Origin: a virus
IMG/VR virus record: IMGVR_UViG_3300021961_008157
Reading direction: 5' to 3' (one strand)
Length of the DNA stretch: 64,000 bases
Shown: piece after piece, positions 1-64,000 of the stretch
Position numbering within the stretch: the stretch's first letter is position 1
How the letters are laid out: every line of letters begins with the position of its first letter
Program-made: the position numbers and the translations under genes
Notes under the pieces: model-generated
The model's database searches: none
Told to the model about the DNA's origin: nothing
The model's input: only the letters and a program-made list of their open reading frames with translations

Positions 1-269
1 GAAAAATCCAAACTGACCAACATGTTCTTGGCATTGGTTTTGTTGACTAGATTATCCTTGCGAATGTTACTGAGTGCGTTGCCGTATAAGGCATAGCTGA
101 GTGCGTTGATGATTGTAGTCTTGCCTGTGCCGTTACGCGACCCATCGCCACCAAGATCTAAATTTTCACCAAGAACCAGTGTAAGGTCCTTGCGGTCAAA
201 GTTAACGGCTTGGGTACTATTGCCCACGCTCATGAAATTTTTAACTGTGAGATTTTGAATTTGAATCAT
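1..269 (-). CDS. Recombination endonuclease ATPase subunit, T4 gp46/SbcC/Rad50-like (N-terminal part; runs off the window edge)
   Basis: Hand translation from ATG 269 gives MIQIQNLTVKNFMSVGNSTQAVNFDRKDLTLVLGENLDLGGDGSRNGTGKTTIINALSYALYG. It has the KNF-S motif and Walker A NGTGKT, and overlaps the gp47-like stop as ATGA. Not in the ORF track. Confidence 0.92.
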   Translation of the reverse strand, partial: MIQIQNLTVKNFMSVGNSTQAVNFDRKDLTLVLGENLDLGGDGSRNGTGKTTIINALSYALYGNALSNIRKDNLVNKTNAKNMLVSLDF

Positions 270-1279
270 AAGTTTTGATAAATCTTCAACAACAGTTTTG
301 GATCGTAAAATTCACTTTCAATGTTGGTGATTTGATCCGTAACAATTTGATCCACACTTTCAAATGCCACGTCTCCCGGAGCCATGTCAACATCTACAGC
401 AGAATTTTTTACATTAATCAATGCCATTTCCCGCAGATTGTAATCTTTGATAAATGTTTCTTTGATAAAGTTGGCTTCTTCATAACTGATATCAATGTCC
501 AATTCCACACGGACATGCATGTTAGAGTTTAATAGTGTAGGTGCGTTGTCAATTACATTACTCAATCGCATTACACGATACAATGGTTGCCCAGGCCAAG
601 CATGATACTTTGGTGTGCCACCCCATTCAAGTGTCATCATACCACGATCGCTGTCGCCGGCGTCGGCAAAGTTGTGGGGAAAGCAGTTGCCAATGTAGTG
701 TATGTTTTTTCTCTGCTGACGCAAGTGGAAGTGGCCTGAAAATACGCTTTCAATGCCACCAAAGTTTTCAACTTTGATTTCGCCATGATCTGGCATTTCA
801 ACCATAGCATTCATTTTAAAATGCGGCAGTTCAAAGTGCCCAAACATATATTTAGCACTTAAATTGGGGATACGTTTATGATCGTCTCCAACAAGCCACG
901 GCGCAATGATTACATCGCCTTCTTGATGCCAGTCGTTACAGATCACAATATTAGGTAGATGTCGCGCCCACTCAGCACCGTGAATGTCACGACGGTCACG
1001 ATAGTATAAGTCGTGATTGCCTGGAATAAAGTAAAATCGTTCAAACGCCGCAGAAAGTTTTTCCAAACTACGCAGGCTAAAGTTCAGTGTTTGTAAGTTG
1101 ATGGCCGCACGATGATGATGCCAATCACCAAGGAACATGCCGGTTTCGCAACCTTGCTCCTTTGCTGTTTTGATAAACCAATCAATAAACTGCTCGCAGT
1201 CTTGATTGTGAATTAAGCTATTGGATTTTAAGCCAAAATGAATGTCTGTACAAACTGCTACTTTTTGGAATAGATTCAT
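266..1279 (-). CDS. Recombination endonuclease nuclease subunit, T4 gp47/SbcD/Mre11-like metallophosphoesterase
   Basis: Motifs DIHFG, LGDWHH, PGNHD, GHFE and SGHFH. Likely start is ATG 1279 (MNLFQK), just downstream of a sigma70-like promoter, not the track's 1330. Confidence 0.92.
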   Translation of the reverse strand: MNLFQKVAVCTDIHFGLKSNSLIHNQDCEQFIDWFIKTAKEQGCETGMFLGDWHHHRAAINLQTLNFSLRSLEKLSAAFERFYFIPGNHDLYYRDRRDIHGAEWARHLPNIVICNDWHQEGDVIIAPWLVGDDHKRIPNLSAKYMFGHFELPHFKMNAMVEMPDHGEIKVENFGGIESVFSGHFHLRQQRKNIHYIGNCFPHNFADAGDSDRGMMTLEWGGTPKYHAWPGQPLYRVMRLSNVIDNAPTLLNSNMHVRVELDIDISYEEANFIKETFIKDYNLREMALINVKNSAVDVDMAPGDVAFESVDQIVTDQITNIESEFYDPKLLLKIYQNL

Positions 1280-1286
1280 GATATAT

Positions 1287-1315
1287 ATTGTAGCACACGC
1301 ATCAACTGTGTGCAA
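1287..1315 (-). promoter_or_regulatory. Sigma70-like promoter TTGCAC-N17-TACAAT, 7 nt before ATG 1279
   Basis: Minus strand reads ttgcac acagttgatgcgtgtgc tacaat atatatc ATG, with an extended -10 TG. Confidence 0.6.
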
Positions 1316-1336
1316 TTGATTTTGAGCCAATATGCC

Positions 1337-2329
1337 TTATTCAACAATATCGGACTCGGCCGCTTCGTATGGTTCTTCGGCGGTGTAGCGTGTGATGGTA
1401 ACTGGCCCACTGAGCGATGCCATAGTAGGCCGCCCGGCGTTTTGCCGTGTCCACGAAGGTGTAAGTCCGTTTATTTCCAGCAAGTCATCACGAATGTTTT
1501 GGCTTTTCTTTTCTAAATTTAAAATTCTAGTAAACGAATTGGTAATGGCTGCTGTATAGTAAGCAAACGGATTTTGACTTTTAGACTCATCAAACTGTAG
1601 GCCAATTTGGCTCAACTGTAGTAGTGCTTGCCCCCGCATTTCTTCGTTGTAAGTGTAACCACGCCAGTTGGCACGAGTAGCATAACGCTCGCACAGTTTA
1701 ATAAACATGTGTGCCAGTTTGGGTGTCATGTCGCCATGATCCTTGCAAAACTCGCCTGTGGCCAAATCGCCCTTCCAATGGCTACGGCCCACAATGTATC
1801 TTTCTTTGTTTTCGTCAATCCGCCAGTGCTCAAATGGGGGAAAGTTTAGTCGCTGCCGTACTGGATTGATCAAGCCTTGATCCAGTATTTCATCTAGAGA
1901 ATCGTCAATGGTTTCTTCCTCAACAAATTCCAGCAAATCTTCTAATTTTTGCTTTTTCTTTTGTGCTGATTTGGGAATCTTTTTTTCTGCCATTGGAATA
2001 TGGTCCCACGTGGATATTCGAAAAACCAAGTCAGTGTTGGGGATTTTTGTGGGATCTACAATGGTGCCTTGGCGCTTGAGACGGTCAGCACGATTGCGCC
2101 GTGCTTCCGCAATAGTACGCTGGTTGATCTTGCTCAAACTGGGCAAAATAATGTCATATTGGCTGTCAACAGCGGGATCTACATAGTAGCAGTAGGTGTT
2201 CTTACTAGCATGTATTTCTTTTAAAATGTCCCGGTTGTTTAGATAATTTACTTTTGGTACGATTGGATCTGCTGCTATTGATTGTGTAGGATCCAGTGTT
2301 GTTTTGGGTTGTTTTGTTGCCACAGGCAA
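1337..2329 (-). CDS. Late-transcription sigma factor, T4 gp55-like (enlarged)
   Basis: N-terminal NYLNNRDIL and C-terminal NWRGYTYNEEMRGQA...FDESKSQNPFAYYTAAITNSFTRILNLEKK match gp55-family motifs. Syntenic with gp47-gp46. Start may be GTG 2323, 9 nt after AGGAG. Confidence 0.82.
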   Translation of the reverse strand: MPVATKQPKTTLDPTQSIAADPIVPKVNYLNNRDILKEIHASKNTYCYYVDPAVDSQYDIILPSLSKINQRTIAEARRNRADRLKRQGTIVDPTKIPNTDLVFRISTWDHIPMAEKKIPKSAQKKKQKLEDLLEFVEEETIDDSLDEILDQGLINPVRQRLNFPPFEHWRIDENKERYIVGRSHWKGDLATGEFCKDHGDMTPKLAHMFIKLCERYATRANWRGYTYNEEMRGQALLQLSQIGLQFDESKSQNPFAYYTAAITNSFTRILNLEKKSQNIRDDLLEINGLTPSWTRQNAGRPTMASLSGPVTITRYTAEEPYEAAESDIVE

Positions 2330-2343
2330 TTTCTCCTAGAGTG

Positions 2344-2376
2344 TATTTATTATAACATAAGTTTACCACCTGTCAA
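2344..2376 (-). promoter_or_regulatory. Sigma70-like promoter (TTGACA-N16-TATAAT) overlapping a late-type ATAAATA box, upstream of the gp55-like gene
   Basis: Minus strand reads ttgaca ggtggtaaacttatgt tataat aaatacactct aggag. Confidence 0.65.
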
Positions 2377-2384
2377 CCATTATC

Positions 2385-2416
2385 TTAAAGTATGCCGTTT
2401 ATTTTTTCGCTAAATA
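2385..2416 (+). promoter_or_regulatory. Late promoter (cTAAATA) with an upstream imperfect inverted repeat, driving the tail operon
   Basis: TTAAAGTATGCCGTTTAT-tttttcgc-TAAATA, then GAGG and ATG 2435. Same layout as 10593-10624. Confidence 0.6.
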
Positions 2417-2434
2417 TCAAATAACGAGGCAAAC

Positions 2435-4057
2435 ATGGCAGACAATAAAGATCAACTCGAAAACCAAGCCGATGCGTATAATAAAGCAACGGATGGCTCG
2501 GGGCTGAATAACTCTTCGGCGTACATTGCTTCAGGCATAACAGATCCTGCACAGTTTACCACAGACACAGCCGGAACTCCTGTAACAAATCCAGGCGGTT
2601 ATGGAAAGTTAGAAGTTGCCGGTAATTCTTCAACAAAAGAAGGAACTTCTCCAGCCGCTGCCACAGCAGACGACCAAGTGATAGCAAATATCAATAGTCG
2701 TGATCAAGCACGTCTAGAAGCTGCGGGCGTTACTCCGTTGTTACAAATTCCTGCTATTCCTGTACCACTCGTTACAGAAGTAGTAACAGAAGGCTCGGAC
2801 TTTTTAAGTGCTAGTGATATTCGTGACGCCAATGAAACTACCGTATTTGCAGGCGACCCATATGCCGACAATCAAGACGATGAACAATTTTTATCTGCCA
2901 GTGATGTTGTTGGCAATGATGAAACCACTGTATTTGCTGGTGATCCCGCGGCTGATGCAGCAGACAATGCATTTGATGATCCATTTGAACGAGAACGATT
3001 GTACGCAGAACAACGATTTCTAACCGAGCCAGGTGATGTCAGCGAAGAAGATCCATTTGAACGAGAACGATTAGCTGCCGAAGGCCGATTTCTAACCGAG
3101 CCAGGTGATGTCAGCGAAGAAGATCCATTTGAACGAGAACGATTAGCTGCCGAAGGCCGGTTAATAGAACCACCACCAGACATTGAACTTAGTGATGCTG
3201 ATAGAAAAGCAGCGGTTCTTGCCCAAGCACAGGCCCAGCAAACTATTGCAGAGCAACGCGGAAATAAAAACAACGGTGATTGGCGAGTGCGATTACGCCT
3301 AGCACCATTGGCTGATTACTTGTATAAAGCACAATCACCTGGAATTTTATCTCCATTGACTGGCACTGATGGTGTGTTATTTCCGTACACGCCTACAATT
3401 CAAACTGGCTACAAAGCCAATTACTCAACTGCTGACATCACGCATTCAAACTATCGTGGTTATTTTTATCAAGGAAGTGTAGTCGAACCTGTAATAATCA
3501 GTTGTCCGTTTACTGCACAAGATACTGCTGAAGCCAACTACTTGCTGGCAGTTATACACTTTTTTAAATCAGTAACCAAAATGTTTTATGGTCAGGATCC
3601 GCAACGCGGGTCACCACCTCCAGTGGTTTATCTAACTGGATTAGGCGAATTCCAGTTTAATGAGCATCCTTGTGTGGTCACTTCGTTTACCTATGATTTG
3701 CCTGCTGATGTAGATTATATTCGTACTCGTAGCCCCAATGTAAATAACAGCAATATGTTGCAACAGCGTCAGGCTAATAATCCGACGGCTCCAAGTATAT
3801 TAGGTGGTTTTCTTGGTGGAGCAATTGGTAGATTAGCCAGTTCAAAATTATTCAATGGACAATCGTTGCCTAAAGGTGGAATGACAACTATGCCGGCGCC
3901 ACAGTCATTTGAAACAAGCACTCAGCCAACATATGTACCCACAAAAATGACCATATCAATAACATTGTTGCCCATTATTAGTCGTCAGGCTCAAAGTCAA
4001 AAATTCAGCTTGCGTCAGTATGCTAACGGTGACTTGCTTAAAGGAGGTATGTGGTAA
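2435..4057 (+). CDS. Tail/baseplate structural protein (tail-tube-like or tube-initiator C-terminal domain; acidic repetitive N-terminus)
   Basis: First gene of the baseplate operon. C-terminal region FPYTP...HSNY...FFKSVTKMFYG...PPPVVYL.G.G resembles contractile-tail tube/baseplate proteins. Confidence 0.6.
   Translation: MADNKDQLENQADAYNKATDGSGLNNSSAYIASGITDPAQFTTDTAGTPVTNPGGYGKLEVAGNSSTKEGTSPAAATADDQVIANINSRDQARLEAAGVTPLLQIPAIPVPLVTEVVTEGSDFLSASDIRDANETTVFAGDPYADNQDDEQFLSASDVVGNDETTVFAGDPAADAADNAFDDPFERERLYAEQRFLTEPGDVSEEDPFERERLAAEGRFLTEPGDVSEEDPFERERLAAEGRLIEPPPDIELSDADRKAAVLAQAQAQQTIAEQRGNKNNGDWRVRLRLAPLADYLYKAQSPGILSPLTGTDGVLFPYTPTIQTGYKANYSTADITHSNYRGYFYQGSVVEPVIISCPFTAQDTAEANYLLAVIHFFKSVTKMFYGQDPQRGSPPPVVYLTGLGEFQFNEHPCVVTSFTYDLPADVDYIRTRSPNVNNSNMLQQRQANNPTAPSILGGFLGGAIGRLASSKLFNGQSLPKGGMTTMPAPQSFETSTQPTYVPTKMTISITLLPIISRQAQSQKFSLRQYANGDLLKGGMW
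2978..3159 (+). repeat. In-frame 72-bp tandem repeat (24 aa, RFLTEPGDVSEEDPFERERLAAEG)
   Basis: Identical copies at 3014-3085 and 3086-3157, plus a partial diverged copy from 2978 (gatccatttgaacgagaacgatt). Confidence 0.95.
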
Positions 4058-4356
4058 TGGCTACGTATAGCGCAACCAGTCCATATGCAAACACTGGCTA
4101 TAGTCAATTCTTTTTAGATGTTATGGTCAATAGACCCATACCCAAACAGTCCGACGACTTGTTGTTTGCTATTAATCAAACTTACCAATACAGACCCGAC
4201 TTGTTGGCATATGACTTGTATGACAATGGCGGCTTGTGGTGGGTGTTTTATCAACGGAATCCTAATACGCTAACCAAACCACCACTGGACTTTGCGTTGA
4301 ACACACAAATTTATATTCCTAAATTAAGCACACTAAGAACCGTGCTGGGGTTTTAA
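4057..4356 (+). CDS. Baseplate wedge protein, gp53/LysM-like
   Basis: YQYRPDLLAYDLYDNGGLWWVF..RNP...IYIP is the gp53/LysM-type pattern. ATG 4057 overlaps the upstream stop. Confidence 0.75.
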   Translation: MATYSATSPYANTGYSQFFLDVMVNRPIPKQSDDLLFAINQTYQYRPDLLAYDLYDNGGLWWVFYQRNPNTLTKPPLDFALNTQIYIPKLSTLRTVLGF

Positions 4357-4359
4357 TTT

Positions 4360-5526
4360 ATGGTTGATACCACCGCAGCAGAAGCAGTTAGTAATAGTAC
4401 TACCGGTGCAACACAGGCACCACCACCGGCGGCTACCACCACTGATGGTCGGCTAACAACACAACAAGCAGAAACGCTAGCTGGCCAAACTGAAACAGGA
4501 ACCAATCCACCTACTAAACCGTTAACTGAAACGCAAAGTGTATCACCGGGCAATCCCACTGATGCACGATTAGCAAGTGGCACGCAAGTTTTACCAGGTG
4601 GTCCTCCGGGTGCTGGCTCTGTCGACGATAATTTTGGTGCCGATGGTCAAAGCCGTGCAACCACAGTGCGAATTCTTAACGCTGTTAAAAATTCAAAATT
4701 TACTCCCAGACCCAATGTGCTAGATCAGTATGCCACCTACACCTACAGCTTGTCGTGGTATTTGATGCCAACTATTCGATATAATGACTTAGTAAACTCC
4801 GGAAAACTTAGCTATGCATCATACAGTTTACTGGCACAAAGCGGAGGTGCACCGACACAGCCTGATGCTGGCCTTGGACGCAATGAATTTTTTGGACTTG
4901 ATTACTATATTGACAATTTGGAAATTCGTAGTGTAATAACTGGCAAAGGTTCTAACCGAGCACATAATGCGGCCGAACTACAATTTACAATAACAGAAAC
5001 TGCTGGCGTAACACTAATCGAAAACTTATATAAAGCAGTTGCCAGTGTTTATAATCGTCCAGACTTTCCACACGCTTCGGCATTGTACTGTTTGGTTATA
5101 AAATTTTATGGCTATGATGATAATGGAAAAATGGTATCGGCTAAATCCAATGGTGCCATAGTAGAAAAAATTATACCTTTTAAAATAAAAAATATAACTT
5201 TTGCAATTGCTAACAAAGTGGTTGAATACAAAGTGGAAGCAGTAGCAATTAATTATACAGTGGGATTTGGCAGTAACTTAGGAGTAATTAAATCGCGGAT
5301 TGAACTTTCGGGCACCACTATAAAAGATTTATTAGTAAGTGGTATACCAGGCGGAGAAAAGGTATCTCCAGATGATGGTAGACAAACTAGCCCAGCACCA
5401 CCACTAACAGATGAGCAGCGAGCAGCGGTAGATGAAGTTTTGAGTTTGCCGCAAAATCAAAGTGACGTCCTCCAAAACATCAGCAGCCTCGCAGGCGGCG
5501 AAAGTCCTTTTGCAGTCGGACCGTAA
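4360..5526 (+). CDS. Putative baseplate hub protein, N-terminal half
   Basis: Lies between the gp53-like and gp5-like genes. Motifs NVLDQYATYTY, YYIDNLEI and FTITE..G..L. Low-complexity termini. Confidence 0.5.
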   Translation: MVDTTAAEAVSNSTTGATQAPPPAATTTDGRLTTQQAETLAGQTETGTNPPTKPLTETQSVSPGNPTDARLASGTQVLPGGPPGAGSVDDNFGADGQSRATTVRILNAVKNSKFTPRPNVLDQYATYTYSLSWYLMPTIRYNDLVNSGKLSYASYSLLAQSGGAPTQPDAGLGRNEFFGLDYYIDNLEIRSVITGKGSNRAHNAAELQFTITETAGVTLIENLYKAVASVYNRPDFPHASALYCLVIKFYGYDDNGKMVSAKSNGAIVEKIIPFKIKNITFAIANKVVEYKVEAVAINYTVGFGSNLGVIKSRIELSGTTIKDLLVSGIPGGEKVSPDDGRQTSPAPPLTDEQRAAVDEVLSLPQNQSDVLQNISSLAGGESPFAVGP

Positions 5527-5536
5527 GGAATAGAAT

Positions 5537-7123
5537 ATGGCAACAACACCGCTCGACTCACGCCGCCCAGGAGGATCAAACAATACTGGCATTGCAGGTG
5601 CTGTGCGCCGCGCCGATCGCCTGAGTCCAGTAGGCTTTGGCGCAGAAAATTATATACCTCCTGACAGATCTAATACTGCTGACCCTGGAGTAATATCAAC
5701 GTCTGCTCACAATAATATAAAAGGGCTAATGACGCAATTAAATGATCAGGAACAACAATTAGTCGACGATGGCATGTTTACTATACCTAACAAATACAGC
5801 GTTGAATTTGCCCCCACGGCACTAGGAGACTCTAAAGTTACCAAAGGTGGTACAGCCAATAAAGTTAAAGTACCAATGCAGATGGCTACTACAGGTGCTG
5901 GCACTCTTGACCCCAAAACCAATTCTGTAGCCTACAACGTTAGAACATTTAATTTTGCCGCCGGCACGCCAATTGTGGTAATACTCGATGAACTACTAAA
6001 AAATAGTCAATATATTACTGATCAAGCGTCTTACACCGTTAACGAAATAACAGGTGAAGTTACTCCACAAACACCATTAGGTGATTTGTCGTGGTATAAA
6101 ATTTCAGTAGTCACAAAGCCGCTGGAATTTGACCCAAAACGTAACGACTTTGCATACAGCATAATATACGTGATTAGCACGTATGGTATAAGTGGCATGA
6201 TGAGCCAGTATTTTCCAATCGGCGAGTTGCGTGGAGTACACAAAGAATACAATTATTGGTTCACAGGAGAAAATACACAAGTTTTACGATACGAGCAGCA
6301 GTATAATAAAGCATTTCTTATGACATTAAGCAATCCACAAATTGCAACTGATACTAAAGAAAAAACCAGCGCATTTGGGCGAGAAGCGCCAGCAGTACAA
6401 TATCAAGCGGCAGTGGGAGGTAGTAGCACTCAGGGTGCCGAAGGGCTGACCAATAGTGTTGGCGCATCGGCTGCTGATTATTTGTATAACCCCACCGACA
6501 TTGCACGTTCAAACATAACTATTGTTGGCGATCCTGCATGGTTGCAACAAGGTGAAATGGCTACAGGAATTCAATCACTTAATTTCAATTATTCAGCATT
6601 TAATCCCGATGGTGGAATTAATTTTGACGCACAAGATATTGTTTATAAGTTACAATGGAATACTGTTTCTGATTATGATGTTAATGGTACTGGATTGGCT
6701 AATCCTAATACTGCCAAAGGTGGGAGTGCCTCACAAATATTCACATATAAAGCAGCACGAGTTACCAGTAAGTTTAGCAAAGGAAAATTTGAACAAGATC
6801 TCGAAGGAGTGCTAATTCAGTTAACTGGAAATCCTCAGTCTGCACCAAAAGACAGCGGCCGCGGTTTAGATTTCGGAGCTGATCCTGATGTTGGCTATCG
6901 CGTACCAGATAATACACAAACAGATCCTGGTGTGAGGTGGCTGCGGCCCGACCCGGGTAATGAAGGACCAGACTTTTCGGCAATTGATCCAAATATACCA
7001 ATACCGATGTCACCACAGCCGGCACCACCACAAGTGGATATATCTGGAATACCGGGACAAATTGATTACGGAGCCGCATCACCTGAATCGGCAGTCAATC
7101 AACTAATAGCCCGAGACGAATAG
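5537..7123 (+). CDS. Putative baseplate hub protein, C-terminal half (gp27/late control D-like)
   Basis: KEYNYWFTGEN, ITIVGDPAWL and YKAARVTSKFSKGKFEQDL resemble hub C-termini. Has its own RBS (taagga). Confidence 0.55.
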   Translation: MATTPLDSRRPGGSNNTGIAGAVRRADRLSPVGFGAENYIPPDRSNTADPGVISTSAHNNIKGLMTQLNDQEQQLVDDGMFTIPNKYSVEFAPTALGDSKVTKGGTANKVKVPMQMATTGAGTLDPKTNSVAYNVRTFNFAAGTPIVVILDELLKNSQYITDQASYTVNEITGEVTPQTPLGDLSWYKISVVTKPLEFDPKRNDFAYSIIYVISTYGISGMMSQYFPIGELRGVHKEYNYWFTGENTQVLRYEQQYNKAFLMTLSNPQIATDTKEKTSAFGREAPAVQYQAAVGGSSTQGAEGLTNSVGASAADYLYNPTDIARSNITIVGDPAWLQQGEMATGIQSLNFNYSAFNPDGGINFDAQDIVYKLQWNTVSDYDVNGTGLANPNTAKGGSASQIFTYKAARVTSKFSKGKFEQDLEGVLIQLTGNPQSAPKDSGRGLDFGADPDVGYRVPDNTQTDPGVRWLRPDPGNEGPDFSAIDPNIPIPMSPQPAPPQVDISGIPGQIDYGAASPESAVNQLIARDE

Positions 7124-7132
7124 GAATAAAAA

Positions 7133-8662
7133 ATGGCAGGAAATGAAAATATAGAACGCAATCGTGGTGTAGCACCTAACTACAGATATGACCGCGGCGG
7201 CATGAAGGCCGACACTGGTCCATTTATAGGCGTGGTCAAAAACAATGTTGACCCCACTAGACAAGGACGACTACAAGTTTATATTGAACAATTTGCTGGC
7301 GTTGATTCTGAAAATCCTGCACTATGGAATACAGTCAGCTACTGCCCACCATTTTACGGCGCTACACCACAACAGCCCGGCAAAAAAGGCGACACATCTA
7401 GTGTAGGAGGATATGTTGATGGCAATCCACAAAGTTATGGCATGTGGTTTACGCCCCCAGATCTTGGTGTAAGCGTACTGTGTTTCTTTGCTGCCGGCGA
7501 TCCTAACTTTGGTTTCTATATGGGCTGCATACCTGATCAAGGTATGACACACATGATTCCAGCTATTGGTGCCACCACACACTTTGATTTACAAAACAGC
7601 GATCAAAAAAGTTATTACAATGGTGCAAAAGTATTGCCTGTTACCGAAATTAATCCTAACAACGTAAAGATTAATGAAAATCCAAAATTCTTTGATCAAC
7701 CCAAACCAGTACACAGCTTTCTTGCTGCTGAAATGTTTCAGCAAGGAACACTAGCTGATCCACAACGCGGTCCTATTGGCTCAACCAGCCAGCGTGAAAG
7801 TCCCAGTGCTGTGTTTGGAATTAGCACCCCCGGGCGCCCCATCTACAATGGTGGATTAAGCGAAAAAGATATACAAAAGCGCATTGCTGAAAATTCAATT
7901 ACTACTGCTGACATACGAGTTATTGGTCGCCGTGGTGGCCATAGTCTTGTATTTGATGACGGTGATATTGAAGGCAAAGACAATCTTGTTCGACTCCGTA
8001 CTAGTGCTGGCCATCAAATAACTATGAGTGACGATGGCAACTTCTTGTATATTATTCACGCCAATGGTCAAACTTGGCTTGAGTTTGGACAAGAAGGTAC
8101 ACTGGATGTGTATGCCACAAACTCAGTTAATGTGCGAACACAAGGAACAATTAATCTGCATGCCGACAAAGACATCAACATGTTTGCTGGCGGCAAGATT
8201 AATATGAAAAGTCTTGGTGGAACCACAATAGAAACTGAGAAGAAATTGACCTTGTACAGCACTGAGGATACTACTATATACAGCAAAGCTAAAATTGCTG
8301 CTCGTGCTGACGGTAGTCTAGCCCTGGTCAGCAACAATGGATCTTGGAACGCTGGCTCGTCTATGGTATTACAAGCCGGCGGCATTGACTTAAATGGCGG
8401 CTCCGCAGAAAATGTAGAACCGCCCAAACCATTGGAAAAGCGTGTTATGCCCAATACTGAATTCAATCAAGCAACTGGATGGCAAATTGCACCTATTGGA
8501 ACAGAAAGTATTGTAACGCGAGCACCAACACACGAACCCTGGCCATTTCACAATTTAGGTGTTAGCGTAGAAGTAAAAATGGAAGCTGGTCAGCCGTCTA
8601 AGGCGCCAAACAGTCCTTCGTTACCATCGGGGTTCAGTGGAACAGTAGTGGATTACACATAA
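7133..8662 (+). CDS. Baseplate hub/spike protein, gp5/VgrG-like (OB fold plus beta-helix)
   Basis: GVVKNNVDPTRQGRLQVYI and SYGMWFTPPDLGVSVLCFF mark the gp5 OB fold. GHSLVFDD...RLRTSAGHQI and the short beta repeats follow. Confidence 0.8.
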   Translation: MAGNENIERNRGVAPNYRYDRGGMKADTGPFIGVVKNNVDPTRQGRLQVYIEQFAGVDSENPALWNTVSYCPPFYGATPQQPGKKGDTSSVGGYVDGNPQSYGMWFTPPDLGVSVLCFFAAGDPNFGFYMGCIPDQGMTHMIPAIGATTHFDLQNSDQKSYYNGAKVLPVTEINPNNVKINENPKFFDQPKPVHSFLAAEMFQQGTLADPQRGPIGSTSQRESPSAVFGISTPGRPIYNGGLSEKDIQKRIAENSITTADIRVIGRRGGHSLVFDDGDIEGKDNLVRLRTSAGHQITMSDDGNFLYIIHANGQTWLEFGQEGTLDVYATNSVNVRTQGTINLHADKDINMFAGGKINMKSLGGTTIETEKKLTLYSTEDTTIYSKAKIAARADGSLALVSNNGSWNAGSSMVLQAGGIDLNGGSAENVEPPKPLEKRVMPNTEFNQATGWQIAPIGTESIVTRAPTHEPWPFHNLGVSVEVKMEAGQPSKAPNSPSLPSGFSGTVVDYT

Positions 8663-8663
8663 C

Positions 8664-9206
8664 ATGGCCAAGTTTACTTACACACTACCAAATGGACTAT
8701 TTTTTGTCCTTGAAGCACCTGATGGAACTACTCCAGCCCAAGCTGAACGAGTTTATCTTGAGCAGTTGGCTAGCGGTGCATTCATTGGCCTAGCACCCGG
8801 GGACACGCTACAATCACCCGAAACTACTGCTATTGAATTTGCGCAATCTCGTTTGGATCGTGGAACAGCCGGCGTTCCTGATATTCCTCTTCTGGCTATC
8901 TACAACGATGGTATAATTTCTTCGCTGCCAGTATTAGCTGACGTGCCTATTAATAACGGTATTACCGTGTCAGATTATGTTGACACATCTGTGGTAACCG
9001 AGCCAATTGGGCCACTGTCAACTACACAAGTACAAGCAGTTATGGCTGCAATTGCTGCCAGCGTGTGTCAGCGCCCTGATGAAATTACCAATGAATCAGG
9101 TTTAGGCAAGTACGGATTTAATGCTGAACAACTGGAAGCAGCTGGATACTTAAAACCAGGTACCGCTGCCAAATACCTTGGAGGTAAATGCAATGCCGGT
9201 TCCTAA
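8664..9206 (+). CDS. Tail-associated protein; C-terminus resembles the first half of a muramidase-like domain
   Basis: GLGKYGFNAEQLEAAGYLKPG at the C-terminus; directly downstream of the gp5-like gene. Confidence 0.45.
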   Translation: MAKFTYTLPNGLFFVLEAPDGTTPAQAERVYLEQLASGAFIGLAPGDTLQSPETTAIEFAQSRLDRGTAGVPDIPLLAIYNDGIISSLPVLADVPINNGITVSDYVDTSVVTEPIGPLSTTQVQAVMAAIAASVCQRPDEITNESGLGKYGFNAEQLEAAGYLKPGTAAKYLGGKCNAGS

Positions 9207-10197
9207 CCCTAGTAATTTTGTTGATGTATTGAGCAGTCCCGGTGTTTGGACTGGCAAGGGCGGTGTAACGGCTGTTACAGACTTGCTGTCAAATTCAGCG
9301 TTACAAGATAAAATTCAATTTGGTCTGATGAAATCCAGTTATGACACGCTGGTTGCATCTGGCGAAATTTCAATACCAAGATCAGCAACTGCATTACCAA
9401 CAGCACAAATTTTTGATGGCGCCACTGGCAGTTTGTCTTCTGTTAAAAGTCTATCATCAGGTTTTAGTTCAGCACTAAGCTCAGCCGGTGTTGATCTTAG
9501 CACTGGTAGAGTTGGATCAATTGAGGCAGCAGCGGCCACAGGAGGCATAAGTGGAGGCATTGCTGCGTTGGGTGGAGTAGCCAACAGTATTAGTGGCTCA
9601 TTGGGCGGCAGTATTGGTAGCATTGGTAGTGCGTTAGGTGGGCTGCCCGACCTTGGTGGATTGTTGGCCAATGCCAGTAAATTTGGTGTAGGGAATGCCG
9701 TGGATTGGGCTAAGGGCGCACTCCCTAGTGTTGATATTGGATCAATAAAAAATCAAATGGATTCGTTGGCCAAGCAAGGACAATTTGCTGTTAATTTTAG
9801 CGATTTCAAATTGCCCGCTGCTGTTGCCGGTGTTATTCCTGCTGCTGGTTTTGAAGGTACTGTTGACAGATCAACAGTAAATGCAGCCTTTACTAAACTA
9901 GTGGGTAGCGACAAAATACCCACACCAACTTTTAGTCCTCAGGCAGTTAGTACTGCATCGCTAGAAAATGCTGCTAAACAAGCTAAAAGCCTACTCAGTA
10001 CCAGTATACCCGGCGGCTTAACTGGGCTAAGTTCACTTGGCAGCAACGTACCCGGTGGTTTAGGTAATTTGTCTGCACTTAGCAGTCGACTCGATTCTTC
10101 TGTTAATTCACTTGGTGATCCTAACGCACCGCCTTACACCGGGGATGACCCTATTATCCGAGCACGATTGGGGTTACCACCTATTGAAGAAGCTTAA
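9193..10197 (+). CDS. Tail-associated Gly/Ser/Ala-rich protein; N-terminus resembles the second half of a muramidase-like domain
   Basis: GGAGG at 9180-9184 precedes ATG 9193. Begins VLSSPGVWTGKGG...LLSNSALQ, then low-complexity Gly/Ser. Confidence 0.45.
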   Translation: MPVPNPSNFVDVLSSPGVWTGKGGVTAVTDLLSNSALQDKIQFGLMKSSYDTLVASGEISIPRSATALPTAQIFDGATGSLSSVKSLSSGFSSALSSAGVDLSTGRVGSIEAAAATGGISGGIAALGGVANSISGSLGGSIGSIGSALGGLPDLGGLLANASKFGVGNAVDWAKGALPSVDIGSIKNQMDSLAKQGQFAVNFSDFKLPAAVAGVIPAAGFEGTVDRSTVNAAFTKLVGSDKIPTPTFSPQAVSTASLENAAKQAKSLLSTSIPGGLTGLSSLGSNVPGGLGNLSALSSRLDSSVNSLGDPNAPPYTGDDPIIRARLGLPPIEEA

Positions 10198-10204
10198 AAT
10201 ACAG

Positions 10205-10210
10205 TAAATA
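10205..10210 (+). promoter_or_regulatory. Late promoter box TAAATA, 5 nt before ATG 10216
   Basis: gTAAATAcagttATG with no Shine-Dalgarno. Confidence 0.55.
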
Positions 10211-10215
10211 CAGTT

Positions 10216-10590
10216 ATGACAACATTTCGAGGATTTAACACCATTGGACAATACAAGAAATTTACGCTAGTAGATTTTGAGTTAGTCAAGCGTGATCTGC
10301 TGAATGCGCTGAACATCAAGCAAGGGCAGTTAGTTGGCCGTCCAGGTTATGGAACTGCTATATGGAACTATTTGTTTGAAAATCAAACAGAAGCAACTGA
10401 GCGTGCTATACTTGCTGAAATACAGCGTGTGGCCAGCTTAGATCCGCGAATTTACATTCAGTCAGCCAACATGTATCCGCAGCTAAATGGCATACTAATT
10501 GAGCTAGAACTAATGATGGTTCCCGGACAAACTAGCGAGTTTTTAAGCATCTACTTCGACCAACAAACTGCCACTGCATCCTACGCATAA
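10216..10590 (+). CDS. Baseplate wedge subunit, gp25/GPW-like
   Basis: DFELVKRDLLNALNIKQGQLVGRPGYGTAIWNYLFE...DPRI matches the gp25 family pattern; 124 aa; precedes the gp6-like gene. Confidence 0.88.
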   Translation: MTTFRGFNTIGQYKKFTLVDFELVKRDLLNALNIKQGQLVGRPGYGTAIWNYLFENQTEATERAILAEIQRVASLDPRIYIQSANMYPQLNGILIELELMMVPGQTSEFLSIYFDQQTATASYA

Positions 10591-10592
10591 AC

Positions 10593-10624
10593 ATAAACCA
10601 CGTGGTTTATTTTTACCATAAATA
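10593..10624 (+). promoter_or_regulatory. Perfect 18-bp palindrome ATAAACCACGTGGTTTAT followed by late promoter ATAAATA
   Basis: Palindrome at 10593-10610, TAAATA at 10619-10624, upstream of the gp6-like ATG 10644. Confidence 0.7.
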
Positions 10625-10643
10625 ATCAACAAGATCAATCATT

Positions 10644-13600
10644 ATGGCAAAAACTACTAGACAAACCGCAGTATTTGGAGTTGAGGATTGGAAAAGAATC
10701 TATCAAACTTACCGCGAAGCCGACTTCCAAAGCTACGACTTTGAAACTCTGCGCAAGAGTTTTGTTGACTATATACGCTTGTACTATCCCGAGTCATTCA
10801 ATGACTACATTGAATCGTCGGAATTTATTGCCATACTAGACTTAATGGCGTTTATGGGCCAATCGCTGGCCTTCCGCTCAGACTTAAACACTCGCGAAAA
10901 TTATTTAGACACAGCCGAGCGCCGCGACAGCGTGGTTAAACTGGCAAATTTAGTCAGCTATACACCCAAGCGTAATACAGAAGCCAGTGGCTATCTTAAA
11001 GTATTTTCAATACAAACCACTGAAAATATCACAGATTACAATGGTATTAATTTAGCCAACATCACAGTTAACTGGGCTGATCCCACAAACTTTGACTGGC
11101 AAGAGCAGTTTAATGCTATTTTAAATGCGTCTTTGGTAAACACTCAACGCATTGGTCGCCCGGGCAATAGAACCACAATACAAGGTGTACGCACCGACGA
11201 ATACACAGTTAATCTAGTACCCGGATTTTTGCCAGTAATACCTTACAGCGCAGTTATTGATGGTGTTAACATGCCCTTTGAAGCTGTTAGTGCTACAGCG
11301 TCGGGCCTGCCTGCTGGTGTGGAATATGTGTATGAACCAAGCCCCCGTCCTAATGGACAGTTTGGCATGTTGTTCCGCAATGATCAATTAGGCTTTGCTT
11401 CGGACAACACCGGCTTTTTCTTCTTGTTCAAACAAGGCGTGCTACAAAATCAAGATTTTAACTTGCCCGAGCGTATTTCCAACCGAGCAGTTAATATCAA
11501 CATTGAAGGTGTTAACAACACCGACCGCTGGTTATATCAGTTAGACAACGTAGGCAACATTGCTCGTGAGTGGGACTTTGTTGAAAGTGTGTACACCGCA
11601 GCAGCCGAGCAGCAAGACGGACTGCGACCACTATATTCAGTAACCAGTCGTTCAAATGACCAAATCACACTAAACTTTGGTGATGGTGTATTTTCTGAAA
11701 TTCCTGTAGGATTCTTCCGTGCTTATGTTCGTGCATCAAATGGATTGCAGTATATTATCAATCCCGAAGAAATGCAAAGTGTGATTTTAAGCATTAACTA
11801 TGTTAGCCGCACAGGACAAATTGAAACACTTACATTCACATGCGGTATCACTGAACCTGTTAGTAATGCACTGGCACGCGAATCAATTGATGAAATTAAA
11901 CAACGTGCGCCAGCCCGCTACTACACACAAAATAGAATGGTCAATGGTGAAGATTACAACAACTTCCCATTCACTGCTTACAACTCAATTATCAAATCCA
12001 AAGCACTTAACCGTGCTTCAATTGGAACCAGTCGCTATCTTGACTTGGTTGACAACACTGGCAAATACAGTTCAACTAACACGTTTGGCAGCGACGGTGC
12101 GCTGTATGAATCAAACGAGTTGCCAACATTTTTATTCAGTTGGCTAACAACCAATGACATTGTTGACCTAATTACCAATCGTGTTGAACCTCTGCTGACA
12201 ACTGAAGCAGTCAAACAATTTTATTATGCAAACTTTCCCCGGCCGTCGCTGACTCCACTAGCAGTTAGTTGGAATCAAAGCACCACATTGGCCAATGAAA
12301 CTACTGGCTATTTTAAAAACACAGCCGGCAACCCAGTACCAGTAGGCACATACTCCAGCAGCAACATGCAGTATGTTAAAGTTGGCAGCTTGATTAAGTT
12401 TAGAGCACCAACTGGCTACTACTTTGATGCCAACAACCGATTGGTGTTAGGTACTCCCACAAGAGCCGACGAAAAATTAACAATTTGGGCCGCTGCCACA
12501 GCCATATACGTTGATGGAACCAATCAAGGACTGGGCAACTTTTCCAATGGCTTAGGCCCAATAGTGCTAAACAACTATGTGCCAACCAACGCTGAATGCG
12601 TAGAAGTTATTCCGTTATTTGTTACTGATTTGGGCACCAGTGTTAGACAAAATGCGCTGGCACAAATGGAACTGTATCGTAACTTTGGCCTGGGCTATAA
12701 CAATCTAACCAGCGAATGGTACCTGATCACAGCGTCAAATCTTGCTGTCAATGCCACCTGGAGTCAAACATATGCCGGAGATACTTCGGGCGCAAATCTT
12801 GATGCCAGTTGGATGGTACAGTTTGTTACCGACGGCGAATCATACACCGTCACCACTCGCGCACTAAACTACTATTTTGGCAGCGTACTTGAAACACGAT
12901 TTTTCTTTTACGGCGACGAACAAATTTATGACAGTCGCACAGGCACCACCATACGTGACTTTGTGCGAGTGCTAAAGACCAACAGTCGCCCCGATTCAAA
13001 CTTGCCACTTGACAGTGACATCACCATGCGGATTATTGCACAGCCTGTGTTGTCAGATGGGTATGTTGATGACTATCAAGTGTTAGTGTCTTGGCAAGAT
13101 CGTGACGCCGATGGCGTGCCCGACAATCCTGACTTTTTTGATGAAATTGTTGCACCTGGTGTAAATCCCACTGAAAAAGTTGTTTACTTCCAAAAGATTG
13201 TGGACTTTGACAATCTTGAACGTTATGTATTAGTTGCATCTGGAATAGTCAATGATCAGTATGCTACACTTGATGACATTGTTTTGGAAAAAGCACAGTA
13301 TGTTGTAGGACAAGTTTTTTATGCATACACAGATGAGCAGTTTTATATTTTAACATTGACCAGCACTGGCACCACTGTAGTGGTAGAAACCGACGAGTAT
13401 CAAACTCGTGTTGGTCGCCAGGACTTGTATTATCAATATCGCCACAACAGCGCATTGACCAATCGCATTGATCCTGGATCATCTAACATTATTGACCTCT
13501 ACGTGGTTACGCAAGATTATTATACGGCCTATAGAAACTACATTCAAGATTCCAGCGGCACGGTGCCGCAGCCTGTACCACCAACAATCAATGCATTGAG

Positions 13601-14057
13601 CACTGAGTATTCGGGATTCCAAAATTATAAAATGATTTCCGACAACATGATTGTAAATCCTGTTAAATTCAAACCATTGTTTGGTGCCAAGGCTGCCGAA
13701 GATTTAAGGGCCACAATTAAAGTTATTCGCGCTAGCAACTCAACTGCGTCGCTAAGTGAAATCAAAAGTTCAGTTGTGGCCAGTTTAGATGCATACTTTG
13801 ATATCGAAAATTGGGATTTTGGTGACACGTTTTACTTCTCCGAACTTTCAGCATACCTACATCAACAGTTAGGCAGCATTGTAAGTTCGGTTGTGTTGGT
13901 TCCATTGAATCCACAGAAAGCATTTGGTGACTTGTATGAAATACGATCAGCACCCAACGAAATATTTGTCAACGCTGCCACAGTAGTTGACATTCAAGTT
14001 ATTGAAGCATTAACCAGTACTAATCTTAGAACTGCACCTGGCAGCGGAGTAATCTAA
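10644..14057 (+). CDS. Baseplate wedge subunit, gp6-like
   Basis: DFETLRKS...FNDYIESSEF...DLNTRENYLDTAERRDSVVKLA.LVSY.P, FGDGVF and ESIDEIKQRAP..Y.TQNRMV..EDY are gp6/baseplate-J family motifs. Confidence 0.88.
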   Translation: MAKTTRQTAVFGVEDWKRIYQTYREADFQSYDFETLRKSFVDYIRLYYPESFNDYIESSEFIAILDLMAFMGQSLAFRSDLNTRENYLDTAERRDSVVKLANLVSYTPKRNTEASGYLKVFSIQTTENITDYNGINLANITVNWADPTNFDWQEQFNAILNASLVNTQRIGRPGNRTTIQGVRTDEYTVNLVPGFLPVIPYSAVIDGVNMPFEAVSATASGLPAGVEYVYEPSPRPNGQFGMLFRNDQLGFASDNTGFFFLFKQGVLQNQDFNLPERISNRAVNINIEGVNNTDRWLYQLDNVGNIAREWDFVESVYTAAAEQQDGLRPLYSVTSRSNDQITLNFGDGVFSEIPVGFFRAYVRASNGLQYIINPEEMQSVILSINYVSRTGQIETLTFTCGITEPVSNALARESIDEIKQRAPARYYTQNRMVNGEDYNNFPFTAYNSIIKSKALNRASIGTSRYLDLVDNTGKYSSTNTFGSDGALYESNELPTFLFSWLTTNDIVDLITNRVEPLLTTEAVKQFYYANFPRPSLTPLAVSWNQSTTLANETTGYFKNTAGNPVPVGTYSSSNMQYVKVGSLIKFRAPTGYYFDANNRLVLGTPTRADEKLTIWAAATAIYVDGTNQGLGNFSNGLGPIVLNNYVPTNAECVEVIPLFVTDLGTSVRQNALAQMELYRNFGLGYNNLTSEWYLITASNLAVNATWSQTYAGDTSGANLDASWMVQFVTDGESYTVTTRALNYYFGSVLETRFFFYGDEQIYDSRTGTTIRDFVRVLKTNSRPDSNLPLDSDITMRIIAQPVLSDGYVDDYQVLVSWQDRDADGVPDNPDFFDEIVAPGVNPTEKVVYFQKIVDFDNLERYVLVASGIVNDQYATLDDIVLEKAQYVVGQVFYAYTDEQFYILTLTSTGTTVVVETDEYQTRVGRQDLYYQYRHNSALTNRIDPGSSNIIDLYVVTQDYYTAYRNYIQDSSGTVPQPVPPTINALSTEYSGFQNYKMISDNMIVNPVKFKPLFGAKAAEDLRATIKVIRASNSTASLSEIKSSVVASLDAYFDIENWDFGDTFYFSELSAYLHQQLGSIVSSVVLVPLNPQKAFGDLYEIRSAPNEIFVNAATVVDIQVIEALTSTNLRTAPGSGVI

Positions 14058-17000
14058 TGGCAAAAGTAAGAACGGTAGATTTTTTACCTGAAATATTTCA
14101 AACATCTACAAACAAACAGTTCTTAGCGGCCACGCTGGATCAGTTAGTACAAGAACCAAAATTTAAAAAGACACAAGGCTTTGTTGGCCGTCGTGTTGGT
14201 CCTGGTGTCAACGCAGACAGTCGTTATGTGGTTGAACCAACACCGGCTCGTGCCAACTATCAGTTAGAGCCCGGTGTGGTTATGCTCAAACCCGACAGTG
14301 ACTCTGTTGAGGATGCTATCACCTATCCTGGCATCAATGATGCACTGGCATCGCAAGGTGCATTTACCAACAACAGTGACAGACTGTATACCAGCGAATA
14401 CTATGCGTGGAATCCACAAATTGATTTTGACAAGTTTGTAAATTTCAGTCAATACTATTGGTTGCCTAGTGGTCCGTTATCAGTTGATGTTGGTGCCACT
14501 GCTGTACCACTTACAGCCGACTATACAGTTACCAGAGAAAATGGTGTATATACTTTTTCCAATTACACTGGCAACAATCCTGCCATCACTCTTGTACGCG
14601 GGGGCAACTACACATTTAATGTAGCACAAAACGAAAAAGAAACAGAAAATTTTCGCGTTACATCAACAGGAATTTCTGCTTATGTAATTGATTATGTGCC
14701 CAATCCCACACTAACACTGGTGCGGGGTAACACTTATATTTTCAATTTAAATCTTGATGTAGCATCACCATTCTGGATTAAAACTGCACCAAGTCAAGGC
14801 ACCGGAGATCAATATAACAGCGGTGTTAGTCGTAACGGCGCACAAACAGGAAACATTACATTCACTGTGCCACAGGATGCACCCGATACGCTGTACTATG
14901 CCAGCGAAACACAGTTCAATATGCAGGGAACATTTACCATTGTTAACGGAACACCGGGCACTGGTCCTGGATTTTGGATACAAATGGAACCCGGCGTTAA
15001 TGGACGACTACCCTGGGCACCGAATATCAGCAGCCGCGATGTGCTTGGTGTAACCAATAACGGTGAAGACCTTGGAACTGTACAGTTTGATGTGCCGTTA
15101 TCCACTGCACAAAGTTTTTATTACACATTAAATTCAATTGGATCCGTTGATTTAATAACCAATTTAAAATTTGAACAAGTTAATAATCAATTTTTGTCTG
15201 AATTTTTTACTGCAAATCCAAACGGCATTGATAACATTATTAATTTAAATGGTCGCACCGTTGCATTTATCAATGACGCTCCTGACGACCAAGGCGGTTG
15301 GGAAATTGCAACACAGTTTGATCCGTTGATTAACACTGGCGGTGGCATTGCTGGCGCAGGCTCATTTGATAGTGTACCCTTTGCTCAAGCAACACCACTG
15401 ACACAAGAACAACGCTATAGTATTTGGCAAATTGAATATGTAACCACAACTGGTGGCCAGCAGTATATCAAATTGAATAGTGTATTGCCAGTTGAAAACT
15501 TAGAAAAATTTAATGTGCTGTTTGGAACAGAATATTCCAACACTGAATGGTATAAAAATGCCGAAGGCGTTTTTGAGCGTATTCCATTGTTGACTGCAAT
15601 CAGAGATGTGCTTTACTATCAAGATGGCACAGATCCTGAAATATTTGGTCAAATTCGACTCCTGGACATAGAAAATGCCAGCACAATTTTTATTTCTGAC
15701 ATTGTTGGTCGTCCAACATACACCAGCCCCAATGGCGTGGTATTCACCAATGGTCTTAAAATACAATTTCGTGGAACAACATTCCCCGCTGAATATGAAA
15801 ATAAAGAATACTATGTTGAAGGAGTAGGAACTGCAATTAGACTGCTGCCTGTTAGTGAATTTGTTACGCCTGAAACTTATACTGAAAGTGCCAGTGTACC
15901 TTACGACAGTACTCCGTATGACTTTGGCAACTTTGATTCTACAGACAATGCTCCATTAGTACCAGACTACATTACAATTAGTCGTGCCAGTCCCGACACA
16001 AACGCCTGGTCGCGATCCAATCGTTGGTTCCATATTGATGTTATCAATGCGTCGGCTGCATACAACAATACCATCCCAGTTTTAAATAACGAGTTGAGAG
16101 CCAAGCGCCCAGTTATTGAATTTAATGCTGGCACCAAGCTGTTTAATTTTGGCACAGAAGGTAAGCAACCAGTTAACATTGTTGATTTTAATGCAACTGA
16201 TGCATTCAGCAATATCAATGGTTCAATTGGTTACAGCACTGATGGATATACATTCATCACTGGCACTCGTGTTATTTTTGCCAATGATGCCGATTCACAA
16301 GTTAGAAATAAAATTTATGAAGTAACATTCATTGAACCCGATTCAGTTGATCCGTTAATTACTCAACCAATTATAAATTTAGTACCAGCTAGTGATGCTA
16401 CAGTACTAATTAACCAAACTGTTGTTGCTTTAAATGGCCTTACACAGCAGGGTAAAAGCTATTACTTTGATGGCGTTGATTGGTTATTGGCACAGGAAAA
16501 AACATCTGTTAATCAAGCGCCATTGTTTGATGTTTTTGATAGTGACGGAATAAGTTTTAGTAACCAATCAAAATATCCAAGCTCAACATTTGTTGGAAGT
16601 AAATTATTCAGTTATGCCATAGGACGTGGCGCCGCGGATCCAGTATTGAATTTTCCAATACGCTATCTAAGTCTTGCTAACATTGGTGATATTGTTTTTG
16701 ATAACAATTTGTATACTGACACATTTAACTATGTATCAGGTACATCTGGTGTGGTCGGCCAGGTTAGTGATGGATTTGTTTATCAGTATAGTAACCGTGT
16801 TTTATATTCGCGCAAAATTGGATGGGAAACAGCAGCCACACCCAGTCAAATTCGCCAGCAATTTCAATTTACATATGACGGACGTCCGTTACAGTTAGAC
16901 ATTGTGGTTCCGGAAAACAATGTAGTTCCGCCAATTTTTCTGTACGTAGCCAATGAATTTGTGCTGCCTTCTGATTATACTGTAACACGAAACGCCGAAA

Positions 17001-20000
17001 CTACATTAATCACACTCAATAACATTTATGTTCCTGACTCTGTGATTGAAGTACAGGTACTCAGCGATCAGGTTAGCGAAACTGGATTTTATGAAGTTCC
17101 GATCAATTTAGAAAACAATCCGTTCAATGCCAACAGTCCCACATTTACCTTGGGCACAGTAAGAACACACTACGAAAGTATTGCTGAAAATCTCATCAAC
17201 TTCTCGGGCGAAATCAACGGAGCCAACAACGTACGAGATTTAGGCAATGTCAGTCGCTATGGCACTATTATACTACAACAAAGTGCTCCGCTGACGCTGT
17301 CTGGCTTTTTCATGCGTGAGCCAGAATATAATATTTTCAAGTCCTTAGAGTTCAATGACAGAGAATATAATAAATTTAAGAATAGAATGTTGGAAAATTC
17401 TATTCTCAGCGAATGGGGCACACTAACCACAAGTCAAATTCTTGATTCGGTGATCACTGATCTTGGTTCAGGCAAAACAAACGTCAACAGTTTCTTTTAC
17501 AGTGATATGATTCCATCGGGCAGCGTCTACACAGAAGTTGCTCATACCGTAAGTCCAATCACCACCGGCGTGTTTGATACGGTTCAAACTTATACATTTA
17601 CATCAGCCAACTTCCTGGGATTGTTGATCTATCTTAATAATAATTTGCTAACATTAAATTATGATTATACTGTGGCTACTGATGGTCCCCGTGTTACTGT
17701 TACCGCACCGTTGGCTATTGGTGATGTGGTTACTATTCGTGAGTATACTACAACCACTGGTAGTTTTGTGCCTAACACACCCACAAAACTAGGACTGTAT
17801 CCAGCGTTCAAACCTGAAAAATATTTAGATACCAGTTACGTTAATCCTACACTGGTAATTCGTGGGCACGATGGCAGTATTACCGCAGCGTTTGGTGACC
17901 TTCGCGACGATATACTGTTAGAGTTTGAGCGCAGGATTTTTAATAACTTGAAATTACAAGGCAATCCTGTGCCACTTCTACCCGAGGATGTTATTCCGGG
18001 CTACTTCCGCACAACTGATTATACCAGCGCAGAAGTTACAAGTATTCTTAGCGAAAGTTTTCTAACCTGGTGCGGTCAAAACAAAATTGATTACAAGTCG
18101 CAGCAGTATATTAACAACAATCCGTTTACATACAATTATAGCCAAGCTGGTGACAAAGAAAAAAATCAACCGTTGCTGGGCGCGTGGCGCGGCATTTACA
18201 GAAACTTTTATGATACAATAAATCCTGCCCTTACACCTTGGGAAATGTTGGGCTTTAGCCAGCGTCCCTCTTGGTGGGTCGGTCGCTACGGTCCCACACC
18301 ATATACTGGTGATAACTTGATTTTGTGGGACGATATACAAGCAGGCTATATTGCTGATCCCGATGGACCATACATTGATGAAAAATATCGTCGTCCTAAC
18401 TTGTCAACTTACTTTATCCCCACAGGATCTGAAGGTGCGCTGCTGCCACCATTGAGCAGCGTTGTTGGCGCATATGATCCAAATGCGTTCCGTAAAAGTT
18501 GGATAGTAGGCGATGGTGGGCCAGCAGAAGCTGCTTGGTGGTCCAGCAGCAGTTATCCATTTGCTGTTATGCGCCTGCTAGCATTGACTCGTCCAGCAGA
18601 ATTTTTCAGCTTGTTTGCTGACCGCGACCTTTACCGTTATGACAGTGACCTTGGACAATATCTATACAACGGACGCTATCGTTTAGATGCTAATGGTGTT
18701 CAAGTATATGGTGGTCACACTGGCACTAACGGAAGCATAATACCAGTTAGCAAGGCCAGCTACATCAACTGGATTGTGGACTACAACCAACAGTTAGGCA
18801 TTAACTCAACTGAAGCATTAGAAGCAGCACTAGCCAGCCTTGATGTGCGCCTGTGCTGGCGTACTGCCAGCTTCACGGACAAGCAATATCTCAAAATATA
18901 CACTGAGCGCTCAAGTCCCGACAGTCAAAATTCCAGCTTGTTGTTGCCCGACGAAAGCTACAATCTGTTGCTGTACAAAAATGTACCGTTTACTTCTTTT
19001 GCCTATAGTGCTGCTATTATACAAATAGTTGAAAACGGCTACGCAGTATTTGGCTACAGCACCGTTGATCCTTATTTTAATATTTTAGCCAGCAGAGCCA
19101 ACGGCCAACTCCAAGTAGTCAGTGCCGGCGGCAGTACTGTCCGTGTACCCAAACAATATACCAATGATATTGTACAAGTGCCATATGGTTTTGTGTTTAC
19201 TAACCAATCAGCGGTGGTTGATTTCTTGTTAAGTTATGGCCAGTATCTTGCTAATCAAGGACTGATATTTGGGGAAGATCGTGAAAACGGTTATCCTCTA
19301 GACTGGCAACAAATGGCTCGCGAGTTCCTATACTGGGCCAATCAAGGCTGGGGTGTTAACAGCTTGATTAACTTGAATCCCGCTGCGACTCAGCTGATTG
19401 CAGAAAGACCGGGAGCAGTTATTGACAACGTTATGATGCAGAATATAGAAAATATAATGCTGGATCAAAATCGCCTGCCATTTGACGCTAGAAATTTAAT
19501 CATTGAACGGTTAGAAAATAGATTTAGTGTTACCAGCGCCAATGGCCAAGCTATTGCCTATGCCAATTTGCGTTATACCAGCTACGAAAATCTTGTGATC
19601 CTTGACAATGTTAGTATCTTTTCAGACTTGATTTACAACCCCACCACTGGTGCAAGACAAAATCGCGTTAATGTAACAGCTATGACAACCACTGAGTGGG
19701 ATGGCACGCTAAATGCTCAAGGCTTTGTGCTCAATCAAGATAATGTGCAGCCGTGGGCACCCAATCGGAAATATGCCAAAGGTGAAATTGTCAACTATAA
19801 AAACACCTATTGGTCAGCAGAAACAATTGTACAGCCCAAGAGAGAATTTGTTTACTCTGATTGGGTCAAGAGTGACTACACCAAAATACAAAAAGGCTTG
19901 TTGCCTAATATTGCCAACAAAGCTGATCAGTTGGCCAACAGCTACAATACGCAAACTGCCAATCTTGAACGCGACAATGACTTATTAAGTTATGGCTTAA

Positions 20001-23000
20001 TTGGCTTCCAGCCCCGCGAGTATATGGCAGCGTTAAATCTTGACGATGTTAGTCAAGTTAACTTGTATCAACAATTTATCAGGAGCAAAGGCACAGTATT
20101 AAGTGCCGAAATATTCACCGGCGCCAATCTTGGCAAAGAAGTTGCTGACTACAAAATTTATGAAAACTGGGCAATTCTTCGCGGCACATATGGTGCCAAT
20201 GCAAATCGCAGCTATTTTGAATTAAGACTAAACGAAGCATTGCTACAAAGCGATCCTGCTACCATACAAGTGATTGAAGTTGGTGAGTCAAGCGTGGCCA
20301 ACCAAACGGTGTTATTAAATGATGTTTGGCGTGAAAGTTATAAATTAACTTCTCCAGATATTTTACCCACAACTACCACAGTTGACACAGATACTGCTTT
20401 GCCTAGCGCAGGCTATGTTAATATTGATGACGTTGATATTACAGTATTTTCTTTAGATGATCCCAGTGCTATTGCTGCGGATCTTGACAATGTAGGCGAT
20501 GGCACGAGAATTTGGGTAGCCAAAACCAATAGTTATGATTGGAATGTATATCGCGCAACTCAAACTCCGGGTAAGGTTACTCGTGTCAGTGATAATCTTG
20601 ACGGCACAAGTTTAGTAACATTCTCGGCCGTGCACAATCTGCGTCGTGGAGACTTGTTGATTGTGCGCTATTTCAATGAATCCTTTAATGGTGTGTATCG
20701 TGTATTAACTACACCAAAACCCACTACACTAACAGTTGCTTATGTCTTCCCCAACGGCAATCAAACAGTCGCAACGGGCACTGGCCTGGGCTTTTTCCTG
20801 GATACTATGCGTGTATCTCAAGCCAGTGACATTACCACATTGTCATACGCTAACGATTTAACACCCGGCTCATTGGCTTGGGTTGATAACAATGGCTCGG
20901 GACTGTGGCAAGTGTTAGAAAAACAAAATGTATTTGACGACAGTTTTTCATTAACACAGCAAAGGCCAGTGGAAAACGCTGGCTATGGCACCAGTGTTGC
21001 TCAAACATATAACAACTTGGGTGCACTGGTCGGCGCCCCCACATACTACAATGATTCAACAAGTACTGAAACAGGTGTTCTATATCCTTATGTTCGTGGC
21101 GAAGGCAATACATACATTGAAGATAATTTATTATTTTTAAATGCGCCCGACACTCTTGGATATGGTAATGCCCTTGATTTTGGCGATCAAACCTGGGGAG
21201 TAGCTGGTGCAAGCCTCAGTGCCGCTGGAGTTGGATACGCTTCTGTTATCAACAGAAATGAAGATGGAAGATTTACACAGGCACAACTTTTAGTAGCACC
21301 TGATTATGTTTCAAGTGCCGGCAGTTTTGGTCACGCAGTTGCAATTAGCAAAGATGAACGTATTGTTTATGTTGGCGCACCTGATGAAAATGCCGTTTAT
21401 GCTTATGGCCGCGTAGACACAACACTACAATCTGTAAATTATATTTCTGACGGTGTAACGCAAGAATATAACTATTCTAATTCAATTATCATTGATTATA
21501 CACAACCTGACCAATTGGTAGTTGTAGTCAACAACACAGCACAATTTGAAGGAATCGATTACACAGTAAGCAATACTTCAGTAGTGTTTAATGAGGCGCC
21601 AAATTCTGATTTAAGAATTGTAATAGCAAAGCGCGAGTCAGCACAACTTGATCATCGAGTTTACTACGGAGTGACTCAAGATTCTACATCTGGTAGTGGA
21701 TCAGAAGCAACATTCACAGTTGACCGCACTCGCGGAACTTATGTTGTTTCGTTGATTGCCCCTGGTTTGAACTATAACATTGGTGATACACTGACTATTA
21801 ATGCTGCCACTATTGGTGGGGGAACATCACCGGCTAATGACTTGATTATTACTGTTGATACAGTAACAGTTGGCGGTATTGTTACATTTACGCCATCGGG
21901 ATCTGGAGTTGCTAACACTGATAATTTTGACTTGTCAGAATATTTGTACACAGCAACTGACATTGATTCATTTAGACTCAGTGTAAATGGACAGCTTCAG
22001 CGTCCATACATTGACTATACATTTGCTGGAACCACAGTTACATTTAAACCAGCCACCAATCCAGCTCCTAACGCAGTCATAATGGCTTATGCTGCAACAT
22101 ATTTCAAATACATTAGTAAGATTACAGGACCTGTTGGCAGTGCTAATTTTGGCTACAGCGTTGCTTCATCTACTGATGGGCGGCAAGTGGTCGTTGGCGC
22201 ACCAACTGCGGTTGTTAATGCATTAGAATCTGGCAGTACCTATGTGTATGATCGTAGTGTACTAAGATATCAAATTGGTATTGGCGACACAGGTACAACA
22301 ACTTTTAGTTTACCCGCTGGATGGCAATCACCAGTTAGCGTACTGATCAATGGTGTATTTTTAACCAACGCAGATTATTTTATTAACGGTGGTTTCCAAG
22401 TAATTGGCAATGATGTTGTGCTAACCAGTGCCGTAACATTGGCAGTTGGTGATGTTGTTGAAGTTGAAAGCAATATCTTTAAATTTGTACAACAAATTGT
22501 AACTACTACTGACTGGGATTCGCTAAATCAAACAGCCGACAACAGTCCCATCTATCAAGCACAACTTGGTTGGGCTGTAGATTTGTGCAGTCAAAATTGC
22601 AGCATCTATTCAGGTGAGCCACAAAACACCAACAACAATTCTGGTGCTGTTCAACGCAATGTAAACCAAGCTCGTGTTTATGGAATAATTTCATCTCCAG
22701 TAGCCAATCCAGTGTTAACAAGCGGAGATACAATTCGTGTTAACAACTATGAAGTTGCTGTTCCAGCCAGCCCAAATAACACCGTAGCAGGTTTAGCAAG
22801 CGCAATCAATAGCACCAACAATGGCATTGGCATACCAAATGTCACAGCAACCGTAAGTGATGATTTGCGTTTTACTGCCAACGGCTTTACTAAAACTTTT
22901 GACATTGGTGTAACATATTCTCAGTATGACAATTATACGCCAGTGGTGTATGCTGACGATGTATTACAAGTGTTGGGCGTTGATTACACTTACAACAACA

Positions 23001-26000
23001 GTACTGGCATCATTACATTTGCGACAAATCCTGCAGACAATACTGTAATTCGTGTGGTGTCGGGCATCTTGACCATAAGAGTTATAAATTCTGCTGCTGC
23101 ATTACCCGGAACAAAATTAAATGTACTGCCCGGAATATTGGGTACTGCGTTTGCTGATATTGGTTTTGTCAATTACTCTTATACGCAAACAATTACCAGC
23201 CCCAATCCAACACAATTTGCTCGCTTTGGATCCAGCCTAACCGTTGACTCAACTGCGCTGACTTTGGTCGTTGGTGCGCCCAATGGTAATATGTATGAGC
23301 CAGTAACATTTGATAACAATACCACTTACTTTGATGATCGTAGTACGGTGTTCTCAACTACTATTGTACAAAGCGGTGTGGCTTACACATTTGATTACTT
23401 GCCAAGTGCTGCTGACACAGTTACCAATCCTGGAAAATTTGTATTTGGCCAACAGTTGTACAACAATTTAACACATGAACTTGATGGTTATGGCACGGGA
23501 CTCAGTTACATTACTGGTAAGTTGCTTGTTGGTGCACCCGGCAACGAATTTGAAGACGCCCAGTTTGACAATACAGGTCAAGTAGTCATATATGACAACC
23601 CCACAAGAATACCAGCATGGACAGTTAAACATCAGCAGACACCTGTAGTAGATGTAGCTTTGTTAAACTCTGTTTATATGTATGACAAGTTGGAGTCGCA
23701 GACTACCAACTACTTGGATTTCTTTAATCCGTTACAGGGCAAAATATTGGGTGTGGCTCGTGAAAACATTGATTACATTGGAGCAGTTGATCCAGCCAAT
23801 TACAGCAACGGGCCAATTCGCAATGTAGGCAATCCTTGGGGTGCATCCAGAGTGGGACAAATTTGGTGGGACACTAACTCAGTGCGCTTTATTGATCCCA
23901 ATCAAGATGACATTGTGTACGCCAGCCGTCGCTGGGGACAGACATTCCCGGGCAGTAGGATTGATATCTATCAGTGGATTGAAAGCACGGTGCCCCCGTC
24001 CAATTATACAGGACCCGGAACACCGCTGAGCTTTTTGAGTTATACCACTCGTGTTGAATTAAATTCTGAAAATATTTTTGCTACTCGGTATTATTTCTGG
24101 GTGAGAAATATTTCCACAGTTAATACTGTTGCTGGCAAAAAACTCAGCACCACTGCTATTGCCAATTACATTGAGTATCCTCGTGCCAGCGGTATTGCAT
24201 ATCTTGCACCGCTGAATGCAAGCACAGTGGCTATCTACAATGTGCTTGACCTAATAAGTGCTCAAGATACTATATTGCACATTGAGTATGACCGCCTGGC
24301 TAACAATGACAATGTCCACCAAGAATATGAGTTAATTGCAGCAGATCGTGCTGACAGTTTCTTAAGTGATAATTTGTATCTAAAACTGCAAGACAGTTTC
24401 TCGGGCATCAACGTAGTCGGTGCCAACGTTCCAGATGTTGGTTTAAGTCCAGCTATGCGTTATGGTGTGTCATTCCGCCCGCGCCAAAGTATGTTTGTTG
24501 ACCGTTTTTCGGCACTGAAAAACTATTTGGGACGAGCCAATGCTGTGTTGGCACAATATCCAATATCCGAATCCAAGAGCTTTACACTACTTAACAGCAG
24601 CGAGCCCGAACCCACACCCGGTTCCGGAGCGTGGGACAAGCGGGTGGTTGACCTTGCTGAATTAAGCTATCAAAATTTAACTATTGTTCCATATGGATAC
24701 AAGTATTTGGTAGCGTCCGATTCAAGCAACTCGGGTTTGTGGACAATTTACGAAGTTGTAGCCGGTGCACTACTGAGCTCTAAAGAACTGGCACTAATAC
24801 GTGTTCAAAATTATGACACACGACGCTACTGGAGTTATATTGATTGGTATCTGCCTGGATATAACAAAACACAAAATCCAGTGGCCACAGTGGCCAATTA
24901 TGCTGGACTATCGGGACTTACACTTGGAGTAGCACCTGTTGGATCAAGTGTCAAGGTTTCTAATCAATTGGCCACAGGCAAGTTTGAAATTTATCAACGC
25001 ACTGATCTTGGATGGGATCGTGTGGGACTTGAAGATGGCACAATTGAATTCAGTGAAGCACTTTGGAATTACAATTACAGTGGCGCCAGGTTTGGTTTTG
25101 ACAACGAAGTTTTTGACTCTCAATATTTTGATCAAGAACCAGTAATTGAAACACGTAAAATAATTCAAGCAATCAATGAACAGTTGTTTGTCGACGAACT
25201 ATTGATCGAACGCAATCGCTCACTGGTATTGATGTTTGAATACATTATGAGCGAATTTGCTGCACCTGAATGGTTAATAAAAACCAGCTTGATTGACGTT
25301 GATCATAAGATTCGCAGTCTGCGTCCTTATGAGTTCTATAACAGAGACAATCAAGATTTTGTTTTGAATTATATTCAAGAAGTTAAACCTTACCACACGC
25401 AAATACGCGAGTTTAATTTATCTTACAATGGCATTGACGAGTATCCTGGATCAGTTACTGACTTTGACCTGCCAGCATACTGGGATTCCACGCTAACTGT
25501 GCCTGAATTTATCAGTCCCGTGCTACTGCCGTACACTCAGTCAACAGCAGTCAGCAATACCAACTTTAATGCTGACACGCCGTCAAACTCAACACTATGG
25601 GCCAAAACACCGTGGGATGAATGGTATAACAACTATACATTAAGCATTCGAAGTGTTGTGATCACCAATGGTGGTTCTGGCTATACTGTAGCGCCAGTGA
25701 TTACTGTTACTGGCGAATGTGTTGAACCTGCTGAAATGACAGCTATAATCAATGGCGCTGGACAAGTTACTGGCGTAATCATTGACAACTATGGCAGTGG
25801 TTACACAAGCACAGCCATAATAACGTTCACTGGCGGTAACGGTACTGGTGCTGCTGCTGCGGTAACAATGGGCAACAGTTTAGTACGACAGTTTACTACA
25901 GTTATCAAGTATGACCGTTATGAATACTCGTCTGATATTGTTGAGTGGGAACCAGATACAGAATACAGCGCGGGTACACTTGTGCGCTATTTAGATCGCG

Positions 26001-28471
26001 TATGGTCCGCTAACTCTACTGTTCAAAGCAGCACATTTGATCCTGACGAATGGACAGCGGTCAATCCAGCATTCCTAAGTGGTGTTAACCGTACAATGGG
26101 TTTTTATACACCAACTGCCAACCAGACTGGGTTAAGTTTGCCTTTGTTGATTAACGGTATTGAATATCCTGGGGTACAAATGTATGGCGTGGGATACAAT
26201 CAATATCCAGGATTTGATCTTTTACCGTATGATACTGCACCTTTTGACAACGTGACGTTTGGGCCCGAAGGTCAACCAACGTATGATCAATCTATTTTAG
26301 ATGCCATATACACCAGCGAGTACAGTGACATATATTTAGGTATACTACCCACAAGCATTAATGCTGACGGTGGTGCATATATTGACACGTATTCAAGCCA
26401 CGCACCCGAAGAATTAATTCCGGGCAGCGAATTTGACACACTTGATCTACGTGTTTACACAACTCCGGGCGCTGATTGGGCACGCGATGGACACGGATTC
26501 CGCATTGAAGTTAAGAAATATGTCGTTACTGCTACCCCCGACACATTTAGCTTTGCTGGTGTAACACCAGTTCCGGCTACTATGCTGGTTGCCAACCAAA
26601 CTACAGGCTTGTTGTTGCACGTTGGTACAGACTACACAGCCGATTGGGCCAATAGTTCTATTACCGTAATCGCCGGTGCTACTGCTGGTGACGAAATTGT
26701 AATTTCTTTATATCAAATTGGTGGCGGCAATCAGTTGTTTAAACAGCCATACAACGGCGACGAAGTTGGTAACTCTTTAGTAGTGCCGGTACAATACTCG
26801 TTGATTGAAGAATTTGTTATATTTGTCAATGGCGTGTTGATTACCAATTATACATATGCTCAAGATGGAATTGGTACCTTATTGACTTTTGGTGACACTT
26901 ATACCGCAGACGATTATCTAATGATCGCAGCCATTGGCCCAACCACAATTGACGAAACAACTGTTGATTACAGTTGGTCAGTGCCAGTTACGCAATACAT
27001 TGTTGGTGTTGCTGACCAATACCTGTACACACTAACCAACAGTATGGAATATGTCAATCCCGACAACCTATACATTACTATCAACGGACAACGTGTTAGA
27101 ACTTCTGCTGGTGCAGAGTACTATGCTGACGGTACCAGCGAATATTGGTTGCCGACTCGTTTAGGATTTAGTCAACAAATTATTGCTGACAACGAAGTTC
27201 GTGTGTATGTAGATGACATTCCACAGATACTTAACATAGATTATTTGGTTGAGCCATATGATCCTCTACATCCTGAAGATCGTCGAGCAGTACAATTTGC
27301 AGTCACACCATCGTCCGGCGAACGAATTTTAATTTGTGTCACTACTGATGCGGAAGCAACTGTAACAGGTAACCAGTTGTTGTTTAATCAATATGGTGGG
27401 TTTGTTCCATCTGATGGCGATATCATTACGGTAACCAGTTGGAATGATACACGGCAGCAAAATATACTGACGCAGGTATATGTAGGTTCTGTAGGCGGCG
27501 AGCAAACCAACGTGGAACCATTTGACAGCCTTGGGTATGACGTTGGAACTGTTACTGGCGACCCAGGATCATTTGATTACAGCGAAACTCAAGCAGTTTC
27601 TCTAAACAACTTATTCCTTAGCCACGCAAATGTTGATGCAGATCGATTGTTTGTCACGTTAAATGGAGAATTAATATTCAACAACGTTGATTATACCGTT
27701 GTCAACAATGAAATTATACTAGCAGGTGGTTACATTTTATCCCCCACTGATGTAATAATGATTACTGAATTTACATCGAGTATTGCACCCGAGTCAATGG
27801 CATTCCGCATATTCCAAGACATGCGCGGCGTACAAGCAACGTATCGTATTACACCAGCAACTACTACATACTTGACTCAACCTCTTGGTGCAACTGATGA
27901 TGTAATTTATGTGTACAATGCTGCCGCACTTGGCGAGCCAAACTTGCCTGGTAATGTTTGGGGATTGCTGACCATTAATGGCGAAAGAATTATGTATCGC
28001 ACACGCAATACAGTCAACAACACTATTAGTGGATTACGCCGTGGTACTGCTGGTACTGGTGCAGCCGATCACGCCACAGGATCTGATGTTTATGATATCA
28101 GCCGCGGCAATTTATTGCTGCCTCAATATCAAAACTATGTTGTTTCCAACATCACCAATCCGTTAGAATCAGGTGTTAATCTTGGGGACGGATCTACTAC
28201 AACGTTTATTGCCAACGAAATAGATGCTACAGGTACAGCAGCAGCAGTTGAAGTGTATGTAGGCGGTACATTACAAACAAGTGGTTATACAATAACAAGT
28301 GATAATCCTGTAACCGTAGAATTTGATACTGCCCCAGCAGACGGGTCCGAAGTAGCAATATTAGTACGCCGCGGAGTAACGTGGTACGCACCTGGTGTAG
28401 GAACGCCCAGTAACGGTGTTGCGCTACAAGATACTGACACAGATGCAGCAAGGTTTTTACGGGGCGAATAA
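14057..28471 (+). CDS. Giant (4804 aa) virion structural protein, gp7-like baseplate wedge with appended adhesin-type modules
   Basis: Follows gp6. N-terminal FLPEIFQT..NKQFL; internal YIQEVKPYHT; FG-GAP-like propeller repeats; two chitin-binding-like W-x5-Y-x2-G motifs; many Ig-like repeats. Confidence 0.75.
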   Translation: MAKVRTVDFLPEIFQTSTNKQFLAATLDQLVQEPKFKKTQGFVGRRVGPGVNADSRYVVEPTPARANYQLEPGVVMLKPDSDSVEDAITYPGINDALASQGAFTNNSDRLYTSEYYAWNPQIDFDKFVNFSQYYWLPSGPLSVDVGATAVPLTADYTVTRENGVYTFSNYTGNNPAITLVRGGNYTFNVAQNEKETENFRVTSTGISAYVIDYVPNPTLTLVRGNTYIFNLNLDVASPFWIKTAPSQGTGDQYNSGVSRNGAQTGNITFTVPQDAPDTLYYASETQFNMQGTFTIVNGTPGTGPGFWIQMEPGVNGRLPWAPNISSRDVLGVTNNGEDLGTVQFDVPLSTAQSFYYTLNSIGSVDLITNLKFEQVNNQFLSEFFTANPNGIDNIINLNGRTVAFINDAPDDQGGWEIATQFDPLINTGGGIAGAGSFDSVPFAQATPLTQEQRYSIWQIEYVTTTGGQQYIKLNSVLPVENLEKFNVLFGTEYSNTEWYKNAEGVFERIPLLTAIRDVLYYQDGTDPEIFGQIRLLDIENASTIFISDIVGRPTYTSPNGVVFTNGLKIQFRGTTFPAEYENKEYYVEGVGTAIRLLPVSEFVTPETYTESASVPYDSTPYDFGNFDSTDNAPLVPDYITISRASPDTNAWSRSNRWFHIDVINASAAYNNTIPVLNNELRAKRPVIEFNAGTKLFNFGTEGKQPVNIVDFNATDAFSNINGSIGYSTDGYTFITGTRVIFANDADSQVRNKIYEVTFIEPDSVDPLITQPIINLVPASDATVLINQTVVALNGLTQQGKSYYFDGVDWLLAQEKTSVNQAPLFDVFDSDGISFSNQSKYPSSTFVGSKLFSYAIGRGAADPVLNFPIRYLSLANIGDIVFDNNLYTDTFNYVSGTSGVVGQVSDGFVYQYSNRVLYSRKIGWETAATPSQIRQQFQFTYDGRPLQLDIVVPENNVVPPIFLYVANEFVLPSDYTVTRNAETTLITLNNIYVPDSVIEVQVLSDQVSETGFYEVPINLENNPFNANSPTFTLGTVRTHYESIAENLINFSGEINGANNVRDLGNVSRYGTIILQQSAPLTLSGFFMREPEYNIFKSLEFNDREYNKFKNRMLENSILSEWGTLTTSQILDSVITDLGSGKTNVNSFFYSDMIPSGSVYTEVAHTVSPITTGVFDTVQTYTFTSANFLGLLIYLNNNLLTLNYDYTVATDGPRVTVTAPLAIGDVVTIREYTTTTGSFVPNTPTKLGLYPAFKPEKYLDTSYVNPTLVIRGHDGSITAAFGDLRDDILLEFERRIFNNLKLQGNPVPLLPEDVIPGYFRTTDYTSAEVTSILSESFLTWCGQNKIDYKSQQYINNNPFTYNYSQAGDKEKNQPLLGAWRGIYRNFYDTINPALTPWEMLGFSQRPSWWVGRYGPTPYTGDNLILWDDIQAGYIADPDGPYIDEKYRRPNLSTYFIPTGSEGALLPPLSSVVGAYDPNAFRKSWIVGDGGPAEAAWWSSSSYPFAVMRLLALTRPAEFFSLFADRDLYRYDSDLGQYLYNGRYRLDANGVQVYGGHTGTNGSIIPVSKASYINWIVDYNQQLGINSTEALEAALASLDVRLCWRTASFTDKQYLKIYTERSSPDSQNSSLLLPDESYNLLLYKNVPFTSFAYSAAIIQIVENGYAVFGYSTVDPYFNILASRANGQLQVVSAGGSTVRVPKQYTNDIVQVPYGFVFTNQSAVVDFLLSYGQYLANQGLIFGEDRENGYPLDWQQMAREFLYWANQGWGVNSLINLNPAATQLIAERPGAVIDNVMMQNIENIMLDQNRLPFDARNLIIERLENRFSVTSANGQAIAYANLRYTSYENLVILDNVSIFSDLIYNPTTGARQNRVNVTAMTTTEWDGTLNAQGFVLNQDNVQPWAPNRKYAKGEIVNYKNTYWSAETIVQPKREFVYSDWVKSDYTKIQKGLLPNIANKADQLANSYNTQTANLERDNDLLSYGLIGFQPREYMAALNLDDVSQVNLYQQFIRSKGTVLSAEIFTGANLGKEVADYKIYENWAILRGTYGANANRSYFELRLNEALLQSDPATIQVIEVGESSVANQTVLLNDVWRESYKLTSPDILPTTTTVDTDTALPSAGYVNIDDVDITVFSLDDPSAIAADLDNVGDGTRIWVAKTNSYDWNVYRATQTPGKVTRVSDNLDGTSLVTFSAVHNLRRGDLLIVRYFNESFNGVYRVLTTPKPTTLTVAYVFPNGNQTVATGTGLGFFLDTMRVSQASDITTLSYANDLTPGSLAWVDNNGSGLWQVLEKQNVFDDSFSLTQQRPVENAGYGTSVAQTYNNLGALVGAPTYYNDSTSTETGVLYPYVRGEGNTYIEDNLLFLNAPDTLGYGNALDFGDQTWGVAGASLSAAGVGYASVINRNEDGRFTQAQLLVAPDYVSSAGSFGHAVAISKDERIVYVGAPDENAVYAYGRVDTTLQSVNYISDGVTQEYNYSNSIIIDYTQPDQLVVVVNNTAQFEGIDYTVSNTSVVFNEAPNSDLRIVIAKRESAQLDHRVYYGVTQDSTSGSGSEATFTVDRTRGTYVVSLIAPGLNYNIGDTLTINAATIGGGTSPANDLIITVDTVTVGGIVTFTPSGSGVANTDNFDLSEYLYTATDIDSFRLSVNGQLQRPYIDYTFAGTTVTFKPATNPAPNAVIMAYAATYFKYISKITGPVGSANFGYSVASSTDGRQVVVGAPTAVVNALESGSTYVYDRSVLRYQIGIGDTGTTTFSLPAGWQSPVSVLINGVFLTNADYFINGGFQVIGNDVVLTSAVTLAVGDVVEVESNIFKFVQQIVTTTDWDSLNQTADNSPIYQAQLGWAVDLCSQNCSIYSGEPQNTNNNSGAVQRNVNQARVYGIISSPVANPVLTSGDTIRVNNYEVAVPASPNNTVAGLASAINSTNNGIGIPNVTATVSDDLRFTANGFTKTFDIGVTYSQYDNYTPVVYADDVLQVLGVDYTYNNSTGIITFATNPADNTVIRVVSGILTIRVINSAAALPGTKLNVLPGILGTAFADIGFVNYSYTQTITSPNPTQFARFGSSLTVDSTALTLVVGAPNGNMYEPVTFDNNTTYFDDRSTVFSTTIVQSGVAYTFDYLPSAADTVTNPGKFVFGQQLYNNLTHELDGYGTGLSYITGKLLVGAPGNEFEDAQFDNTGQVVIYDNPTRIPAWTVKHQQTPVVDVALLNSVYMYDKLESQTTNYLDFFNPLQGKILGVARENIDYIGAVDPANYSNGPIRNVGNPWGASRVGQIWWDTNSVRFIDPNQDDIVYASRRWGQTFPGSRIDIYQWIESTVPPSNYTGPGTPLSFLSYTTRVELNSENIFATRYYFWVRNISTVNTVAGKKLSTTAIANYIEYPRASGIAYLAPLNASTVAIYNVLDLISAQDTILHIEYDRLANNDNVHQEYELIAADRADSFLSDNLYLKLQDSFSGINVVGANVPDVGLSPAMRYGVSFRPRQSMFVDRFSALKNYLGRANAVLAQYPISESKSFTLLNSSEPEPTPGSGAWDKRVVDLAELSYQNLTIVPYGYKYLVASDSSNSGLWTIYEVVAGALLSSKELALIRVQNYDTRRYWSYIDWYLPGYNKTQNPVATVANYAGLSGLTLGVAPVGSSVKVSNQLATGKFEIYQRTDLGWDRVGLEDGTIEFSEALWNYNYSGARFGFDNEVFDSQYFDQEPVIETRKIIQAINEQLFVDELLIERNRSLVLMFEYIMSEFAAPEWLIKTSLIDVDHKIRSLRPYEFYNRDNQDFVLNYIQEVKPYHTQIREFNLSYNGIDEYPGSVTDFDLPAYWDSTLTVPEFISPVLLPYTQSTAVSNTNFNADTPSNSTLWAKTPWDEWYNNYTLSIRSVVITNGGSGYTVAPVITVTGECVEPAEMTAIINGAGQVTGVIIDNYGSGYTSTAIITFTGGNGTGAAAAVTMGNSLVRQFTTVIKYDRYEYSSDIVEWEPDTEYSAGTLVRYLDRVWSANSTVQSSTFDPDEWTAVNPAFLSGVNRTMGFYTPTANQTGLSLPLLINGIEYPGVQMYGVGYNQYPGFDLLPYDTAPFDNVTFGPEGQPTYDQSILDAIYTSEYSDIYLGILPTSINADGGAYIDTYSSHAPEELIPGSEFDTLDLRVYTTPGADWARDGHGFRIEVKKYVVTATPDTFSFAGVTPVPATMLVANQTTGLLLHVGTDYTADWANSSITVIAGATAGDEIVISLYQIGGGNQLFKQPYNGDEVGNSLVVPVQYSLIEEFVIFVNGVLITNYTYAQDGIGTLLTFGDTYTADDYLMIAAIGPTTIDETTVDYSWSVPVTQYIVGVADQYLYTLTNSMEYVNPDNLYITINGQRVRTSAGAEYYADGTSEYWLPTRLGFSQQIIADNEVRVYVDDIPQILNIDYLVEPYDPLHPEDRRAVQFAVTPSSGERILICVTTDAEATVTGNQLLFNQYGGFVPSDGDIITVTSWNDTRQQNILTQVYVGSVGGEQTNVEPFDSLGYDVGTVTGDPGSFDYSETQAVSLNNLFLSHANVDADRLFVTLNGELIFNNVDYTVVNNEIILAGGYILSPTDVIMITEFTSSIAPESMAFRIFQDMRGVQATYRITPATTTYLTQPLGATDDVIYVYNAAALGEPNLPGNVWGLLTINGERIMYRTRNTVNNTISGLRRGTAGTGAADHATGSDVYDISRGNLLLPQYQNYVVSNITNPLESGVNLGDGSTTTFIANEIDATGTAAAVEVYVGGTLQTSGYTITSDNPVTVEFDTAPADGSEVAILVRRGVTWYAPGVGTPSNGVALQDTDTDAARFLRGE

Positions 28472-28477
28472 GCAAGG

Positions 28478-28483
28478 TAAATA
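28478..28483 (+). promoter_or_regulatory. Late promoter box TAAATA, 4 nt before ATG 28488
   Basis: gTAAATAaagtATG. Confidence 0.55.
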
Positions 28484-28487
28484 AAGT

Positions 28488-28625
28488 ATGACTCAGAATA
28501 CCAAACCTCAACAGCCGGTAGTACCTGCTAAAAAACCCCAAGAAAACGGGACATTTTCTGTTGAAGGGCACATTCGTATTTTTGATCCAAAAACCAAGGA
28601 AGTTATAGTGGAGAAGCGAGCATGA
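28488..28625 (+). CDS. 45-aa small protein, not in the ORF track; similar to the N-terminus of the next gene
   Basis: MTQNTKPQQPVVPAKKPQENGTFSVEGHIRIFDPKTKEVIVEKRA*. Fills the gap, follows TAAATA and overlaps the next start as ATGA. Confidence 0.75.
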   Translation: MTQNTKPQQPVVPAKKPQENGTFSVEGHIRIFDPKTKEVIVEKRA

Positions 28626-29242
28626 TAATTCAGCCAGGTCTAGCCAAAATTGAAGGATTTGTCAAAATACACGATCCTGCTTCTGGCGAAATATTTGTGG
28701 ATAAAAAGAACGCTATTCACTATGAAAATATTTCGTATGCTATGGCGCAGACACTAAGCAACAGAACTTCTGCGCAAGGTGGCGGCTGGATATATTCTAT
28801 GTCGTTTGGTAACGGCGGATCCACAGTAGATCCCACTGGTATTATTACCTATTTGCCCCCAAATACAGTGGGACAAAACGCTAATTTATACAACGAAACT
28901 TACTCTAAAGTAGTTGATGACAATTCTGCTGCTAATACTGATGCCGCCAACAACAAAATGACAGTACTACACACAGCGGGAAAAGTATACACAGATATTT
29001 TGGTAACATGCTTGTTAGATTACGGCGAACCCCCGGGACAACAAGCATTTGATAATAGCACAAATTTTAATGGGGAGTATGTATTTGATGAACTAGGGCT
29101 CAAAACATGGAACGGAAGTGCTACAAATTTGCGATTGATTACCCATGTAATCTTCCACCCAGTACAAAAAAGTTTGAATAGACAAATACAAATTGACTAT
29201 ACGATTCGTATTCAAACTTTAACGAACCTTAGTGCGGCATAA
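28622..29242 (+). CDS. Virion structural protein (baseplate/tail-fibre attachment-like)
   Basis: FDELGL...LITHVIFHPVQKSLNRQIQIDYTIRI C-terminus is typical of tail-fibre/baseplate N-terminal-type domains; located in the structural operon. Confidence 0.6.
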   Translation: MIIQPGLAKIEGFVKIHDPASGEIFVDKKNAIHYENISYAMAQTLSNRTSAQGGGWIYSMSFGNGGSTVDPTGIITYLPPNTVGQNANLYNETYSKVVDDNSAANTDAANNKMTVLHTAGKVYTDILVTCLLDYGEPPGQQAFDNSTNFNGEYVFDELGLKTWNGSATNLRLITHVIFHPVQKSLNRQIQIDYTIRIQTLTNLSAA

Positions 29243-29245
29243 ATA
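29239..29245 (+). promoter_or_regulatory. Late promoter box ATAAATA upstream of the fibre gene
   Basis: gcATAAATAtaattaacGGAGtgagctacaaATG. Confidence 0.55.
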
Positions 29246-29267
29246 TAATTAACGGAGTGAGCTACAA

Positions 29268-30551
29268 ATGGCATATACAATTAACTTAACAGATGGTCAA
29301 ATCTTTGCTACTATAGCAGATGGTACCATTAATACTTCCAGTTCAATGGTACTGGTTGGTAAAAATTACGCTGGTTATGGTGAATTTTTAGATGAAAACT
29401 TTGTTCACTTGTTGGAAAATTCAGCCAACACTACTGCCCCCGGGGCACCATTAACTGGACAACTTTGGTGGGATAGTACTGCTGGATTGATGAAAGTTTA
29501 CAACGGTGCTACCTGGAAAGTAATTTCATCTACAACAGCACAATCAAGTGCGCCCACCGGAAATAATGTCACTGGTGATTTGTGGTTTGACACAGTTAAT
29601 GCCCAGCTTAAAGTTTGGACAGGCAGTGCTTGGTTGCTAGTTGGCCCTGCATTTACTTCGGGACAAGGTACAACTGGCGCTATTGCTGACACTATTACAG
29701 ACAACGTTGCTGTTGATCACGTGGTAATCAAATTGTATGTAGAAGACGACATTGTTGGTATTATCAGCAAAGATGCTGCGTTTACTCCAGGATCAACAAT
29801 TAGCGGATTTACTACAGTACGTCCTGGTATTACATTAAGCACACTAGTTGGCTCACAAGTACCATTATTCCAAGGTACAGCATCAGTTGCTCAGACACTT
29901 GAAGGCTATGATCCTTCAGACTTTTTATTGAAAAACGTAGCTGAAACTACAACTGGTACATTTGCTGTGTTAAACAACACTGGTTTATCAGTAGGCTCAA
30001 ATCAAGATATACGGTTAGGTGTTGCGGGAACAACTGCTACATTTTACAATCAAACCAGCAATGGCAACATATCATTTAACGTTAATATTGCTGGTACACC
30101 AACTACAGTTATGACCATTAATGGTGCAACTGGTACTATCAGTGGCACAAATATTAATGCCCAATACGCTGACGTTGCTGAACGCTTTGAAGCCGACGAA
30201 ATCCTTGAAGCAGGTACCGTTGTTGAGTTAGGTGGCGACAAAGAAATCACAAAAGTGGCTGCCGAACTAAGCGATAATGTGTTTGGTATCATAAGTACAC
30301 GAGCAGCGTATCTGATGAATAGTCTTGCCGGAACTGACGCAACACACCCTGCTGTCGCAATGACAGGCCGCGTCCCGGTTAACACTATTGGAACTATACG
30401 CAAAGGAGATCGTCTTGTATCTGCTGGTAACGGACTTGCAAGAGCCGCACAAGCAGGTGAAGCAACGGCTTTTAATGTTATTGGTCGTGCATTGCATGAT
30501 AAATTAACACAAGAGCAAGGAACAGTGGAGGCTATTGTTAAGGTTAATTGA
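29268..30551 (+). CDS. Tail fibre/spike-like protein with a C-terminal intramolecular chaperone (Peptidase G2/IMC-like) domain
   Basis: Two G(Q/D)LW(W/F)D...(L/M)KV(Y/W).G..W repeats. C-terminal YADVAERF...GTVV...VAMTGRVPV...KGDRLVS...IGRAL. Confidence 0.72.
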   Translation: MAYTINLTDGQIFATIADGTINTSSSMVLVGKNYAGYGEFLDENFVHLLENSANTTAPGAPLTGQLWWDSTAGLMKVYNGATWKVISSTTAQSSAPTGNNVTGDLWFDTVNAQLKVWTGSAWLLVGPAFTSGQGTTGAIADTITDNVAVDHVVIKLYVEDDIVGIISKDAAFTPGSTISGFTTVRPGITLSTLVGSQVPLFQGTASVAQTLEGYDPSDFLLKNVAETTTGTFAVLNNTGLSVGSNQDIRLGVAGTTATFYNQTSNGNISFNVNIAGTPTTVMTINGATGTISGTNINAQYADVAERFEADEILEAGTVVELGGDKEITKVAAELSDNVFGIISTRAAYLMNSLAGTDATHPAVAMTGRVPVNTIGTIRKGDRLVSAGNGLARAAQAGEATAFNVIGRALHDKLTQEQGTVEAIVKVN

Positions 30552-30642
30552 TTAACAATAGTAATGGTTAAAATCACCCAGCGATACTACACTAAAATAT
30601 ATCGCGTTGAAATTGATCAACTAATACAAAGGGAAAACGAAA

Positions 30643-31635
30643 ATGACATATACAGCAGGCAGTACAATAGTTGCAACAGACTATAATGGCTTTGTTAGCA
30701 CAAACGCAGGTGCTAACGTAAACGACATTTGGAGCACTGGATCCAGTGATAAAGGCTACGGACAATCAGCATTGTCAACCGTATCCGCAGCAGCCACTAT
30801 CACAGCCACACAATGGGCCACGCTAAACAACACAATCAGTTCACTTGCCAGTCACACAGGCACCACGATCACTTCCAGAGCCAACCCAACTGCTGGTAGT
30901 ACCATTGCAATTTTAGCGGCACTTAACACAGACTTGACCAATTGTACAACCAATCGCGGTAATGCAGTAGCCAGTGGCGCACAATACACCACATTTTCAG
31001 GCACAACATCCAAAACAACTACAACTGGATCTGGCGACGCCGCGTGGACTATCACATTTACGCACACTATTACATGGGCCTCTGCAGACGCTGCACGTTA
31101 CTTTTTCAATGCTGGCGGCCGTATCAAGTGGGAAACCAGCAAAACTTCCACTGGTAACGACGGTGATGCCGAATGGAACGACTTAGCCAACACACTAGTA
31201 GGCGACATTTATATCACTGGCGGCACTGGCACACAAACTATTGCTGGCGGCTCCTACACTGGTACAACCAAATCAGGCGGCACTGGCACACCCGATACGC
31301 TTTTAACTACAACTGGTTGGTATGATTTAACAACCAGCGATACACTGATTTATCGTCAGTATGCTGATACTGCTCCTTATACTGGTCAGTATATTGCTAT
31401 CAACGCCAAAACAGCCGGCACAGGCACACAACTGGTCCTAACTACCACTTGGGTTGACCCAGGCGGCGACCCTGCTCCCGGCGGCAATAACGTTATTTCG
31501 GGCGGTACTGCTACCAATTCGCCATTTAGCGTATTTGGTACAGCACCTGCTACTGTGGTCACTTATTTCAACCCAAGTACCACATACCTAAGTAATAGCT
31601 GGGGCACACCGACTATTGCAGCTACTACAGCTTAA
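30643..31635 (+). CDS. Thr/Gly/Ala-rich virion structural protein
   Basis: Last gene of the tail operon. Contains GYGQ, ITATQWATL and AARYFFNAGGRI; very Thr-rich. Confidence 0.6.
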   Translation: MTYTAGSTIVATDYNGFVSTNAGANVNDIWSTGSSDKGYGQSALSTVSAAATITATQWATLNNTISSLASHTGTTITSRANPTAGSTIAILAALNTDLTNCTTNRGNAVASGAQYTTFSGTTSKTTTTGSGDAAWTITFTHTITWASADAARYFFNAGGRIKWETSKTSTGNDGDAEWNDLANTLVGDIYITGGTGTQTIAGGSYTGTTKSGGTGTPDTLLTTTGWYDLTTSDTLIYRQYADTAPYTGQYIAINAKTAGTGTQLVLTTTWVDPGGDPAPGGNNVISGGTATNSPFSVFGTAPATVVTYFNPSTTYLSNSWGTPTIAATTA

Positions 31636-31656
31636 CTAGCTATAGAGCTTTTACCA

Positions 31657-31682
31657 AAAGGGCCTTCGGGCCCTTTACTTTT
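31657..31682 (+). terminator. Rho-independent terminator with UUCG tetraloop
   Basis: AAAGGGCC-TTCG-GGCCCTTT followed by ACTTTT, right after the structural operon. Confidence 0.9.
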
Positions 31683-31702
31683 AGTTGCCTTTCCTGTATA
31701 AT
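31674..31702 (+). promoter_or_regulatory. Sigma70-like promoter TTTACT-N17-TATAAT for the biosynthetic island, 6 nt before ATG 31709
   Basis: tttact tttagttgcctttcctg tataat aatcct ATG. Confidence 0.6.
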
Positions 31703-31708
31703 AATCCT

Positions 31709-32011
31709 ATGAATAATGAACAATTAGTCAAAACCGCCCGCGCTCGTTTTGAACATGCAACAGGGCGCCGACTTCTCAAAGAAAAATATCAAGCCAAAAT
31801 GCTGTTTGCCCACAACGGCGGCATGTGGAATGCAGGTCCCGAATTATTGTCCTTGTTATCAACTTGCCCAGAAACAGCGGTAATACTAGACTTGTATGAA
31901 ACTCCAGTACAAGTTAATACTGCTGAACTCCGGAGCATTGTTGTTAGTCGTTGGCAGGAGCAAATGAACGCTTGGTTAGTTGAATACGACAAACTAAACA
32001 AAAAACGATGA
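31709..32011 (+). CDS. Hypothetical protein, first gene of the island
   Basis: Likely start ATG 31709 (MNNEQL). ATGA-coupled to the next gene. Confidence 0.6.
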   Translation: MNNEQLVKTARARFEHATGRRLLKEKYQAKMLFAHNGGMWNAGPELLSLLSTCPETAVILDLYETPVQVNTAELRSIVVSRWQEQMNAWLVEYDKLNKKR

Positions 32012-32811
32012 CCTGCGGCGCATTAATATTTGCGTTCAACAATGAACATATTGACTATGTGGCAATGGCCAATTGGTCAGCAAATAATATACACAGGCAT
32101 CTGAATATTCCGGTTTGTTTAGTAACAGATCGTGAACCCCCGGCAGGGCATGTGTTTGATCGTGTTGTATTAGTTGACACTCCTACTGGCAGTGGCGTAA
32201 GACATTTTGTAGACATTGGTGAATCAGTTGCTTGGCACAATACCAATCGTGTAGATGCTTACACACTCAGTCCATGGGATCAAACACTAGTGCTAGATGC
32301 TGACTATGTGGTAGCGTCGAACCAACTTAAAACTGTATTGAGTAGCAATCAAGATTTTTTATGCTATCGTTGGGCAAGCGATGCTACAAATCTTAGAAAC
32401 TTTGATGATTTAAATTATTTTGGACAAAATCGCATGCCCATGTGGTGGGCCACTGTTATGATGTTTAAACGCAGTAATACAGCACAACTGATATTTGAAT
32501 CTATGAACATGGTCCGCGACAATTGGCTTCATTACCGTCGTTTGTACAATAACCCAACGCCTAACTACAGAAATGATCATGCGCTTTCGATTGCGTTAAA
32601 TATAGTAAACGGTCACACGCTTTCGGTGCCGTCTATGCCTGGAAGTTTAGTAAGTGTAACACCCGAGCATCAAGTAACACAATTGTCTCAAGATTCTTAT
32701 CGTGTGGATTTTTTAACACCTGATCAAAAGCCACGCTACATTGAATTACACCAAGACTTTCACGCTATGGGTAAACAACAACTAGGAGCAATTGTTGCCA
32801 ATCCTTGCTGA
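32008..32811 (+). CDS. GT-A fold glycosyltransferase / nucleotide-diphospho-sugar transferase (GT8-like)
   Basis: YVAMA..SA.NI...IPVCLVTD, SPWDQTLVLDADY (DxD motif) and RNDHALSIA. Confidence 0.7.
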   Translation: MTCGALIFAFNNEHIDYVAMANWSANNIHRHLNIPVCLVTDREPPAGHVFDRVVLVDTPTGSGVRHFVDIGESVAWHNTNRVDAYTLSPWDQTLVLDADYVVASNQLKTVLSSNQDFLCYRWASDATNLRNFDDLNYFGQNRMPMWWATVMMFKRSNTAQLIFESMNMVRDNWLHYRRLYNNPTPNYRNDHALSIALNIVNGHTLSVPSMPGSLVSVTPEHQVTQLSQDSYRVDFLTPDQKPRYIELHQDFHAMGKQQLGAIVANPC

Positions 32812-33544
32812 ACGCGGTTATCTAATTCCCGCTATCAACACTGATAGTGTTGACTATGTAGCCTGCGCCCATCAACTTGCTGACAGCATACGGTCATGGC
32901 ATCCCTCTGCTGAAATCACAATACTAACAAAAGAAATGTTGCCGCACGGTGATCTTGGTGGCTTTGCTAACGACTGGCAAGTGTTTCGCGCCAGCCCATA
33001 TAGACAAACCATCAAGTTAGAAGCTGATATGATTGCAGCCAGTCCCATAGATCACTTGTGGACATTGTTTGAACATCGTGACGTGGTCATTAGCCAAGGT
33101 TGTAGGGACTTTTACGATCAGCACAGCAGCAATCGGCATTATAGAAAATTGTTTGATGCTAACAATTTGCCCGATGTTTATAATGCTATAACCTACTGGC
33201 GGTTGAGTAAAACAGCGCAAGAGTTTTTTCAATGGGTGCGTGATATCTTCCAAAATTGGAACGAGTTTAAAACGCTGTTAAAGTTTCCCGAAGAAACACC
33301 ATCAACAGATGTTGTTTATGCCATGGCTGCTGACATCATAGGGCGAGAACAAGTAACATTACCACCCGGTTATGGTCCCACTATAGTACATATGAAACAA
33401 GGAATCATCCCAACCCATACCAGTGACTGGACCAAAGAATTAGTATGGGAAAACGTCAATCCTGGCATCCGAATACAAACGGTAGCACAATGGGGATTGG
33501 TGCATTATCACAACAAAGACTGGCGGTTGCGTGAACGAAACTGA
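32792..33544 (+). CDS. GT-A fold glycosyltransferase-like paralog (EAD in place of DAD)
   Basis: YVACAHQLADSI, SPYRQTIKLEADM and STDVVYAMA align with the preceding gene. Confidence 0.62.
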   Translation: MLPILAERGYLIPAINTDSVDYVACAHQLADSIRSWHPSAEITILTKEMLPHGDLGGFANDWQVFRASPYRQTIKLEADMIAASPIDHLWTLFEHRDVVISQGCRDFYDQHSSNRHYRKLFDANNLPDVYNAITYWRLSKTAQEFFQWVRDIFQNWNEFKTLLKFPEETPSTDVVYAMAADIIGREQVTLPPGYGPTIVHMKQGIIPTHTSDWTKELVWENVNPGIRIQTVAQWGLVHYHNKDWRLRERN

Positions 33545-33878
33545 AGAAAATTTTTGGAAAGCATGGGCAGAGCCACCCCCGGCGCCTGCTCCAGTCTTTT
33601 TTCGCCTGTACTATGACGAGGACGGGTGCCCAATATCTTACAGCATGGAAGATTTGCCAGGTAACTATATAGATATTGATGCAGAAACTTATCAACTAAG
33701 CTCAAGAAATGTCCGTGTAATTGACGGGAAGTTAGTGCATATAAAACCAAAGAAAACAGTTACTAAACTAATACCTAGCACTAGCGGAACAGCGTGTTTA
33801 ATTGATAATGTTAGCATTGTTGTTAGTGAACAGCAACCACATATTAAATGGAATATAAAATCAAATGAAACGGATTGA
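33531..33878 (+). CDS. Hypothetical protein
   Basis: 115-aa ORF overlapping both neighbours. Confidence 0.6.
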   Translation: MNETEENFWKAWAEPPPAPAPVFFRLYYDEDGCPISYSMEDLPGNYIDIDAETYQLSSRNVRVIDGKLVHIKPKKTVTKLIPSTSGTACLIDNVSIVVSEQQPHIKWNIKSNETD

Positions 33879-34791
33879 CATTGCAGATCTTGATTGCATC
33901 TATTTGAGTTATGATGAACCGCAAAAAGAAGAATTTTGGGTAAAAATTCGGAACATGGTCCCGTGGGCCCGCCGTGTAGATGGTGTTAAAGGCAGCGACG
34001 CCGCACACAAGGCGGCTGCACAGGCAAGCGATACTGAACGCTTTGTCCTAATTGATGGGGACAACATGCCCGATCCAGAGTTTTTTAATCTAACACTTGA
34101 ACTGCCCGATGAGCAATGGGAGTCGGCGGTATTTCGTTGGCGGGCAAAGAATCACATTAACGGACTCATGTATGGCAATGGTGGACTGAGTTCGTGGACA
34201 TGCGAGTTTGCTATGAACATGCGCACCCACGAAAATACCGACGGTCGTGACGAAACACAAGTAGAGTTTTGCTACGATCCACTATACTGGCCCATGCACG
34301 ACTGTTACTCGACTACCTATCCTAACGGATCAGCCTTTCACGCTTGGCGTGCAGGCTTTCGAGAAGGTGTAAAAATGTGCTTAAACAAAAGCACACGTCC
34401 TTCAGTAGTAGAGTTCAAGGATCGCGTACATCAACGTAATCTTGATCACTTGACCATATGGCACAATGTGGGATCAGATGTTGATTATGGATTGTGGGCC
34501 ATTGCGGGCGCAAGGCAAGGCACTTATATGACTATGCTGACTGAATGGGATCATCGTTTGGTACAGTCGTTTGATGCGCTTGGTGAAATTTGGGCTACAG
34601 TAAAAGACTCTGATCCAGAACTAATAGCTAATCGACTAGCCGAAGAATTGCATACACAACTTGACTTACCAATGATGAGTTTGTTTCCCGAGCAAAGTAA
34701 ATTTTTTAAACATCACTATCGGAGCAACTGGCACAATCGTGGTGTCACTGTGAGAGAGATTGATGTAATTAGGCAGCAAGAAGGATGGTAA
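33865..34791 (+). CDS. GT-A-like glycosyltransferase
   Basis: IYLSYDEP, RVDGVKGSDAAHKAAA, FVLIDGDN (DxD), NGLMYGNGG and AWRAGFREGVKM. Confidence 0.6.
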   Translation: MKRIDIADLDCIYLSYDEPQKEEFWVKIRNMVPWARRVDGVKGSDAAHKAAAQASDTERFVLIDGDNMPDPEFFNLTLELPDEQWESAVFRWRAKNHINGLMYGNGGLSSWTCEFAMNMRTHENTDGRDETQVEFCYDPLYWPMHDCYSTTYPNGSAFHAWRAGFREGVKMCLNKSTRPSVVEFKDRVHQRNLDHLTIWHNVGSDVDYGLWAIAGARQGTYMTMLTEWDHRLVQSFDALGEIWATVKDSDPELIANRLAEELHTQLDLPMMSLFPEQSKFFKHHYRSNWHNRGVTVREIDVIRQQEGW

Positions 34792-35429
34792 TGTATCAAA
34801 CTATAATCAATCGTGCTGCTCAAGAAAATAAAAATATTCTAATTATAGAAAGTCCTAGATCAGGTACCCACCCATTAAGTGCAGAACTGTGTAAACAAGG
34901 AAAAGGCACAAGTTTAATGGAAATTTGCATGGTAGGATATTGTGCTAATCCTTGGGATGACATTGACAAGTTATCTTGCAGCCCTAGGTTAACCACAGCA
35001 CAAGTTGTACAAATGACCCCCAAGTTAACATTAGCAGAAAATGTCAGCAGGATCAAACAACACAACATAGTAGTCAACATTAGGCGCCGGGACAAAGTAT
35101 ATCAGTTTGCCAGCTGGATTTATTTTAGACTCAATGATCCAACTGCTCTGTACGGTTGGCACAATCATACTGCTGACAAAATGCGATCCGGCCCTGCATC
35201 TGTTCAAGCATCTAACTCCGACATTGTTCAGTTTAAATTAGAGCAGATGCTAGACGATTATTTCCTTCCTGACTTTAATTTGTGCTACGAAGATTTAACA
35301 TTCTCTACACAAACTAGGTTTAAGAAAAATGAATTTTCATTCCCTTTGCCTGAAATGTTTTCTAATCTTGATTACGTAAAAGAACAACTGGGCACTTGGC
35401 AATATTCCTTGGAGCACTTTGATGAATAA
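34785..35429 (+). CDS. Sulfotransferase-like protein (Stf0-type)
   Basis: N-terminal PAPS-binding-like loop IIESPRSGT, Stf0-like IRRRDKVYQFAS, and C-terminal YEDL. Confidence 0.55.
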   Translation: MVMYQTIINRAAQENKNILIIESPRSGTHPLSAELCKQGKGTSLMEICMVGYCANPWDDIDKLSCSPRLTTAQVVQMTPKLTLAENVSRIKQHNIVVNIRRRDKVYQFASWIYFRLNDPTALYGWHNHTADKMRSGPASVQASNSDIVQFKLEQMLDDYFLPDFNLCYEDLTFSTQTRFKKNEFSFPLPEMFSNLDYVKEQLGTWQYSLEHFDE

Positions 35430-36816
35430 AGGCGATCAAAGCCGATTCATGAGCTCTGCTGAACAGATGCGCGAGCATCTAGGTACTGCTATGTGTTTGG
35501 CTAAATGGAAGCAAGTTAGTTTGCATTTAACAACAGGACTAACTAACAGTTGTTACCACCCGCCCTTACATCAAATTGATCCTTCTCTACTAGAAAAAAA
35601 TCCTAGTGCATTGCATAATACGCCCTATAAAAAACAACAGCGTAAGATTATGATGAAACAAGAACGACCACCGGAGTGTAGTTATTGTTGGACAATGGAG
35701 GACAATGGCAAACTGAGTGATCGCCATTATAGATCCGGGGAGCCCTGGGCTGCTAAGGACTTTGATAAGATTTTTGCGTCCGATTGGAATACAGATATTA
35801 CACCTAGTTATGTAGAAGTAAATTTTAACAATGCCTGCAATCTAGCCTGTAGCTATTGTAGTCCACAGTTTAGTACCACATGGCAACAGGAAATGGATCG
35901 ACACGGTGCGTATCCTACATCAACTCCGCATAATGATCCTGCTCACTTTACCGGTAATCGCAAACCTATCCCAGCTAGAGAAAGTAACCCGTATGTGGAC
36001 GCATTTTGGGCTTGGTGGCCTACGCTATACCCTGAGCTAGAACATTTTCGCATGACGGGCGGCGAGCCCATGATGGACAAAAACACTTACCGTGTGTTTG
36101 ACTATGTGTTAGCTAATCCCAAGCCTGATCTACACCTAAATGTCACTAGTAACTTTAGCGTAGACGAAAAGCTGTGGCAGAAATATCTTGGCTATACCAA
36201 ACAACTGTGTCAAGAAGGCGTACTTGAACACTTTATGCAGTATATCAGCCTTGACGGCTGGGGACAACGTGCTGAATATATGCGGCACGGACTTGACTTT
36301 GAGTTGCTGTGGTCGCGTGTGCATCAGTTCTTAACCGAAGTGCCATATCGTAACAGCGTGACATTTATTGTTACAATGAATAATTTAAGTGTAACCAGTT
36401 TGCAACAATTGTTCGATGGCATACTAGAGCTTAGAAAAACTTACAGCAATACATATCAACGAGTATGGTTTGACACTCCTGTTCTGCGGCAACCTACTTG
36501 GCAAAGCCTACAGATCCTTCCGGAAAGCTATGTGTCGCAACTGGAAAAACTCAAAGCTCACATGCAGGATAATATTGAAACCGAAGCCACACGTTTTCAC
36601 GGTTTTAAAGATTATGAAATAGCACGATTGGATCGAGATATTGCTTGGATGCGTAATGGTCAGCAGTTAGACAAAGACTATTTAAAAAAGAATAAAGCAG
36701 ACTTCTATCGCTTTTTCAGTGAGTCTGACCGCAGGCACGGCACAGACTTTGTCAATACATTTCCAGAAATGAAATCCTGGTGGACAGAATGTGAATATCA
36801 TGCTAGGCAAGCGTAA
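35419..36816 (+). CDS. Radical SAM protein with N-terminal twitch domain (1 of 5)
   Basis: N-terminal CLAKW...SCYHPP...ECSYCW; core CNLACSYC; TGGEP. Confidence 0.9.
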   Translation: MMNKGDQSRFMSSAEQMREHLGTAMCLAKWKQVSLHLTTGLTNSCYHPPLHQIDPSLLEKNPSALHNTPYKKQQRKIMMKQERPPECSYCWTMEDNGKLSDRHYRSGEPWAAKDFDKIFASDWNTDITPSYVEVNFNNACNLACSYCSPQFSTTWQQEMDRHGAYPTSTPHNDPAHFTGNRKPIPARESNPYVDAFWAWWPTLYPELEHFRMTGGEPMMDKNTYRVFDYVLANPKPDLHLNVTSNFSVDEKLWQKYLGYTKQLCQEGVLEHFMQYISLDGWGQRAEYMRHGLDFELLWSRVHQFLTEVPYRNSVTFIVTMNNLSVTSLQQLFDGILELRKTYSNTYQRVWFDTPVLRQPTWQSLQILPESYVSQLEKLKAHMQDNIETEATRFHGFKDYEIARLDRDIAWMRNGQQLDKDYLKKNKADFYRFFSESDRRHGTDFVNTFPEMKSWWTECEYHARQA

Positions 36817-37867
36817 ATTAATAGTTGATGTAAATTGCGGATTGCGTAAAGAATTGGCAGAGATTTCTGACGAAACTTTTTATAACTTTCAAAAGCAAAC
36901 AATTGAGCCAGACGCAGTTTATGTAATAGGCTATAATGAAACTGTTAAAAATGTTGATAAAATTAAACAGCTGGCCAATACAGAAATAGCACAGTTTATT
37001 TTTAGTAATCCTGTTGAAGGATCACAGACCATACTCAATCATTGTGGCAATATTGGTATTCTTGATTTAATCAAACAACAAAAAATTTTGCTATTAACTG
37101 GTGGCGATGTTGCACCAGAATATCCGCATCTGACCTATGACAACTTTTTACCAAAAGTTTTAGATTACAACGAAAACATTGATGCTATACAACAGTACCG
37201 TGACACATATTCAACGGATAGACCTTATAAATTTCTTTTTTTAAACGGACAGCAACGACATCATAGAAAGTTTATGATTCATGCATTGGGTGATCTACTT
37301 GACTCTGCATTATGGACAAATTTAGACACTGGTAATGGCCCTATCAAACTGTTAGACCAATATTATGAACATGCAAAATTCAATGTCAACTTTCAAACCA
37401 ATGACAAAAATGTAAAAAGCAAGTTATTCGGTAATGGAATATGGGGAGATGTATTGCTGTCTGTTAGACAATATAGTGACACTTATTTTAGTCTTGTGAC
37501 TGAAACAGTTCACAATTATCCCTACAGTTTTAGAACAGAAAAAATCTGGAAACCAGTGGCAATCGGACACCCTTGGATTGCAGTTGCCAATCGGGGTTTC
37601 TATAGAGACATGCATAACTTGGGATTTCAAACATTTGGGCATGCAATAGATGAAAGTTTTGATCTAATAGACAACGATCAAGATCGTCTTCGACGTGTTG
37701 CTGATATTGTAAAAGATCTATGTCAACAAGACCTTGCTGGTTTCCTCAATGAGTGTTATAATGTATGTAAATACAATCAACAACATCTTGCCGACATGCG
37801 ACTCAAAGTGCGGTCAGAATTTTCCAAACGATTTGAACAGTTTATAACAACATATATCAATGAATGA
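36791..37867 (+). CDS. GT10-motif glycosyltransferase-like protein (1 of 4)
   Basis: YFSLVTET...FRTEKIWKP..GHPWI...LGFQTF...IDESFD. Confidence 0.55.
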   Translation: MNIMLGKRKLIVDVNCGLRKELAEISDETFYNFQKQTIEPDAVYVIGYNETVKNVDKIKQLANTEIAQFIFSNPVEGSQTILNHCGNIGILDLIKQQKILLLTGGDVAPEYPHLTYDNFLPKVLDYNENIDAIQQYRDTYSTDRPYKFLFLNGQQRHHRKFMIHALGDLLDSALWTNLDTGNGPIKLLDQYYEHAKFNVNFQTNDKNVKSKLFGNGIWGDVLLSVRQYSDTYFSLVTETVHNYPYSFRTEKIWKPVAIGHPWIAVANRGFYRDMHNLGFQTFGHAIDESFDLIDNDQDRLRRVADIVKDLCQQDLAGFLNECYNVCKYNQQHLADMRLKVRSEFSKRFEQFITTYINE

Positions 37868-39206
37868 TTTAGAATTTAAACAACAAATACTTGATTCAAA
37901 AAGTGCAAGTTTTTGCGGAGCCAAATGGTACAACGCCACAATCTGGCTTGGCAGCGGAATGACTACAAGTTGTCATCACCCTCCTGCACACAAAGTTGAA
38001 GTAGACGAAGTAAAACTAAATCCACGGGCCCTGCACAACAGTTTACAAAAGAAGGATGATCGTAAAAAAATGTTAGCAGGCAAGCGGCCCGCTGGCTGTG
38101 AATATTGTTGGAAGATTGAGGACATGGGACGCGACGCCATTAGTGATCGTGTTTATAAAAGTAAAATTTATCCTATTGTTGCACTCAATGAAGCATATAA
38201 CACTCCTTATACAGACGATGTTAATCTTCGAACTTTAGAAATTGCGTTCGATCGAACCTGTCAATTTGCTTGTAGTTATTGTAATCCTGCATTTAGCAGT
38301 ACCTGGGTCAATGACATCAAACGTCAAGGTCCTTATACTGGACTTATTTCCGACGGCCGCAATCATTTTACACACATTCATGACAGCGCACAGTTATACA
38401 AGTATGGCGAAACAAATCCTTACGTAGAGGCGTTCCACCAATGGTGGGAGTCTGATCTACACAAAACACTGCAAGAATTGCGTATCACCGGAGGCGAACC
38501 ATTGATGTCAGGCGGCACATGGAAGTTAATTGATTGGTTTAAAGACAATAAAGGAAAAAGTCAAACACGTTTAGCCATCAACAGTAATCTAGGTGCTGAT
38601 GTTGACGTTGATAGATTGATTTCTAGCATTGATGGTGTTGATATTGATTTGTACACCAGTAATGAATCTGTTGGTGTACAAGCAGAGTACATACGTGATG
38701 GTTTGGACTATACTGTCTGGATGCAGAACATGGTTAAACTTATCGAGAGTGGTAAGTTCCGCGGTATCCATGTGATGTGTACTATTAACGCATTATGCCT
38801 TGACAGCTTACCAGAGTTTCTAGACCAGTTAGTTGAACTAAAGAAAAAGTACGGAAAAGACTATCCAAATTTCACACTAAATATCTTACGATTCCCCAGT
38901 TTTCAAAGTCCCTTGGTACTGCCAGACGACATAAGAACGCAATACAAGAATAAATTATACGGCTGGATGTTACATCATGCAGACTGTGATGTATTGCATG
39001 AACATGAGCGCAATCATATGTCTAGGCTAATTGACTATTTGGATGTGGTCAAGACGCCGCATAGTGATGCATTTGAAATGCCTAAACTGCATAATGATTT
39101 CAAAAAGTTTTATCAACAATATGATGCACGACGGAATAAAAACTTTGAAAAAACATTTATAACTTTAAAAGAATGGTATGACAGCCTACAAATACAACAG
39201 CAGTGA
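37860..39206 (+). CDS. Radical SAM protein with N-terminal twitch domain (2 of 5)
   Basis: FCGAKW...SCHHPP...GCEYCW; core CQFACSYC; TGGEP. Confidence 0.9.
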   Translation: MNDLEFKQQILDSKSASFCGAKWYNATIWLGSGMTTSCHHPPAHKVEVDEVKLNPRALHNSLQKKDDRKKMLAGKRPAGCEYCWKIEDMGRDAISDRVYKSKIYPIVALNEAYNTPYTDDVNLRTLEIAFDRTCQFACSYCNPAFSSTWVNDIKRQGPYTGLISDGRNHFTHIHDSAQLYKYGETNPYVEAFHQWWESDLHKTLQELRITGGEPLMSGGTWKLIDWFKDNKGKSQTRLAINSNLGADVDVDRLISSIDGVDIDLYTSNESVGVQAEYIRDGLDYTVWMQNMVKLIESGKFRGIHVMCTINALCLDSLPEFLDQLVELKKKYGKDYPNFTLNILRFPSFQSPLVLPDDIRTQYKNKLYGWMLHHADCDVLHEHERNHMSRLIDYLDVVKTPHSDAFEMPKLHNDFKKFYQQYDARRNKNFEKTFITLKEWYDSLQIQQQ

Positions 39207-40461
39207 CTTAGTTAAACCGATTGAATTAACAGAGCGTGAAAAGTTTTTATTGACAGACTCTAAGACGTTTTGCATCTATCCTTGGATCCATCTTCATGCC
39301 TATCCCACTGGTGAAGCATATCCGTGTTGTCATGCTGAAATGAAAGTAGGGCAGATAGGCAATTGCAAAACAAACACATTGTCCGAAATTTGGAACAGCC
39401 CCGAGCAAAAGAAACTTCGTTCCGACATGCTGTCTGAAACACCAAATTCTGCATGTGGACGTTGTTACGAGCAAGAACAATCAGGATTTTTCAGTGGCCG
39501 TCGCAGTGCCAACAAGCATCACGGACATCATATTGCTCGAGTAAATCAAACCGATGCAACCGGACACACTGATCAATTTGAAATGACCTACTGGGATCTA
39601 CGTTTCAGTAATTTGTGTAATTTAAGTTGTCGTAGTTGCGGGCACATTTTCAGCAGTAGCTGGTACAAGGACCAAACTGAGTTGGCAGGACCTACATGGG
39701 CAAGTCAAAACAAGCCATTGAACTATGCAGGACGTTTTGCCACAGACATGTGGGAACAACTGATTGAACACATTGATCATGTGGAACAAATTTACTTTGC
39801 TGGTGGCGAACCATTGATGATGGAAGAGCATTACCTGATCTTAGAAGAATTAGAACGCAGGAAACGCTTTGATGTTCGATTGATATACAACACTAACTTC
39901 ACACAGACTCGTCTCAAAAATCGTACTGTATTTGATTACTGGCGTAAATTTAACAGCGTGGCAGTGGGTGCCAGTTTGGATGCATCAGGCGCTCGCGGCG
40001 AATACATTAGAAAAGGCACAGACTGGGCCACAGTTGAACAAAATCGTCGTCAGATGATGGAAATATGTCCGCGTGTGGATTTCTATATTAGTCCTACCCT
40101 GAGTATTTTAAATGCTTGGCACCTGCCAGATTTTCATCGAGATTGGGTCAACAAAGGCCTGCTAAAGCCACAAGATCTTAATGTAAATATATTACAAGAT
40201 CCAAGACATTTTAGAATTGATATTGCAACAACAGAATATAAAAAATCCATCGAAGATCGATATCAAGAACATTTAAATTGGCTGCGCCCATTAGACCAAT
40301 TAAATCGTGCCACGGTTGGATTTGAAAGCGCCATTGCATTCATGAATAATACTGATAATACAACTTTATTAGATACATTTTGGCAAAAAACAAAGCAGCT
40401 AGATAGCATTCGCAACGAATTTGTATTGGATGCAATTCCAGAATTAAAAGCATTAATATGA
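39178..40461 (+). CDS. Radical SAM protein with N-terminal twitch domain (3 of 5)
   Basis: FCIYPW...PCCH...ACGRCY; core CNLSCRSC; AGGEP. Confidence 0.9.
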   Translation: MTAYKYNSSDLVKPIELTEREKFLLTDSKTFCIYPWIHLHAYPTGEAYPCCHAEMKVGQIGNCKTNTLSEIWNSPEQKKLRSDMLSETPNSACGRCYEQEQSGFFSGRRSANKHHGHHIARVNQTDATGHTDQFEMTYWDLRFSNLCNLSCRSCGHIFSSSWYKDQTELAGPTWASQNKPLNYAGRFATDMWEQLIEHIDHVEQIYFAGGEPLMMEEHYLILEELERRKRFDVRLIYNTNFTQTRLKNRTVFDYWRKFNSVAVGASLDASGARGEYIRKGTDWATVEQNRRQMMEICPRVDFYISPTLSILNAWHLPDFHRDWVNKGLLKPQDLNVNILQDPRHFRIDIATTEYKKSIEDRYQEHLNWLRPLDQLNRATVGFESAIAFMNNTDNTTLLDTFWQKTKQLDSIRNEFVLDAIPELKALI

Positions 40462-41672
40462 ACATCCCCCACGATAAATTTTGCGTATTACCTTGGATCA
40501 GCCTCGAAGCCAGCCCCATTGGCACTGTGAGACCTTGTTGTCTGGCCATCAATGAAATCGAAGATGATGACAACAACAAATACAAATTGGCAAATACCAG
40601 TCTGTTAGAAATACAAAATAGTACCGCAATGCGAGCTCTCCGCGAAGATTTTCTTGCAGGAAAAAAGCCTCAAACTTGTCGTCGTTGTTGGAATGAAGAA
40701 CGTGCTGGTCGAACCAGTAAGCGCATGCATACTCTAGACCGGCTCAAGCATATGATTGATCCTAATCTTTCTTGGTCCACCGATGCTATGCCGTTAATGT
40801 TTTTAGATCTTAAACTAGGCAACATCTGTAATTTAAAGTGTCGTATCTGTGGATCTTGGAGTTCAAGCCAATATGCCACAGAAGAACTCAAATTCAATAA
40901 AAAAGAAGAACAGCGCGGCAATTTTGCCTATCAAATGCTCAAAGAAGGTGCATGGCCCCGGGAAAGCGAAGACTTTTGGAATGACTTAGACAAGCACTTA
41001 GACAATATACGTTACATTGAGTTCACTGGTGGCGAACCTTTTATGATTCGCGAACATTTTCAACTGCTTCGAAAACTAGTAGATACCGGCCGCGCCTCAC
41101 AAGTAGAAATACACTACAATACCAATGGCACACAATATCCAGAAGAAGGCGAAAGCATTTGGAAACATTTTAAACATGTGGAAATTGCACTAAGCATCGA
41201 CGATGTTGAAAGTCGTTTTGAATATCAACGCACCAATGCAATTTGGGAAGATGTAGTTGCTAATGTTGAAAAGTTCCGCCAACTGCGGAGTCGTAACACT
41301 AATATTACATTACAGGCTTGTTGTACTATTAATGTGTTTAATGTTTACTACCTTGAAACAGTGGCTAATTGGTTACTGCAACAAAAGTTTGACTTCATTT
41401 ATTGGAACATGATGCACGACGCCTATTACTATAGCATTAGCACACTACCAGATGCAGCCAAAGAGGTAATTACTCAACGACTTATTACGGCCAATGTACC
41501 CGATAAAATATTAAAAGAGTTTGTTAGTGCAGCCGAGTTCATGAATAATGGCAACAGTCTTGATGGCCAACTGTTACGAATGAACATATCTGACCTTGAC
41601 CGAAAGCGTAGTCAAAATTTAGCAGATGTTGAACCCGAGTTTGCAACATTAATCAATTATGTTAAAACCTAA
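40458..41672 (+). CDS. Radical SAM protein with N-terminal twitch domain (4 of 5)
   Basis: FCVLPW...PCC...TCRRCW; core CNLKCRIC; TGGEP. Confidence 0.9.
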   Translation: MNIPHDKFCVLPWISLEASPIGTVRPCCLAINEIEDDDNNKYKLANTSLLEIQNSTAMRALREDFLAGKKPQTCRRCWNEERAGRTSKRMHTLDRLKHMIDPNLSWSTDAMPLMFLDLKLGNICNLKCRICGSWSSSQYATEELKFNKKEEQRGNFAYQMLKEGAWPRESEDFWNDLDKHLDNIRYIEFTGGEPFMIREHFQLLRKLVDTGRASQVEIHYNTNGTQYPEEGESIWKHFKHVEIALSIDDVESRFEYQRTNAIWEDVVANVEKFRQLRSRNTNITLQACCTINVFNVYYLETVANWLLQQKFDFIYWNMMHDAYYYSISTLPDAAKEVITQRLITANVPDKILKEFVSAAEFMNNGNSLDGQLLRMNISDLDRKRSQNLADVEPEFATLINYVKT

Positions 41673-42675
41673 ATTATTATGTCGTTGTCGTACGTTTGAA
41701 AATACTCGTCGAGAAAAATTAAGTCAATATTTTCAGCTGGTTAATTATAATTCTGACTATGAATATAAATCAAGCGAGTATGATGCTGTATTAGAGGATT
41801 GGAATGATACTTTTTTTCATTGGCGATATAACAATAATTTAATACCACAAGCAAAATGGTATGACAAATTTGTCTATAACGGTAGCAAGTTTATAATTGA
41901 TCATAGTTATGATAGCTACGTTAACGAGTCATCTTATTTTGAAAATAACAATACATATGTTTTAAGGTCTAAAAACTGGATCTGGATAAATGAAAATTGG
42001 CTTTATAGAAAAGCTGGATATAAAGATGTACTGCTACGCAATGTTCCTTCCCCTGATCCAACAAAGTTTTTTCTATTACTAATGAATTTAGAGCGAGCAC
42101 ACCGAACAGAGATACTCAATCGATCAACAAAATATCTTGATGATTCTATCTACAGTTATGTAGCTCGTGGTATTATACTAGACAATGAGCTATTGAACGA
42201 TCGTGGATATATCAAGAATCAATGGGCATTTTATCCGCAACGATATTCAAATACTTATTTCAGTTTGGTTGCTGAAACAACAACTAATTTAATACGCCCG
42301 AGAGACCTTTCTCCTAATAAACCTATTTTTATTAGCGAAAAAAGTTTTAAACCTTTTGCATTTAAACATCCATTTATCACATACGGAACTGCTAACACGT
42401 TGCAATATTTAAAATCTATAGGGTTTGAAACCTTTGATCATGTTATTAACGAAACATATGATTCTATCTTAGACCCATACGAACGTTTAACAGCAATAAT
42501 GATTGAGGTAGATAATTTGTATAAAGAATACAAGGAAGGAAAACAATTATTCAAAGATGCGTTATCACAAGAAAAACTCGAGCATAATTTTAATAGATTT
42601 TACGATGATGCTCTAGTAGATCAAATGTACGTCAATGAAGTTATAAACCCGATGTTGGAATTTATCAATGCTTGA
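41659..42675 (+). CDS. GT10-motif glycosyltransferase-like protein (2 of 4)
   Basis: YFSLVAET...FISEKSFKP..KHPFI...IGFETF..INETYD; visibly AT-rich. Confidence 0.55.
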   Translation: MLKPKLLCRCRTFENTRREKLSQYFQLVNYNSDYEYKSSEYDAVLEDWNDTFFHWRYNNNLIPQAKWYDKFVYNGSKFIIDHSYDSYVNESSYFENNNTYVLRSKNWIWINENWLYRKAGYKDVLLRNVPSPDPTKFFLLLMNLERAHRTEILNRSTKYLDDSIYSYVARGIILDNELLNDRGYIKNQWAFYPQRYSNTYFSLVAETTTNLIRPRDLSPNKPIFISEKSFKPFAFKHPFITYGTANTLQYLKSIGFETFDHVINETYDSILDPYERLTAIMIEVDNLYKEYKEGKQLFKDALSQEKLEHNFNRFYDDALVDQMYVNEVINPMLEFINA

Positions 42676-43351
42676 AACCGCAGTCATTGGCAGCAACGGA
42701 TTGATTGGTAGTCAAGTGGTTAAATTTTTTAGGCCAACACTAACTTTCAATTCCAATAATATTCATCAACTACCTAAACATCAATATAGTAAGGTAATCG
42801 TCGCAGCGCCATCGGGCAATAGGCGTCAAGCCGAAGCAGATCCTGCGGCAGATCGAACAAATATTGATCTATTAATTGACCAGTTAAAGCAAACTCCAAT
42901 AGAAACAATAGTATTGATTGGTACCATTGATTCAATTGTTTACGGCGATACACATTACGGCCGCAATAGAAAACTATTAGAAGATTTTGTTCGCAGTACG
43001 TTTCCAGATTCATATGTGTTGAGATTATGTACACTAATTGGGACAACTATTAAAAAGAATGTGCTATACGATTTAAAACATGGTCAATATTTAGATTCAA
43101 TCAATCTCGAATCCACACAACAATGGTATCCTTTGAGTAGTTTAGAGCAGGATATCAACCGTGCAATATACAATAAAACACGCGATCTTACGCTAGTGTC
43201 CGAACCTATAAAAAATAAAGAAATTGTTGATCGTTTCTTCCCTAATTGCTCAATTGGTGTCGTATCTGGAACACCGCTGTGTTATAATATAGCACCCGTA
43301 TATTTCAGCAAAGAAGAAATATTTGACGAGATGGCCAAATATCTAAAATGA
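42668..43351 (+). CDS. NAD(P)-dependent epimerase/reductase (short Rossmann type)
   Basis: VIGSNGLIG dinucleotide-binding motif; YGRNRK in the YxxxK-like position. Confidence 0.7.
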   Translation: MLETAVIGSNGLIGSQVVKFFRPTLTFNSNNIHQLPKHQYSKVIVAAPSGNRRQAEADPAADRTNIDLLIDQLKQTPIETIVLIGTIDSIVYGDTHYGRNRKLLEDFVRSTFPDSYVLRLCTLIGTTIKKNVLYDLKHGQYLDSINLESTQQWYPLSSLEQDINRAIYNKTRDLTLVSEPIKNKEIVDRFFPNCSIGVVSGTPLCYNIAPVYFSKEEIFDEMAKYLK

Positions 43352-44046
43352 AAAAAGTTTACATCTGTGGCGATAGTTTTGGAACTAACGATCCCGAATA
43401 CAGCAACAAATCTTGGGTTGATCAGTTAACTGCTCGTTTAAAAAATACCGCCACTGTTATAAACTTGAGTCGGGTGTGCGCTAGTAATTTGCACATAGCA
43501 CTACAAGTAGATCAAGCCATTGAGGACCAAGCTGATTTTATAATATATCTAGCAACTGCCAGCACACGAGAAATTGTAAAATTACGCTCGTTAAAACAAC
43601 ATAAAAAATTACTTGATCGTATAGTTGATATCACCAAGCCCGGACACACACCAGATTTAACATCATATTCATTTGGTAGCTTAGATGACACAACACTTTT
43701 CAACTCAGCACAACTGTTATTATTAAAACAATATCACGCAGAGTTTTTTGATATTGATGTTGAAGTTTACAAAAATCGTCTTATAATTGAAGCTGCACTA
43801 GAACATTTAGTTGATAGCCACATTCCATTTTTGTTTGACCGTGGCGGCTTTGAACATCCTAGTTTTTTAAATAGTACGCCCGTTGAGTATTTTAAAAAAT
43901 ATGCTAAATTTTTTAGTGAGATTAATTTGTGGGAGTGGGTTGTTAATCAGCCAATGACACACAGGCCCTACTATCACATTAAAGACATGCAAGTACATAC
44001 ACGTATTGCTGATTATTATTACAATATAATAATTTCTCAACTATGA
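43348..44046 (+). CDS. SGNH/GDSL-family hydrolase or acyltransferase
   Basis: Block I ICGDSF, block II NLSRVCASN, and a C-terminal YHI...H. Confidence 0.6.
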   Translation: MKKVYICGDSFGTNDPEYSNKSWVDQLTARLKNTATVINLSRVCASNLHIALQVDQAIEDQADFIIYLATASTREIVKLRSLKQHKKLLDRIVDITKPGHTPDLTSYSFGSLDDTTLFNSAQLLLLKQYHAEFFDIDVEVYKNRLIIEAALEHLVDSHIPFLFDRGGFEHPSFLNSTPVEYFKKYAKFFSEINLWEWVVNQPMTHRPYYHIKDMQVHTRIADYYYNIIISQL

Positions 44047-45335
44047 ACAAACCCGAAACACTTTGCATGGCGCCGTGGACGCACACGTATCTTAGCCCAC
44101 AAACAGAACGACGACTGTGTTGCGCCAGTCGCGAACCAGCACAAAGTTTTGAACAATATATTGATACAGCAGCGGGCAGCGGCAAATATCATCCAATCAC
44201 GCTAGAAGAACACTGGAACAGTGAACATATGCGCTCTGTGCGCCGCCGTATGATGGCAGGAGAAACGCTGCCTGAGTGTGATGTATGCAATAACAAACTG
44301 CTAAACACAGATGTTTACCGCAGCTATTTTTGGGCAATGTTCAAACATAAATATCCTAGCATTTGGGAGACCACGGATGTCGACGGTACGACAAGTATGC
44401 TACCAGTTAGCTGGGACTACAGGTTCAGCAACTTGTGCAACTTTAAATGCCGTATGTGTGGTGATATGTTGTCAAGCGCATGGGAAAGTGAGCAACGCCA
44501 ACATAATATGATTAACTGGCACGATCCAAAAAACAATTGGATGCGTCCCGACATACGTAAGGAGATAACGGCCTTCCAGGATCAGCAAATTGAAGCAGAA
44601 TTTGCGCAAGCTGTTGAGGAACACCGCGTAGAAGAAATATATTGGGTAGGTGGTGAGCCACTGATGTACGAGCAACACTGGCGCTATATGAAACGAGTTG
44701 TTGAACTTGGGGATGGTCCCAAAGTATATGCAAGATACAACACTAATCTATCTCGCGTTAATTATCGTGGTATTGATCTTTTTGATGGGATTATATGTCG
44801 CCTTCGTGATTGGCAAATCTGTGCAAGCCTTGACGGTACCGGACGAATTGGAGAATACGTTAGAACAGGTCTCGAATTCGATTCATGGCGCAAGAATTAT
44901 GATCGAGCAGTTGCAGCAAGCACTCATCGCCGCCAAGTCCGAATCGATTTTACTCTTACGCTGCCCGGAATGTTCGAAGTTGGGAACATTGTGCGACTCG
45001 CACAAGAAACTAACACAGATATCCTTGCCAAAGTAGTATTTGGATTTACGCCCGACATTGTAATGAGCCCGCTGGCGCTACCGCGGCATTTACTTGATCC
45101 GTGGGTGGATGAGTTGATAACTACATGTTCAGGTGCTATGCAAGATGTTTTGCTGCAACTAAAAAATCGCCCTACATTTGCAGAACAATGGCCTGACGAG
45201 TGGCGTGAAGGATTGGTTAAAGGCAAGCAGCGAATACTAACACTAGAACAAATACGCGAAGACAAGTTTACCATGGCTGACATATTGGCAGGCCGTCCCG
45301 AAATATTAGAATGGTGGAATCAAATTGACTGTTAA
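44043..45335 (+). CDS. Radical SAM protein with N-terminal twitch domain (5 of 5)
   Basis: LCMAPW...LCC...ECDVC; core CNFKCRMC; VGGEP. Confidence 0.9.
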   Translation: MNKPETLCMAPWTHTYLSPQTERRLCCASREPAQSFEQYIDTAAGSGKYHPITLEEHWNSEHMRSVRRRMMAGETLPECDVCNNKLLNTDVYRSYFWAMFKHKYPSIWETTDVDGTTSMLPVSWDYRFSNLCNFKCRMCGDMLSSAWESEQRQHNMINWHDPKNNWMRPDIRKEITAFQDQQIEAEFAQAVEEHRVEEIYWVGGEPLMYEQHWRYMKRVVELGDGPKVYARYNTNLSRVNYRGIDLFDGIICRLRDWQICASLDGTGRIGEYVRTGLEFDSWRKNYDRAVAASTHRRQVRIDFTLTLPGMFEVGNIVRLAQETNTDILAKVVFGFTPDIVMSPLALPRHLLDPWVDELITTCSGAMQDVLLQLKNRPTFAEQWPDEWREGLVKGKQRILTLEQIREDKFTMADILAGRPEILEWWNQIDC

Positions 45336-46425
45336 AGTTGTACTGCGCAATCCGTTAAAACACTCGGATCAAGTTGACTATACAATAGAGGCTGCTGACA
45401 ATGCGTTAGTGCGCGACTGGATTCCAGCATTAAAAACTCTGCTGCAATCGGGTAACTCGCTTGAGAAAAACTTTTGTTTTATGGGTTTTCCAAAAACAGC
45501 ACGTACACTTGAATACTTGTGCGATCAAGTAAATCAAGCGTCAGCAACAATAAACAACTATTTTGATGATTATTCCATTGAAGAAATATTTAGGCCCAGC
45601 ACCGTTACAACAAAAAATACTTCTCCCGACTATCCTAACATTATACAATATAAGCCTAATCACAATGTATTAAATCAATTACACAATCACTTTGAAGTGC
45701 TACAAGGTACAGTTGGGAATTTAAGCAGTTTCTATCATCGTGCTGACTATGAAACCAAATATGCCATACGACAGTTGAATAATATCTGCCACGAAATGGA
45801 ATCGTTAATTCTTAGCCAACATAAATTAGCAACTGCTCCTTACTGGGTTCGTCCCAGTCAAATCACTACATTTCTAGCGGCGCCGCGATATGAGTTAAAA
45901 GATGAACACAGAGAAGGATTTGCAACAAATGGTTATGATCGTGTATTGGGTGGCGTATATATGCATTGGGCTCAGATAGGCAAAACATTATTTGAAGTAT
46001 TTCGTGATGAAGGTGCACCTGTTTTAACAGATACTGTTTGCGAAGCTATTACTGAACTAAAGTACTACAGTGGCGAATTTGACATTGAATGGGGCAATGA
46101 TGTGGTGTATGGTGGTAATAGAGAATGGCATAACAAAGAACAAGATCAGTTCCGCCAATGGTTAACAGCCAATGGGCACGATCCCACTAATACCAAACTG
46201 AGTTTAGGGTATTTGCCAATTGGGCAGGTATTATTACAAGAAAGTTTCGGCACAACCGACCATCAAGCAATTTGGGACATACTCAGCTCACACTTAGATA
46301 TATACAAGATTGAAGTTGGCGGTGTTACAGGTACGTTTGACTATTGCTGGACAGATTCTGATTATAAGCAACGTCAGATTAACATGATGCGCCCGGGTTA
46401 CGATTACAAAGGAAGTATAACATGA
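45325..46425 (+). CDS. Hypothetical protein with His/Glu-rich helical motifs
   Basis: 366-aa coupled ORF containing LNQLHNHFE and LNNICHEME. Confidence 0.6.
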   Translation: MTVKVVLRNPLKHSDQVDYTIEAADNALVRDWIPALKTLLQSGNSLEKNFCFMGFPKTARTLEYLCDQVNQASATINNYFDDYSIEEIFRPSTVTTKNTSPDYPNIIQYKPNHNVLNQLHNHFEVLQGTVGNLSSFYHRADYETKYAIRQLNNICHEMESLILSQHKLATAPYWVRPSQITTFLAAPRYELKDEHREGFATNGYDRVLGGVYMHWAQIGKTLFEVFRDEGAPVLTDTVCEAITELKYYSGEFDIEWGNDVVYGGNREWHNKEQDQFRQWLTANGHDPTNTKLSLGYLPIGQVLLQESFGTTDHQAIWDILSSHLDIYKIEVGGVTGTFDYCWTDSDYKQRQINMMRPGYDYKGSIT

Positions 46426-46523
46426 ACTGGATTAAAAATTTGATCAACCGTATTCGTTTAGAAATACGCTATCGTAAAAAACTTAAAGAATTGAGACGTA
46501 GAGACCCTTTCATATATAAATGA
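46422..46523 (+). CDS. 33-aa basic peptide, not in the ORF track
   Basis: MNWIKNLINRIRLEIRYRKKLKELRRRDPFIYK*. ATGA overlaps at both ends (46422 and 46520). Confidence 0.75.
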   Translation: MNWIKNLINRIRLEIRYRKKLKELRRRDPFIYK

Positions 46524-48034
46524 AATTGAAAAAGTATTTGGGCATCAGTGCGGGATTTCACGATGCTTGTGTCAGCTTGATTGACAGCAGCGGCAATGTG
46601 CTGTTTGCTGGCCATGCTGAGCGTTACAGCAAGCGTAAGAATGACGCACACTTGAACGATCAACTTATAGCAGCGGCGTTGGATCGTGGTGTGCCTGATC
46701 ACGTGGCATATTATGAACGCCCATGGTTTAAGAAAATACAACAACTTTATTCGGGACAATATCATGAAGCATTCGATACTGGCGCTTTTACTCTTAGTCA
46801 GTATCTGCGCAAACATCTATCTCCTGGACCAGAACTCAATGCTTTACTCAACGCTCAACACAGCTATCACAATCATCATCAAAGTCACGCAGCCGCAGGA
46901 TTCCAAACCAGTCCATTTAACCGAGCCACCGTGGTTGTAATAGATGCTATCGGCGAGTTAGATACCATTTCTATTTGGGGCGCGGAATACGATCGCAAAG
47001 GACAAGCAGTATATAAACGTCTTTGGGTGCAGCGTTATCCTCACTCAATTGGACTATTTTATTCAGCTATTACAAAAAGATTAGGACTGCATCCCCTTGA
47101 TGAAGAATACATTACAATGGGCATGGCTGCTTATGGTAGGCCCGCTTGGGAAGATAACTTAAAGCATTTGTTAGTTGAGCATGAATGGGACGCTGAGTTT
47201 AAAGAAAACTTGCATCTAGGTCTGCCTGAAAAATTTCTTGAACATGCAGACGACTACGACATTGCTGCCAGCGCCCAGGCCTTGTGCGAAAACTTAATTT
47301 ACAACATCATGCGCCGTGCCCAAGACTTTGGCTGGAGCAACAACTTGGTATATATGGGTGGCGTAGCACTAAACTGTAGCGCCAATAGAAACTTAGGTTA
47401 TTATTTTAAAAACATCTGGATCATGCCCAATCCCGGTGATGGAGGTAGCAGTTTAGGTGCAGCCGCATTGGCATATGGGCGGCAGCTCTACTGGAAGGAT
47501 GCTTTTCTCGGCGATAATATCGGCGGATCTTATCCCACCAATGCTATACTTGACCGTTTGCTAACTGATCGTATTGTAGGCGTAGCTTCGGGTCGTGCTG
47601 AGTTCGGTCCCCGCGCACTGGGCAATCGTAGTTTACTGGCTGATCCTCGCGGCAACGATATAAAAGATCGTGTAAATGAAATCAAGCGGCGCCAAAAGTT
47701 TAGACCCTTCGCTCCAGTTATACTAGAAGAACTGGCCGACAAGTATTTTGACATGCCCCCGGGCTTTGGTACAAGTAGATACATGCAGACAGTGGCCGCA
47801 TGCCGCATGCCTGATCTTTATCCGGCTATAACACACGCCGACGGCACTAGCCGTGTACAAACTGTACCCAAAGACGAAAGTGGAATTCGTGAGTTATTAG
47901 AAAAATGGTATGTGTTGACTGACTGCCCTATGTTACTCAACACTAGTTTAAACATACGCGGTGAACCAGTAGTGAACGACCGTGGTGATGCCGATCGCTT
48001 TGAACAATTATACAACGTTAAGGTTTGTAGTTAG
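46520..48034 (+). CDS. Carbamoyltransferase, NodU/CmcH/TobZ family
   Basis: FHDA, HHQSHAA, DAIGE, GGVALNC, GRAEFGPRALGNRS, FRPFAP and LNTSLN motifs. Confidence 0.93.
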   Translation: MKLKKYLGISAGFHDACVSLIDSSGNVLFAGHAERYSKRKNDAHLNDQLIAAALDRGVPDHVAYYERPWFKKIQQLYSGQYHEAFDTGAFTLSQYLRKHLSPGPELNALLNAQHSYHNHHQSHAAAGFQTSPFNRATVVVIDAIGELDTISIWGAEYDRKGQAVYKRLWVQRYPHSIGLFYSAITKRLGLHPLDEEYITMGMAAYGRPAWEDNLKHLLVEHEWDAEFKENLHLGLPEKFLEHADDYDIAASAQALCENLIYNIMRRAQDFGWSNNLVYMGGVALNCSANRNLGYYFKNIWIMPNPGDGGSSLGAAALAYGRQLYWKDAFLGDNIGGSYPTNAILDRLLTDRIVGVASGRAEFGPRALGNRSLLADPRGNDIKDRVNEIKRRQKFRPFAPVILEELADKYFDMPPGFGTSRYMQTVAACRMPDLYPAITHADGTSRVQTVPKDESGIRELLEKWYVLTDCPMLLNTSLNIRGEPVVNDRGDADRFEQLYNVKVCS

Positions 48035-49050
48035 AGATAAGTTTCAAGTCCACCACGCCGTGTTAGATCCTGGGTACAACAGCTAATACCACCATCCCAG
48101 AAATAACTATGGCGGAGTTCACATATGATAGGATTAATGCGATGACGTTTACAGTAGTCAAACACATCTCTATTGTAAGCAGAAAAGATTACATTTTCTT
48201 CATCTAATACCAAACAGTTAACATCAAAAACTGTTTCAGCAACAAAGCCAGTCCATTTGTTTAGATAAGTGTTAACAAAGTCAGTGAACTCGGGTGTAGG
48301 TGTCTGTCCCTGTACATACCATGCTCCGGGGCTTTGCTCGTACTTAAACTTGCCCACTTCCATAGCAGCCCATATGCTACTATCCCAAATCTTTAACACT
48401 TCCCATCCAGGAAAGTCTTGGGCAAGATTAAGATTAAAATCGTGTTTGCTTGACAATAACACACCGGGTTTAAGAATGGCAAATACAGCATCGCCGTGGC
48501 CGTCGGTAACAGCTTCGTGAATACGATATTCAGAGCTTAAACAATTTTCTACAATCCATTTTGTTTGTTCAGGTTTTAGAAAATCACTGTTGTCAAAAAA
48601 AACGTCGCGGCCCACACGCACTATACAACTAGCCGATGCACCATTTAATATACAATTTGAATCCCACGTTGCGCCGTGTGGATTAATCACCTGACTAGCA
48701 TATTCAGCACAAATTTCATTTAATTCTGTCATTGGTAGCACACGCAGTAATTTTTGTCCCAGCGTTATTTGCCAATCGCGTGGTGTCAAAGGCGGTAACG
48801 GAACACCATTGCCACGTGTTTGTTGATTTTGAAACTCATGTATATCAGGAAGATTAGGGCGCCTAACACGGGCACCATAAGTTTCGATGGTTTTTTGTAA
48901 GTTGTTTAAATCCTCTTCAGTTTCGGCCAGTATCTGTTGCAGTTGATTACGCACCTGGGAGTTATCAATGAAATCAAAGTAATCGGGACTATAAGCACGA
49001 CCCACAATTACTTCTTCAAGAGGCTGCCAACTGGTGTAGGAATTAATCAT
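48031..49050 (-). CDS. Amidinotransferase (glycine/inosamine-phosphate amidinotransferase family)
   Basis: INSYTSWQPLEEVIVG N-terminus; PRD, GHGD and DGGISCCT carry the catalytic Asp/His/Cys positions. Confidence 0.85.
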   Translation of the reverse strand: MINSYTSWQPLEEVIVGRAYSPDYFDFIDNSQVRNQLQQILAETEEDLNNLQKTIETYGARVRRPNLPDIHEFQNQQTRGNGVPLPPLTPRDWQITLGQKLLRVLPMTELNEICAEYASQVINPHGATWDSNCILNGASASCIVRVGRDVFFDNSDFLKPEQTKWIVENCLSSEYRIHEAVTDGHGDAVFAILKPGVLLSSKHDFNLNLAQDFPGWEVLKIWDSSIWAAMEVGKFKYEQSPGAWYVQGQTPTPEFTDFVNTYLNKWTGFVAETVFDVNCLVLDEENVIFSAYNRDVFDYCKRHRINPIICELRHSYFWDGGISCCTQDLTRRGGLETYL

Positions 49051-50242
49051 TGCGTAATCTTTCTAATAGGGTATTTAATCTGCTGCTTTTGCTGCCTAAA
49101 AATAATTGTTGATTGTGCTCAATGTCCTTGCGGCAAGACTCAAACCATGTGTGTAAATTTTGCGATTGTATTTTGGCTATTGCGGCCTTAACTGCAAGCC
49201 ATCGCTGTGTATTATCCGTTATTGTATCATAACTGTTATCTATAGCGTGATCAAATGTTCGATAACCGAGATTTCTTAGTGCTGCCAACGATCCCGGGCA
49301 TCCAACAATAACAAGCGGTTGCCCGTGCTTGACTGGTTTAAATGTTTTTTCAGTAAGAAATGCGCCGCCCGAACCGTCGGCATCAAAGTGTGTTTCGAGT
49401 ACAATGTTGCAATATGAGTCAGTGTAGTGTGAAGTTTCGGTAAGGTGATGATTGTTTTGTTGCTCAATGGTAAACTCGTCGCAAGTGTAAGGACCGTTGC
49501 TTAAAAAATCTGCAATGTCAGACCGTATGTCTAATGTGTCTACTTCAATTGGATTGTCTGTTTCGTGCTCATTTAACGCCACATCAGTTCCATAACTCCA
49601 TAGGCAGTTATCTAACAAGCCTGCCCGGCGTAAATCAGTCATTACAGTTGCCCGCCACCACTTATGCGTTCTGCTTAATACAGTAAAATTGTAGGGACGG
49701 GAATTGCTATGTATCTGTGTTGGTTCTGTTTGCTGATTACGATGCCAATAAAGCAGTTCGTGGTCGGGAAAATATATAAAATTTTCAATAGCATCAGCTT
49801 GCGTGTTGCCACTAATAAACTTGTAACAGTTGGGAGGTAAATTGTTTAAATCACACAAATGGTCAAGACGCTGTTTAATCTTATCGGGATTGTCGCCTTC
49901 GTGATAGTAAAATAACGCACGTATTCGCCCTGACTGTAGGCCAAAGAATACATCATCGTTTAGCAGCGCAAAATAATCAACATCAAAGTTAAAAAACCCA
50001 ATCCCTATCCCATAGTAAGAGCCGCGCGGATAGTTGTTGTCGTTCAAATCATACAAGCGATAGGGTATGCTGTGGGTGTTGAGATGTTCATACAATTCCA
50101 TAGGAACTGTATTAGGCCAATGCTGAACAAATTGACGCCATTTGTGTGTATAAGGTTGCGCAGTCCAGCGTGCTAGTGCTGGATAAGCCTTGCCTTGGAT
50201 GATGTTGTCAGATACAAAATTAATATTTGAGTAGTCCATCAA
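49043..50242 (-). CDS. GT10-motif glycosyltransferase-like protein (3 of 4)
   Basis: YCNIVLET...FLTEKTFKP..GQPLV...LGYRTF..IDNSYD. Confidence 0.55.
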   Translation of the reverse strand: MMDYSNINFVSDNIIQGKAYPALARWTAQPYTHKWRQFVQHWPNTVPMELYEHLNTHSIPYRLYDLNDNNYPRGSYYGIGIGFFNFDVDYFALLNDDVFFGLQSGRIRALFYYHEGDNPDKIKQRLDHLCDLNNLPPNCYKFISGNTQADAIENFIYFPDHELLYWHRNQQTEPTQIHSNSRPYNFTVLSRTHKWWRATVMTDLRRAGLLDNCLWSYGTDVALNEHETDNPIEVDTLDIRSDIADFLSNGPYTCDEFTIEQQNNHHLTETSHYTDSYCNIVLETHFDADGSGGAFLTEKTFKPVKHGQPLVIVGCPGSLAALRNLGYRTFDHAIDNSYDTITDNTQRWLAVKAAIAKIQSQNLHTWFESCRKDIEHNQQLFLGSKSSRLNTLLERLRND

Positions 50243-51338
50243 GCATTTTGGTTAATTCTAACCATAGTGTATGAGTAAGCCCACCGTTGTAAAAATGTCT
50301 ATAGTTGTGTTCTACAGCGGGCAAACAGGCACGATGTATTTCCAACCTTTCACGATGGCTTAAATTATCTAAATCTTTAAGTAAATCGGTTACACGCTCA
50401 AGGCGGCGTATATCATCAGTTTCTTCATCATAACTTTCATCAAACACATCGCCAAATGTTTTAAAACCATAACTCCGCATGTATTCTAAGCTGTGCGCCG
50501 GTGCCACTAAAACAAATGGCATTTCTAGAGCAATAGCCTTAAATGTTTTTTCTGTTATGTGAGTTCTGCGGCCAAAATATAAAGTTTCTGTAGGAACATA
50601 TACCAAACTGTCTTCTGCTTCCCTAAAATTAGTAAGCCAACAACTGGTCATCTGCTGTGTTTCTTCGCCAGCAAATAATCTTGGCAAATCAGCTTGCTCA
50701 AGAACTTGCGAAATATCAGAATATGTGTTACAATACTTTTGTGCTATTGTACCGATATCTACTTGCTCATAAGAACAAACACGCGGCGCACTAATATGAT
50801 TATTTTCTAAATTCTTTTTGAATACGTTATATAAAAACAATACGCGATGATCACGTTTACCACCAACAATGCGATTTGGGCTCATAAAAGTTTTTGTAGG
50901 GGTTCGTTCTCGCGCTCGAGGTATTAAAAATGTTCTATCATAGCCACGAAACCAATCTTGACAAGCCCAACCGTGATAAAAGTAATAGTGACTGCGCCAA
51001 CCGTATTTTTCACATAAGCGTTCAACGTATTCGCCCTTTTCACTTACAATAATGTTACCAGGAAAAAGAATTTCCGTTCCGGGTCCTTTTGGTTGTTGAG
51101 TATCTAAATTTCTTCTTATTACATCATCAAATAATGGCTTATATTCATCAATCCAGCAAGGTTCCTGATCGTGCATGAATACATAATCATTTTCTACAAT
51201 GACATCACTGCCCAAGTTAAATAGTGCATCGGGACTGGTATTGCCCGGTGGATCACAATAAAACAATCGAGTGCCTGGTTTATTTTTTTCAAGCCACGGC
51301 CAAAAGGTATTATTATAAATCTCGTCTATTCTAATCAT
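50220..51338 (-). CDS. GT10-motif glycosyltransferase-like protein (4 of 4)
   Basis: LVYVPTET...HITEKTFKA..EMPFV...YGFKTF..FDESYD. Confidence 0.55.
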   Translation of the reverse strand: MIRIDEIYNNTFWPWLEKNKPGTRLFYCDPPGNTSPDALFNLGSDVIVENDYVFMHDQEPCWIDEYKPLFDDVIRRNLDTQQPKGPGTEILFPGNIIVSEKGEYVERLCEKYGWRSHYYFYHGWACQDWFRGYDRTFLIPRARERTPTKTFMSPNRIVGGKRDHRVLFLYNVFKKNLENNHISAPRVCSYEQVDIGTIAQKYCNTYSDISQVLEQADLPRLFAGEETQQMTSCWLTNFREAEDSLVYVPTETLYFGRRTHITEKTFKAIALEMPFVLVAPAHSLEYMRSYGFKTFGDVFDESYDEETDDIRRLERVTDLLKDLDNLSHRERLEIHRACLPAVEHNYRHFYNGGLTHTLWLELTKMLDGLLKY

Positions 51339-53166
51339 GTTTGATGTATTTTACACAGGTGTTAAACCCAATTTGTTTGCTCATGAACAGGCAGTAGATT
51401 CTATTGAAGAAGCACAAGAGCTTAGTCGCACTCGTTTCTTTTGGTTTGTCAATTACTTATCTGATTATAGCGGCTTTGATTTTCTTTGGGAACCCAAACC
51501 TTGGGAGGCGCATCAGCGCCATGCCTGGCCAAGCCAATGGCAAAAAGATAGCGGTACCTATCTAGTACCTAAACAAGGGTATAGCGAAACCAACTATAGG
51601 GGCGACTGTGCAATTAAACGTTTGCCCGATACGTCTAATTGGTTTGTTCCCGATACATTTGATGGAAGCAGTTTTGATTTTTCTTGGCATCCGGATCCCA
51701 CCGAGCCTGGCTACATATATCAATTTGGTACACAACATCAACGCACAGGCGGCCCCCAGTATATTGTAAACGGTGCTTCTGACTTAAAATTCTGTGACCA
51801 AATTAAGGGTAGTGTTAAATCTGGAGTAACCCCCATTATTGAAATAAATCATATGGATGGTAATGCTGGACTTGTACCAGGTGTAATATCTACTGTACGT
51901 TATTTTGACAACTATAAAGACACACTATCTAGAATTGCAAATACAGTAGAGCACGAATACATTTGGATTGTTAGTAGTGTATGTGATTACACTAATTTTG
52001 ATTTTTCCTGGCACCCAGAATTATGGCAAAACACCATGCTGCATGTGTTTGCCAGCTCTGGTGAAAAATTTGGTGACACATTTTATATGCATGTGCCAAG
52101 TTTTAAAAATCGCATAAAACAGTTTGACTTGCTAGACTGGTATGATTTAAATTTTATCAACACATCAGTTCCGCGCAGGCCACTGCCTATTGTGCGGCAC
52201 ACCAGTGACAGCCAAGCTGAACCCGTTAAAAATGAATCTTGGCTCGGTCCGTTGGCAGTATTTGCTGCCCACGATCAACCAGTTAACTCAGTTCCGTGCG
52301 TACCACTGTGGCGTGAAAAAACCAAAACAATTGTTCCTTTAGATGCCAGTGGATCGACTGTTGTTGTTCCTCGAGTGGCCATTCCATATATTAAAACACA
52401 GTTGTATGATTATCCTTACATAGACAAAACTAAACGAAATATGTGCAGTGACGAACCACTGGACATTGTGTTCATTAGCAACGGTGAGCCAGTGGCCGAC
52501 CAAACATTTACACATTTACAAAATGTTGCTGCTGACTTGTTTAATAAGAAAAAAATACATCATGTTGATCGTGTAAACGGCCGTGCTGCTGCCTATCATG
52601 CTGCTGCACAGGCCAGCACCACACCGTGGTTTTTTGCTGTATTTGCCAAGTTATTTGTAAATGAAAGTTTTGATTGGTCCTGGCAGCCTGATCGCATGCA
52701 ACAACCCAAGCATTACATTTTTCATGCGCTAAATCCAGTTAACGGACTTGAGTATGGACATCAAGCAATGATTGCTTATAATAAACAATTGGTATTAAAC
52801 AATCCCGGACATGGACTGGACTTTACACTTGACGATGCGCACGAAGTTGTACCAATACTTTCAGGTACTGCTGTGTACAATATGTCGCCGTGGGTAGCGT
52901 GGCGTACTGCATTCCGCGAAGCAATTAAACTAAAAAGCAGTTTGCCCGATATTGACAGTGAGTATAGACTGACGCAATGGTTAAGCACCAATCCTGGAAG
53001 TCAGCATATATTAAATGAGGAATGGAGTCGTTGGGGTGCCGAAGACGCTGTTGACTATTACGACCAGGTTAACGGGGATTTTAGGGCACTTAAAAAGAGC
53101 TACGAGTGGGACTGGCTCTCGTCTTACGCTTTTATGAAAAGAAGTTTAACACCCGATCAGCAATAA
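51337..53166 (+). CDS. Multi-repeat GT-A-like protein, paralog of 33865-34791 lacking the DxD motif
   Basis: C-terminal LDIVFISNGEP...VNGRAAAYHAAAQAS...NGLEYG...AWRTAFREAIKL; recurring FD(F/W)xW(H/E/Q)P motifs. Confidence 0.6.
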   Translation: MFDVFYTGVKPNLFAHEQAVDSIEEAQELSRTRFFWFVNYLSDYSGFDFLWEPKPWEAHQRHAWPSQWQKDSGTYLVPKQGYSETNYRGDCAIKRLPDTSNWFVPDTFDGSSFDFSWHPDPTEPGYIYQFGTQHQRTGGPQYIVNGASDLKFCDQIKGSVKSGVTPIIEINHMDGNAGLVPGVISTVRYFDNYKDTLSRIANTVEHEYIWIVSSVCDYTNFDFSWHPELWQNTMLHVFASSGEKFGDTFYMHVPSFKNRIKQFDLLDWYDLNFINTSVPRRPLPIVRHTSDSQAEPVKNESWLGPLAVFAAHDQPVNSVPCVPLWREKTKTIVPLDASGSTVVVPRVAIPYIKTQLYDYPYIDKTKRNMCSDEPLDIVFISNGEPVADQTFTHLQNVAADLFNKKKIHHVDRVNGRAAAYHAAAQASTTPWFFAVFAKLFVNESFDWSWQPDRMQQPKHYIFHALNPVNGLEYGHQAMIAYNKQLVLNNPGHGLDFTLDDAHEVVPILSGTAVYNMSPWVAWRTAFREAIKLKSSLPDIDSEYRLTQWLSTNPGSQHILNEEWSRWGAEDAVDYYDQVNGDFRALKKSYEWDWLSSYAFMKRSLTPDQQ

Positions 53167-54220
53167 CATCTACTTCGCTGTCGGTCAATTCGGGATAGAT
53201 GGGCAAACTTAAACAACGACGGCTTAATGAGCTGGCTGCACTTAACATGCTTGGTCCCGTGTACTGTCTATAGATGCCAATTTCATGCAACGGTTGTTCA
53301 TAGTGTATTTTTGTTTCAATACCCAACTCTAGTAGAGTATCTTGGAGTTGGTCACGACGATCAACTTCAATAACAAACTTATGATGTGCATGTTCGTCTA
53401 TATTAGTGTCATCAATAAGGCATCGCACCGGGGAATCTTTAAAACGCTCAATATAATGACGACTAATTGCAGCACGACGCTGTTGCCATTCGTGCAAGTA
53501 TTGTGTCTTAAGCAGCATTAGTGCACATTCTAGCTCGCTCATTCGACTATTAGTGCCCGCAACATCACCGTCGGGCTTCCCGTTACCCCGCCATTTACGA
53601 GCAAAACTTGCCAAGTCTTGACTGTCGGTTATAATGGCACCACCGTTACCATACGCAGATAAATTTTTTGTTGGATCAAAACTAATGGCTGTGGCTTCAC
53701 CTACTCGCATTGAATTATTGGCTAACCAATGCTGGGCACCGTCTTCGATTATAAGTTTGTCACTTCTTGTCCAATAGTTCCACCATTTAACTCCGTTAAA
53801 GTTACTAAGACTGGACCCATACAAGCCCACAAGTAATATAGCCTGATAACTGGTGTCGGGAACAGCGTTTATATTAAACAATCCATAGTTGTCAGTGTCA
53901 ATGAACACCACATCCCACCCCGCTCGAATAAAAGCATTGGCAGTAGCCGCGTAAGTAAGCGTAGGTATTAGTACTGTGGGCGGGTGCGGCACACCAGTAT
54001 ATTCTATGGAGTATTCAGCAATGATTTCTAATGCTTGTGTACCCGAATGGCAAGTGATTGCATACTCACTGTGATTAGTGCGGGCTAACCAATCTTCAAA
54101 ATTCCGAGTGTACTTACCATTCATCAGTTGTCCACTAGACAACACGCTATCAGTTACATCCAGTAACTCATCGCGAAGTTGTTTATACTGTCTTTTGAGA
54201 CCAGTAAACGGAATTTTCAT
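53132..54220 (-). CDS. DegT/DnrJ/EryC1/StrS family PLP-dependent sugar aminotransferase
   Basis: SGTQAL, EDGAQ, SFDPTKNLSAYGNGG (catalytic Lys) and LSLPIYPEL. Likely start MKIPF at 54220. Confidence 0.92.
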   Translation of the reverse strand: MKIPFTGLKRQYKQLRDELLDVTDSVLSSGQLMNGKYTRNFEDWLARTNHSEYAITCHSGTQALEIIAEYSIEYTGVPHPPTVLIPTLTYAATANAFIRAGWDVVFIDTDNYGLFNINAVPDTSYQAILLVGLYGSSLSNFNGVKWWNYWTRSDKLIIEDGAQHWLANNSMRVGEATAISFDPTKNLSAYGNGGAIITDSQDLASFARKWRGNGKPDGDVAGTNSRMSELECALMLLKTQYLHEWQQRRAAISRHYIERFKDSPVRCLIDDTNIDEHAHHKFVIEVDRRDQLQDTLLELGIETKIHYEQPLHEIGIYRQYTGPSMLSAASSLSRRCLSLPIYPELTDSEVDVIADRVLNFFS

Positions 54221-55139
54221 AGTATCTTTCAAATCCTTCGGCGATGTTCACAGTTGGATTAAAGTTTAGATCTCGGCGTGCAGCGTCGATGTTCAAGGAT
54301 CCGCGACTGGGGAAATTTAAGTCTCGATCCTGTACTCGAATAGTTCCAGATCCTACAATATCAATGATTGTTTCGGCTGCTTCTAATAGTGTGATCGCAT
54401 GACTTCTTGTGAGATTATAAGTGTTATTGGCTGCATGATCAGACAATGCGGCTTGCACAATACCTGCTGCCAGATCTGTTACATATGTAAAGTCTAATTC
54501 TTCATCGGGTCCATTTACTGACAACTCACCACCGCGCATAGCAGTAAGCATGAACTTGGCCACTACACGATCTTCAACATCTAGTGGACCATAAACAGCA
54601 GAAGGACGAATAATTACTGCTTCGATGCCCGACCGCCGAGCATAGTCTCGAACAAGCCATTCACCTGCTAGTTTCATAATACCATATTGTCCTTGTGGAT
54701 TGCATACAGCATCTTCGCGTACATCGTTATCAAAATCTCCATAAACCATTGAGCTGGAAATATAAACAAACCGACGCACACGATTCCGCACGGCACTTTC
54801 AAGAAGATTAAGCAACCCTTCCATCATGGTACGACTACCCCACCCAGGATTGCTGTTAACTACTTTTTGCCTTGGAAAGCTGGCCAGGTGCACAATCACT
54901 TCGGGTTGATGTTTACCAACTATGTAATCAATGGTATCACTACTTTCAATTGATGCTGTATATACTGGGCTGGCAATATTTTTCATACGTTGGCTCAATA
55001 GATAATCTATTTCTGCTTGTGGAATAATGCCATAGGTGGTTTTGTTATCAATAATAGCAACTTCGTGTTTTAATTGCTCCAATGTTTTTACAACATTGTG
55101 CCCTATAAAACCGCAACCACCTGTAACTAAAATATTCAT
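54183..55139 (-). CDS. NAD-dependent nucleotide-sugar epimerase/dehydratase (extended SDR)
   Basis: ILVTGGCGFIG, YISSSMVYG, YGIMK (YxxxK) and DFTYVTD. Confidence 0.92.
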   Translation of the reverse strand: MNILVTGGCGFIGHNVVKTLEQLKHEVAIIDNKTTYGIIPQAEIDYLLSQRMKNIASPVYTASIESSDTIDYIVGKHQPEVIVHLASFPRQKVVNSNPGWGSRTMMEGLLNLLESAVRNRVRRFVYISSSMVYGDFDNDVREDAVCNPQGQYGIMKLAGEWLVRDYARRSGIEAVIIRPSAVYGPLDVEDRVVAKFMLTAMRGGELSVNGPDEELDFTYVTDLAAGIVQAALSDHAANNTYNLTRSHAITLLEAAETIIDIVGSGTIRVQDRDLNFPSRGSLNIDAARRDLNFNPTVNIAEGFERYYENSVYWSQKTV

Positions 55140-55378
55140 TGGAATTTTAACTTGTAAAAAATTAAATCAGCTTCGCCTAATTTTGCACATATTTGATAGT
55201 GATGGTAGTAATCAAATGTTGGTGCACGTTGCCACCAAGGCGTTTCAACCGAGTGCTCCATTACCCATTGTCCTGCATCGCTTTTTTCCCACTTCAGTAT
55301 TGGCTCGGCTGCATAAAGATCCGGATCTTCAACGTCGGGTACATTAAATGTGTGTACTATAACCGTTGACGTTTTCAT
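55136..55378 (-). CDS. Hypothetical protein
   Basis: Likely start ATG 55378 (MKTSTVIV), 7 nt after TATAAT. Confidence 0.6.
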   Translation of the reverse strand: MKTSTVIVHTFNVPDVEDPDLYAAEPILKWEKSDAGQWVMEHSVETPWWQRAPTFDYYHHYQICAKLGEADLIFYKLKFQ

Positions 55379-55385
55379 GTCTACT

Positions 55386-55413
55386 ATTATAGCATAAAAC
55401 AATCAATTAGCAA
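55386..55413 (-). promoter_or_regulatory. Sigma70-like promoter TTGCTA-N16-TATAAT with extended -10
   Basis: Minus strand reads ttgcta attgattgttttatgc tataat agtagac ATG. Confidence 0.55.
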
Positions 55414-56071
55414 CCAACTCGGAAGACATTGGAAAGATTTTTGCAATAGTTTCTGCACAAGCCAGTGCAATTTGTTGGTGCTCTTTTTGCGTACCGTTTC
55501 CCGATCTCAGTTGGATAAAATGAATCCAAGAACGTAGTGTGCCGTTCATATAAAGACGAGATACAGTTAGCCCTTCGGGCAGCACAGCGCGAGCTTGCTC
55601 CTTGGCAATGCCATTGCTAATAGCCCATTTGTACGCATTTTTAGCTGTTCGTATTACAGCTTGTTGTTGCTCTGCCCACAATCGTTTCAGTTCACGATCG
55701 TCAATTTCAATAGAGTTTTGTCGGTTCTTTGTATCTTGTAAGCGAGCTTCCCGCAACACAAAAGCCAAGTCATTTACTGGATCAGCATAGCGTTGGGAAA
55801 ACTCTTGAAAACTAAAACTGCGATGTCGTAGTATTTGACGAGCAATGTCTCGCGTGGTTTCAATTTCCAAACAAGCACTGACCATTTCAAGTGGGCTCCA
55901 GTGCTGATGACGAATCAAATAGCGTATTAGTTTTTCGCTGGTGTCAGTGTTTAACTGATTAGCAGGATTGCTTACGCGGGCACAGTAAGCAATAAGTTCC
56001 TGCGCATCTTCAATTCCTAAGTTGTTAAATTCTTCAGTGGGTTGGCTATAAGATAAAAGTTTAACTGTCAT
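55403..56071 (-). CDS. thyX: Flavin-dependent thymidylate synthase
   Basis: HWSPLE, QILRHRSFSFQEFSQRY (RHRxxSxxxxSxR motif) and AKEQARAVLP. Confidence 0.95.
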   Translation of the reverse strand: MTVKLLSYSQPTEEFNNLGIEDAQELIAYCARVSNPANQLNTDTSEKLIRYLIRHQHWSPLEMVSACLEIETTRDIARQILRHRSFSFQEFSQRYADPVNDLAFVLREARLQDTKNRQNSIEIDDRELKRLWAEQQQAVIRTAKNAYKWAISNGIAKEQARAVLPEGLTVSRLYMNGTLRSWIHFIQLRSGNGTQKEHQQIALACAETIAKIFPMSSELVAN

Positions 56072-56376
56072 TTAAGACCATGTAATATTTTATTAGTTTC
56101 GGGTTGAACCATGTTGGCAACAGCAACTACATCTACAACAAAATCTACATCGCGAATTTCTTTACGCGGATCATCAAAAATTCTAGTAAGCATGGCTTCG
56201 ATTTCTTCTATATTCATGCCTTGCTTTTGCAATGAAACTAGATTAAATGTTTTTTGACGACCACCGTGAAATTTTATTACGATTTTTTTGATGCACTCAA
56301 GCGGTACGTCAGTTTTTGTTGTATCTGCAATTATGTGTTCCCAGGCGGTGATAAAATCGTCACTGGGTTCAATCAT
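56068..56376 (-). CDS. Hypothetical protein
   Basis: 102-aa ORF coupled to thyX. Confidence 0.6.
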   Translation of the reverse strand: MIEPSDDFITAWEHIIADTTKTDVPLECIKKIVIKFHGGRQKTFNLVSLQKQGMNIEEIEAMLTRIFDDPRKEIRDVDFVVDVVAVANMVQPETNKILHGLK

Positions 56377-57126
56377 TTACGCGGTCTTTACTTTGCTGGG
56401 TCCACGACCACGACGTGCTTTAGGTGCTGCAACAGGTGCTGCAACAGGTTCAGCAAATGCTGGTACTTTAGCACTGGGACGTTTGACTGTGGGGTCAAGA
56501 CGCTCAGCATCCTTTTTCATTTTAGCAGCTTCAGCAATCATAGCCTTGGCATTGATTTCCATGGTCTGTGCCTGCGCTAACATATTAGCAGCAATGTCGC
56601 GATCGCTTAGTGCGCCTGACTCGGATGCTTTTAGTACCGGAGGAGCCACAAAAGCCGACTCAGCTTTACGAGCTTGCGACGCTTTAAACTCAGCTTCTGC
56701 TTTACGCTTGACTGCGGGATCAACTAAACCACGGCTAGCATCACTTTCAGCTAATCGGCGCACAGCTTCTTCACCTTGTTTCATTTCATTGAGCATTTTG
56801 TTCAGCTCATCAAGCCGCATTTTTGATTGTGCAGTTGGTGTAACTAAAATGTCAGCGGCACGAACTTTTTTAATCATGCGCTCTACGTGGAGCGTTTCTA
56901 AAATAGGACGTCCATCGGGCAAATAGCTACGATGTAGCGCATCAGCAAATTCTTCAGATGCTTGACCAGCATCGCTTTCCAAAACTTTTTGCACAGCATC
57001 TTGCCAGTGTGCATGCAGAGTCTCGGGATAAATTACCAAACACATGTGTTCTTCGTTTGGTACTTGACGATATAACACACAGACCTTGCGATCTCCATGT
57101 TTACCTACGTGTTTCATAAATGCCAT
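56377..57126 (-). CDS. Hypothetical protein with coiled coil and basic C-terminal tail
   Basis: GGAG RBS; Ala/Lys-rich coiled coil; ends KARRGRGPSKVKTA. Confidence 0.65.
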   Translation of the reverse strand: MAFMKHVGKHGDRKVCVLYRQVPNEEHMCLVIYPETLHAHWQDAVQKVLESDAGQASEEFADALHRSYLPDGRPILETLHVERMIKKVRAADILVTPTAQSKMRLDELNKMLNEMKQGEEAVRRLAESDASRGLVDPAVKRKAEAEFKASQARKAESAFVAPPVLKASESGALSDRDIAANMLAQAQTMEINAKAMIAEAAKMKKDAERLDPTVKRPSAKVPAFAEPVAAPVAAPKARRGRGPSKVKTA

Positions 57127-57128
57127 TG

Positions 57129-57329
57129 TTACTCTCCTGTGTTACTGGCCGCAGATTGTTCCTGTGCCTGAGCTTGCGCTACTACCGCTTCTAAAAAGTC
57201 TGTTAGTTTGTTATAAACTTCCCCAACATCCTTCATTTCTGCTGCACGGAATGCACCACGTGTACTGGCTAGGTCAATTATGTTTTTTAAAAGACCTAAA
57301 TCAGCAATGGTTATTTGTTTATTTTCCAT
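57129..57329 (-). CDS. Small conserved-looking phage protein
   Basis: IIDLASTRGAFRAAEM motif; TAAATA lies 5 nt before the ATG. Confidence 0.65.
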   Translation of the reverse strand: MENKQITIADLGLLKNIIDLASTRGAFRAAEMKDVGEVYNKLTDFLEAVVAQAQAQEQSAASNTGE

Positions 57330-57412
57330 ACAGATATTTAATGTAATCGTTTGCTAATAAAATTTTTTCTATTGGTTAGCAAGCCCAAAATTAGTCATTT
57401 AGGGCAAATTGA

Positions 57413-58246
57413 TCACTCTTTTGTGATAAAACGCCGCCAACTATCTTGTGCATCTTTAACTGGTTCTAGTCCTTCGACTTTGTTCCAAGTTGGTGGAACA
57501 GCAATAACACTGAACAGCGCACTGGTTCCAAAAATGTTGTCAGTGTTGTTTTTAAAGTTACCAGGATTGTAGTTACGAATGCAACCCCAATACAAGTGAT
57601 AGCCAATGCCAGTTAGTATATCGTAAATTTTGTCCAGGTGTGGGGACTCTTGTGCTTCGTAATAAACAAGGGGAAAATTCTTTTTGATTTTGTCAAGACA
57701 GCCTTGAATAACACCTAACTCCGAACCTTCAGCATCAATTTTAATCAAGTGTGGAGGTGGAATGTCTACATCATCCAATCGAACAGCTTTGGCCTTTGCT
57801 CCAGTTTCTTTGTTGATCAGCACTTCCCCATAGTTGCCGGGCACGGTAGGATCAAACTCTTGAATAAGAATGTCCCCGGCAACATTAGTAGCAGCGGCTT
57901 TGTGCAATGTTACATTCTTAAGCCCGCGAGTGTTTTCCTTTAACATTTCATAGTTTAAAGGGTTAGGTTCAAAGCAGTGAACTTGTGCACCGGTGGAGGC
58001 AAATGCTGTGGCATGAACGCCAATGTTGGCGCCCACATCATAAATTACCTTGGGTTTGTTTTGAATGTTGTTGATTACATCTAACAAGAAGTCAATTTCG
58101 GGTTGACCGTACTCACCGTACAATCGCAAACTACGGCCAATGATTTGATCATTGGTGTAAAATTTAAACTTTTTATGATAACGTGTTTCAGTTACTTCTT
58201 TAAGTTCTTTTGGTTTGGCATTCTTGGGTTTTTTAACTATTGACAT
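57413..58246 (-). CDS. FkbM family SAM-dependent methyltransferase
   Basis: YDVGANIGVH, FEPNP and IKIDAEGSE. Confidence 0.9.
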   Translation of the reverse strand: MSIVKKPKNAKPKELKEVTETRYHKKFKFYTNDQIIGRSLRLYGEYGQPEIDFLLDVINNIQNKPKVIYDVGANIGVHATAFASTGAQVHCFEPNPLNYEMLKENTRGLKNVTLHKAAATNVAGDILIQEFDPTVPGNYGEVLINKETGAKAKAVRLDDVDIPPPHLIKIDAEGSELGVIQGCLDKIKKNFPLVYYEAQESPHLDKIYDILTGIGYHLYWGCIRNYNPGNFKNNTDNIFGTSALFSVIAVPPTWNKVEGLEPVKDAQDSWRRFITKE

Positions 58247-58255
58247 TTTACTTCC

Positions 58256-58552
58256 TTATTCTTCTGCTCTAAAACTAGTACAACTGTCATTCCACACTTC
58301 TTGTGCTTGTTTTTTGTACAGTTCTAATTCATATTCGCCTAGTGCTGCTTGATACTGCTCTTCGGTAAGATTGTGCCAGCCCACACACTTGCCAGTGGGA
58401 CTACGTCCGCAACCACAGCGACCAAACTCTTCGGGATTTTCTTTTACTCTAACTTGCATGTCTTTTTTTCGGGAAAAGATACGATCATAGTTGCTACCAT
58501 ATACATCTTGTGATACGCTAAAGGGGCGTGGTGACGAACCTTTACCTGACAT
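58256..58552 (-). CDS. CDGSH-like [2Fe-2S] domain protein
   Basis: CGCGRSPTGKCVGWH gives a 3Cys-1His arrangement like the CDGSH consensus. Confidence 0.65.
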   Translation of the reverse strand: MSGKGSSPRPFSVSQDVYGSNYDRIFSRKKDMQVRVKENPEEFGRCGCGRSPTGKCVGWHNLTEEQYQAALGEYELELYKKQAQEVWNDSCTSFRAEE

Positions 58553-58710
58553 TAAACCATCTCCTCCACGACCCCTAGTAGTTCTGCACCAATAAGTAAA
58601 GCGCCTGCATATGCTACTTCGCCATACAGTAAAGCCAAGCCAGCGGCAATCCGAATGCCACTTTTTACAAGGCTAACATAGAAATGACCTTTGCTGGTAT
58701 TAAGATTCAT
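58552..58710 (-). CDS. Small membrane protein
   Basis: Likely start MNLNTSKGHF at 58710; hydrophobic hairpin ending ELLGVVEEMV. Confidence 0.6.
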   Translation of the reverse strand: MNLNTSKGHFYVSLVKSGIRIAAGLALLYGEVAYAGALLIGAELLGVVEEMV

Positions 58711-58834
58711 AATTTTTTCCACATGTACAATTTCGACCTTGATTGCAATCGTGATTGCAATCGCTTGTTGGTAATGCAATAACAATATTATACACGATTA
58801 CAATTGTTAATGCAACGATTATTAACAGTATCAT
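58700..58834 (-). CDS. 44-aa membrane-anchored Cys-rich microprotein, not in the ORF track
   Basis: MILLIIVALTIVIVYNIVIALPTSDCNHDCNQGRNCTCGKNYES*. Confidence 0.6.
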   Translation of the reverse strand: MILLIIVALTIVIVYNIVIALPTSDCNHDCNQGRNCTCGKNYES

Positions 58835-58854
58835 ATTAATTATGGCTCACTAAA

Positions 58855-59067
58855 TCAGACACGCACAATTTCAGGACCCGGGCTTTCAAAGTCCAGACCA
58901 GCGGAACGTCCTTCAAAACAACGACCATTCCAGGTCATTGTTAATTTAACTGAACGGTTTAGTGCTACTGAAAGACTTTGTTTCTCTCGGAATGACAGCA
59001 CATCTGCTGGCATTTTTTTGCCACTTGCCACTGCCGTTACTTGGCATTCTTGACTGTAAATGTTCAT
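58855..59067 (-). CDS. Hypothetical protein
   Basis: 70-aa ORF in the minus-strand run. Confidence 0.55.
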   Translation of the reverse strand: MNIYSQECQVTAVASGKKMPADVLSFREKQSLSVALNRSVKLTMTWNGRCFEGRSAGLDFESPGPEIVRV

Positions 59068-59074
59068 AATTGTG

Positions 59075-59314
59075 TTAAGTTCGTAATTTTAAATCTCGGT
59101 ATTTGACTCTTAGCTGTTTGTAAATAACACCGTCAATTTTCAATGGTAGATCCAGGTGAACAGTAACCATTGGTCCTTCAAGTTCATTGCGCATATTGTC
59201 GCAACCAACTGTACCTACCCAAGGTGCTTTTTTAAATCGTCCTTCCACACGATCGCCAATTTGGTATCGGGCAACAGGACGATTTTTACTAAAGTATTCT
59301 GCTAATGTTGACAA
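59075..59314 (-). CDS. Hypothetical protein (small beta-barrel/SH3-like)
   Basis: Likely start TTG 59314 (MSTLAEYF); YQIGDRVEG...WVGTV pattern. Confidence 0.55.
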   Translation of the reverse strand: MSTLAEYFSKNRPVARYQIGDRVEGRFKKAPWVGTVGCDNMRNELEGPMVTVHLDLPLKIDGVIYKQLRVKYRDLKLRT

Positions 59315-59321
59315 GGTGTTA

Positions 59322-59459
59322 CTATTTAATGAAGCTTGAGATGACCGGTATAGCAAATATAAGTACAAGAAGCAGAACGATTACAAGATCAACTGATCTA
59401 ATCTTGCTCCCACTCCACTCGTTTAACGAGTCTGCGATTGTTTCTTTTATGTCTTTCAT
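59322..59459 (-). CDS. 45-aa membrane microprotein, not in the ORF track
   Basis: MKDIKETIADSLNEWSGSKIRSVDLVIVLLLVLIFAIPVISSFIK*; ATGA-coupled to 59456-59815. Confidence 0.6.
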   Translation of the reverse strand: MKDIKETIADSLNEWSGSKIRSVDLVIVLLLVLIFAIPVISSFIK

Positions 59460-59815
59460 TTTGCTTGTTTTTCTAACTCTGTAATTCGTTTTTCCAATGC
59501 ATTAAACTGTTCAGCAGTTTGGATAATAATTGCTTGATTGCGCCGCGCAAGTTCTTTATTGTTTTCAATTTCCTGTTGATTAAGCGCAATCTGCTGACTT
59601 TGTAATTGGTCAGCTTTGTTGGACAGTTCGTGCAGTTTACTTAGCGTTTCGCGGTTCTGTTCCGACAAATTTCTCAGTTCCGAAAGACCGATAGCCATGA
59701 ACAATATAATCAGTATGGCCGCTACAAGCAGTATGACATTTTGTAAAGCAAATATCCCTAACCATTCTGAATTTTTTATTGTTTTTCTTAGCAAATCAAT
59801 ATTTTTATTATCCAT
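59456..59815 (-). CDS. Membrane-anchored coiled-coil protein
   Basis: One long hydrophobic segment, then a heptad-rich Gln/Glu/Leu region; TAAATA upstream. Confidence 0.65.
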   Translation of the reverse strand: MDNKNIDLLRKTIKNSEWLGIFALQNVILLVAAILIILFMAIGLSELRNLSEQNRETLSKLHELSNKADQLQSQQIALNQQEIENNKELARRNQAIIIQTAEQFNALEKRITELEKQAK

Positions 59816-59839
59816 AATTGAATATTTATGGATTTAGTA

Positions 59840-60136
59840 TTATACGCAACCTGTAGGCTTCGGAAGTCCCCCATATTTGGTAATCTTTTTCATGGGCGCA
59901 CTTTTGAAAATATCATACAATGGACCAGCTTTACGATCCATGCCCAATGTTTTTGCAAACTCACGAATAGGTGGAACCACTTGATATTCATCATAGTATT
60001 CCCGTGCCTTCATAACATAACCTTCAATTTCTTCGGTTATTTCAAAGTCATCTTCCTGGGCCATTTCAAACATAATGTCCCGGGTCCATTCATCCCTATC
60101 CATTAGATAACCATCACCATCACGATTTAACATCAT
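59840..60136 (-). CDS. tusE: TusE/DsrC family sulfur-relay protein with a single C-terminal Cys
   Basis: DGDGYL.D...W N-terminus, AREYY..Y...P, and C-terminal GLPKPTGCV; AAGGAG RBS. Confidence 0.85.
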   Translation of the reverse strand: MMLNRDGDGYLMDRDEWTRDIMFEMAQEDDFEITEEIEGYVMKAREYYDEYQVVPPIREFAKTLGMDRKAGPLYDIFKSAPMKKITKYGGLPKPTGCV

Positions 60137-60145
60137 TGGTCTCCT

Positions 60146-60265
60146 TTATGAATCGATGTAATTGTCATCGTCGTCATCCCGGGTGCTTGCGTGAAACCCA
60201 ACCAGGTACCCCATCCAAAACGCAATAAAAAAAGTAATAACTATTGAAAGTGTGTGTGACAGCAT
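60146..60265 (-). CDS. 39-aa membrane microprotein with acidic tail, not in the ORF track
   Basis: MLSHTLSIVITFFIAFWMGYLVGFHASTRDDDDDNYIDS*. Confidence 0.5.
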   Translation of the reverse strand: MLSHTLSIVITFFIAFWMGYLVGFHASTRDDDDDNYIDS

Positions 60266-60272
60266 GATTTAA

Positions 60273-60473
60273 TCATTCAACTCCGAAATGTTGTTTAATA
60301 GCATTAGCAGGTAGTGTAGAGTTTGAACTGTCTAATGCAATCCGAGCACATTCTCGCACAATCAACTCAGCAAGTTTCTCTGTGTAATTATGCATGAATG
60401 CAGAATTGCCTAGTCCAGCGTTGGTTGCATAATTGCTTGCTATTGTTGAGTACGATCTAACCGCATTGTTCAT
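60273..60473 (-). CDS. Small phage protein (EKLAELIVRECA...IKQHFGVE type)
   Basis: Motif recurs in small phage proteins; coupled to the upstream gene. Confidence 0.6.
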   Translation of the reverse strand: MNNAVRSYSTIASNYATNAGLGNSAFMHNYTEKLAELIVRECARIALDSSNSTLPANAIKQHFGVE

Positions 60474-61753
60474 GCTGTCACTTCTTCTTCATAGTAGGCA
60501 TACTGTCCCCAAGGAGGAACAATAGTTGTAGTGCCATGCAAGATCCAAACAGTATCAGCATACTCTTTGTCGCCCCAACTACCATAAGGATAACCATCTG
60601 TGAACACAATCAGTCGCTTGGGTTCAATTTCTTCTTCTTTGAGATATTTAAAAATACAAGTGAAATCAGTGCCGCCGCCACCGTGGACTTCATAGTCCAT
60701 AATATCATCGAGATTTTCGGAGTCATACTGCCGAGGATTATACACTTCAGTGTCAAATGTAGCTAGGTGTATACGGTATGCTGGGAACGACTCCATGATG
60801 CCTGCTACTTCACCTAGAATATCTTTTAGCATCGGCTCCTCCATTGAGCCCGAAGCGTCAATAAACAAAGCAATGTCAATCATTGGATCAAGCTTCATGC
60901 CCGGCATAACAGCATCCATGTCCCACCCTTTGCGACTTGTTCGCATCCAAGTGTAATCGCTTTTAATAGTGGATTCCAACTGCATGCGCAACAGTTCACG
61001 CCAGTTCATCTTAGGTTGCGTCAGTTGTTGCAGTATACGCTTAACGCCCCCGGGCAAGTTGCCTGCACCTGCAGAATCAGCTGCCGCCGCTGACAGCATG
61101 GCTTCTTTGATTTCGTCCTTGATCTGCTGGCGTTCTTCTGGTGAAAGTCGAGGACGGCCCTTGCCTTCATCGTCGCCAGAGCCGCTTCCTTCGCCTTCTT
61201 GATCATCCAGGTGCTGGTCAATCATCTTGTCAAGCAAACTGCTGATGTCAATCTTTTCCGCATTTTCGTACAGGATGTCGTAAACTTCTTCGGCACTCAT
61301 GCCTTCGTATTTCCGATCATACAAGCAAGGTACGGAAGTAATAAACTCGCCTACATTATGCTTTTTCAAGTCGGCATTGACGCAATAGTCATCAGCAATA
61401 TTCCACAACTGCGGATCGCGATCACCGCGGCGCCCAAAGTGGTCATATACACAATGCAACACTTCATGCCCAAACAAGAATTCAACTTCTTTGGGCTTGA
61501 GCATTTTAATAAAACGACTGTTATAGTAAAAGCGACGCCCATCAGTAGCGGCTGTAGGGCACCATTCGTCAGCATTAACCAGTTTCAGTCGAGTGGCCAA
61601 GTTGCCAAAGAACGAAGCCTTGAGGAGCAGTCCCACACGAGCAGTGGTTAGGATTTCACGAACTTCGCGGTCCAATTTGGGATCCATGGGTCCAATGAGA
61701 TTCTTAAACTTTTCGCTTTCTTTGGAGTCTGCTGTGGTACCTGTAGTGCTCAT
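60470..61753 (-). CDS. Metallopeptidase-VWA protein (DUF2201-like), partner of the MoxR ATPase
   Basis: TAATDG, HEVLH (HExxH), MIDAS DASGS, GGGGTDF and FTDG. Confidence 0.88.
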   Translation of the reverse strand: MSTTGTTADSKESEKFKNLIGPMDPKLDREVREILTTARVGLLLKASFFGNLATRLKLVNADEWCPTAATDGRRFYYNSRFIKMLKPKEVEFLFGHEVLHCVYDHFGRRGDRDPQLWNIADDYCVNADLKKHNVGEFITSVPCLYDRKYEGMSAEEVYDILYENAEKIDISSLLDKMIDQHLDDQEGEGSGSGDDEGKGRPRLSPEERQQIKDEIKEAMLSAAAADSAGAGNLPGGVKRILQQLTQPKMNWRELLRMQLESTIKSDYTWMRTSRKGWDMDAVMPGMKLDPMIDIALFIDASGSMEEPMLKDILGEVAGIMESFPAYRIHLATFDTEVYNPRQYDSENLDDIMDYEVHGGGGTDFTCIFKYLKEEEIEPKRLIVFTDGYPYGSWGDKEYADTVWILHGTTTIVPPWGQYAYYEEEVTA

Positions 61754-61775
61754 ATTGTTCCTTTACTATACCTAT

Positions 61776-61804
61776 ATTATAGCATAATATGAATTATTCG
61801 TCAA
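61776..61804 (-). promoter_or_regulatory. Strong sigma70-like early promoter TTGACG-N17-TATAAT
   Basis: ttgacg aataattcatattatgc tataat, followed by AAGGA RBS and ATG 61753. Confidence 0.8.
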
Positions 61805-61805
61805 T

Positions 61806-62891
61806 TTAGGCACTGGCTTGCAGAATATACTTACCGTATTTCTGATGGAACTTATCGAAGTTTTTCAGCTTGGTAGGTTGGAACGGCAGTTCATATGTGG
61901 TAAGTGCAATACGAGCACCCATAACTACCAGTTCAGTTTCAAAGTTATTCATCATATATCCCAGGAAATTGTCAGCCATAGCGTGAAATTCTTTGTCAGG
62001 AATTTTACGGGCTACAGCATCTTTGAGCTCGTAGCACATGGAGATCACCAGGCTGTACATGGCACTGACTTCTTTGATTTCCAAGTCCTCAACTTTGCCT
62101 GCCAAAATATCTTCGGGCTTGGGCAGTCGAGAACTAATTTTGCGATGCGCCATAAACTTGACAGCCAGGCCCTCACCTACAGTACCTGCGATCAAGTTGG
62201 TTAACGTTTCGTCGTCGCCGTCATCTGCATACAGCAACTGGCTTACAAAAGTCCACGAACGCGGTGTGGCAAAAGCCCGCGAGCTTGACTTGGCATCAAA
62301 GTCGTACAAGTCTTGTTTGGCAAAACTCAAATAACCCGCTACATCCGGATGGATCTTGTTCTGCACCGCCCACGCCTGATATGATGGGAAATCTACAGCC
62401 ATTTCTTGGTGAATAAAGCGATTGGCCAGCGGCGTGGGCATACGATAAGTTACGCCCTTGTCGCTTTCACGATTGCCAGCAGCCGCAATCACAACATTTT
62501 CTGGCAAAACATATTTGCCCACACGACGATTGAGAATCAGCTGATAAGCCGCGGCTTGCACTGAACCAGCGGCGCTGTTCAACTCATCTAGGAACAGCAC
62601 TACAACTGGATACTCCGCGGCAGTTTCTTCATCGGGCAGGTCAATTGGTGGTGCCCAATCCATTTTGCCAGTTTCTTTGTTGTAGAACGGAATACCGCGA
62701 ATGTCTGTAGGCTCCATTTGACCCAGTCGGCAGTCATACATGATGCCTCCTAGTTCTTCAGTGATGCTGGCTACAAGATCACTTTTGCCAATGCCCGGAG
62801 GACCCCAAAGGAATACGGGACGTTTAACTTTGAATGCTTGGAGTAGACTTTTGCGAGCTTGTCTGGAAGTGACTGTACGAGTGTCGGACAT
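61806..62891 (-). CDS. MoxR-like AAA+ ATPase
   Basis: Walker A GPPGIGKS, Walker B LFLDELN, AAGN sensor and LANRF arginine finger. Confidence 0.9.
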   Translation of the reverse strand: MSDTRTVTSRQARKSLLQAFKVKRPVFLWGPPGIGKSDLVASITEELGGIMYDCRLGQMEPTDIRGIPFYNKETGKMDWAPPIDLPDEETAAEYPVVVLFLDELNSAAGSVQAAAYQLILNRRVGKYVLPENVVIAAAGNRESDKGVTYRMPTPLANRFIHQEMAVDFPSYQAWAVQNKIHPDVAGYLSFAKQDLYDFDAKSSSRAFATPRSWTFVSQLLYADDGDDETLTNLIAGTVGEGLAVKFMAHRKISSRLPKPEDILAGKVEDLEIKEVSAMYSLVISMCYELKDAVARKIPDKEFHAMADNFLGYMMNNFETELVVMGARIALTTYELPFQPTKLKNFDKFHQKYGKYILQASA

Positions 62892-62921
62892 GGTAAATCC
62901 CTTTTGTTACGTTATGAGTAT

Positions 62922-62950
62922 ATTATAACAAAACCTGGATTTTGCGTCAA
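62922..62950 (-). promoter_or_regulatory. Strong sigma70-like early promoter TTGACG-N17-TATAAT
   Basis: ttgacg caaaatccaggttttgt tataat upstream of the ATPase. Confidence 0.8.
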
Positions 62951-62986
62951 ACACTTTTTTAGTGAAAAACTGTTGTTTTTTTGCAA

Positions 62987-63232
62987 CTAACAGCTGATGC
63001 AAAATGTAGAAAAAATAAACGGATTATGTCCAGCATTAGATATTTCTATTACACTAACAGATTTTAAATCAAACAACGAGTTAGAACTAAAACTTGTAAA
63101 TGTATCTTTATTATTAACAACAATTGTAATACCATAATCCCATTCACTAATAGCAGTAAATGTTAAATCGGTGGGCATAACAAAACGTATTTGTTGCATT
63201 TGTCCCGGATAAAGAGTAATATTAGCATCCAT
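62987..63232 (-). CDS. Hypothetical protein
   Basis: 81-aa ORF overlapping the upstream gene's end. Confidence 0.45.
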   Translation of the reverse strand: MDANITLYPGQMQQIRFVMPTDLTFTAISEWDYGITIVVNNKDTFTSFSSNSLFDLKSVSVIEISNAGHNPFIFSTFCISC

Positions 63233-63908
63233 ATTTTTCGCACCATTCTTGTGTCACAACGCCCGATATCATTAAAAAGATTCTATCATGCTCGGTAAAA
63301 TTATGTCCGTAATGTGGCATAGCATTTTTAAGTATAACAGCATCTCCGGCTTTCCAATTTTTCCATACTTGAGTTCCTAAGCAAAATGCTTGTCCTGGCT
63401 TCCAATCCTCAACTGCAATTAGAATTTTGCGATTTAAATAATCTTTAAGGAATCCCCCACGGCGAACTTTTTCGCCATTGACTAATTCAAAATTGTGATC
63501 CATATGACAGACTGTCATCGAATATGGTGTTTGTACACTAAAACTCATTGACCAGCTCAGAAATCCAAATTTTTTACCCAAATGCCATTGAGAATTTTTG
63601 TCAGACACTTTAGCCAAATAAAATGATTCGTATCCTGCCTTATATCCTGCGTCAACTAAACATTGAACAGTATCTTTAATTTCGTCATACCCTTGCTTAT
63701 CTTCACTTTCCGAAGAAGATTCAAGAACACAACTGTACATATTAACAAAATCTATAGGTACCCACGGAGTTCCGCTATAAACAATACCGCGCCAGTTACC
63801 AATTTCTTCAGGCAATACGCCTGGTATTTTTACCAAGTCTGATTTCCGAAATTGTCGATCGAATTCATAAAAACCGCCGTCTCGACTTTGTTGACTTGCT
63901 ACTTTCAT
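63222..63908 (-). CDS. Cupin/2OG-Fe(II) oxygenase-like protein (aspartyl beta-hydroxylase-like)
   Basis: HMD (HxD), then WKAGDAV...PHYGHN...DRIFLMISG with a distal His and Arg. Confidence 0.55.
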   Translation of the reverse strand: MKVASQQSRDGGFYEFDRQFRKSDLVKIPGVLPEEIGNWRGIVYSGTPWVPIDFVNMYSCVLESSSESEDKQGYDEIKDTVQCLVDAGYKAGYESFYLAKVSDKNSQWHLGKKFGFLSWSMSFSVQTPYSMTVCHMDHNFELVNGEKVRRGGFLKDYLNRKILIAVEDWKPGQAFCLGTQVWKNWKAGDAVILKNAMPHYGHNFTEHDRIFLMISGVVTQEWCEKYGC

Positions 63909-64000
63909 ATTATTTAATTCCTTTTATTTTGTGTTTTTTTGACATAATATTGTAATATGTTTGTATCGGTTGTTTGTCGGAAGACAGTAACTTGTGGCGT

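Follow-up and report, generated by a model that had tools for sequence, protein, structure and literature searches.

A candidate glycosylation and sugar-tailoring gene island behind the tail-fibre genes of an uncultured jumbo phage

Organization of the island and its transcription signals

The window analyzed here is a 64,000-nucleotide stretch of IMG/VR record IMGVR_UViG_3300021961_008157, from an uncultured phage which, judging from sequence relatedness (gp6 is 34% identical to Atu_ph07), is a Rak2/Atu_ph07-type jumbo phage of roughly 350 kb. Directly behind the tail-fibre genes, positions 31709 to 55139 hold an island of 23 open reading frames (ORFs), whose set and coordinates agree with the original prediction, together with an overlooked 33-codon gene (Table 1). 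The ORFs form four direction blocks, g01 to g17 (+), g18 to g20 (−), g21 (+) and g22 to g23 (−), the last of which runs in the same direction as the upstream ThyX gene adjoining g23. Between 31709 and 48034, every plus-strand ORF overlaps or abuts its neighbour, and the sole apparent gap is occupied by the 33-codon gene.

Here and in most relatives examined, the gene immediately 5' of the island is u3, whose Ser plus Thr content (31.2%) exceeds both the mean for the island (11.6%) and the 12 to 20% of other structural proteins. Just past its stop codon (31635) sits a G+C-rich terminator hairpin, which shields the island from transcription of the structural operon, and then a promoter whose spacing from g01 possibly yields a leaderless mRNA. 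Of 45 related loci compared, most show the same arrangement, with a hairpin that varies in its loop and in parts of its stem and retains stem complementarity; in most of them, too, the −10 element is kept and lies about 6 nt from the ATG. The promoter resembles the TTGAC-N17-TATAATA sites that precede non-structural genes. Thus, the island does have, as had been proposed, a promoter of its own after the structural terminator, but its approximately 23 genes are not one unit, since only g01 to g17 follow that promoter.

The highest 19-residue Kyte-Doolittle mean over all island proteins does not exceed 1.46, so no membrane helix is expected in any of them. Furthermore, we found no lipid-carrier transferase, flippase, polymerase or transporter/export component in the island.

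Table 1. Features of the island and its flanks
Feature	Description	Coordinates	Strand	Evidence
u3	Fibre-like protein, candidate glycan acceptor, non-enzyme	30643..31635	+	31% Ser+Thr
Terminator	Intrinsic hairpin, end of structural operon	31657..31676	+	8-bp stem, 5 G-C pairs, T-run
Promoter	Sigma-70-like, TTTACT-17-TATAAT	31674..31702	+	Six bases 5' of ATG at 31709
g01	Small conserved protein	31709..32011	+	Orthologs in 52/80 loci
g02	GT-A-like, GT8-type motif, weak support	32008..32811	+	Paralog of g03; LDAD in alignment consensus
g03	Paralog of g02	32792..33544	+	LDAD motif
g04	Small conserved protein	33531..33878	+	Orthologs in 75/80 loci
g05	GT-A fold glycosyltransferase	33865..34791	+	Invariant D-G-D
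g06	Accessory, "PRSGT" motif only	34785..35429	+	Ortholog in 0/80 loci
g07	N-terminal-twitch radical SAM, subfamily with g09	35419..36816	+	NF033640 319.9 bits; CX3CX2C at residue 140
g08	GT-B glycosyltransferase, GT10-like donor half	36791..37867	+	AF2 pLDDT 92.9
g09	N-terminal-twitch radical SAM	37860..39206	+	NF033640 287.5 bits
g10	N-terminal-twitch radical SAM	39178..40461	+	NF033640 399.2 bits
g11	N-terminal-twitch radical SAM	40458..41672	+	NF033640 338.4 bits
g12	GT-B paralog of g08, variable slot	41659..42675	+	Full-length orthologs only in some loci
g13	Accessory, GxxGxxG Rossmann motif only	42668..43351	+	In 3/80 loci
g14	Accessory, N-terminal GDS motif only	43348..44046	+	In 6/80 loci
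g15	N-terminal-twitch radical SAM	44043..45335	+	NF033640 281.6 bits
g16	Unnamed family, many invariant His/Glu/Cys	45325..46425	+	In 44/44 full loci
Micro-gene	33 codons, basic peptide ending ...RDPFIYK	46422..46523	+	ATGA overlaps on both sides
g17	NodU/CmcH/TobZ-type carbamoyltransferase	46520..48034	+	PF02543 122.6 bits, PF16861 158.4 bits
g18	AGAT/StrB1-family amidinotransferase	48031..49050	−	Profile vs 2jdx/1jdw, E about 3e-27
g19	GT-B paralog of g08	49043..50242	−	Paralogy
g20	GT-B paralog of g08	50220..51338	−	Paralogy
g21	609-aa, C-terminal GT-A domain	51337..53166	+	g05 paralog
g22	DegT/DnrJ/EryC1 sugar aminotransferase	53132..54232	−	PF01041 205 bits
g23	Extended SDR NDP-sugar dehydratase/epimerase	54183..55139	−	PF01370 144.9 bits
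g27	FkbM-family methyltransferase, 2.3 kb past island	57413..58246	−	PF05050, TIGR01444

Glycosyltransferases

Structure searches returned glycosyltransferase folds, not unrelated functions. The AF2 model of g05 (pLDDT 76.6), which is among the best-conserved island enzymes (mean column identity, 80%), matched PBCV-1 A64R (structure 2p6w) in Foldseek at 1e-4 and many GT-A enzymes at VIA Z scores of 8 to 9 over residues 3 to 155. Upon re-alignment, A64R gave a Z of 7.9 and other GT-A enzymes gave up to 9.1, so that the A64R match is nothing special. The C terminus of g21, a gene found in all 44 full loci, is homologous to g05 (residues 375 to 539; blastp E, 2e-7), and its N-terminal half, which carries repeated FDFSW-P motifs, has no assignable function. 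Of four proteins proposed to be GT-A-like, g05 (by fold) and the g21 C terminus (by paralogy) are therefore retained, and g02 and g03 show only a weak match to glycogenin (E about 0.2).

The four proteins previously noted for a GT10 motif, g08, g12, g19 and g20, constitute one four-paralog GT-B family with a GT10-like fold, but membership in the Pfam GT10 family was not borne out: none of them matched Pfam, GT10 included, at an E value of up to 10. The top structural match of g08 was the Helicobacter pylori alpha-1,3-fucosyltransferase 2nzw (VIA Z, 13.1), with other GT-B enzymes at 11 to 12 and the T4 beta- and alpha-glucosyltransferases level with these (12.3 and 11.1, respectively). Its invariant residues are E238, E250, K251 and K254. 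Like the GT10 alpha-1,3-fucosyltransferases, the g08 family has a GT-B fold and, within the donor half at the C terminus, an invariant motif of the ...TE(T)...TEK..KP type; different from them, it has no Pfam match, and other GT-B families lie within about 1 Z unit.

Radical SAM enzymes and their bacterial homologs

The presence of five twitch radical SAM enzymes was confirmed, all of them scoring 282 to 399 bits against NF033640 (N_Twi_rSAM; cut-off, 170 bits) and sharing four invariant N-terminal Cys residues, the CX3CX2C motif and GGEP. In g10, which is 71 to 88% identical to its orthologs across the 80 retained IMG/VR loci, a SPASM Pfam match (residues 32 to 97) precedes the radical SAM core. 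The family is expanded in this phage lineage, with 6 to 17 above-cut-off matches per genome. Literature searches on N_Twi_rSAM found no studied member and no substrate; among solved structures none was close, the nearest match covering the generic radical SAM core only, and no specific relationship to BtrN was detected.

In the Crocinitomicaceae MAG chromosome OZ252050 (locus L202), three tandem copies belong to a cluster of glycan type that also holds UDP-glucose dehydrogenase, SDR epimerase, carbamoyltransferase, GT4 fusion, sulfotransferase, GDSL and ABC transporter genes. Among 78 genome loci carrying the family, a few of which are mis-binned phage contigs, a g17-like gene occurs within 10 kb in 11 and an SDR-like gene in 11. 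In a Paenibacillus locus, the homolog stands beside ketosynthase, short-chain dehydrogenase and GT2 genes; therefore, the glycan context of the family is not universal.

Amino-sugar and group-transfer enzymes

The predicted carbamoyltransferase (g17), amidinotransferase (g18), DegT aminotransferase (g22) and SDR enzyme (g23) were all recovered by profile searches. The g18 profile also matches SxtG, HsvA and StrB1 (1bwd; E, 8e-19), the catalytic Cys-His-Asp triad of AGAT is aligned, and its orthologs are 81 to 88% identical. The best NCBIfam matches are PseC-like for g22 (under the equivalog cut-off) and dTDP-glucose 4,6-dehydratase for g23 (E, 1e-34, under the cut-off). The FkbM methyltransferase expected about 2 kb beyond the island is present as g27; it is loosely associated and variable, with orthologs in few loci and at differing positions.

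No sugar nucleotidyltransferase (PF00483) was found in three near-complete relatives or in the in-window scan, which covered the island and adjacent genes. Given this absence from the relatives and that of any membrane or export component, the island cannot be called a complete pathway, as it had been, and would therefore need host NDP-sugars.

Accessory genes and a conserved micro-gene

For g06, g13 and g14, once taken for a sulfotransferase, a second epimerase and an SGNH protein, respectively, we noticed short motifs only, and these genes are absent from most relatives. Sequence searches of the PDB, NCBIfam, Pfam (accepting E values to 10) and PHROGs (to 0.01) gave no match for g06 and no significant family or PDB match for g13 and g14; apart from the motif, g06 shows no similarity to a Sulfotransfer_3 protein from a bacterium. 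Neither g01 nor g04 has a family match or an assignable function. The same holds for g16, for which no PDB, Pfam or Atlas match was found and which has at least 6773 unnamed relatives in a metagenome protein database.

Nothing else in the island is as well conserved as the micro-gene, which was compared in 133 copies (89 distinct DNA sequences). Up to six different codons are used for its invariant residues, and codon differences are synonymous in 1146 cases versus non-synonymous in 508. Purifying selection on it is strong, and its overlaps with g16 and g17 couple it to both in translation. It also occurs in distant phage contigs, and the cultured Ralstonia phage RsoM2USA carries an unannotated copy with an identical C terminus, one gene 5' of the carbamoyltransferase gene.

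Conservation among phages

The original prediction can also be judged by gene co-occurrence, and the genes from u3 through g01 to g23 are indeed kept, in this order, in more than 130 environmental IMG/VR jumbo-phage contigs and partly in RsoM2USA. Orthologs were counted in the 80 IMG/VR loci kept, 44 of them full length; in the latter, g15 to g18, g20, g21 and g23 are found in 44/44, g19 in 41/44 and g22 in 39/44. The core enzymes are 67 to 87% identical in one relative (baseplate wedge, 84%) and 60 to 75% in another (baseplate wedge, 68%), which puts their conservation roughly level with that of the wedge.

In RsoM2USA, whose structural genes were assigned from PMC8504454, a minimal version of the island stands behind the fibre genes. 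The fibre-like ORF355 is followed by homologs of g01, g02, g03, g05 and g07 and by a g05-like gene, directly behind the baseplate and giant-protein genes. Identities are 30% for g02, 39% for g05, 35% for g07, 51% for g09 and 45% for g17, and the g01 homolog is weak and in the same position. The closest cultured-phage homolog of g18 is S-SCSM2R ORF266, found in purified virions by mass spectrometry (PMC12801897), which gives a hint, by analogy, of a link between the island and the virion.

Proposed function and alternatives

Taken together, these results partly support the view of the island as a glycan system, and glycan building and tailoring is the best reading of its gene content. The island most likely builds a multi-sugar coat, probably located on the virus particle. 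We give about an even chance to the full proposal, namely, that the island encodes soluble enzymes which, in the cytoplasm, build and tailor a multi-sugar glycan from host NDP-sugars, with the virion fibres as the probable acceptor. Based on established family chemistry, g23 and g22 can be expected to turn a host NDP-hexose, via a 4-keto-6-deoxy intermediate, into an NDP-amino-deoxy sugar. An amine could then become a guanidino group through g18, and a hydroxyl could be O-carbamoylated by g17. Sugars would be added stepwise by the GT-A-type proteins (g05 and the g21 C terminus, assigned from fold and homology, and, less securely, g02 and g03, assigned from motifs) and by g08, g12, g19 and g20, which seem to have a common donor half and divergent acceptor halves. 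The five radical SAM enzymes may edit sugar residues by oxidation, epimerisation, deoxygenation or C-C bond formation. Because lipid-carrier transferase, flippase, polymerase and transporter are absent, assembly of the glycan would take place in the cytoplasm, straight on its acceptor, the likeliest candidates being the phage's own virion proteins, i.e., u3 and the neighbouring upstream fibre proteins. The 33-residue peptide might serve as a partner, carrier or substrate linked to g16 and the carbamoyltransferase. Against this proposal, the non-structural-type promoter and the insulating terminator mean that the island need not be co-expressed with the virion genes, and g22 and g23 run in the same direction as ThyX.

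That promoter, sigma-70-like and possibly early, would suit a system that alters LPS, capsule or another surface glycan of the host, blocking superinfection or changing receptors. This is how similar sets of glycosyltransferase, LPS-type sugar and radical SAM genes beside tail fibres have been read (PMC7029224), and the bacterial toolkit at L202, on one chromosome, does have a membrane UbiA-GT fusion as well as an ABC transporter. We nevertheless hold host-surface remodelling to be unlikely: the island has neither membrane proteins nor the lipid-carrier, flippase and transport functions named above, its core is conserved clade-wide like the baseplate wedge instead of varying with host strain, and no integrase was found in the parts examined, so that lysogeny, which would reward serotype conversion, is not indicated.

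The solubility of every enzyme, the promoter type, the fit of g08 to the T4 glucosyltransferases as good as to other GT-B enzymes, and the same-strand ThyX next to g23 would also be compatible with sugars or amino, guanidino or carbamoyl groups being placed on phage bases against restriction. Such DNA hypermodification seems decidedly unlikely, as three near-complete relatives lack a ThyA-type dCMP/dUMP hydroxymethylase (PF00303), an argument that does not extend to other, post-replicative routes, the 5' module is still joined to fibre genes in the distant RsoM2USA, and we know of no DNA glycosylation with as many as the seven to eight probable glycosyltransferases counted here.

Least probable, and no better than a slim prospect, is an aminoglycoside-like pseudo-oligosaccharide or the 33-residue peptide after modification (into a RiPP- or cofactor-like product, or by carbamoylation of its C terminus as in HypE by HypF): the StsC/StrB1/TobZ/BtrN-like chemistry, the selection on the micro-gene and its coupling to g16 and g17, and its counterpart near the RsoM2USA carbamoyltransferase speak for it, but no cyclitol or scaffold synthase or exporter was recognised in the island, the abundance of glycosyltransferases favours a glycan, the peptide has no Cys and was not detected in the N_Twi_rSAM-bearing loci of bacteria and of Vibrio phage K566, and the five radical SAM enzymes have no recognisable peptide-binding domain.

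Comparison with known systems

The island unites at one locus the same four enzyme families as the streptidine/aminoglycoside set (StsC, StrB1, TobZ and BtrN); different from that set, it has no cyclitol synthase or exporter and has many probable glycosyltransferases, and its radical SAM enzymes, unlike BtrN, carry the auxiliary domain N-terminally. With L202 it has in common tandem twitch-first radical SAM enzymes accompanied by functions such as carbamoyltransferase, SDR epimerase and glycosyltransferase, those of sulfotransferase and GDSL type being part of the likeness at motif level. However, the bacterial version also has an ABC transporter, and its UbiA-GT4-GDSL fusion is a membrane protein, because of which its glycan would be exported or lipid-linked, whereas the phage version is wholly soluble.

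Virus-encoded virion glycosylation is known from chlorovirus PBCV-1 (A64R), from the fibril glycan clusters of Megavirinae and from mycobacteriophages, the last reportedly described by Freeman et al. in 2023. In such systems, soluble glycosyltransferases act on virion proteins in the cytoplasm, bypassing the host membrane pathway, and some include amino-sugar genes (dehydratase and aminotransferase). The island likewise pairs soluble glycosyltransferases with a dehydratase and an aminotransferase, and virus glycosyltransferases, including the capsid-glycosylating A64R, share the g05 fold, which is consistent with virion glycosylation here. To our knowledge, none of these systems has a radical SAM enzyme, amidinotransferase or carbamoyltransferase.

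No characterised phage pathway with this enzyme set had been recognised, and this still stands; yet comparable cassettes by tail fibres are already described, with roles proposed from their genes. Zaragoza-Solas et al. (2020; PMC7029224) call them "host recognition clusters" in pelagimyophages and cyanomyophages, large T4-type myophages in which glycosyltransferases, LPS-type sugar genes and radical SAM cassettes lie beside the tail-fibre genes and GT8 is the best-represented glycosyltransferase family. The island shares with them its position and these gene classes. Different from those hypervariable clusters, it belongs to a Rak2/Atu_ph07-type jumbo phage and has a strictly syntenic core with three variable slots, and its amidinotransferase and carbamoyltransferase, its GT10-like GT-B family and its invariant micro-gene set it further apart from them.

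Conservation of the island in a jumbo-phage lineage

Judged by its conservation at the sequence level, the island spanning positions 31709 to 55139 is to be regarded as core, not accessory, cargo. Scans of IMG/VR seeded with g10 (a radical SAM gene) and g18 (the amidinotransferase gene) confirmed more than 130 relatives each. Identity was 71 to 88% in the 80 loci retained from either scan, and many of these loci lie on contigs of 220 to 365 kb. The order recovered with tblastn was u3 (the fibre-like gene directly upstream of the island), g01 to g05, a variable slot, g07 to g11, a variable slot, g15, g16, a micro-gene-encoded peptide, g17, a variable slot, g18 to g23 and ThyX. Variation is restricted to these three slots, the first behind g05, the second flanked by g11 and g15 and the third behind g17; g06, g13 and g14 occurred in 0, 3 and 6 of 80 loci, respectively. 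Among 44 full-length loci, g15 to g18, g20, g21 and g23 were always present, g19 was found in 41 and g22 in 39. The core enzymes share 67 to 87% identity with their orthologs in G001, a near-complete relative, and the baseplate wedge protein shares 84%. The co-occurrence across related phages that the original prediction expected was therefore found, with the order of the core kept in more than 130 contigs.

The whole island gave no megablast match against 50,697 phage records and has no cultured-phage match at the DNA level. In the cultured Ralstonia phage RsoM2USA, a fibre-like gene behind the baseplate and giant-protein genes (PMC8504454) precedes homologs of g01, g02, g03, g05 and g07 and a g05-like gene, a minimal module that spans ORF354 to ORF348. 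Homologs of g09 (ORF202, 51% identity) and g17 (ORF199, 45%) lie elsewhere in its genome, and all of these homologs are annotated as hypothetical.

Upstream of the island, the window encodes a T4-type late sigma factor and SbcD, followed by virion proteins, the baseplate hub and wedge, an ORF of 4,804 amino acids and three fibre-like genes. The equivalent of the giant ORF in RsoM2USA, ORF361, is a structural protein of >288 kDa detected in virions (PMC8504454), and the wedge protein shows 34% identity to Agrobacterium phage Atu_ph07 and other Rak2-type jumbo phages. The u3 protein has a Ser plus Thr content of 31%, and its gene is separated from the island by 74 bases. The island also occurs in full synteny in bacterial MAG bins, namely L163 and L164 (Haliscomenobacter sp. 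MAG EUL_031; contigs of 183 and 148 kb) and L165 to L168, and g10 of L163 and L164 is 71 to 73% identical to that of the window. These are phage contigs, and their binning is either an error or a hint at a Saprospiraceae/Bacteroidota host.

Radical SAM proteins

The five proteins foreseen as twitch-radical SAMs proved to be such, since all scored 282 to 399 bits (g07, 319.9; g09, 287.5; g10, 399.2; g11, 338.4; g15, 281.6) against the curated whole-protein cut-off of 170 bits for NF033640 (N_Twi_rSAM), with the auxiliary domain at the N terminus. In particular, Pfam places SPASM at residues 8 to 97 of g10, g11 and g15, N-terminal to the Radical_SAM domain, and four N-terminal Cys residues, the CX3CX2C motif and GGEP are invariant in all five paralog groups. 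A profile search of PDB sequences returned generic core matches only and no closer solved structure. To our knowledge, N_Twi_rSAM is a large family of bacteria and phages with no known substrate. In the three near-complete relatives (347 to 353 kb), we counted 17 (G001), 6 (G002) and 9 (G003) matches above the cut-off, together with 7 to 10 matches per genome, scattered over its length, to the GT10-like GT-B family described below; both families are greatly expanded in this phage lineage.

In the cultured Vibrio phage K566 (OZ196521, 255 kb), five twitch-first radical SAM genes stand among hypothetical genes at 155 to 180 kb of the record, in a cluster with neither the glycosyltransferase families of the island nor the micro-peptide. 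The bacterial homologs, retrieved with an alignment narrower than all five paralogs, show 33 to 40% identity, belong mostly to Bacteroidota and Bdellovibrionota MAGs and are often in tandem. In these bacterial loci, HMMs of the GT-B family, g05, g02/g03, g18 and the peptide gave zero matches, and that of g16 gave one weak match. On a Crocinitomicaceae chromosome, the radical SAM homologs are accompanied by a UDP-glucose dehydrogenase, an SDR epimerase, a carbamoyltransferase, a UbiA-GT4-GDSL fusion, a sulfotransferase, GDSL proteins and an ABC transporter, and this cluster is the toolkit of the phage island in a membrane-linked version. A Paenibacillus locus has its homolog in a different context, with a ketosynthase.

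Glycosyltransferases

The paralogs g08, g12, g19 and g20 share mainly their C-terminal half. The AF2 model of g08 (pLDDT 92.9) is that of a GT-B enzyme, whose top structural match is the H. pylori alpha-1,3-fucosyltransferase 2nzw (Z 13.1, rmsd 4.2 over 269 residues), with T4 BGT, TarM and other GT-B enzymes at Z 11 to 12. In GT10 enzymes, the C-terminal half of the fold bears a donor-site motif of acidic and Lys residues (TEK-type), and E238, E250, K251 and K254 are invariant across all four groups. However, Pfam at E up to 10 returned no family for any of the four proteins, including Glyco_transf_10, and a PDB-sequence search with the family profile gave no match. Of the four GT10-motif proteins originally proposed, the GT-B fold (modelled for g08) and the TEK-type motif thus stand, but not a Pfam GT10 assignment, and on the modelled structure the family would be GT10-like, not GT10.

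Four GT-A-like proteins had also been proposed, and this holds by fold or paralogy for g05 and the C terminus of g21. The former is among the most conserved enzymes of the island (mean column identity 80%, invariant D64-G-D66); its model is moderate (pLDDT 76.6), and it matched 2p6w in Foldseek (E 1e-4, probability 1.0) and, by VIA, many GT-A enzymes at Z 8 to 9 over residues 3 to 155. A PDB-sequence profile search with g05 gave no match. A special kinship of g05 with PBCV-1 A64R was discarded, because this top Foldseek row re-aligned at Z 7.9 compared to 9.1 for the best GT-A enzyme. The C terminus of g21 is a paralog of g05 and, on this homology, a predicted GT-A domain. A motif F-D-F/W-S/L-W-x-P occurs four times in g21, three times in the N-terminal half and once inside the GT-A domain, suggesting that a part of this domain is present in several degenerate copies. 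The paralogs g02 and g03 are candidate GT8 enzymes, with LDAD in the consensus and a sole, weak profile match to glycogenin (E ~0.2 over positions 15 to 106).

Tailoring and sugar enzymes

The amidinotransferase, carbamoyltransferase and DegT aminotransferase assignments were all confirmed. The profile of g18 orthologs matches human AGAT 2jdx at E 3e-27 in three stretches spanning most of the length, and also SxtG, HsvA and StrB1. Its Cys aligns with the active-site Cys of AGAT (...FHCWT...) and its H-x-D pair with ...PHIDA..., and the catalytic Cys, His and Asp are invariant in 23 orthologs. The closest cultured-phage homolog of g18 is ORF266 of cyanophage S-SCSM2R (PQ898602), which, within ORF260 to ORF270, stands among GT24, KdsA/KdsB and 2OG oxygenase genes. 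Protein g17 exceeds the gathering scores of Carbam_trans_N (122.6 bits; cut-off, 24) and Carbam_trans_C (158.4 bits; cut-off, 27) and stays below the NodU equivalog (125 versus 1000 bits); by these domain matches it is a NodU/CmcH-type carbamoyltransferase. Protein g22 matches PF01041 over its full length (205 bits, residues 20 to 361) and reached no equivalog, the best being PseC (148 versus 423 bits).

Two epimerases, a sulfotransferase and an SGNH protein had been listed as well. Among these, g23 is secured by a full-length PF01370 match (144.9 bits) as an extended SDR, an NDP-sugar dehydratase or epimerase nearest dTDP-glucose 4,6-dehydratase, but it stays below the corresponding equivalog (119.8 versus 365 bits). 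The other three present short motifs only (PRSGT in g06, GxxGxxG in g13, GDS in g14) and gave no significant match in Pfam (E up to 10), NCBIfam, PHROGs (E up to 0.01) or PDB sequences. Pairwise comparison of g06 with a bacterial Sulfotransfer_3 protein, and of g14 with a GDSL protein, both from the homologous bacterial cluster, revealed no significant similarity. More broadly, Pfam (E up to 10), NCBIfam and PHROGs returned no family for g01 to g04, g06, g08, g12 to g14, g16 and g19 to g21. The g16 profile has at least 6773 unnamed "hypothetical" relatives in a metagenome protein database and no Pfam lead, and profile searches of PDB sequences and the ESM Atlas gave nothing usable.

An invariant micro-gene

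The most conserved element of the island is a 33-codon gene between g16 and g17. Its 133 copies comprise 89 distinct DNA sequences, and the encoded residues W3, E14, Y17, R18, E23, L24, D28, P29, Y32 and K33 are invariant with up to six codons used. Codon differences from the window copy amount to 1146 synonymous and 508 non-synonymous, and this codon pattern clearly points to purifying selection. The micro-gene lies directly 3' of g16 where checked, also when g17 has been displaced (L010) or has insertions beside it; on the distant contig L165 it follows g16 after ~780 bases. It is still present in contigs whose g10 has only 50 to 53% identity. In RsoM2USA, a similar ORF is found one gene 5' of ORF199, the homolog of the carbamoyltransferase, and in the vicinity of ORF202, the g09-like radical SAM (HMM E 7e-5). 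The ESM Atlas returned unnamed clusters only for the peptide, and no known family.

Coordinates of features in and around the island
Feature	Position	Strand	Remarks
ORF of 4804 aa	14057-28471	+	directly 3' of baseplate wedge gene
Hairpin terminator	31657-31676		5' of g01; overlaps -35 of g01 promoter
Sigma-70-like promoter	31674-31702		TTTACT-17-TATAAT; -10 ends six bases 5' of g01 ATG
Micro-gene, 33 codons	46422-46523	+	basic peptide ending ...RDPFIYK; ATGA overlaps with g16 and g17
g18-g20 block	48031-51338	-	three genes
g21 block	51337-53166	+	one gene
g22-g23 block	53132-55139	-	two genes, same direction as upstream ThyX gene
RsoM2USA micro-ORF, ~36 codons	L161:16192-16299 (MG752970)	+	C terminus ...RKQDPFIYK; unannotated, between ORF201 and ORF200

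Transcriptional layout

From the ATG at 31709 to position 48034 on the plus strand, every ORF overlaps or abuts the next, and the sole apparent gap (46425 to 46520) is occupied by the micro-gene. Since the genes fall into four direction blocks, the island is not one operon, and the original view of about 23 genes starting at one promoter is not supported. The start codons of the divergent g20 and g21 share two bases at 51337/51338, which leaves zero intergenic promoter space and implies wrongly assigned starts or promoters located within coding sequence. The hairpin before g01 is kept in most of 45 related loci, where loop and stem bases differ and stem complementarity is preserved; likewise, most keep the -10 element and its ~6-nt distance to the ATG, which suggests a leaderless g01 transcript. 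This promoter resembles the TTGAC-N17-TATAATA sites found in the window before non-structural genes, whereas structural genes are preceded by A/T-rich words. As TATAAATA, the late-promoter word of T4, is absent from the window, no late promoter was assigned.

Probable function

No membrane helix was predicted in any island protein, from which it follows that the usual lipid-linked, exported polysaccharide route is absent. Furthermore, the PF00483 nucleotidyltransferase was not found in the three near-complete relatives; the system must therefore start from host NDP-sugars, and the complete glycan pathway initially envisaged is not supported. We give about even chances to a system that works in the cytoplasm to glycosylate and tailor a phage macromolecule, the fibre proteins being the likeliest target. 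With regard to virions, the proteome of S-SCSM2R particles is reported to include ORF266 and ORF269 (PMC12801897). Simple co-expression with the virion genes is opposed mainly by the promoter type and the insulating terminator. Remodelling of the host surface by the island enzymes seems unlikely. Hypermodification of DNA is somewhat less probable still, its T4-style glycosylation form being weakened by the absence of a ThyA-type hydroxymethylase from the same three relatives, and a small-molecule or peptide product is the least probable of these readings.

Within the reading of fibre glycosylation, it is possible to hypothesize, as a speculative combination that we consider improbable as a whole, that an abundant uncultured jumbo-phage lineage coats its fibres in an oligosaccharide of positive charge with guanidino and carbamoyl groups, that phage-expanded, carbohydrate-acting radical SAMs (up to 17 matches per genome) edit the sugars, and that the 33-residue peptide would be a dedicated carrier or substrate of the g17/g16 pair, by analogy with HypF acting on the HypE C terminus. 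Should the virion carry the glycan, this would be the first demonstration of bacterial viruses that build a glycan in multiple steps on their own particles and tailor it by radical SAM, amidino and carbamoyl chemistry, with a bearing on host recognition, particle stability and the evasion of defences or grazers by large phages. Moreover, the phage operon, which is compact and conserved and exists in a minimal form in the cultured RsoM2USA, offers a tractable entry to N_Twi_rSAM chemistry, and the g16 family and the invariant micro-protein are further unnamed elements, clearly under selection.

Comparison with known systems

Next to their tail-fibre genes, pelagi- and cyanomyophages have a described host recognition cluster, which holds glycosyltransferases, sugar genes of LPS type and cassettes of radical SAM genes (PMC7029224). 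As many as 12 radical SAM genes are on record for marine T4-like genomes (PMC5332604), and the DegT, radical SAM and amidinotransferase genes of a cyanophage have together been labelled "antibiotic synthesis genes" (PMC12801897). As in the host recognition cluster, the glycosyltransferase, sugar and radical SAM genes of the island adjoin tail-fibre genes; different from that hypervariable cluster, the island keeps its core order in >130 contigs, with variation in three slots only. The island is a variant of this known type, set apart by the jumbo-phage lineage, the conserved core, the amidino and carbamoyl chemistry, the GT10-like family and the invariant micro-gene.

Follow-up and report, generated by a model that had tools for sequence, protein, structure and literature searches.

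Gene content of the island

The window analysed here, 64,000 nucleotides of DNA in full, derives from an uncultured giant (jumbo) T4-like phage. Immediately behind its baseplate hub and wedge genes, a giant 4804-aa ORF and a tail-fibre gene comes a ~25-kb island that encodes soluble enzymes. The distal third of this island is an 8.6-kb stretch, in and around which the following features are found.

45325..46425, plus strand: 366-aa protein, function not assigned by family; last large gene of the plus-strand radical-SAM operon, before the carbamoyltransferase
46422..46523, plus strand: 33-aa basic ORF, with a 4-nt overlap with each neighbour
46520..48034, plus strand: NodU/CmcH/TobZ-type carbamoyltransferase (full-length open frame; Pfam, PHROG, PDB)
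48031..49050, minus strand: type-1 phage amidinotransferase, pentein fold (full-length open frame; profile, model, motifs)
49043..50242, minus strand: GT-B-fold glycosyltransferase-like protein, 399 aa (AF2 and Foldseek; GT10-like E...TEK motif)
50220..51338, minus strand: paralogue of the 399-aa protein, 372 aa (BLASTP 2e-11 over the C-terminal TEKTFK region)
51337..53166, plus strand: 609-aa repeat protein with four FD[FYW]SWxP units (repeat reading)
53132..54232, minus strand: DegT/DnrJ/EryC1-family PLP sugar aminotransferase (Pfam and PDB)
54183..55139, minus strand: extended SDR, NDP-sugar epimerase-like (Pfam Epimerase, 4e-42)
55403..56071, minus strand: ThyX flavin-dependent thymidylate synthase, the first large gene in the minus-strand block shared with the SDR and DegT genes

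The carbamoyltransferase, amidinotransferase, DegT aminotransferase and SDR named by the first-pass annotation are all present as full-length open frames within 9 kb. The genes for these four fall into three separate strand blocks, and four GT-B paralogues and five radical SAM enzymes surround them. A clear transmembrane segment was found in none of the 35 ORFs between 28.6 and 58.8 kb, a 77-aa ORF at 58552-58785 being borderline; neither the scan of island ORFs for membrane segments nor Pfam searches revealed an exporter or resistance gene, or a phosphotransferase or exporter of a streptidine-type pathway. The 366-aa protein, with no match in Pfam, PHROG or NCBIfam, occurs at ~40% identity in every full locus of the lineage (47/47), and relatives L001-L003 also have a 33-aa gene called where the window has its 33-aa ORF. 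ThyX scores 164 bits against TIGR02170 (cut-off, 87.9) and also matches Pfam Thy1.

The carbamoyltransferase has a Kae1-like N domain and a YrdC-like C domain, with matches to Pfam Carbam_trans_N (PF02543, 3e-35) and Carbam_trans_C (PF16861, 2e-46) that each run nearly end to end, and a match to PHROG 1601 at 4e-90. Its best solved relatives in the PDB are NovN (8e-46), GdmN and TobZ (5e-30). The blocks HHxxH, D...GE, DGGS, GPRALGNRS, FRPFAP and NTS(L/F)N are aligned, and against NovN the metal-binding and carbamoyl-phosphate/ATP blocks align as HHQSH, IDAIGE, GDGGSS, GPRALGNRS, FRPFAP, DGTSRVQ and NTSLN. Carbamoyltransferases are common in marine T4-like phages (136 phage records matched). 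Among cultured phages the nearest homologue (45% identity) is a protein without annotation from the Ralstonia jumbo phage RsoM2USA, also near an N-twitch radical SAM gene, and pelagiphage HTVC008M carries a carbamoyltransferase with a methyltransferase and a UDP-sugar dehydrogenase.

The DegT protein matches PF01041 (3e-60) over positions 4-359 of 360 and, in the PDB, 7b0d (5e-46), then DesV, QdtB and WbpE; its PLP lysine block, SFDPTKNL, aligns to SFYPTKNL of 7b0d, and the EDGAQ block aligns too. The SDR, with motifs GGCGFIG, SSSMVYG and YGIMK, has UDP-glucose 4-epimerase 4zrm as its best PDB match (5e-25), and every NCBIfam equivalog score is far below the cut-off. RmlB-type NDP-sugar 4,6-dehydratases have a catalytic Asp-Glu pair after a Ser/Thr (the T-D-E motif). 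This pair is absent from the SDR, which reads SSSMVYG at this point, and by motif the protein is not such a dehydratase. With no dehydratase residues in the SDR, a route to a keto-sugar for DegT is not apparent, an observation that runs against the glycan reading.

The 399-aa protein has no Pfam match, so none to PF00852, and no PDB sequence match. The best 50 Foldseek matches of its AF2 model (pTM 0.67) are all GT-B enzymes at E ~1e-3 and low TM, among them T4 beta-glucosyltransferase, with GT10 structures ranking 44th and 47th; a TEKTFK motif is present, and GT10 is the lead (0.79) from an Atlas feature search. The start of this gene overlaps the stop of the 372-aa gene, the product of which clusters with the ORFs at 41659-42675 and 36791-37867. 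The 609-aa repeat protein has no family or PDB match (Pfam, PHROG, NCBIfam, PDB), and its relatives (600-1330 aa) contain 4 to 10 FD[FYW]SWxP units.

The amidinotransferase and its viral clade

The amidinotransferase gene is convergent with the carbamoyltransferase gene, their 3' ends overlapping by 4 nt, and its start overlaps the stop of the upstream 399-aa GT-B gene. There is no Pfam match, but phmmer recovers AGAT (1e-13), followed by HsvA, SxtG and StrB1, and the family profile matches these four at 6e-37 to 3e-33. With an AF2 model of pLDDT 91.8, Foldseek finds AGAT, StrB1, SxtG and HsvA at 5e-21 to 1e-19 (TM ~0.65) and the hydrolases DDAH, ADI and agmatine deiminase at 3e-10 or worse. 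On sequence and model together, the gene product is predicted to fall in a clade of the AGAT/StrB1/SxtG/HsvA amidinotransferase family that is confined to viruses. This clade comprises 695 clusters at 50% identity and >580 IMG/VR loci; a search of 185,579 species genomes gave 14 matches, all on MAG contigs.

Intact catalytic motifs had been claimed for all three transferases. This holds for the carbamoyltransferase, for DegT and for the PRD (90-92), GHGD (184-187) and GGISC (320-324) motifs of the amidinotransferase, which align to AGAT D170, H303/D305 and C407, but not for the amidinotransferase triad. The nucleophile C324 (AGAT C407) is invariant in the family, H185 is found in 107/108 members and aligns to the AGAT general base H303, and the guanidinium-binding residues D92 (105/108) and D187 (108/108) align to AGAT D170 and D305. 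The triad Asp of the FDAA(D/N) motif (AGAT D254, StrB1 D179) is, however, replaced by Ser139 in the window enzyme, and the column is variable across the phage family (N 21, S 18, D 16). The window lineage also has Ser323 instead of the usual His before the Cys. Thus the pentein fold, the Cys, the His and both guanidinium Asp residues are common to the window enzyme and to AGAT (1jdw), StrB1 (1bwd), SxtG (6u1r) and HsvA (5wpi), whereas the phage enzyme is 40-50 residues shorter than AGAT, the position of AGAT Ser355 is Asp or Glu in the phage clade, and the clade differs from the solved enzymes in an FWD motif, invariant and five residues ahead of the Cys, whose Asp (D319) might stand in for the triad Asp.

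A particular likeness of this enzyme to StrB1 was not borne out: by profile and Foldseek scores it is equally distant from AGAT, StrB1, SxtG and HsvA, the last of which acts on polyamines according to its PDB title. A second, type-2 paralogue that is StrB1-like (1.5e-60 to StrB1) occurs elsewhere in the genomes of relatives, beside a UDP-sugar dehydrogenase gene, and in one relative keeps LDAAN at the triad Asp motif. Within a deep type-2 clade, a UDP-sugar dehydrogenase and a cupin adjoin in 7/7 loci, with a GT-B gene close in 6/7.

Conservation and gene company

Of the 47 full-length loci from the phage's own lineage, 45-47 have the four enzymes co-located. The amidinotransferase is ~84% identical within this lineage versus 50-66% for its island neighbours, a pattern that suggests an absence of co-evolution with a variable glycan. 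Its junction with the carbamoyltransferase gene is a hotspot for insertions, where the gap ranges from 3 to 4628 nt; like the difference in identity, this speaks against a glycan role.

Beyond the lineage, we compared 95 phage loci with amidinotransferases only 27-38% identical to a control set of 79 ThyX-centred loci, which are shorter and come from a single marine clade. Near the distant amidinotransferases, GT-B-like genes occur in 21/95 loci, N-twitch radical SAM in 17-26/95, SDR in 7-14/95 and FkbM methyltransferase in 7/95, each of these being found in 0/79 control loci. In several deep clades, GT-B, UDP-sugar dehydrogenase, SDR and radical SAM genes are repeated neighbours of phage amidinotransferases, neighbours of which the controls have none. 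The island-associated enzymes are spread over several separate clades. A setting of sugar chemistry, as first proposed, is upheld by this recurrence and by the overlap of the amidinotransferase with GT-B-fold genes. The proposed single pathway of amino, amidino and carbamoyl transfer is not, as a carbamoyltransferase is near in only 3/95 distant loci and DegT in 0-1/95. The three transferases are loosely associated island neighbours and not a dedicated, conserved three-step pathway.

The commonest partners of distant amidinotransferases are three small genes, encoding an ATE_C-like GNAT (Pfam 2e-4, PDB arginyltransferase 0.014, Atlas 0.98), DUF6614 and a DUF6875-like protein. Of the 95 loci, 23-41 have these families on the flanks of the enzyme gene, the two adjacent ones with gaps of ~2 nt. 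The largest type-1 clade is coupled to these genes and not to sugar enzymes, which also tells against a glycan role. Each of three complete relatives encodes all three partners, at a distance of ~55 kb from the island, and the window clade forms a long branch that lies outside the partner-carrying clade.

Possible products and known systems

Our results suggest, with about an even chance of being right, that this is a cytoplasmic island for building and tailoring an amino-sugar glycan from host nucleotide sugars, with a phage component as the probable carrier. We build here on gene integrity, folds, family membership, operon overlaps and recurrent gene company, as observed in the analysis. Whole-genome absences were judged on three relatives, 98-100% complete, in place of the window's own genome; these lack a sugar-1-phosphate nucleotidyltransferase, and therefore host NDP-sugars must be used. 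The SDR and DegT would make an amino sugar, and the four GT-B-like paralogues would move sugars to an acceptor, for which we favour a phage component and most likely a virion protein. The carbamoyltransferase may O-carbamoylate a hydroxyl from carbamoyl phosphate and ATP, as do TobZ and NodU. The amidinotransferase would pass the amidino group of arginine, through a thiouronium intermediate on Cys324, to a primary amine, giving a guanidine. For this scheme we infer the donors, every acceptor and the sugar identity of the amine acceptor. A bolder and quite tentative version is that aquatic T4-like phages attach guanidino groups to the amino sugars in a cytoplasm-assembled virion glycan by means of virus-only amidinotransferases that have lost the FDAAD Asp and gained the invariant FWD Asp, with carbamoylation and radical-SAM editing alongside. 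To our knowledge, no glycoconjugate with guanidino sugars has been described.

It is also possible, if rather doubtful, that the amidinotransferase works separately from the sugar enzymes, in an arginine- or guanidine-modifying system with the ATE_C-like tRNA-dependent transferase, DUF6614 and DUF6875-like genes encoded elsewhere. The acceptor might then be an amino acid, a peptide or protein side chain or a polyamine, and the place of the enzyme in the island an accident of a hypervariable region. The tight flanking by these families in distant loci, their presence in every complete relative, the ATE_C match, the far higher conservation of the amidinotransferase than of its neighbours and the polyamine activity of HsvA are consistent with such a system, as is the detection in a virion proteome of ORF266 of the cultured Synechococcus phage S-SCSM2R (PMC12801897), a type-1 homologue 31% identical to the window enzyme. 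However, in this lineage the partners are distant whereas the enzyme overlaps GT-B genes, the window clade branches outside the partner-carrying clade, and island amidinotransferases without adjacent partners recur in several clades.

The idea of a free guanidino- and carbamoyl-substituted amino sugar or cyclitol, an aminoglycoside-like small molecule made by the SDR, DegT, amidinotransferase and carbamoyltransferase as one pathway, now appears unlikely. It draws on four apparently intact enzymes within 9 kb, on an arrangement kept across the lineage, on the StrB1-like paralogue and on a 2025 cyanophage paper in which similar genes are labelled 'antibiotic synthesis genes' (PMC12801897), a label that is an annotation and not a test. 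Against it are the failure of the trio to recur outside the lineage, the lack of special affinity of the window amidinotransferase to StrB1, the island ORFs devoid of exporter or resistance genes, and the strand blocks, GT-B paralogues and radical SAM enzymes, which fit a polymer or conjugate better. Hypermodification of DNA, with the carbamoyltransferase acting on a hydroxymethyl-pyrimidine or DNA-attached sugar and the GT-B, DegT and amidinotransferase proteins decorating the base, is improbable. A characterised phage carbamoyltransferase does make 5-carbamoyloxymethylcytosine (MetaGPA, PMC8670742), T4 beta-glucosyltransferase is among the GT-B fold matches, and ThyX is encoded 7 kb away, a carbamoyltransferase abutting ThyX in 10/79 ThyX loci of other phages. 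Yet the score of ThyX is that of a canonical equivalog, the genes around the island are tail genes and not replication genes, and glycosyltransferase-flanked carbamoyltransferases in MetaGPA sat on unmodified contigs (PMC8670742). The three complete relatives lack inositol-phosphate synthase (PF07994), a DHQ-synthase-type cyclitol synthase (PF01761) and the ThyA family (PF00303), with positive controls detected; hence both the cyclitol product and the 5hmC carbamoylation raised by the first-pass annotation are unlikely.

If an amino-, guanidino- and carbamoyl-substituted glycan is indeed carried on virion proteins, large phages would build cationic glycans of an undescribed kind, with a bearing on host recognition and virion shielding. 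As the amidinotransferase clade is abundant and essentially virus-restricted, one enzyme assay could lead to the annotation of thousands of genes.

The streptidine and bluensidine routes proceed by transamination and then amidino transfer, with carbamoylation in bluensidine. This branch (StsC, StrB1) has the same formal chemistry as the window enzymes but differs in that the relatives are without a cyclitol synthase and the amidinotransferase gene in the window is a different one from the StrB1-like gene. The O-carbamoyltransferases TobZ, NovN and GdmN, and the cyanophage PHROG 1601 'Nol-like carbamoyltransferase', have the two-domain architecture and catalytic blocks in common with the window enzyme. 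The 5hmC carbamoyltransferase system of MetaGPA resembles it in enzyme family and phage origin; that system has discriminating residues at TobZ positions W408, G421 and R423 and co-occurs with a ThyA-like dCMP hydroxymethylase, dCMP deaminase and PRA-PH domains (PMC8670742), whereas the window enzyme has GT-B and radical SAM genes for neighbours and the relatives have no ThyA-family gene. Phage S-SCSM2R presents the same general theme in a cultured phage (PMC12801897): its ORF309 is a type-2 amidinotransferase inside a glycosyltransferase operon (ORF305-309) with a DegT-like and a radical SAM gene. The reading that a phage makes an aminoglycoside, which stands as annotation in the cyanophage literature (PMC12801897), is attractive but unsupported and is corrected here. 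S-SCSM2R differs from the window in gene order and partners (2OG oxygenases, GT2/GT25), while the window island, unlike S-SCSM2R, has GT10-like proteins, N-twitch radical SAM enzymes and the carbamoyltransferase.

Gene order in the enzyme island

The source of the window is an uncultured jumbo phage of T4-like type. The first genes are of SbcD-like nuclease and late-sigma type; virion, baseplate hub and wedge genes stand next, ahead of an ORF of 4804 aa and of a tail-fibre gene that encodes an intramolecular-chaperone domain. An enzyme block of ~25 kb (the island) comes after the tail-fibre gene. Close IMG/VR relatives span 320-365 kb and carry direct terminal repeats. All whole-genome statements below come from three relatives in IMG/VR (completeness 98-100%), not from the genome of the window itself. 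A megablast search with the DNA of the region gave zero matches among cultured phages, and the T4 late-promoter motif TATAAATA was not found in the window.

Genes in the distal part of the island (coordinates, strand, description)
45325-46425, plus, 366-aa unknown (no Pfam, PHROGs or NCBIfam match)
46422-46523, plus, 33-aa ORF
46520-48034, plus, carbamoyltransferase (Pfam, both domains)
48031-49050, minus, amidinotransferase (AGAT/StrB1/SxtG/HsvA family)
49043-50242, minus, 399-aa GT-B-like protein (AF2 and Foldseek)
50220-51338, minus, 372-aa paralogue of the 399-aa GT-B-like protein
51337-53166, plus, 609-aa repeat protein
53132-54232, minus, DegT aminotransferase (PLP lysine block)
54183-55139, minus, SDR
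55136-55402, minus, 88-aa ORF
55403-56071, minus, ThyX

On this map the carbamoyltransferase, amidinotransferase and DegT genes fall into three separate strand blocks. The amidinotransferase and 399-aa genes overlap start over stop, as do the 399-aa and 372-aa genes, and the amidinotransferase and carbamoyltransferase genes are in contact tail to tail only. Their convergent junction (window 48031-48034; loci L004-L083 in relatives) is a hotspot of insertion, where gaps range from 3 to 4628 nt; in loci L001-L003 it is occupied by a beta-lactamase/peptidase-S11-like gene together with a 182-aa gene. The 33-aa ORF is very basic and shares 4 nt with each of its neighbours, the 366-aa gene and the carbamoyltransferase gene; relatives have a gene of equal length called at this position. 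A short match (4e-08) at 63261-63446 is to a cupin/Asp-Arg-hydroxylase-like family, which accompanies StrB1-like (type-2) amidinotransferases in other phages.

Enzyme families and catalytic residues

The enzymes of the island are real and their context is one of sugar tailoring. The amidinotransferase has no Pfam match, but it aligns with AGAT, StrB1, SxtG and HsvA at 1e-13 to 2e-11 by phmmer, at 6e-37 to 3e-33 with a 108-sequence family profile, and at 5e-21 to 1e-19 when its structural model (pLDDT 91.8) is matched to their structures, while DDAH, arginine deiminase and agmatine deiminase lie ten orders of magnitude behind in fold scores. The amidinotransferase is clearly a member of this family. 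Profile and fold scores place StrB1 no nearer to the window enzyme than the other three. Homologues form 695 clusters at 50% identity and occupy more than 580 IMG/VR loci, and 185,579 species genomes yielded only 14 matches, each on a MAG contig; the family is essentially viral. Longer homologues (up to 572 aa) have no Pfam domain and hence give no fusion clue.

The first-pass annotation described the catalytic motifs of the amidinotransferase, DegT protein and carbamoyltransferase as intact. For the amidinotransferase this holds in part. Cys324, His185, Asp92 and Asp187 align to AGAT C407, H303, D170 and D305 and are invariant or nearly so across the family, but the residue aligned to Asp254 of the AGAT triad (FDAAD) is Ser139, at a position that varies within the family. 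The family has an invariant Asp (D319) in an FWDGG motif instead, and in the window lineage the residue before the Cys is Ser where His is usual. The description is borne out for the other two: the carbamoyltransferase covers two Pfam domains almost end to end and its catalytic blocks align to NovN, with further matches to GdmN and TobZ, and the DegT protein is full length and retains the PLP lysine block. The SDR has GxxGxxG and YxxxK, and its closest solved relative is UDP-glucose 4-epimerase; a 4,6-dehydratase was rejected, as SSSMVYG stands in place of the dehydratase Asp-Glu.

Complete relatives carry two to three amidinotransferase paralogues each. One of these, type-2 (L201:5468-6385, at ~319.5-320.4 kb of relative G001; also L127:4498-7146), is specifically StrB1-like (1.5e-60 to StrB1 versus ~1e-25 to the others), retains the LDAAN Asp, HIDST and GGGFHC with a canonical Asp/His/Cys triad, and lies near a UDP-sugar dehydrogenase gene. 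The amidinotransferase gene of the window is therefore not the lineage's best counterpart of the streptidine enzyme.

A cultured jumbo phage from soil, Ralstonia phage RsoM2USA, encodes a 45%-identical carbamoyltransferase; an N-twitch radical SAM gene with 50% identity lies two genes upstream of it (region L182:11799-16560). The genes of this region are all annotated as hypothetical, and the phage makes this pair, carbamoyltransferase and radical SAM enzyme, tractable.

Neighbours of the amidinotransferases

The 399-aa protein has a paralogue in the 372-aa protein (2e-11), and two more GT-B-like copies lie at 36791-37867 and 41659-42675. The model of the 399-aa protein (AF2, pTM 0.67) is confident in its C-terminal half, and its best 50 Foldseek matches are all GT-B glycosyltransferases (E ~1e-3 to 1e-2), including the protein O-glycosyltransferases GtfA and SdgB, T4 beta-glucosyltransferase and two GT10 fucosyltransferases. 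Like the 366-aa protein, the 399-, 372- and 609-aa proteins had no match in Pfam, PHROGs or NCBIfam; PDB sequence searches with these three gave noise only, as did Pfam, below threshold, for long homologues of the 609-aa protein. The latter consists of FD[FYW]SWxP units, spaced by ~65 residues where tandem; the window protein has 4 units, and relatives reach 10 (1330 aa). The protein may serve in binding, or could even be the glycosylation substrate. Of the 35 ORFs at 28.6-58.8 kb, none carries a clear transmembrane segment (one of 77 aa is borderline), and the relatives are without a sugar-1-phosphate nucleotidyltransferase, which argues for a cytoplasmic system that would take host NDP-sugars as starting material. 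Surface polysaccharide assembly by phage-encoded membrane machinery was rejected because these ORFs include no transmembrane protein.

Within the lineage, the carbamoyltransferase, amidinotransferase and SDR genes are present in all 47 full-length loci and the DegT gene in 45 of 47; the median identity of the amidinotransferase is 84% versus 50-66% for its neighbours. We also examined a distant set of 95 loci, whose amidinotransferases are 27-38% identical to that of the window.

Genes near the amidinotransferase in the 95 distant loci
Carbamoyltransferase, 3
DegT, 0 by BLAST and phmmer (1 fragment by Pfam)
GT-B-like paralogues, 21
N-twitch radical SAM, 17-26
SDR, 7-14
FkbM methyltransferase, 7

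GT-B-like, N-twitch radical SAM, SDR and FkbM genes were each found in 0 of 79 ThyX-centred control loci. In a quick tree, island-associated amidinotransferases fall in several clades and the window clade (type-1) forms a separate long branch.

Type-1 enzymes are most often accompanied not by sugar genes but by three small genes in a tight operon, two of which adjoin the enzyme at median gaps of ~2 nt and the third of which lies ~400 nt upstream. They encode a DUF6875-like protein (~165 aa; 39-41 of the distant loci), an ATE_C-like GNAT protein (~144 aa; 33 loci; Pfam 2e-4, PDB arginyltransferase 0.014, Atlas 0.98) and a DUF6614 protein (23-25 loci). None of the three is found in the window. 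All three complete relatives have them ~55 kb from the island, beside gp51-like baseplate and portal genes and without an adjacent amidinotransferase (for example L200:7749-9036, at ~189.7-191.0 kb of G001), where they adjoin a SegE-type GIY-YIG endonuclease gene. The four-gene operon of these partners with a type-1 amidinotransferase is widespread in IMG/VR (for example L116:8699-11098).

Possible products and comparison with known systems

We put at about even the chance that the island builds a glycan in the cytoplasm and tailors it on a phage component. Within this glycan reading, it is rather doubtful that the amidinotransferase acts on the DegT product. The enzyme may instead work independently, in an arginine- or guanidine-modifying system acting on amino acids, proteins or polyamines. 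This is possible but on balance unlikely; it is kept alive by the partner-gene operon and by the detection of ORF266, the type-1 homologue of cyanophage S-SCSM2R, in the virion proteome (PMC12801897). A single small-molecule pathway is improbable, since the 95 distant loci do not support a dedicated aminotransferase/amidinotransferase/carbamoyltransferase pathway. A cyclitol, one product proposed at first pass, was rejected, as neither inositol-1-phosphate synthase nor a DHQ-synthase-like carbocyclase is present in the three complete relatives.

Least probable is DNA modification. A carbamoyltransferase occurs in 10 of the 79 ThyX-centred loci, abutting ThyX where checked, which hints weakly at a link to nucleotides. 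However, 5hmC carbamoylation is disfavoured: the search for a hydroxymethylase proposed at first pass found no ThyA-family gene in the three complete relatives, and the score of the window's ThyX exceeds the equivalog cut-off by a wide margin. In MetaGPA, DNA-modifying carbamoyltransferases co-occur with ThyA-like genes, while glycosyltransferase-flanked carbamoyltransferases lie on unmodified contigs (PMC8670742). In a marine phage clade a carbamoyltransferase gene abuts or overlaps that of ThyX (L142:1998-4225; L098:5474-6717; controls L204-L282); this adjacency may reflect shared gene order or a nucleotide-metabolism link.

Genes related to those of the island have been annotated in a cyanophage as 'antibiotic synthesis genes', by annotation only, in a 2025 paper (PMC12801897). 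The aminoglycoside-like logic proposed for the window is supported in part, as phage amidinotransferases recur beside sugar genes, but the trio does not recur outside the lineage. Type-2 genes adjoin UDP-sugar dehydrogenase and cupin genes in 7/7 loci, six of them with a nearby GT-B gene, and the type-2 gene of cultured S-SCSM2R (ORF309) lies inside a glycosyltransferase operon with DegT-like and radical SAM genes. Together with the neighbour counts and the tree, these cassettes support an association of phage amidinotransferases with sugar chemistry. The analogy with aminoglycosides is one of available chemistry rather than of a demonstrated pathway.
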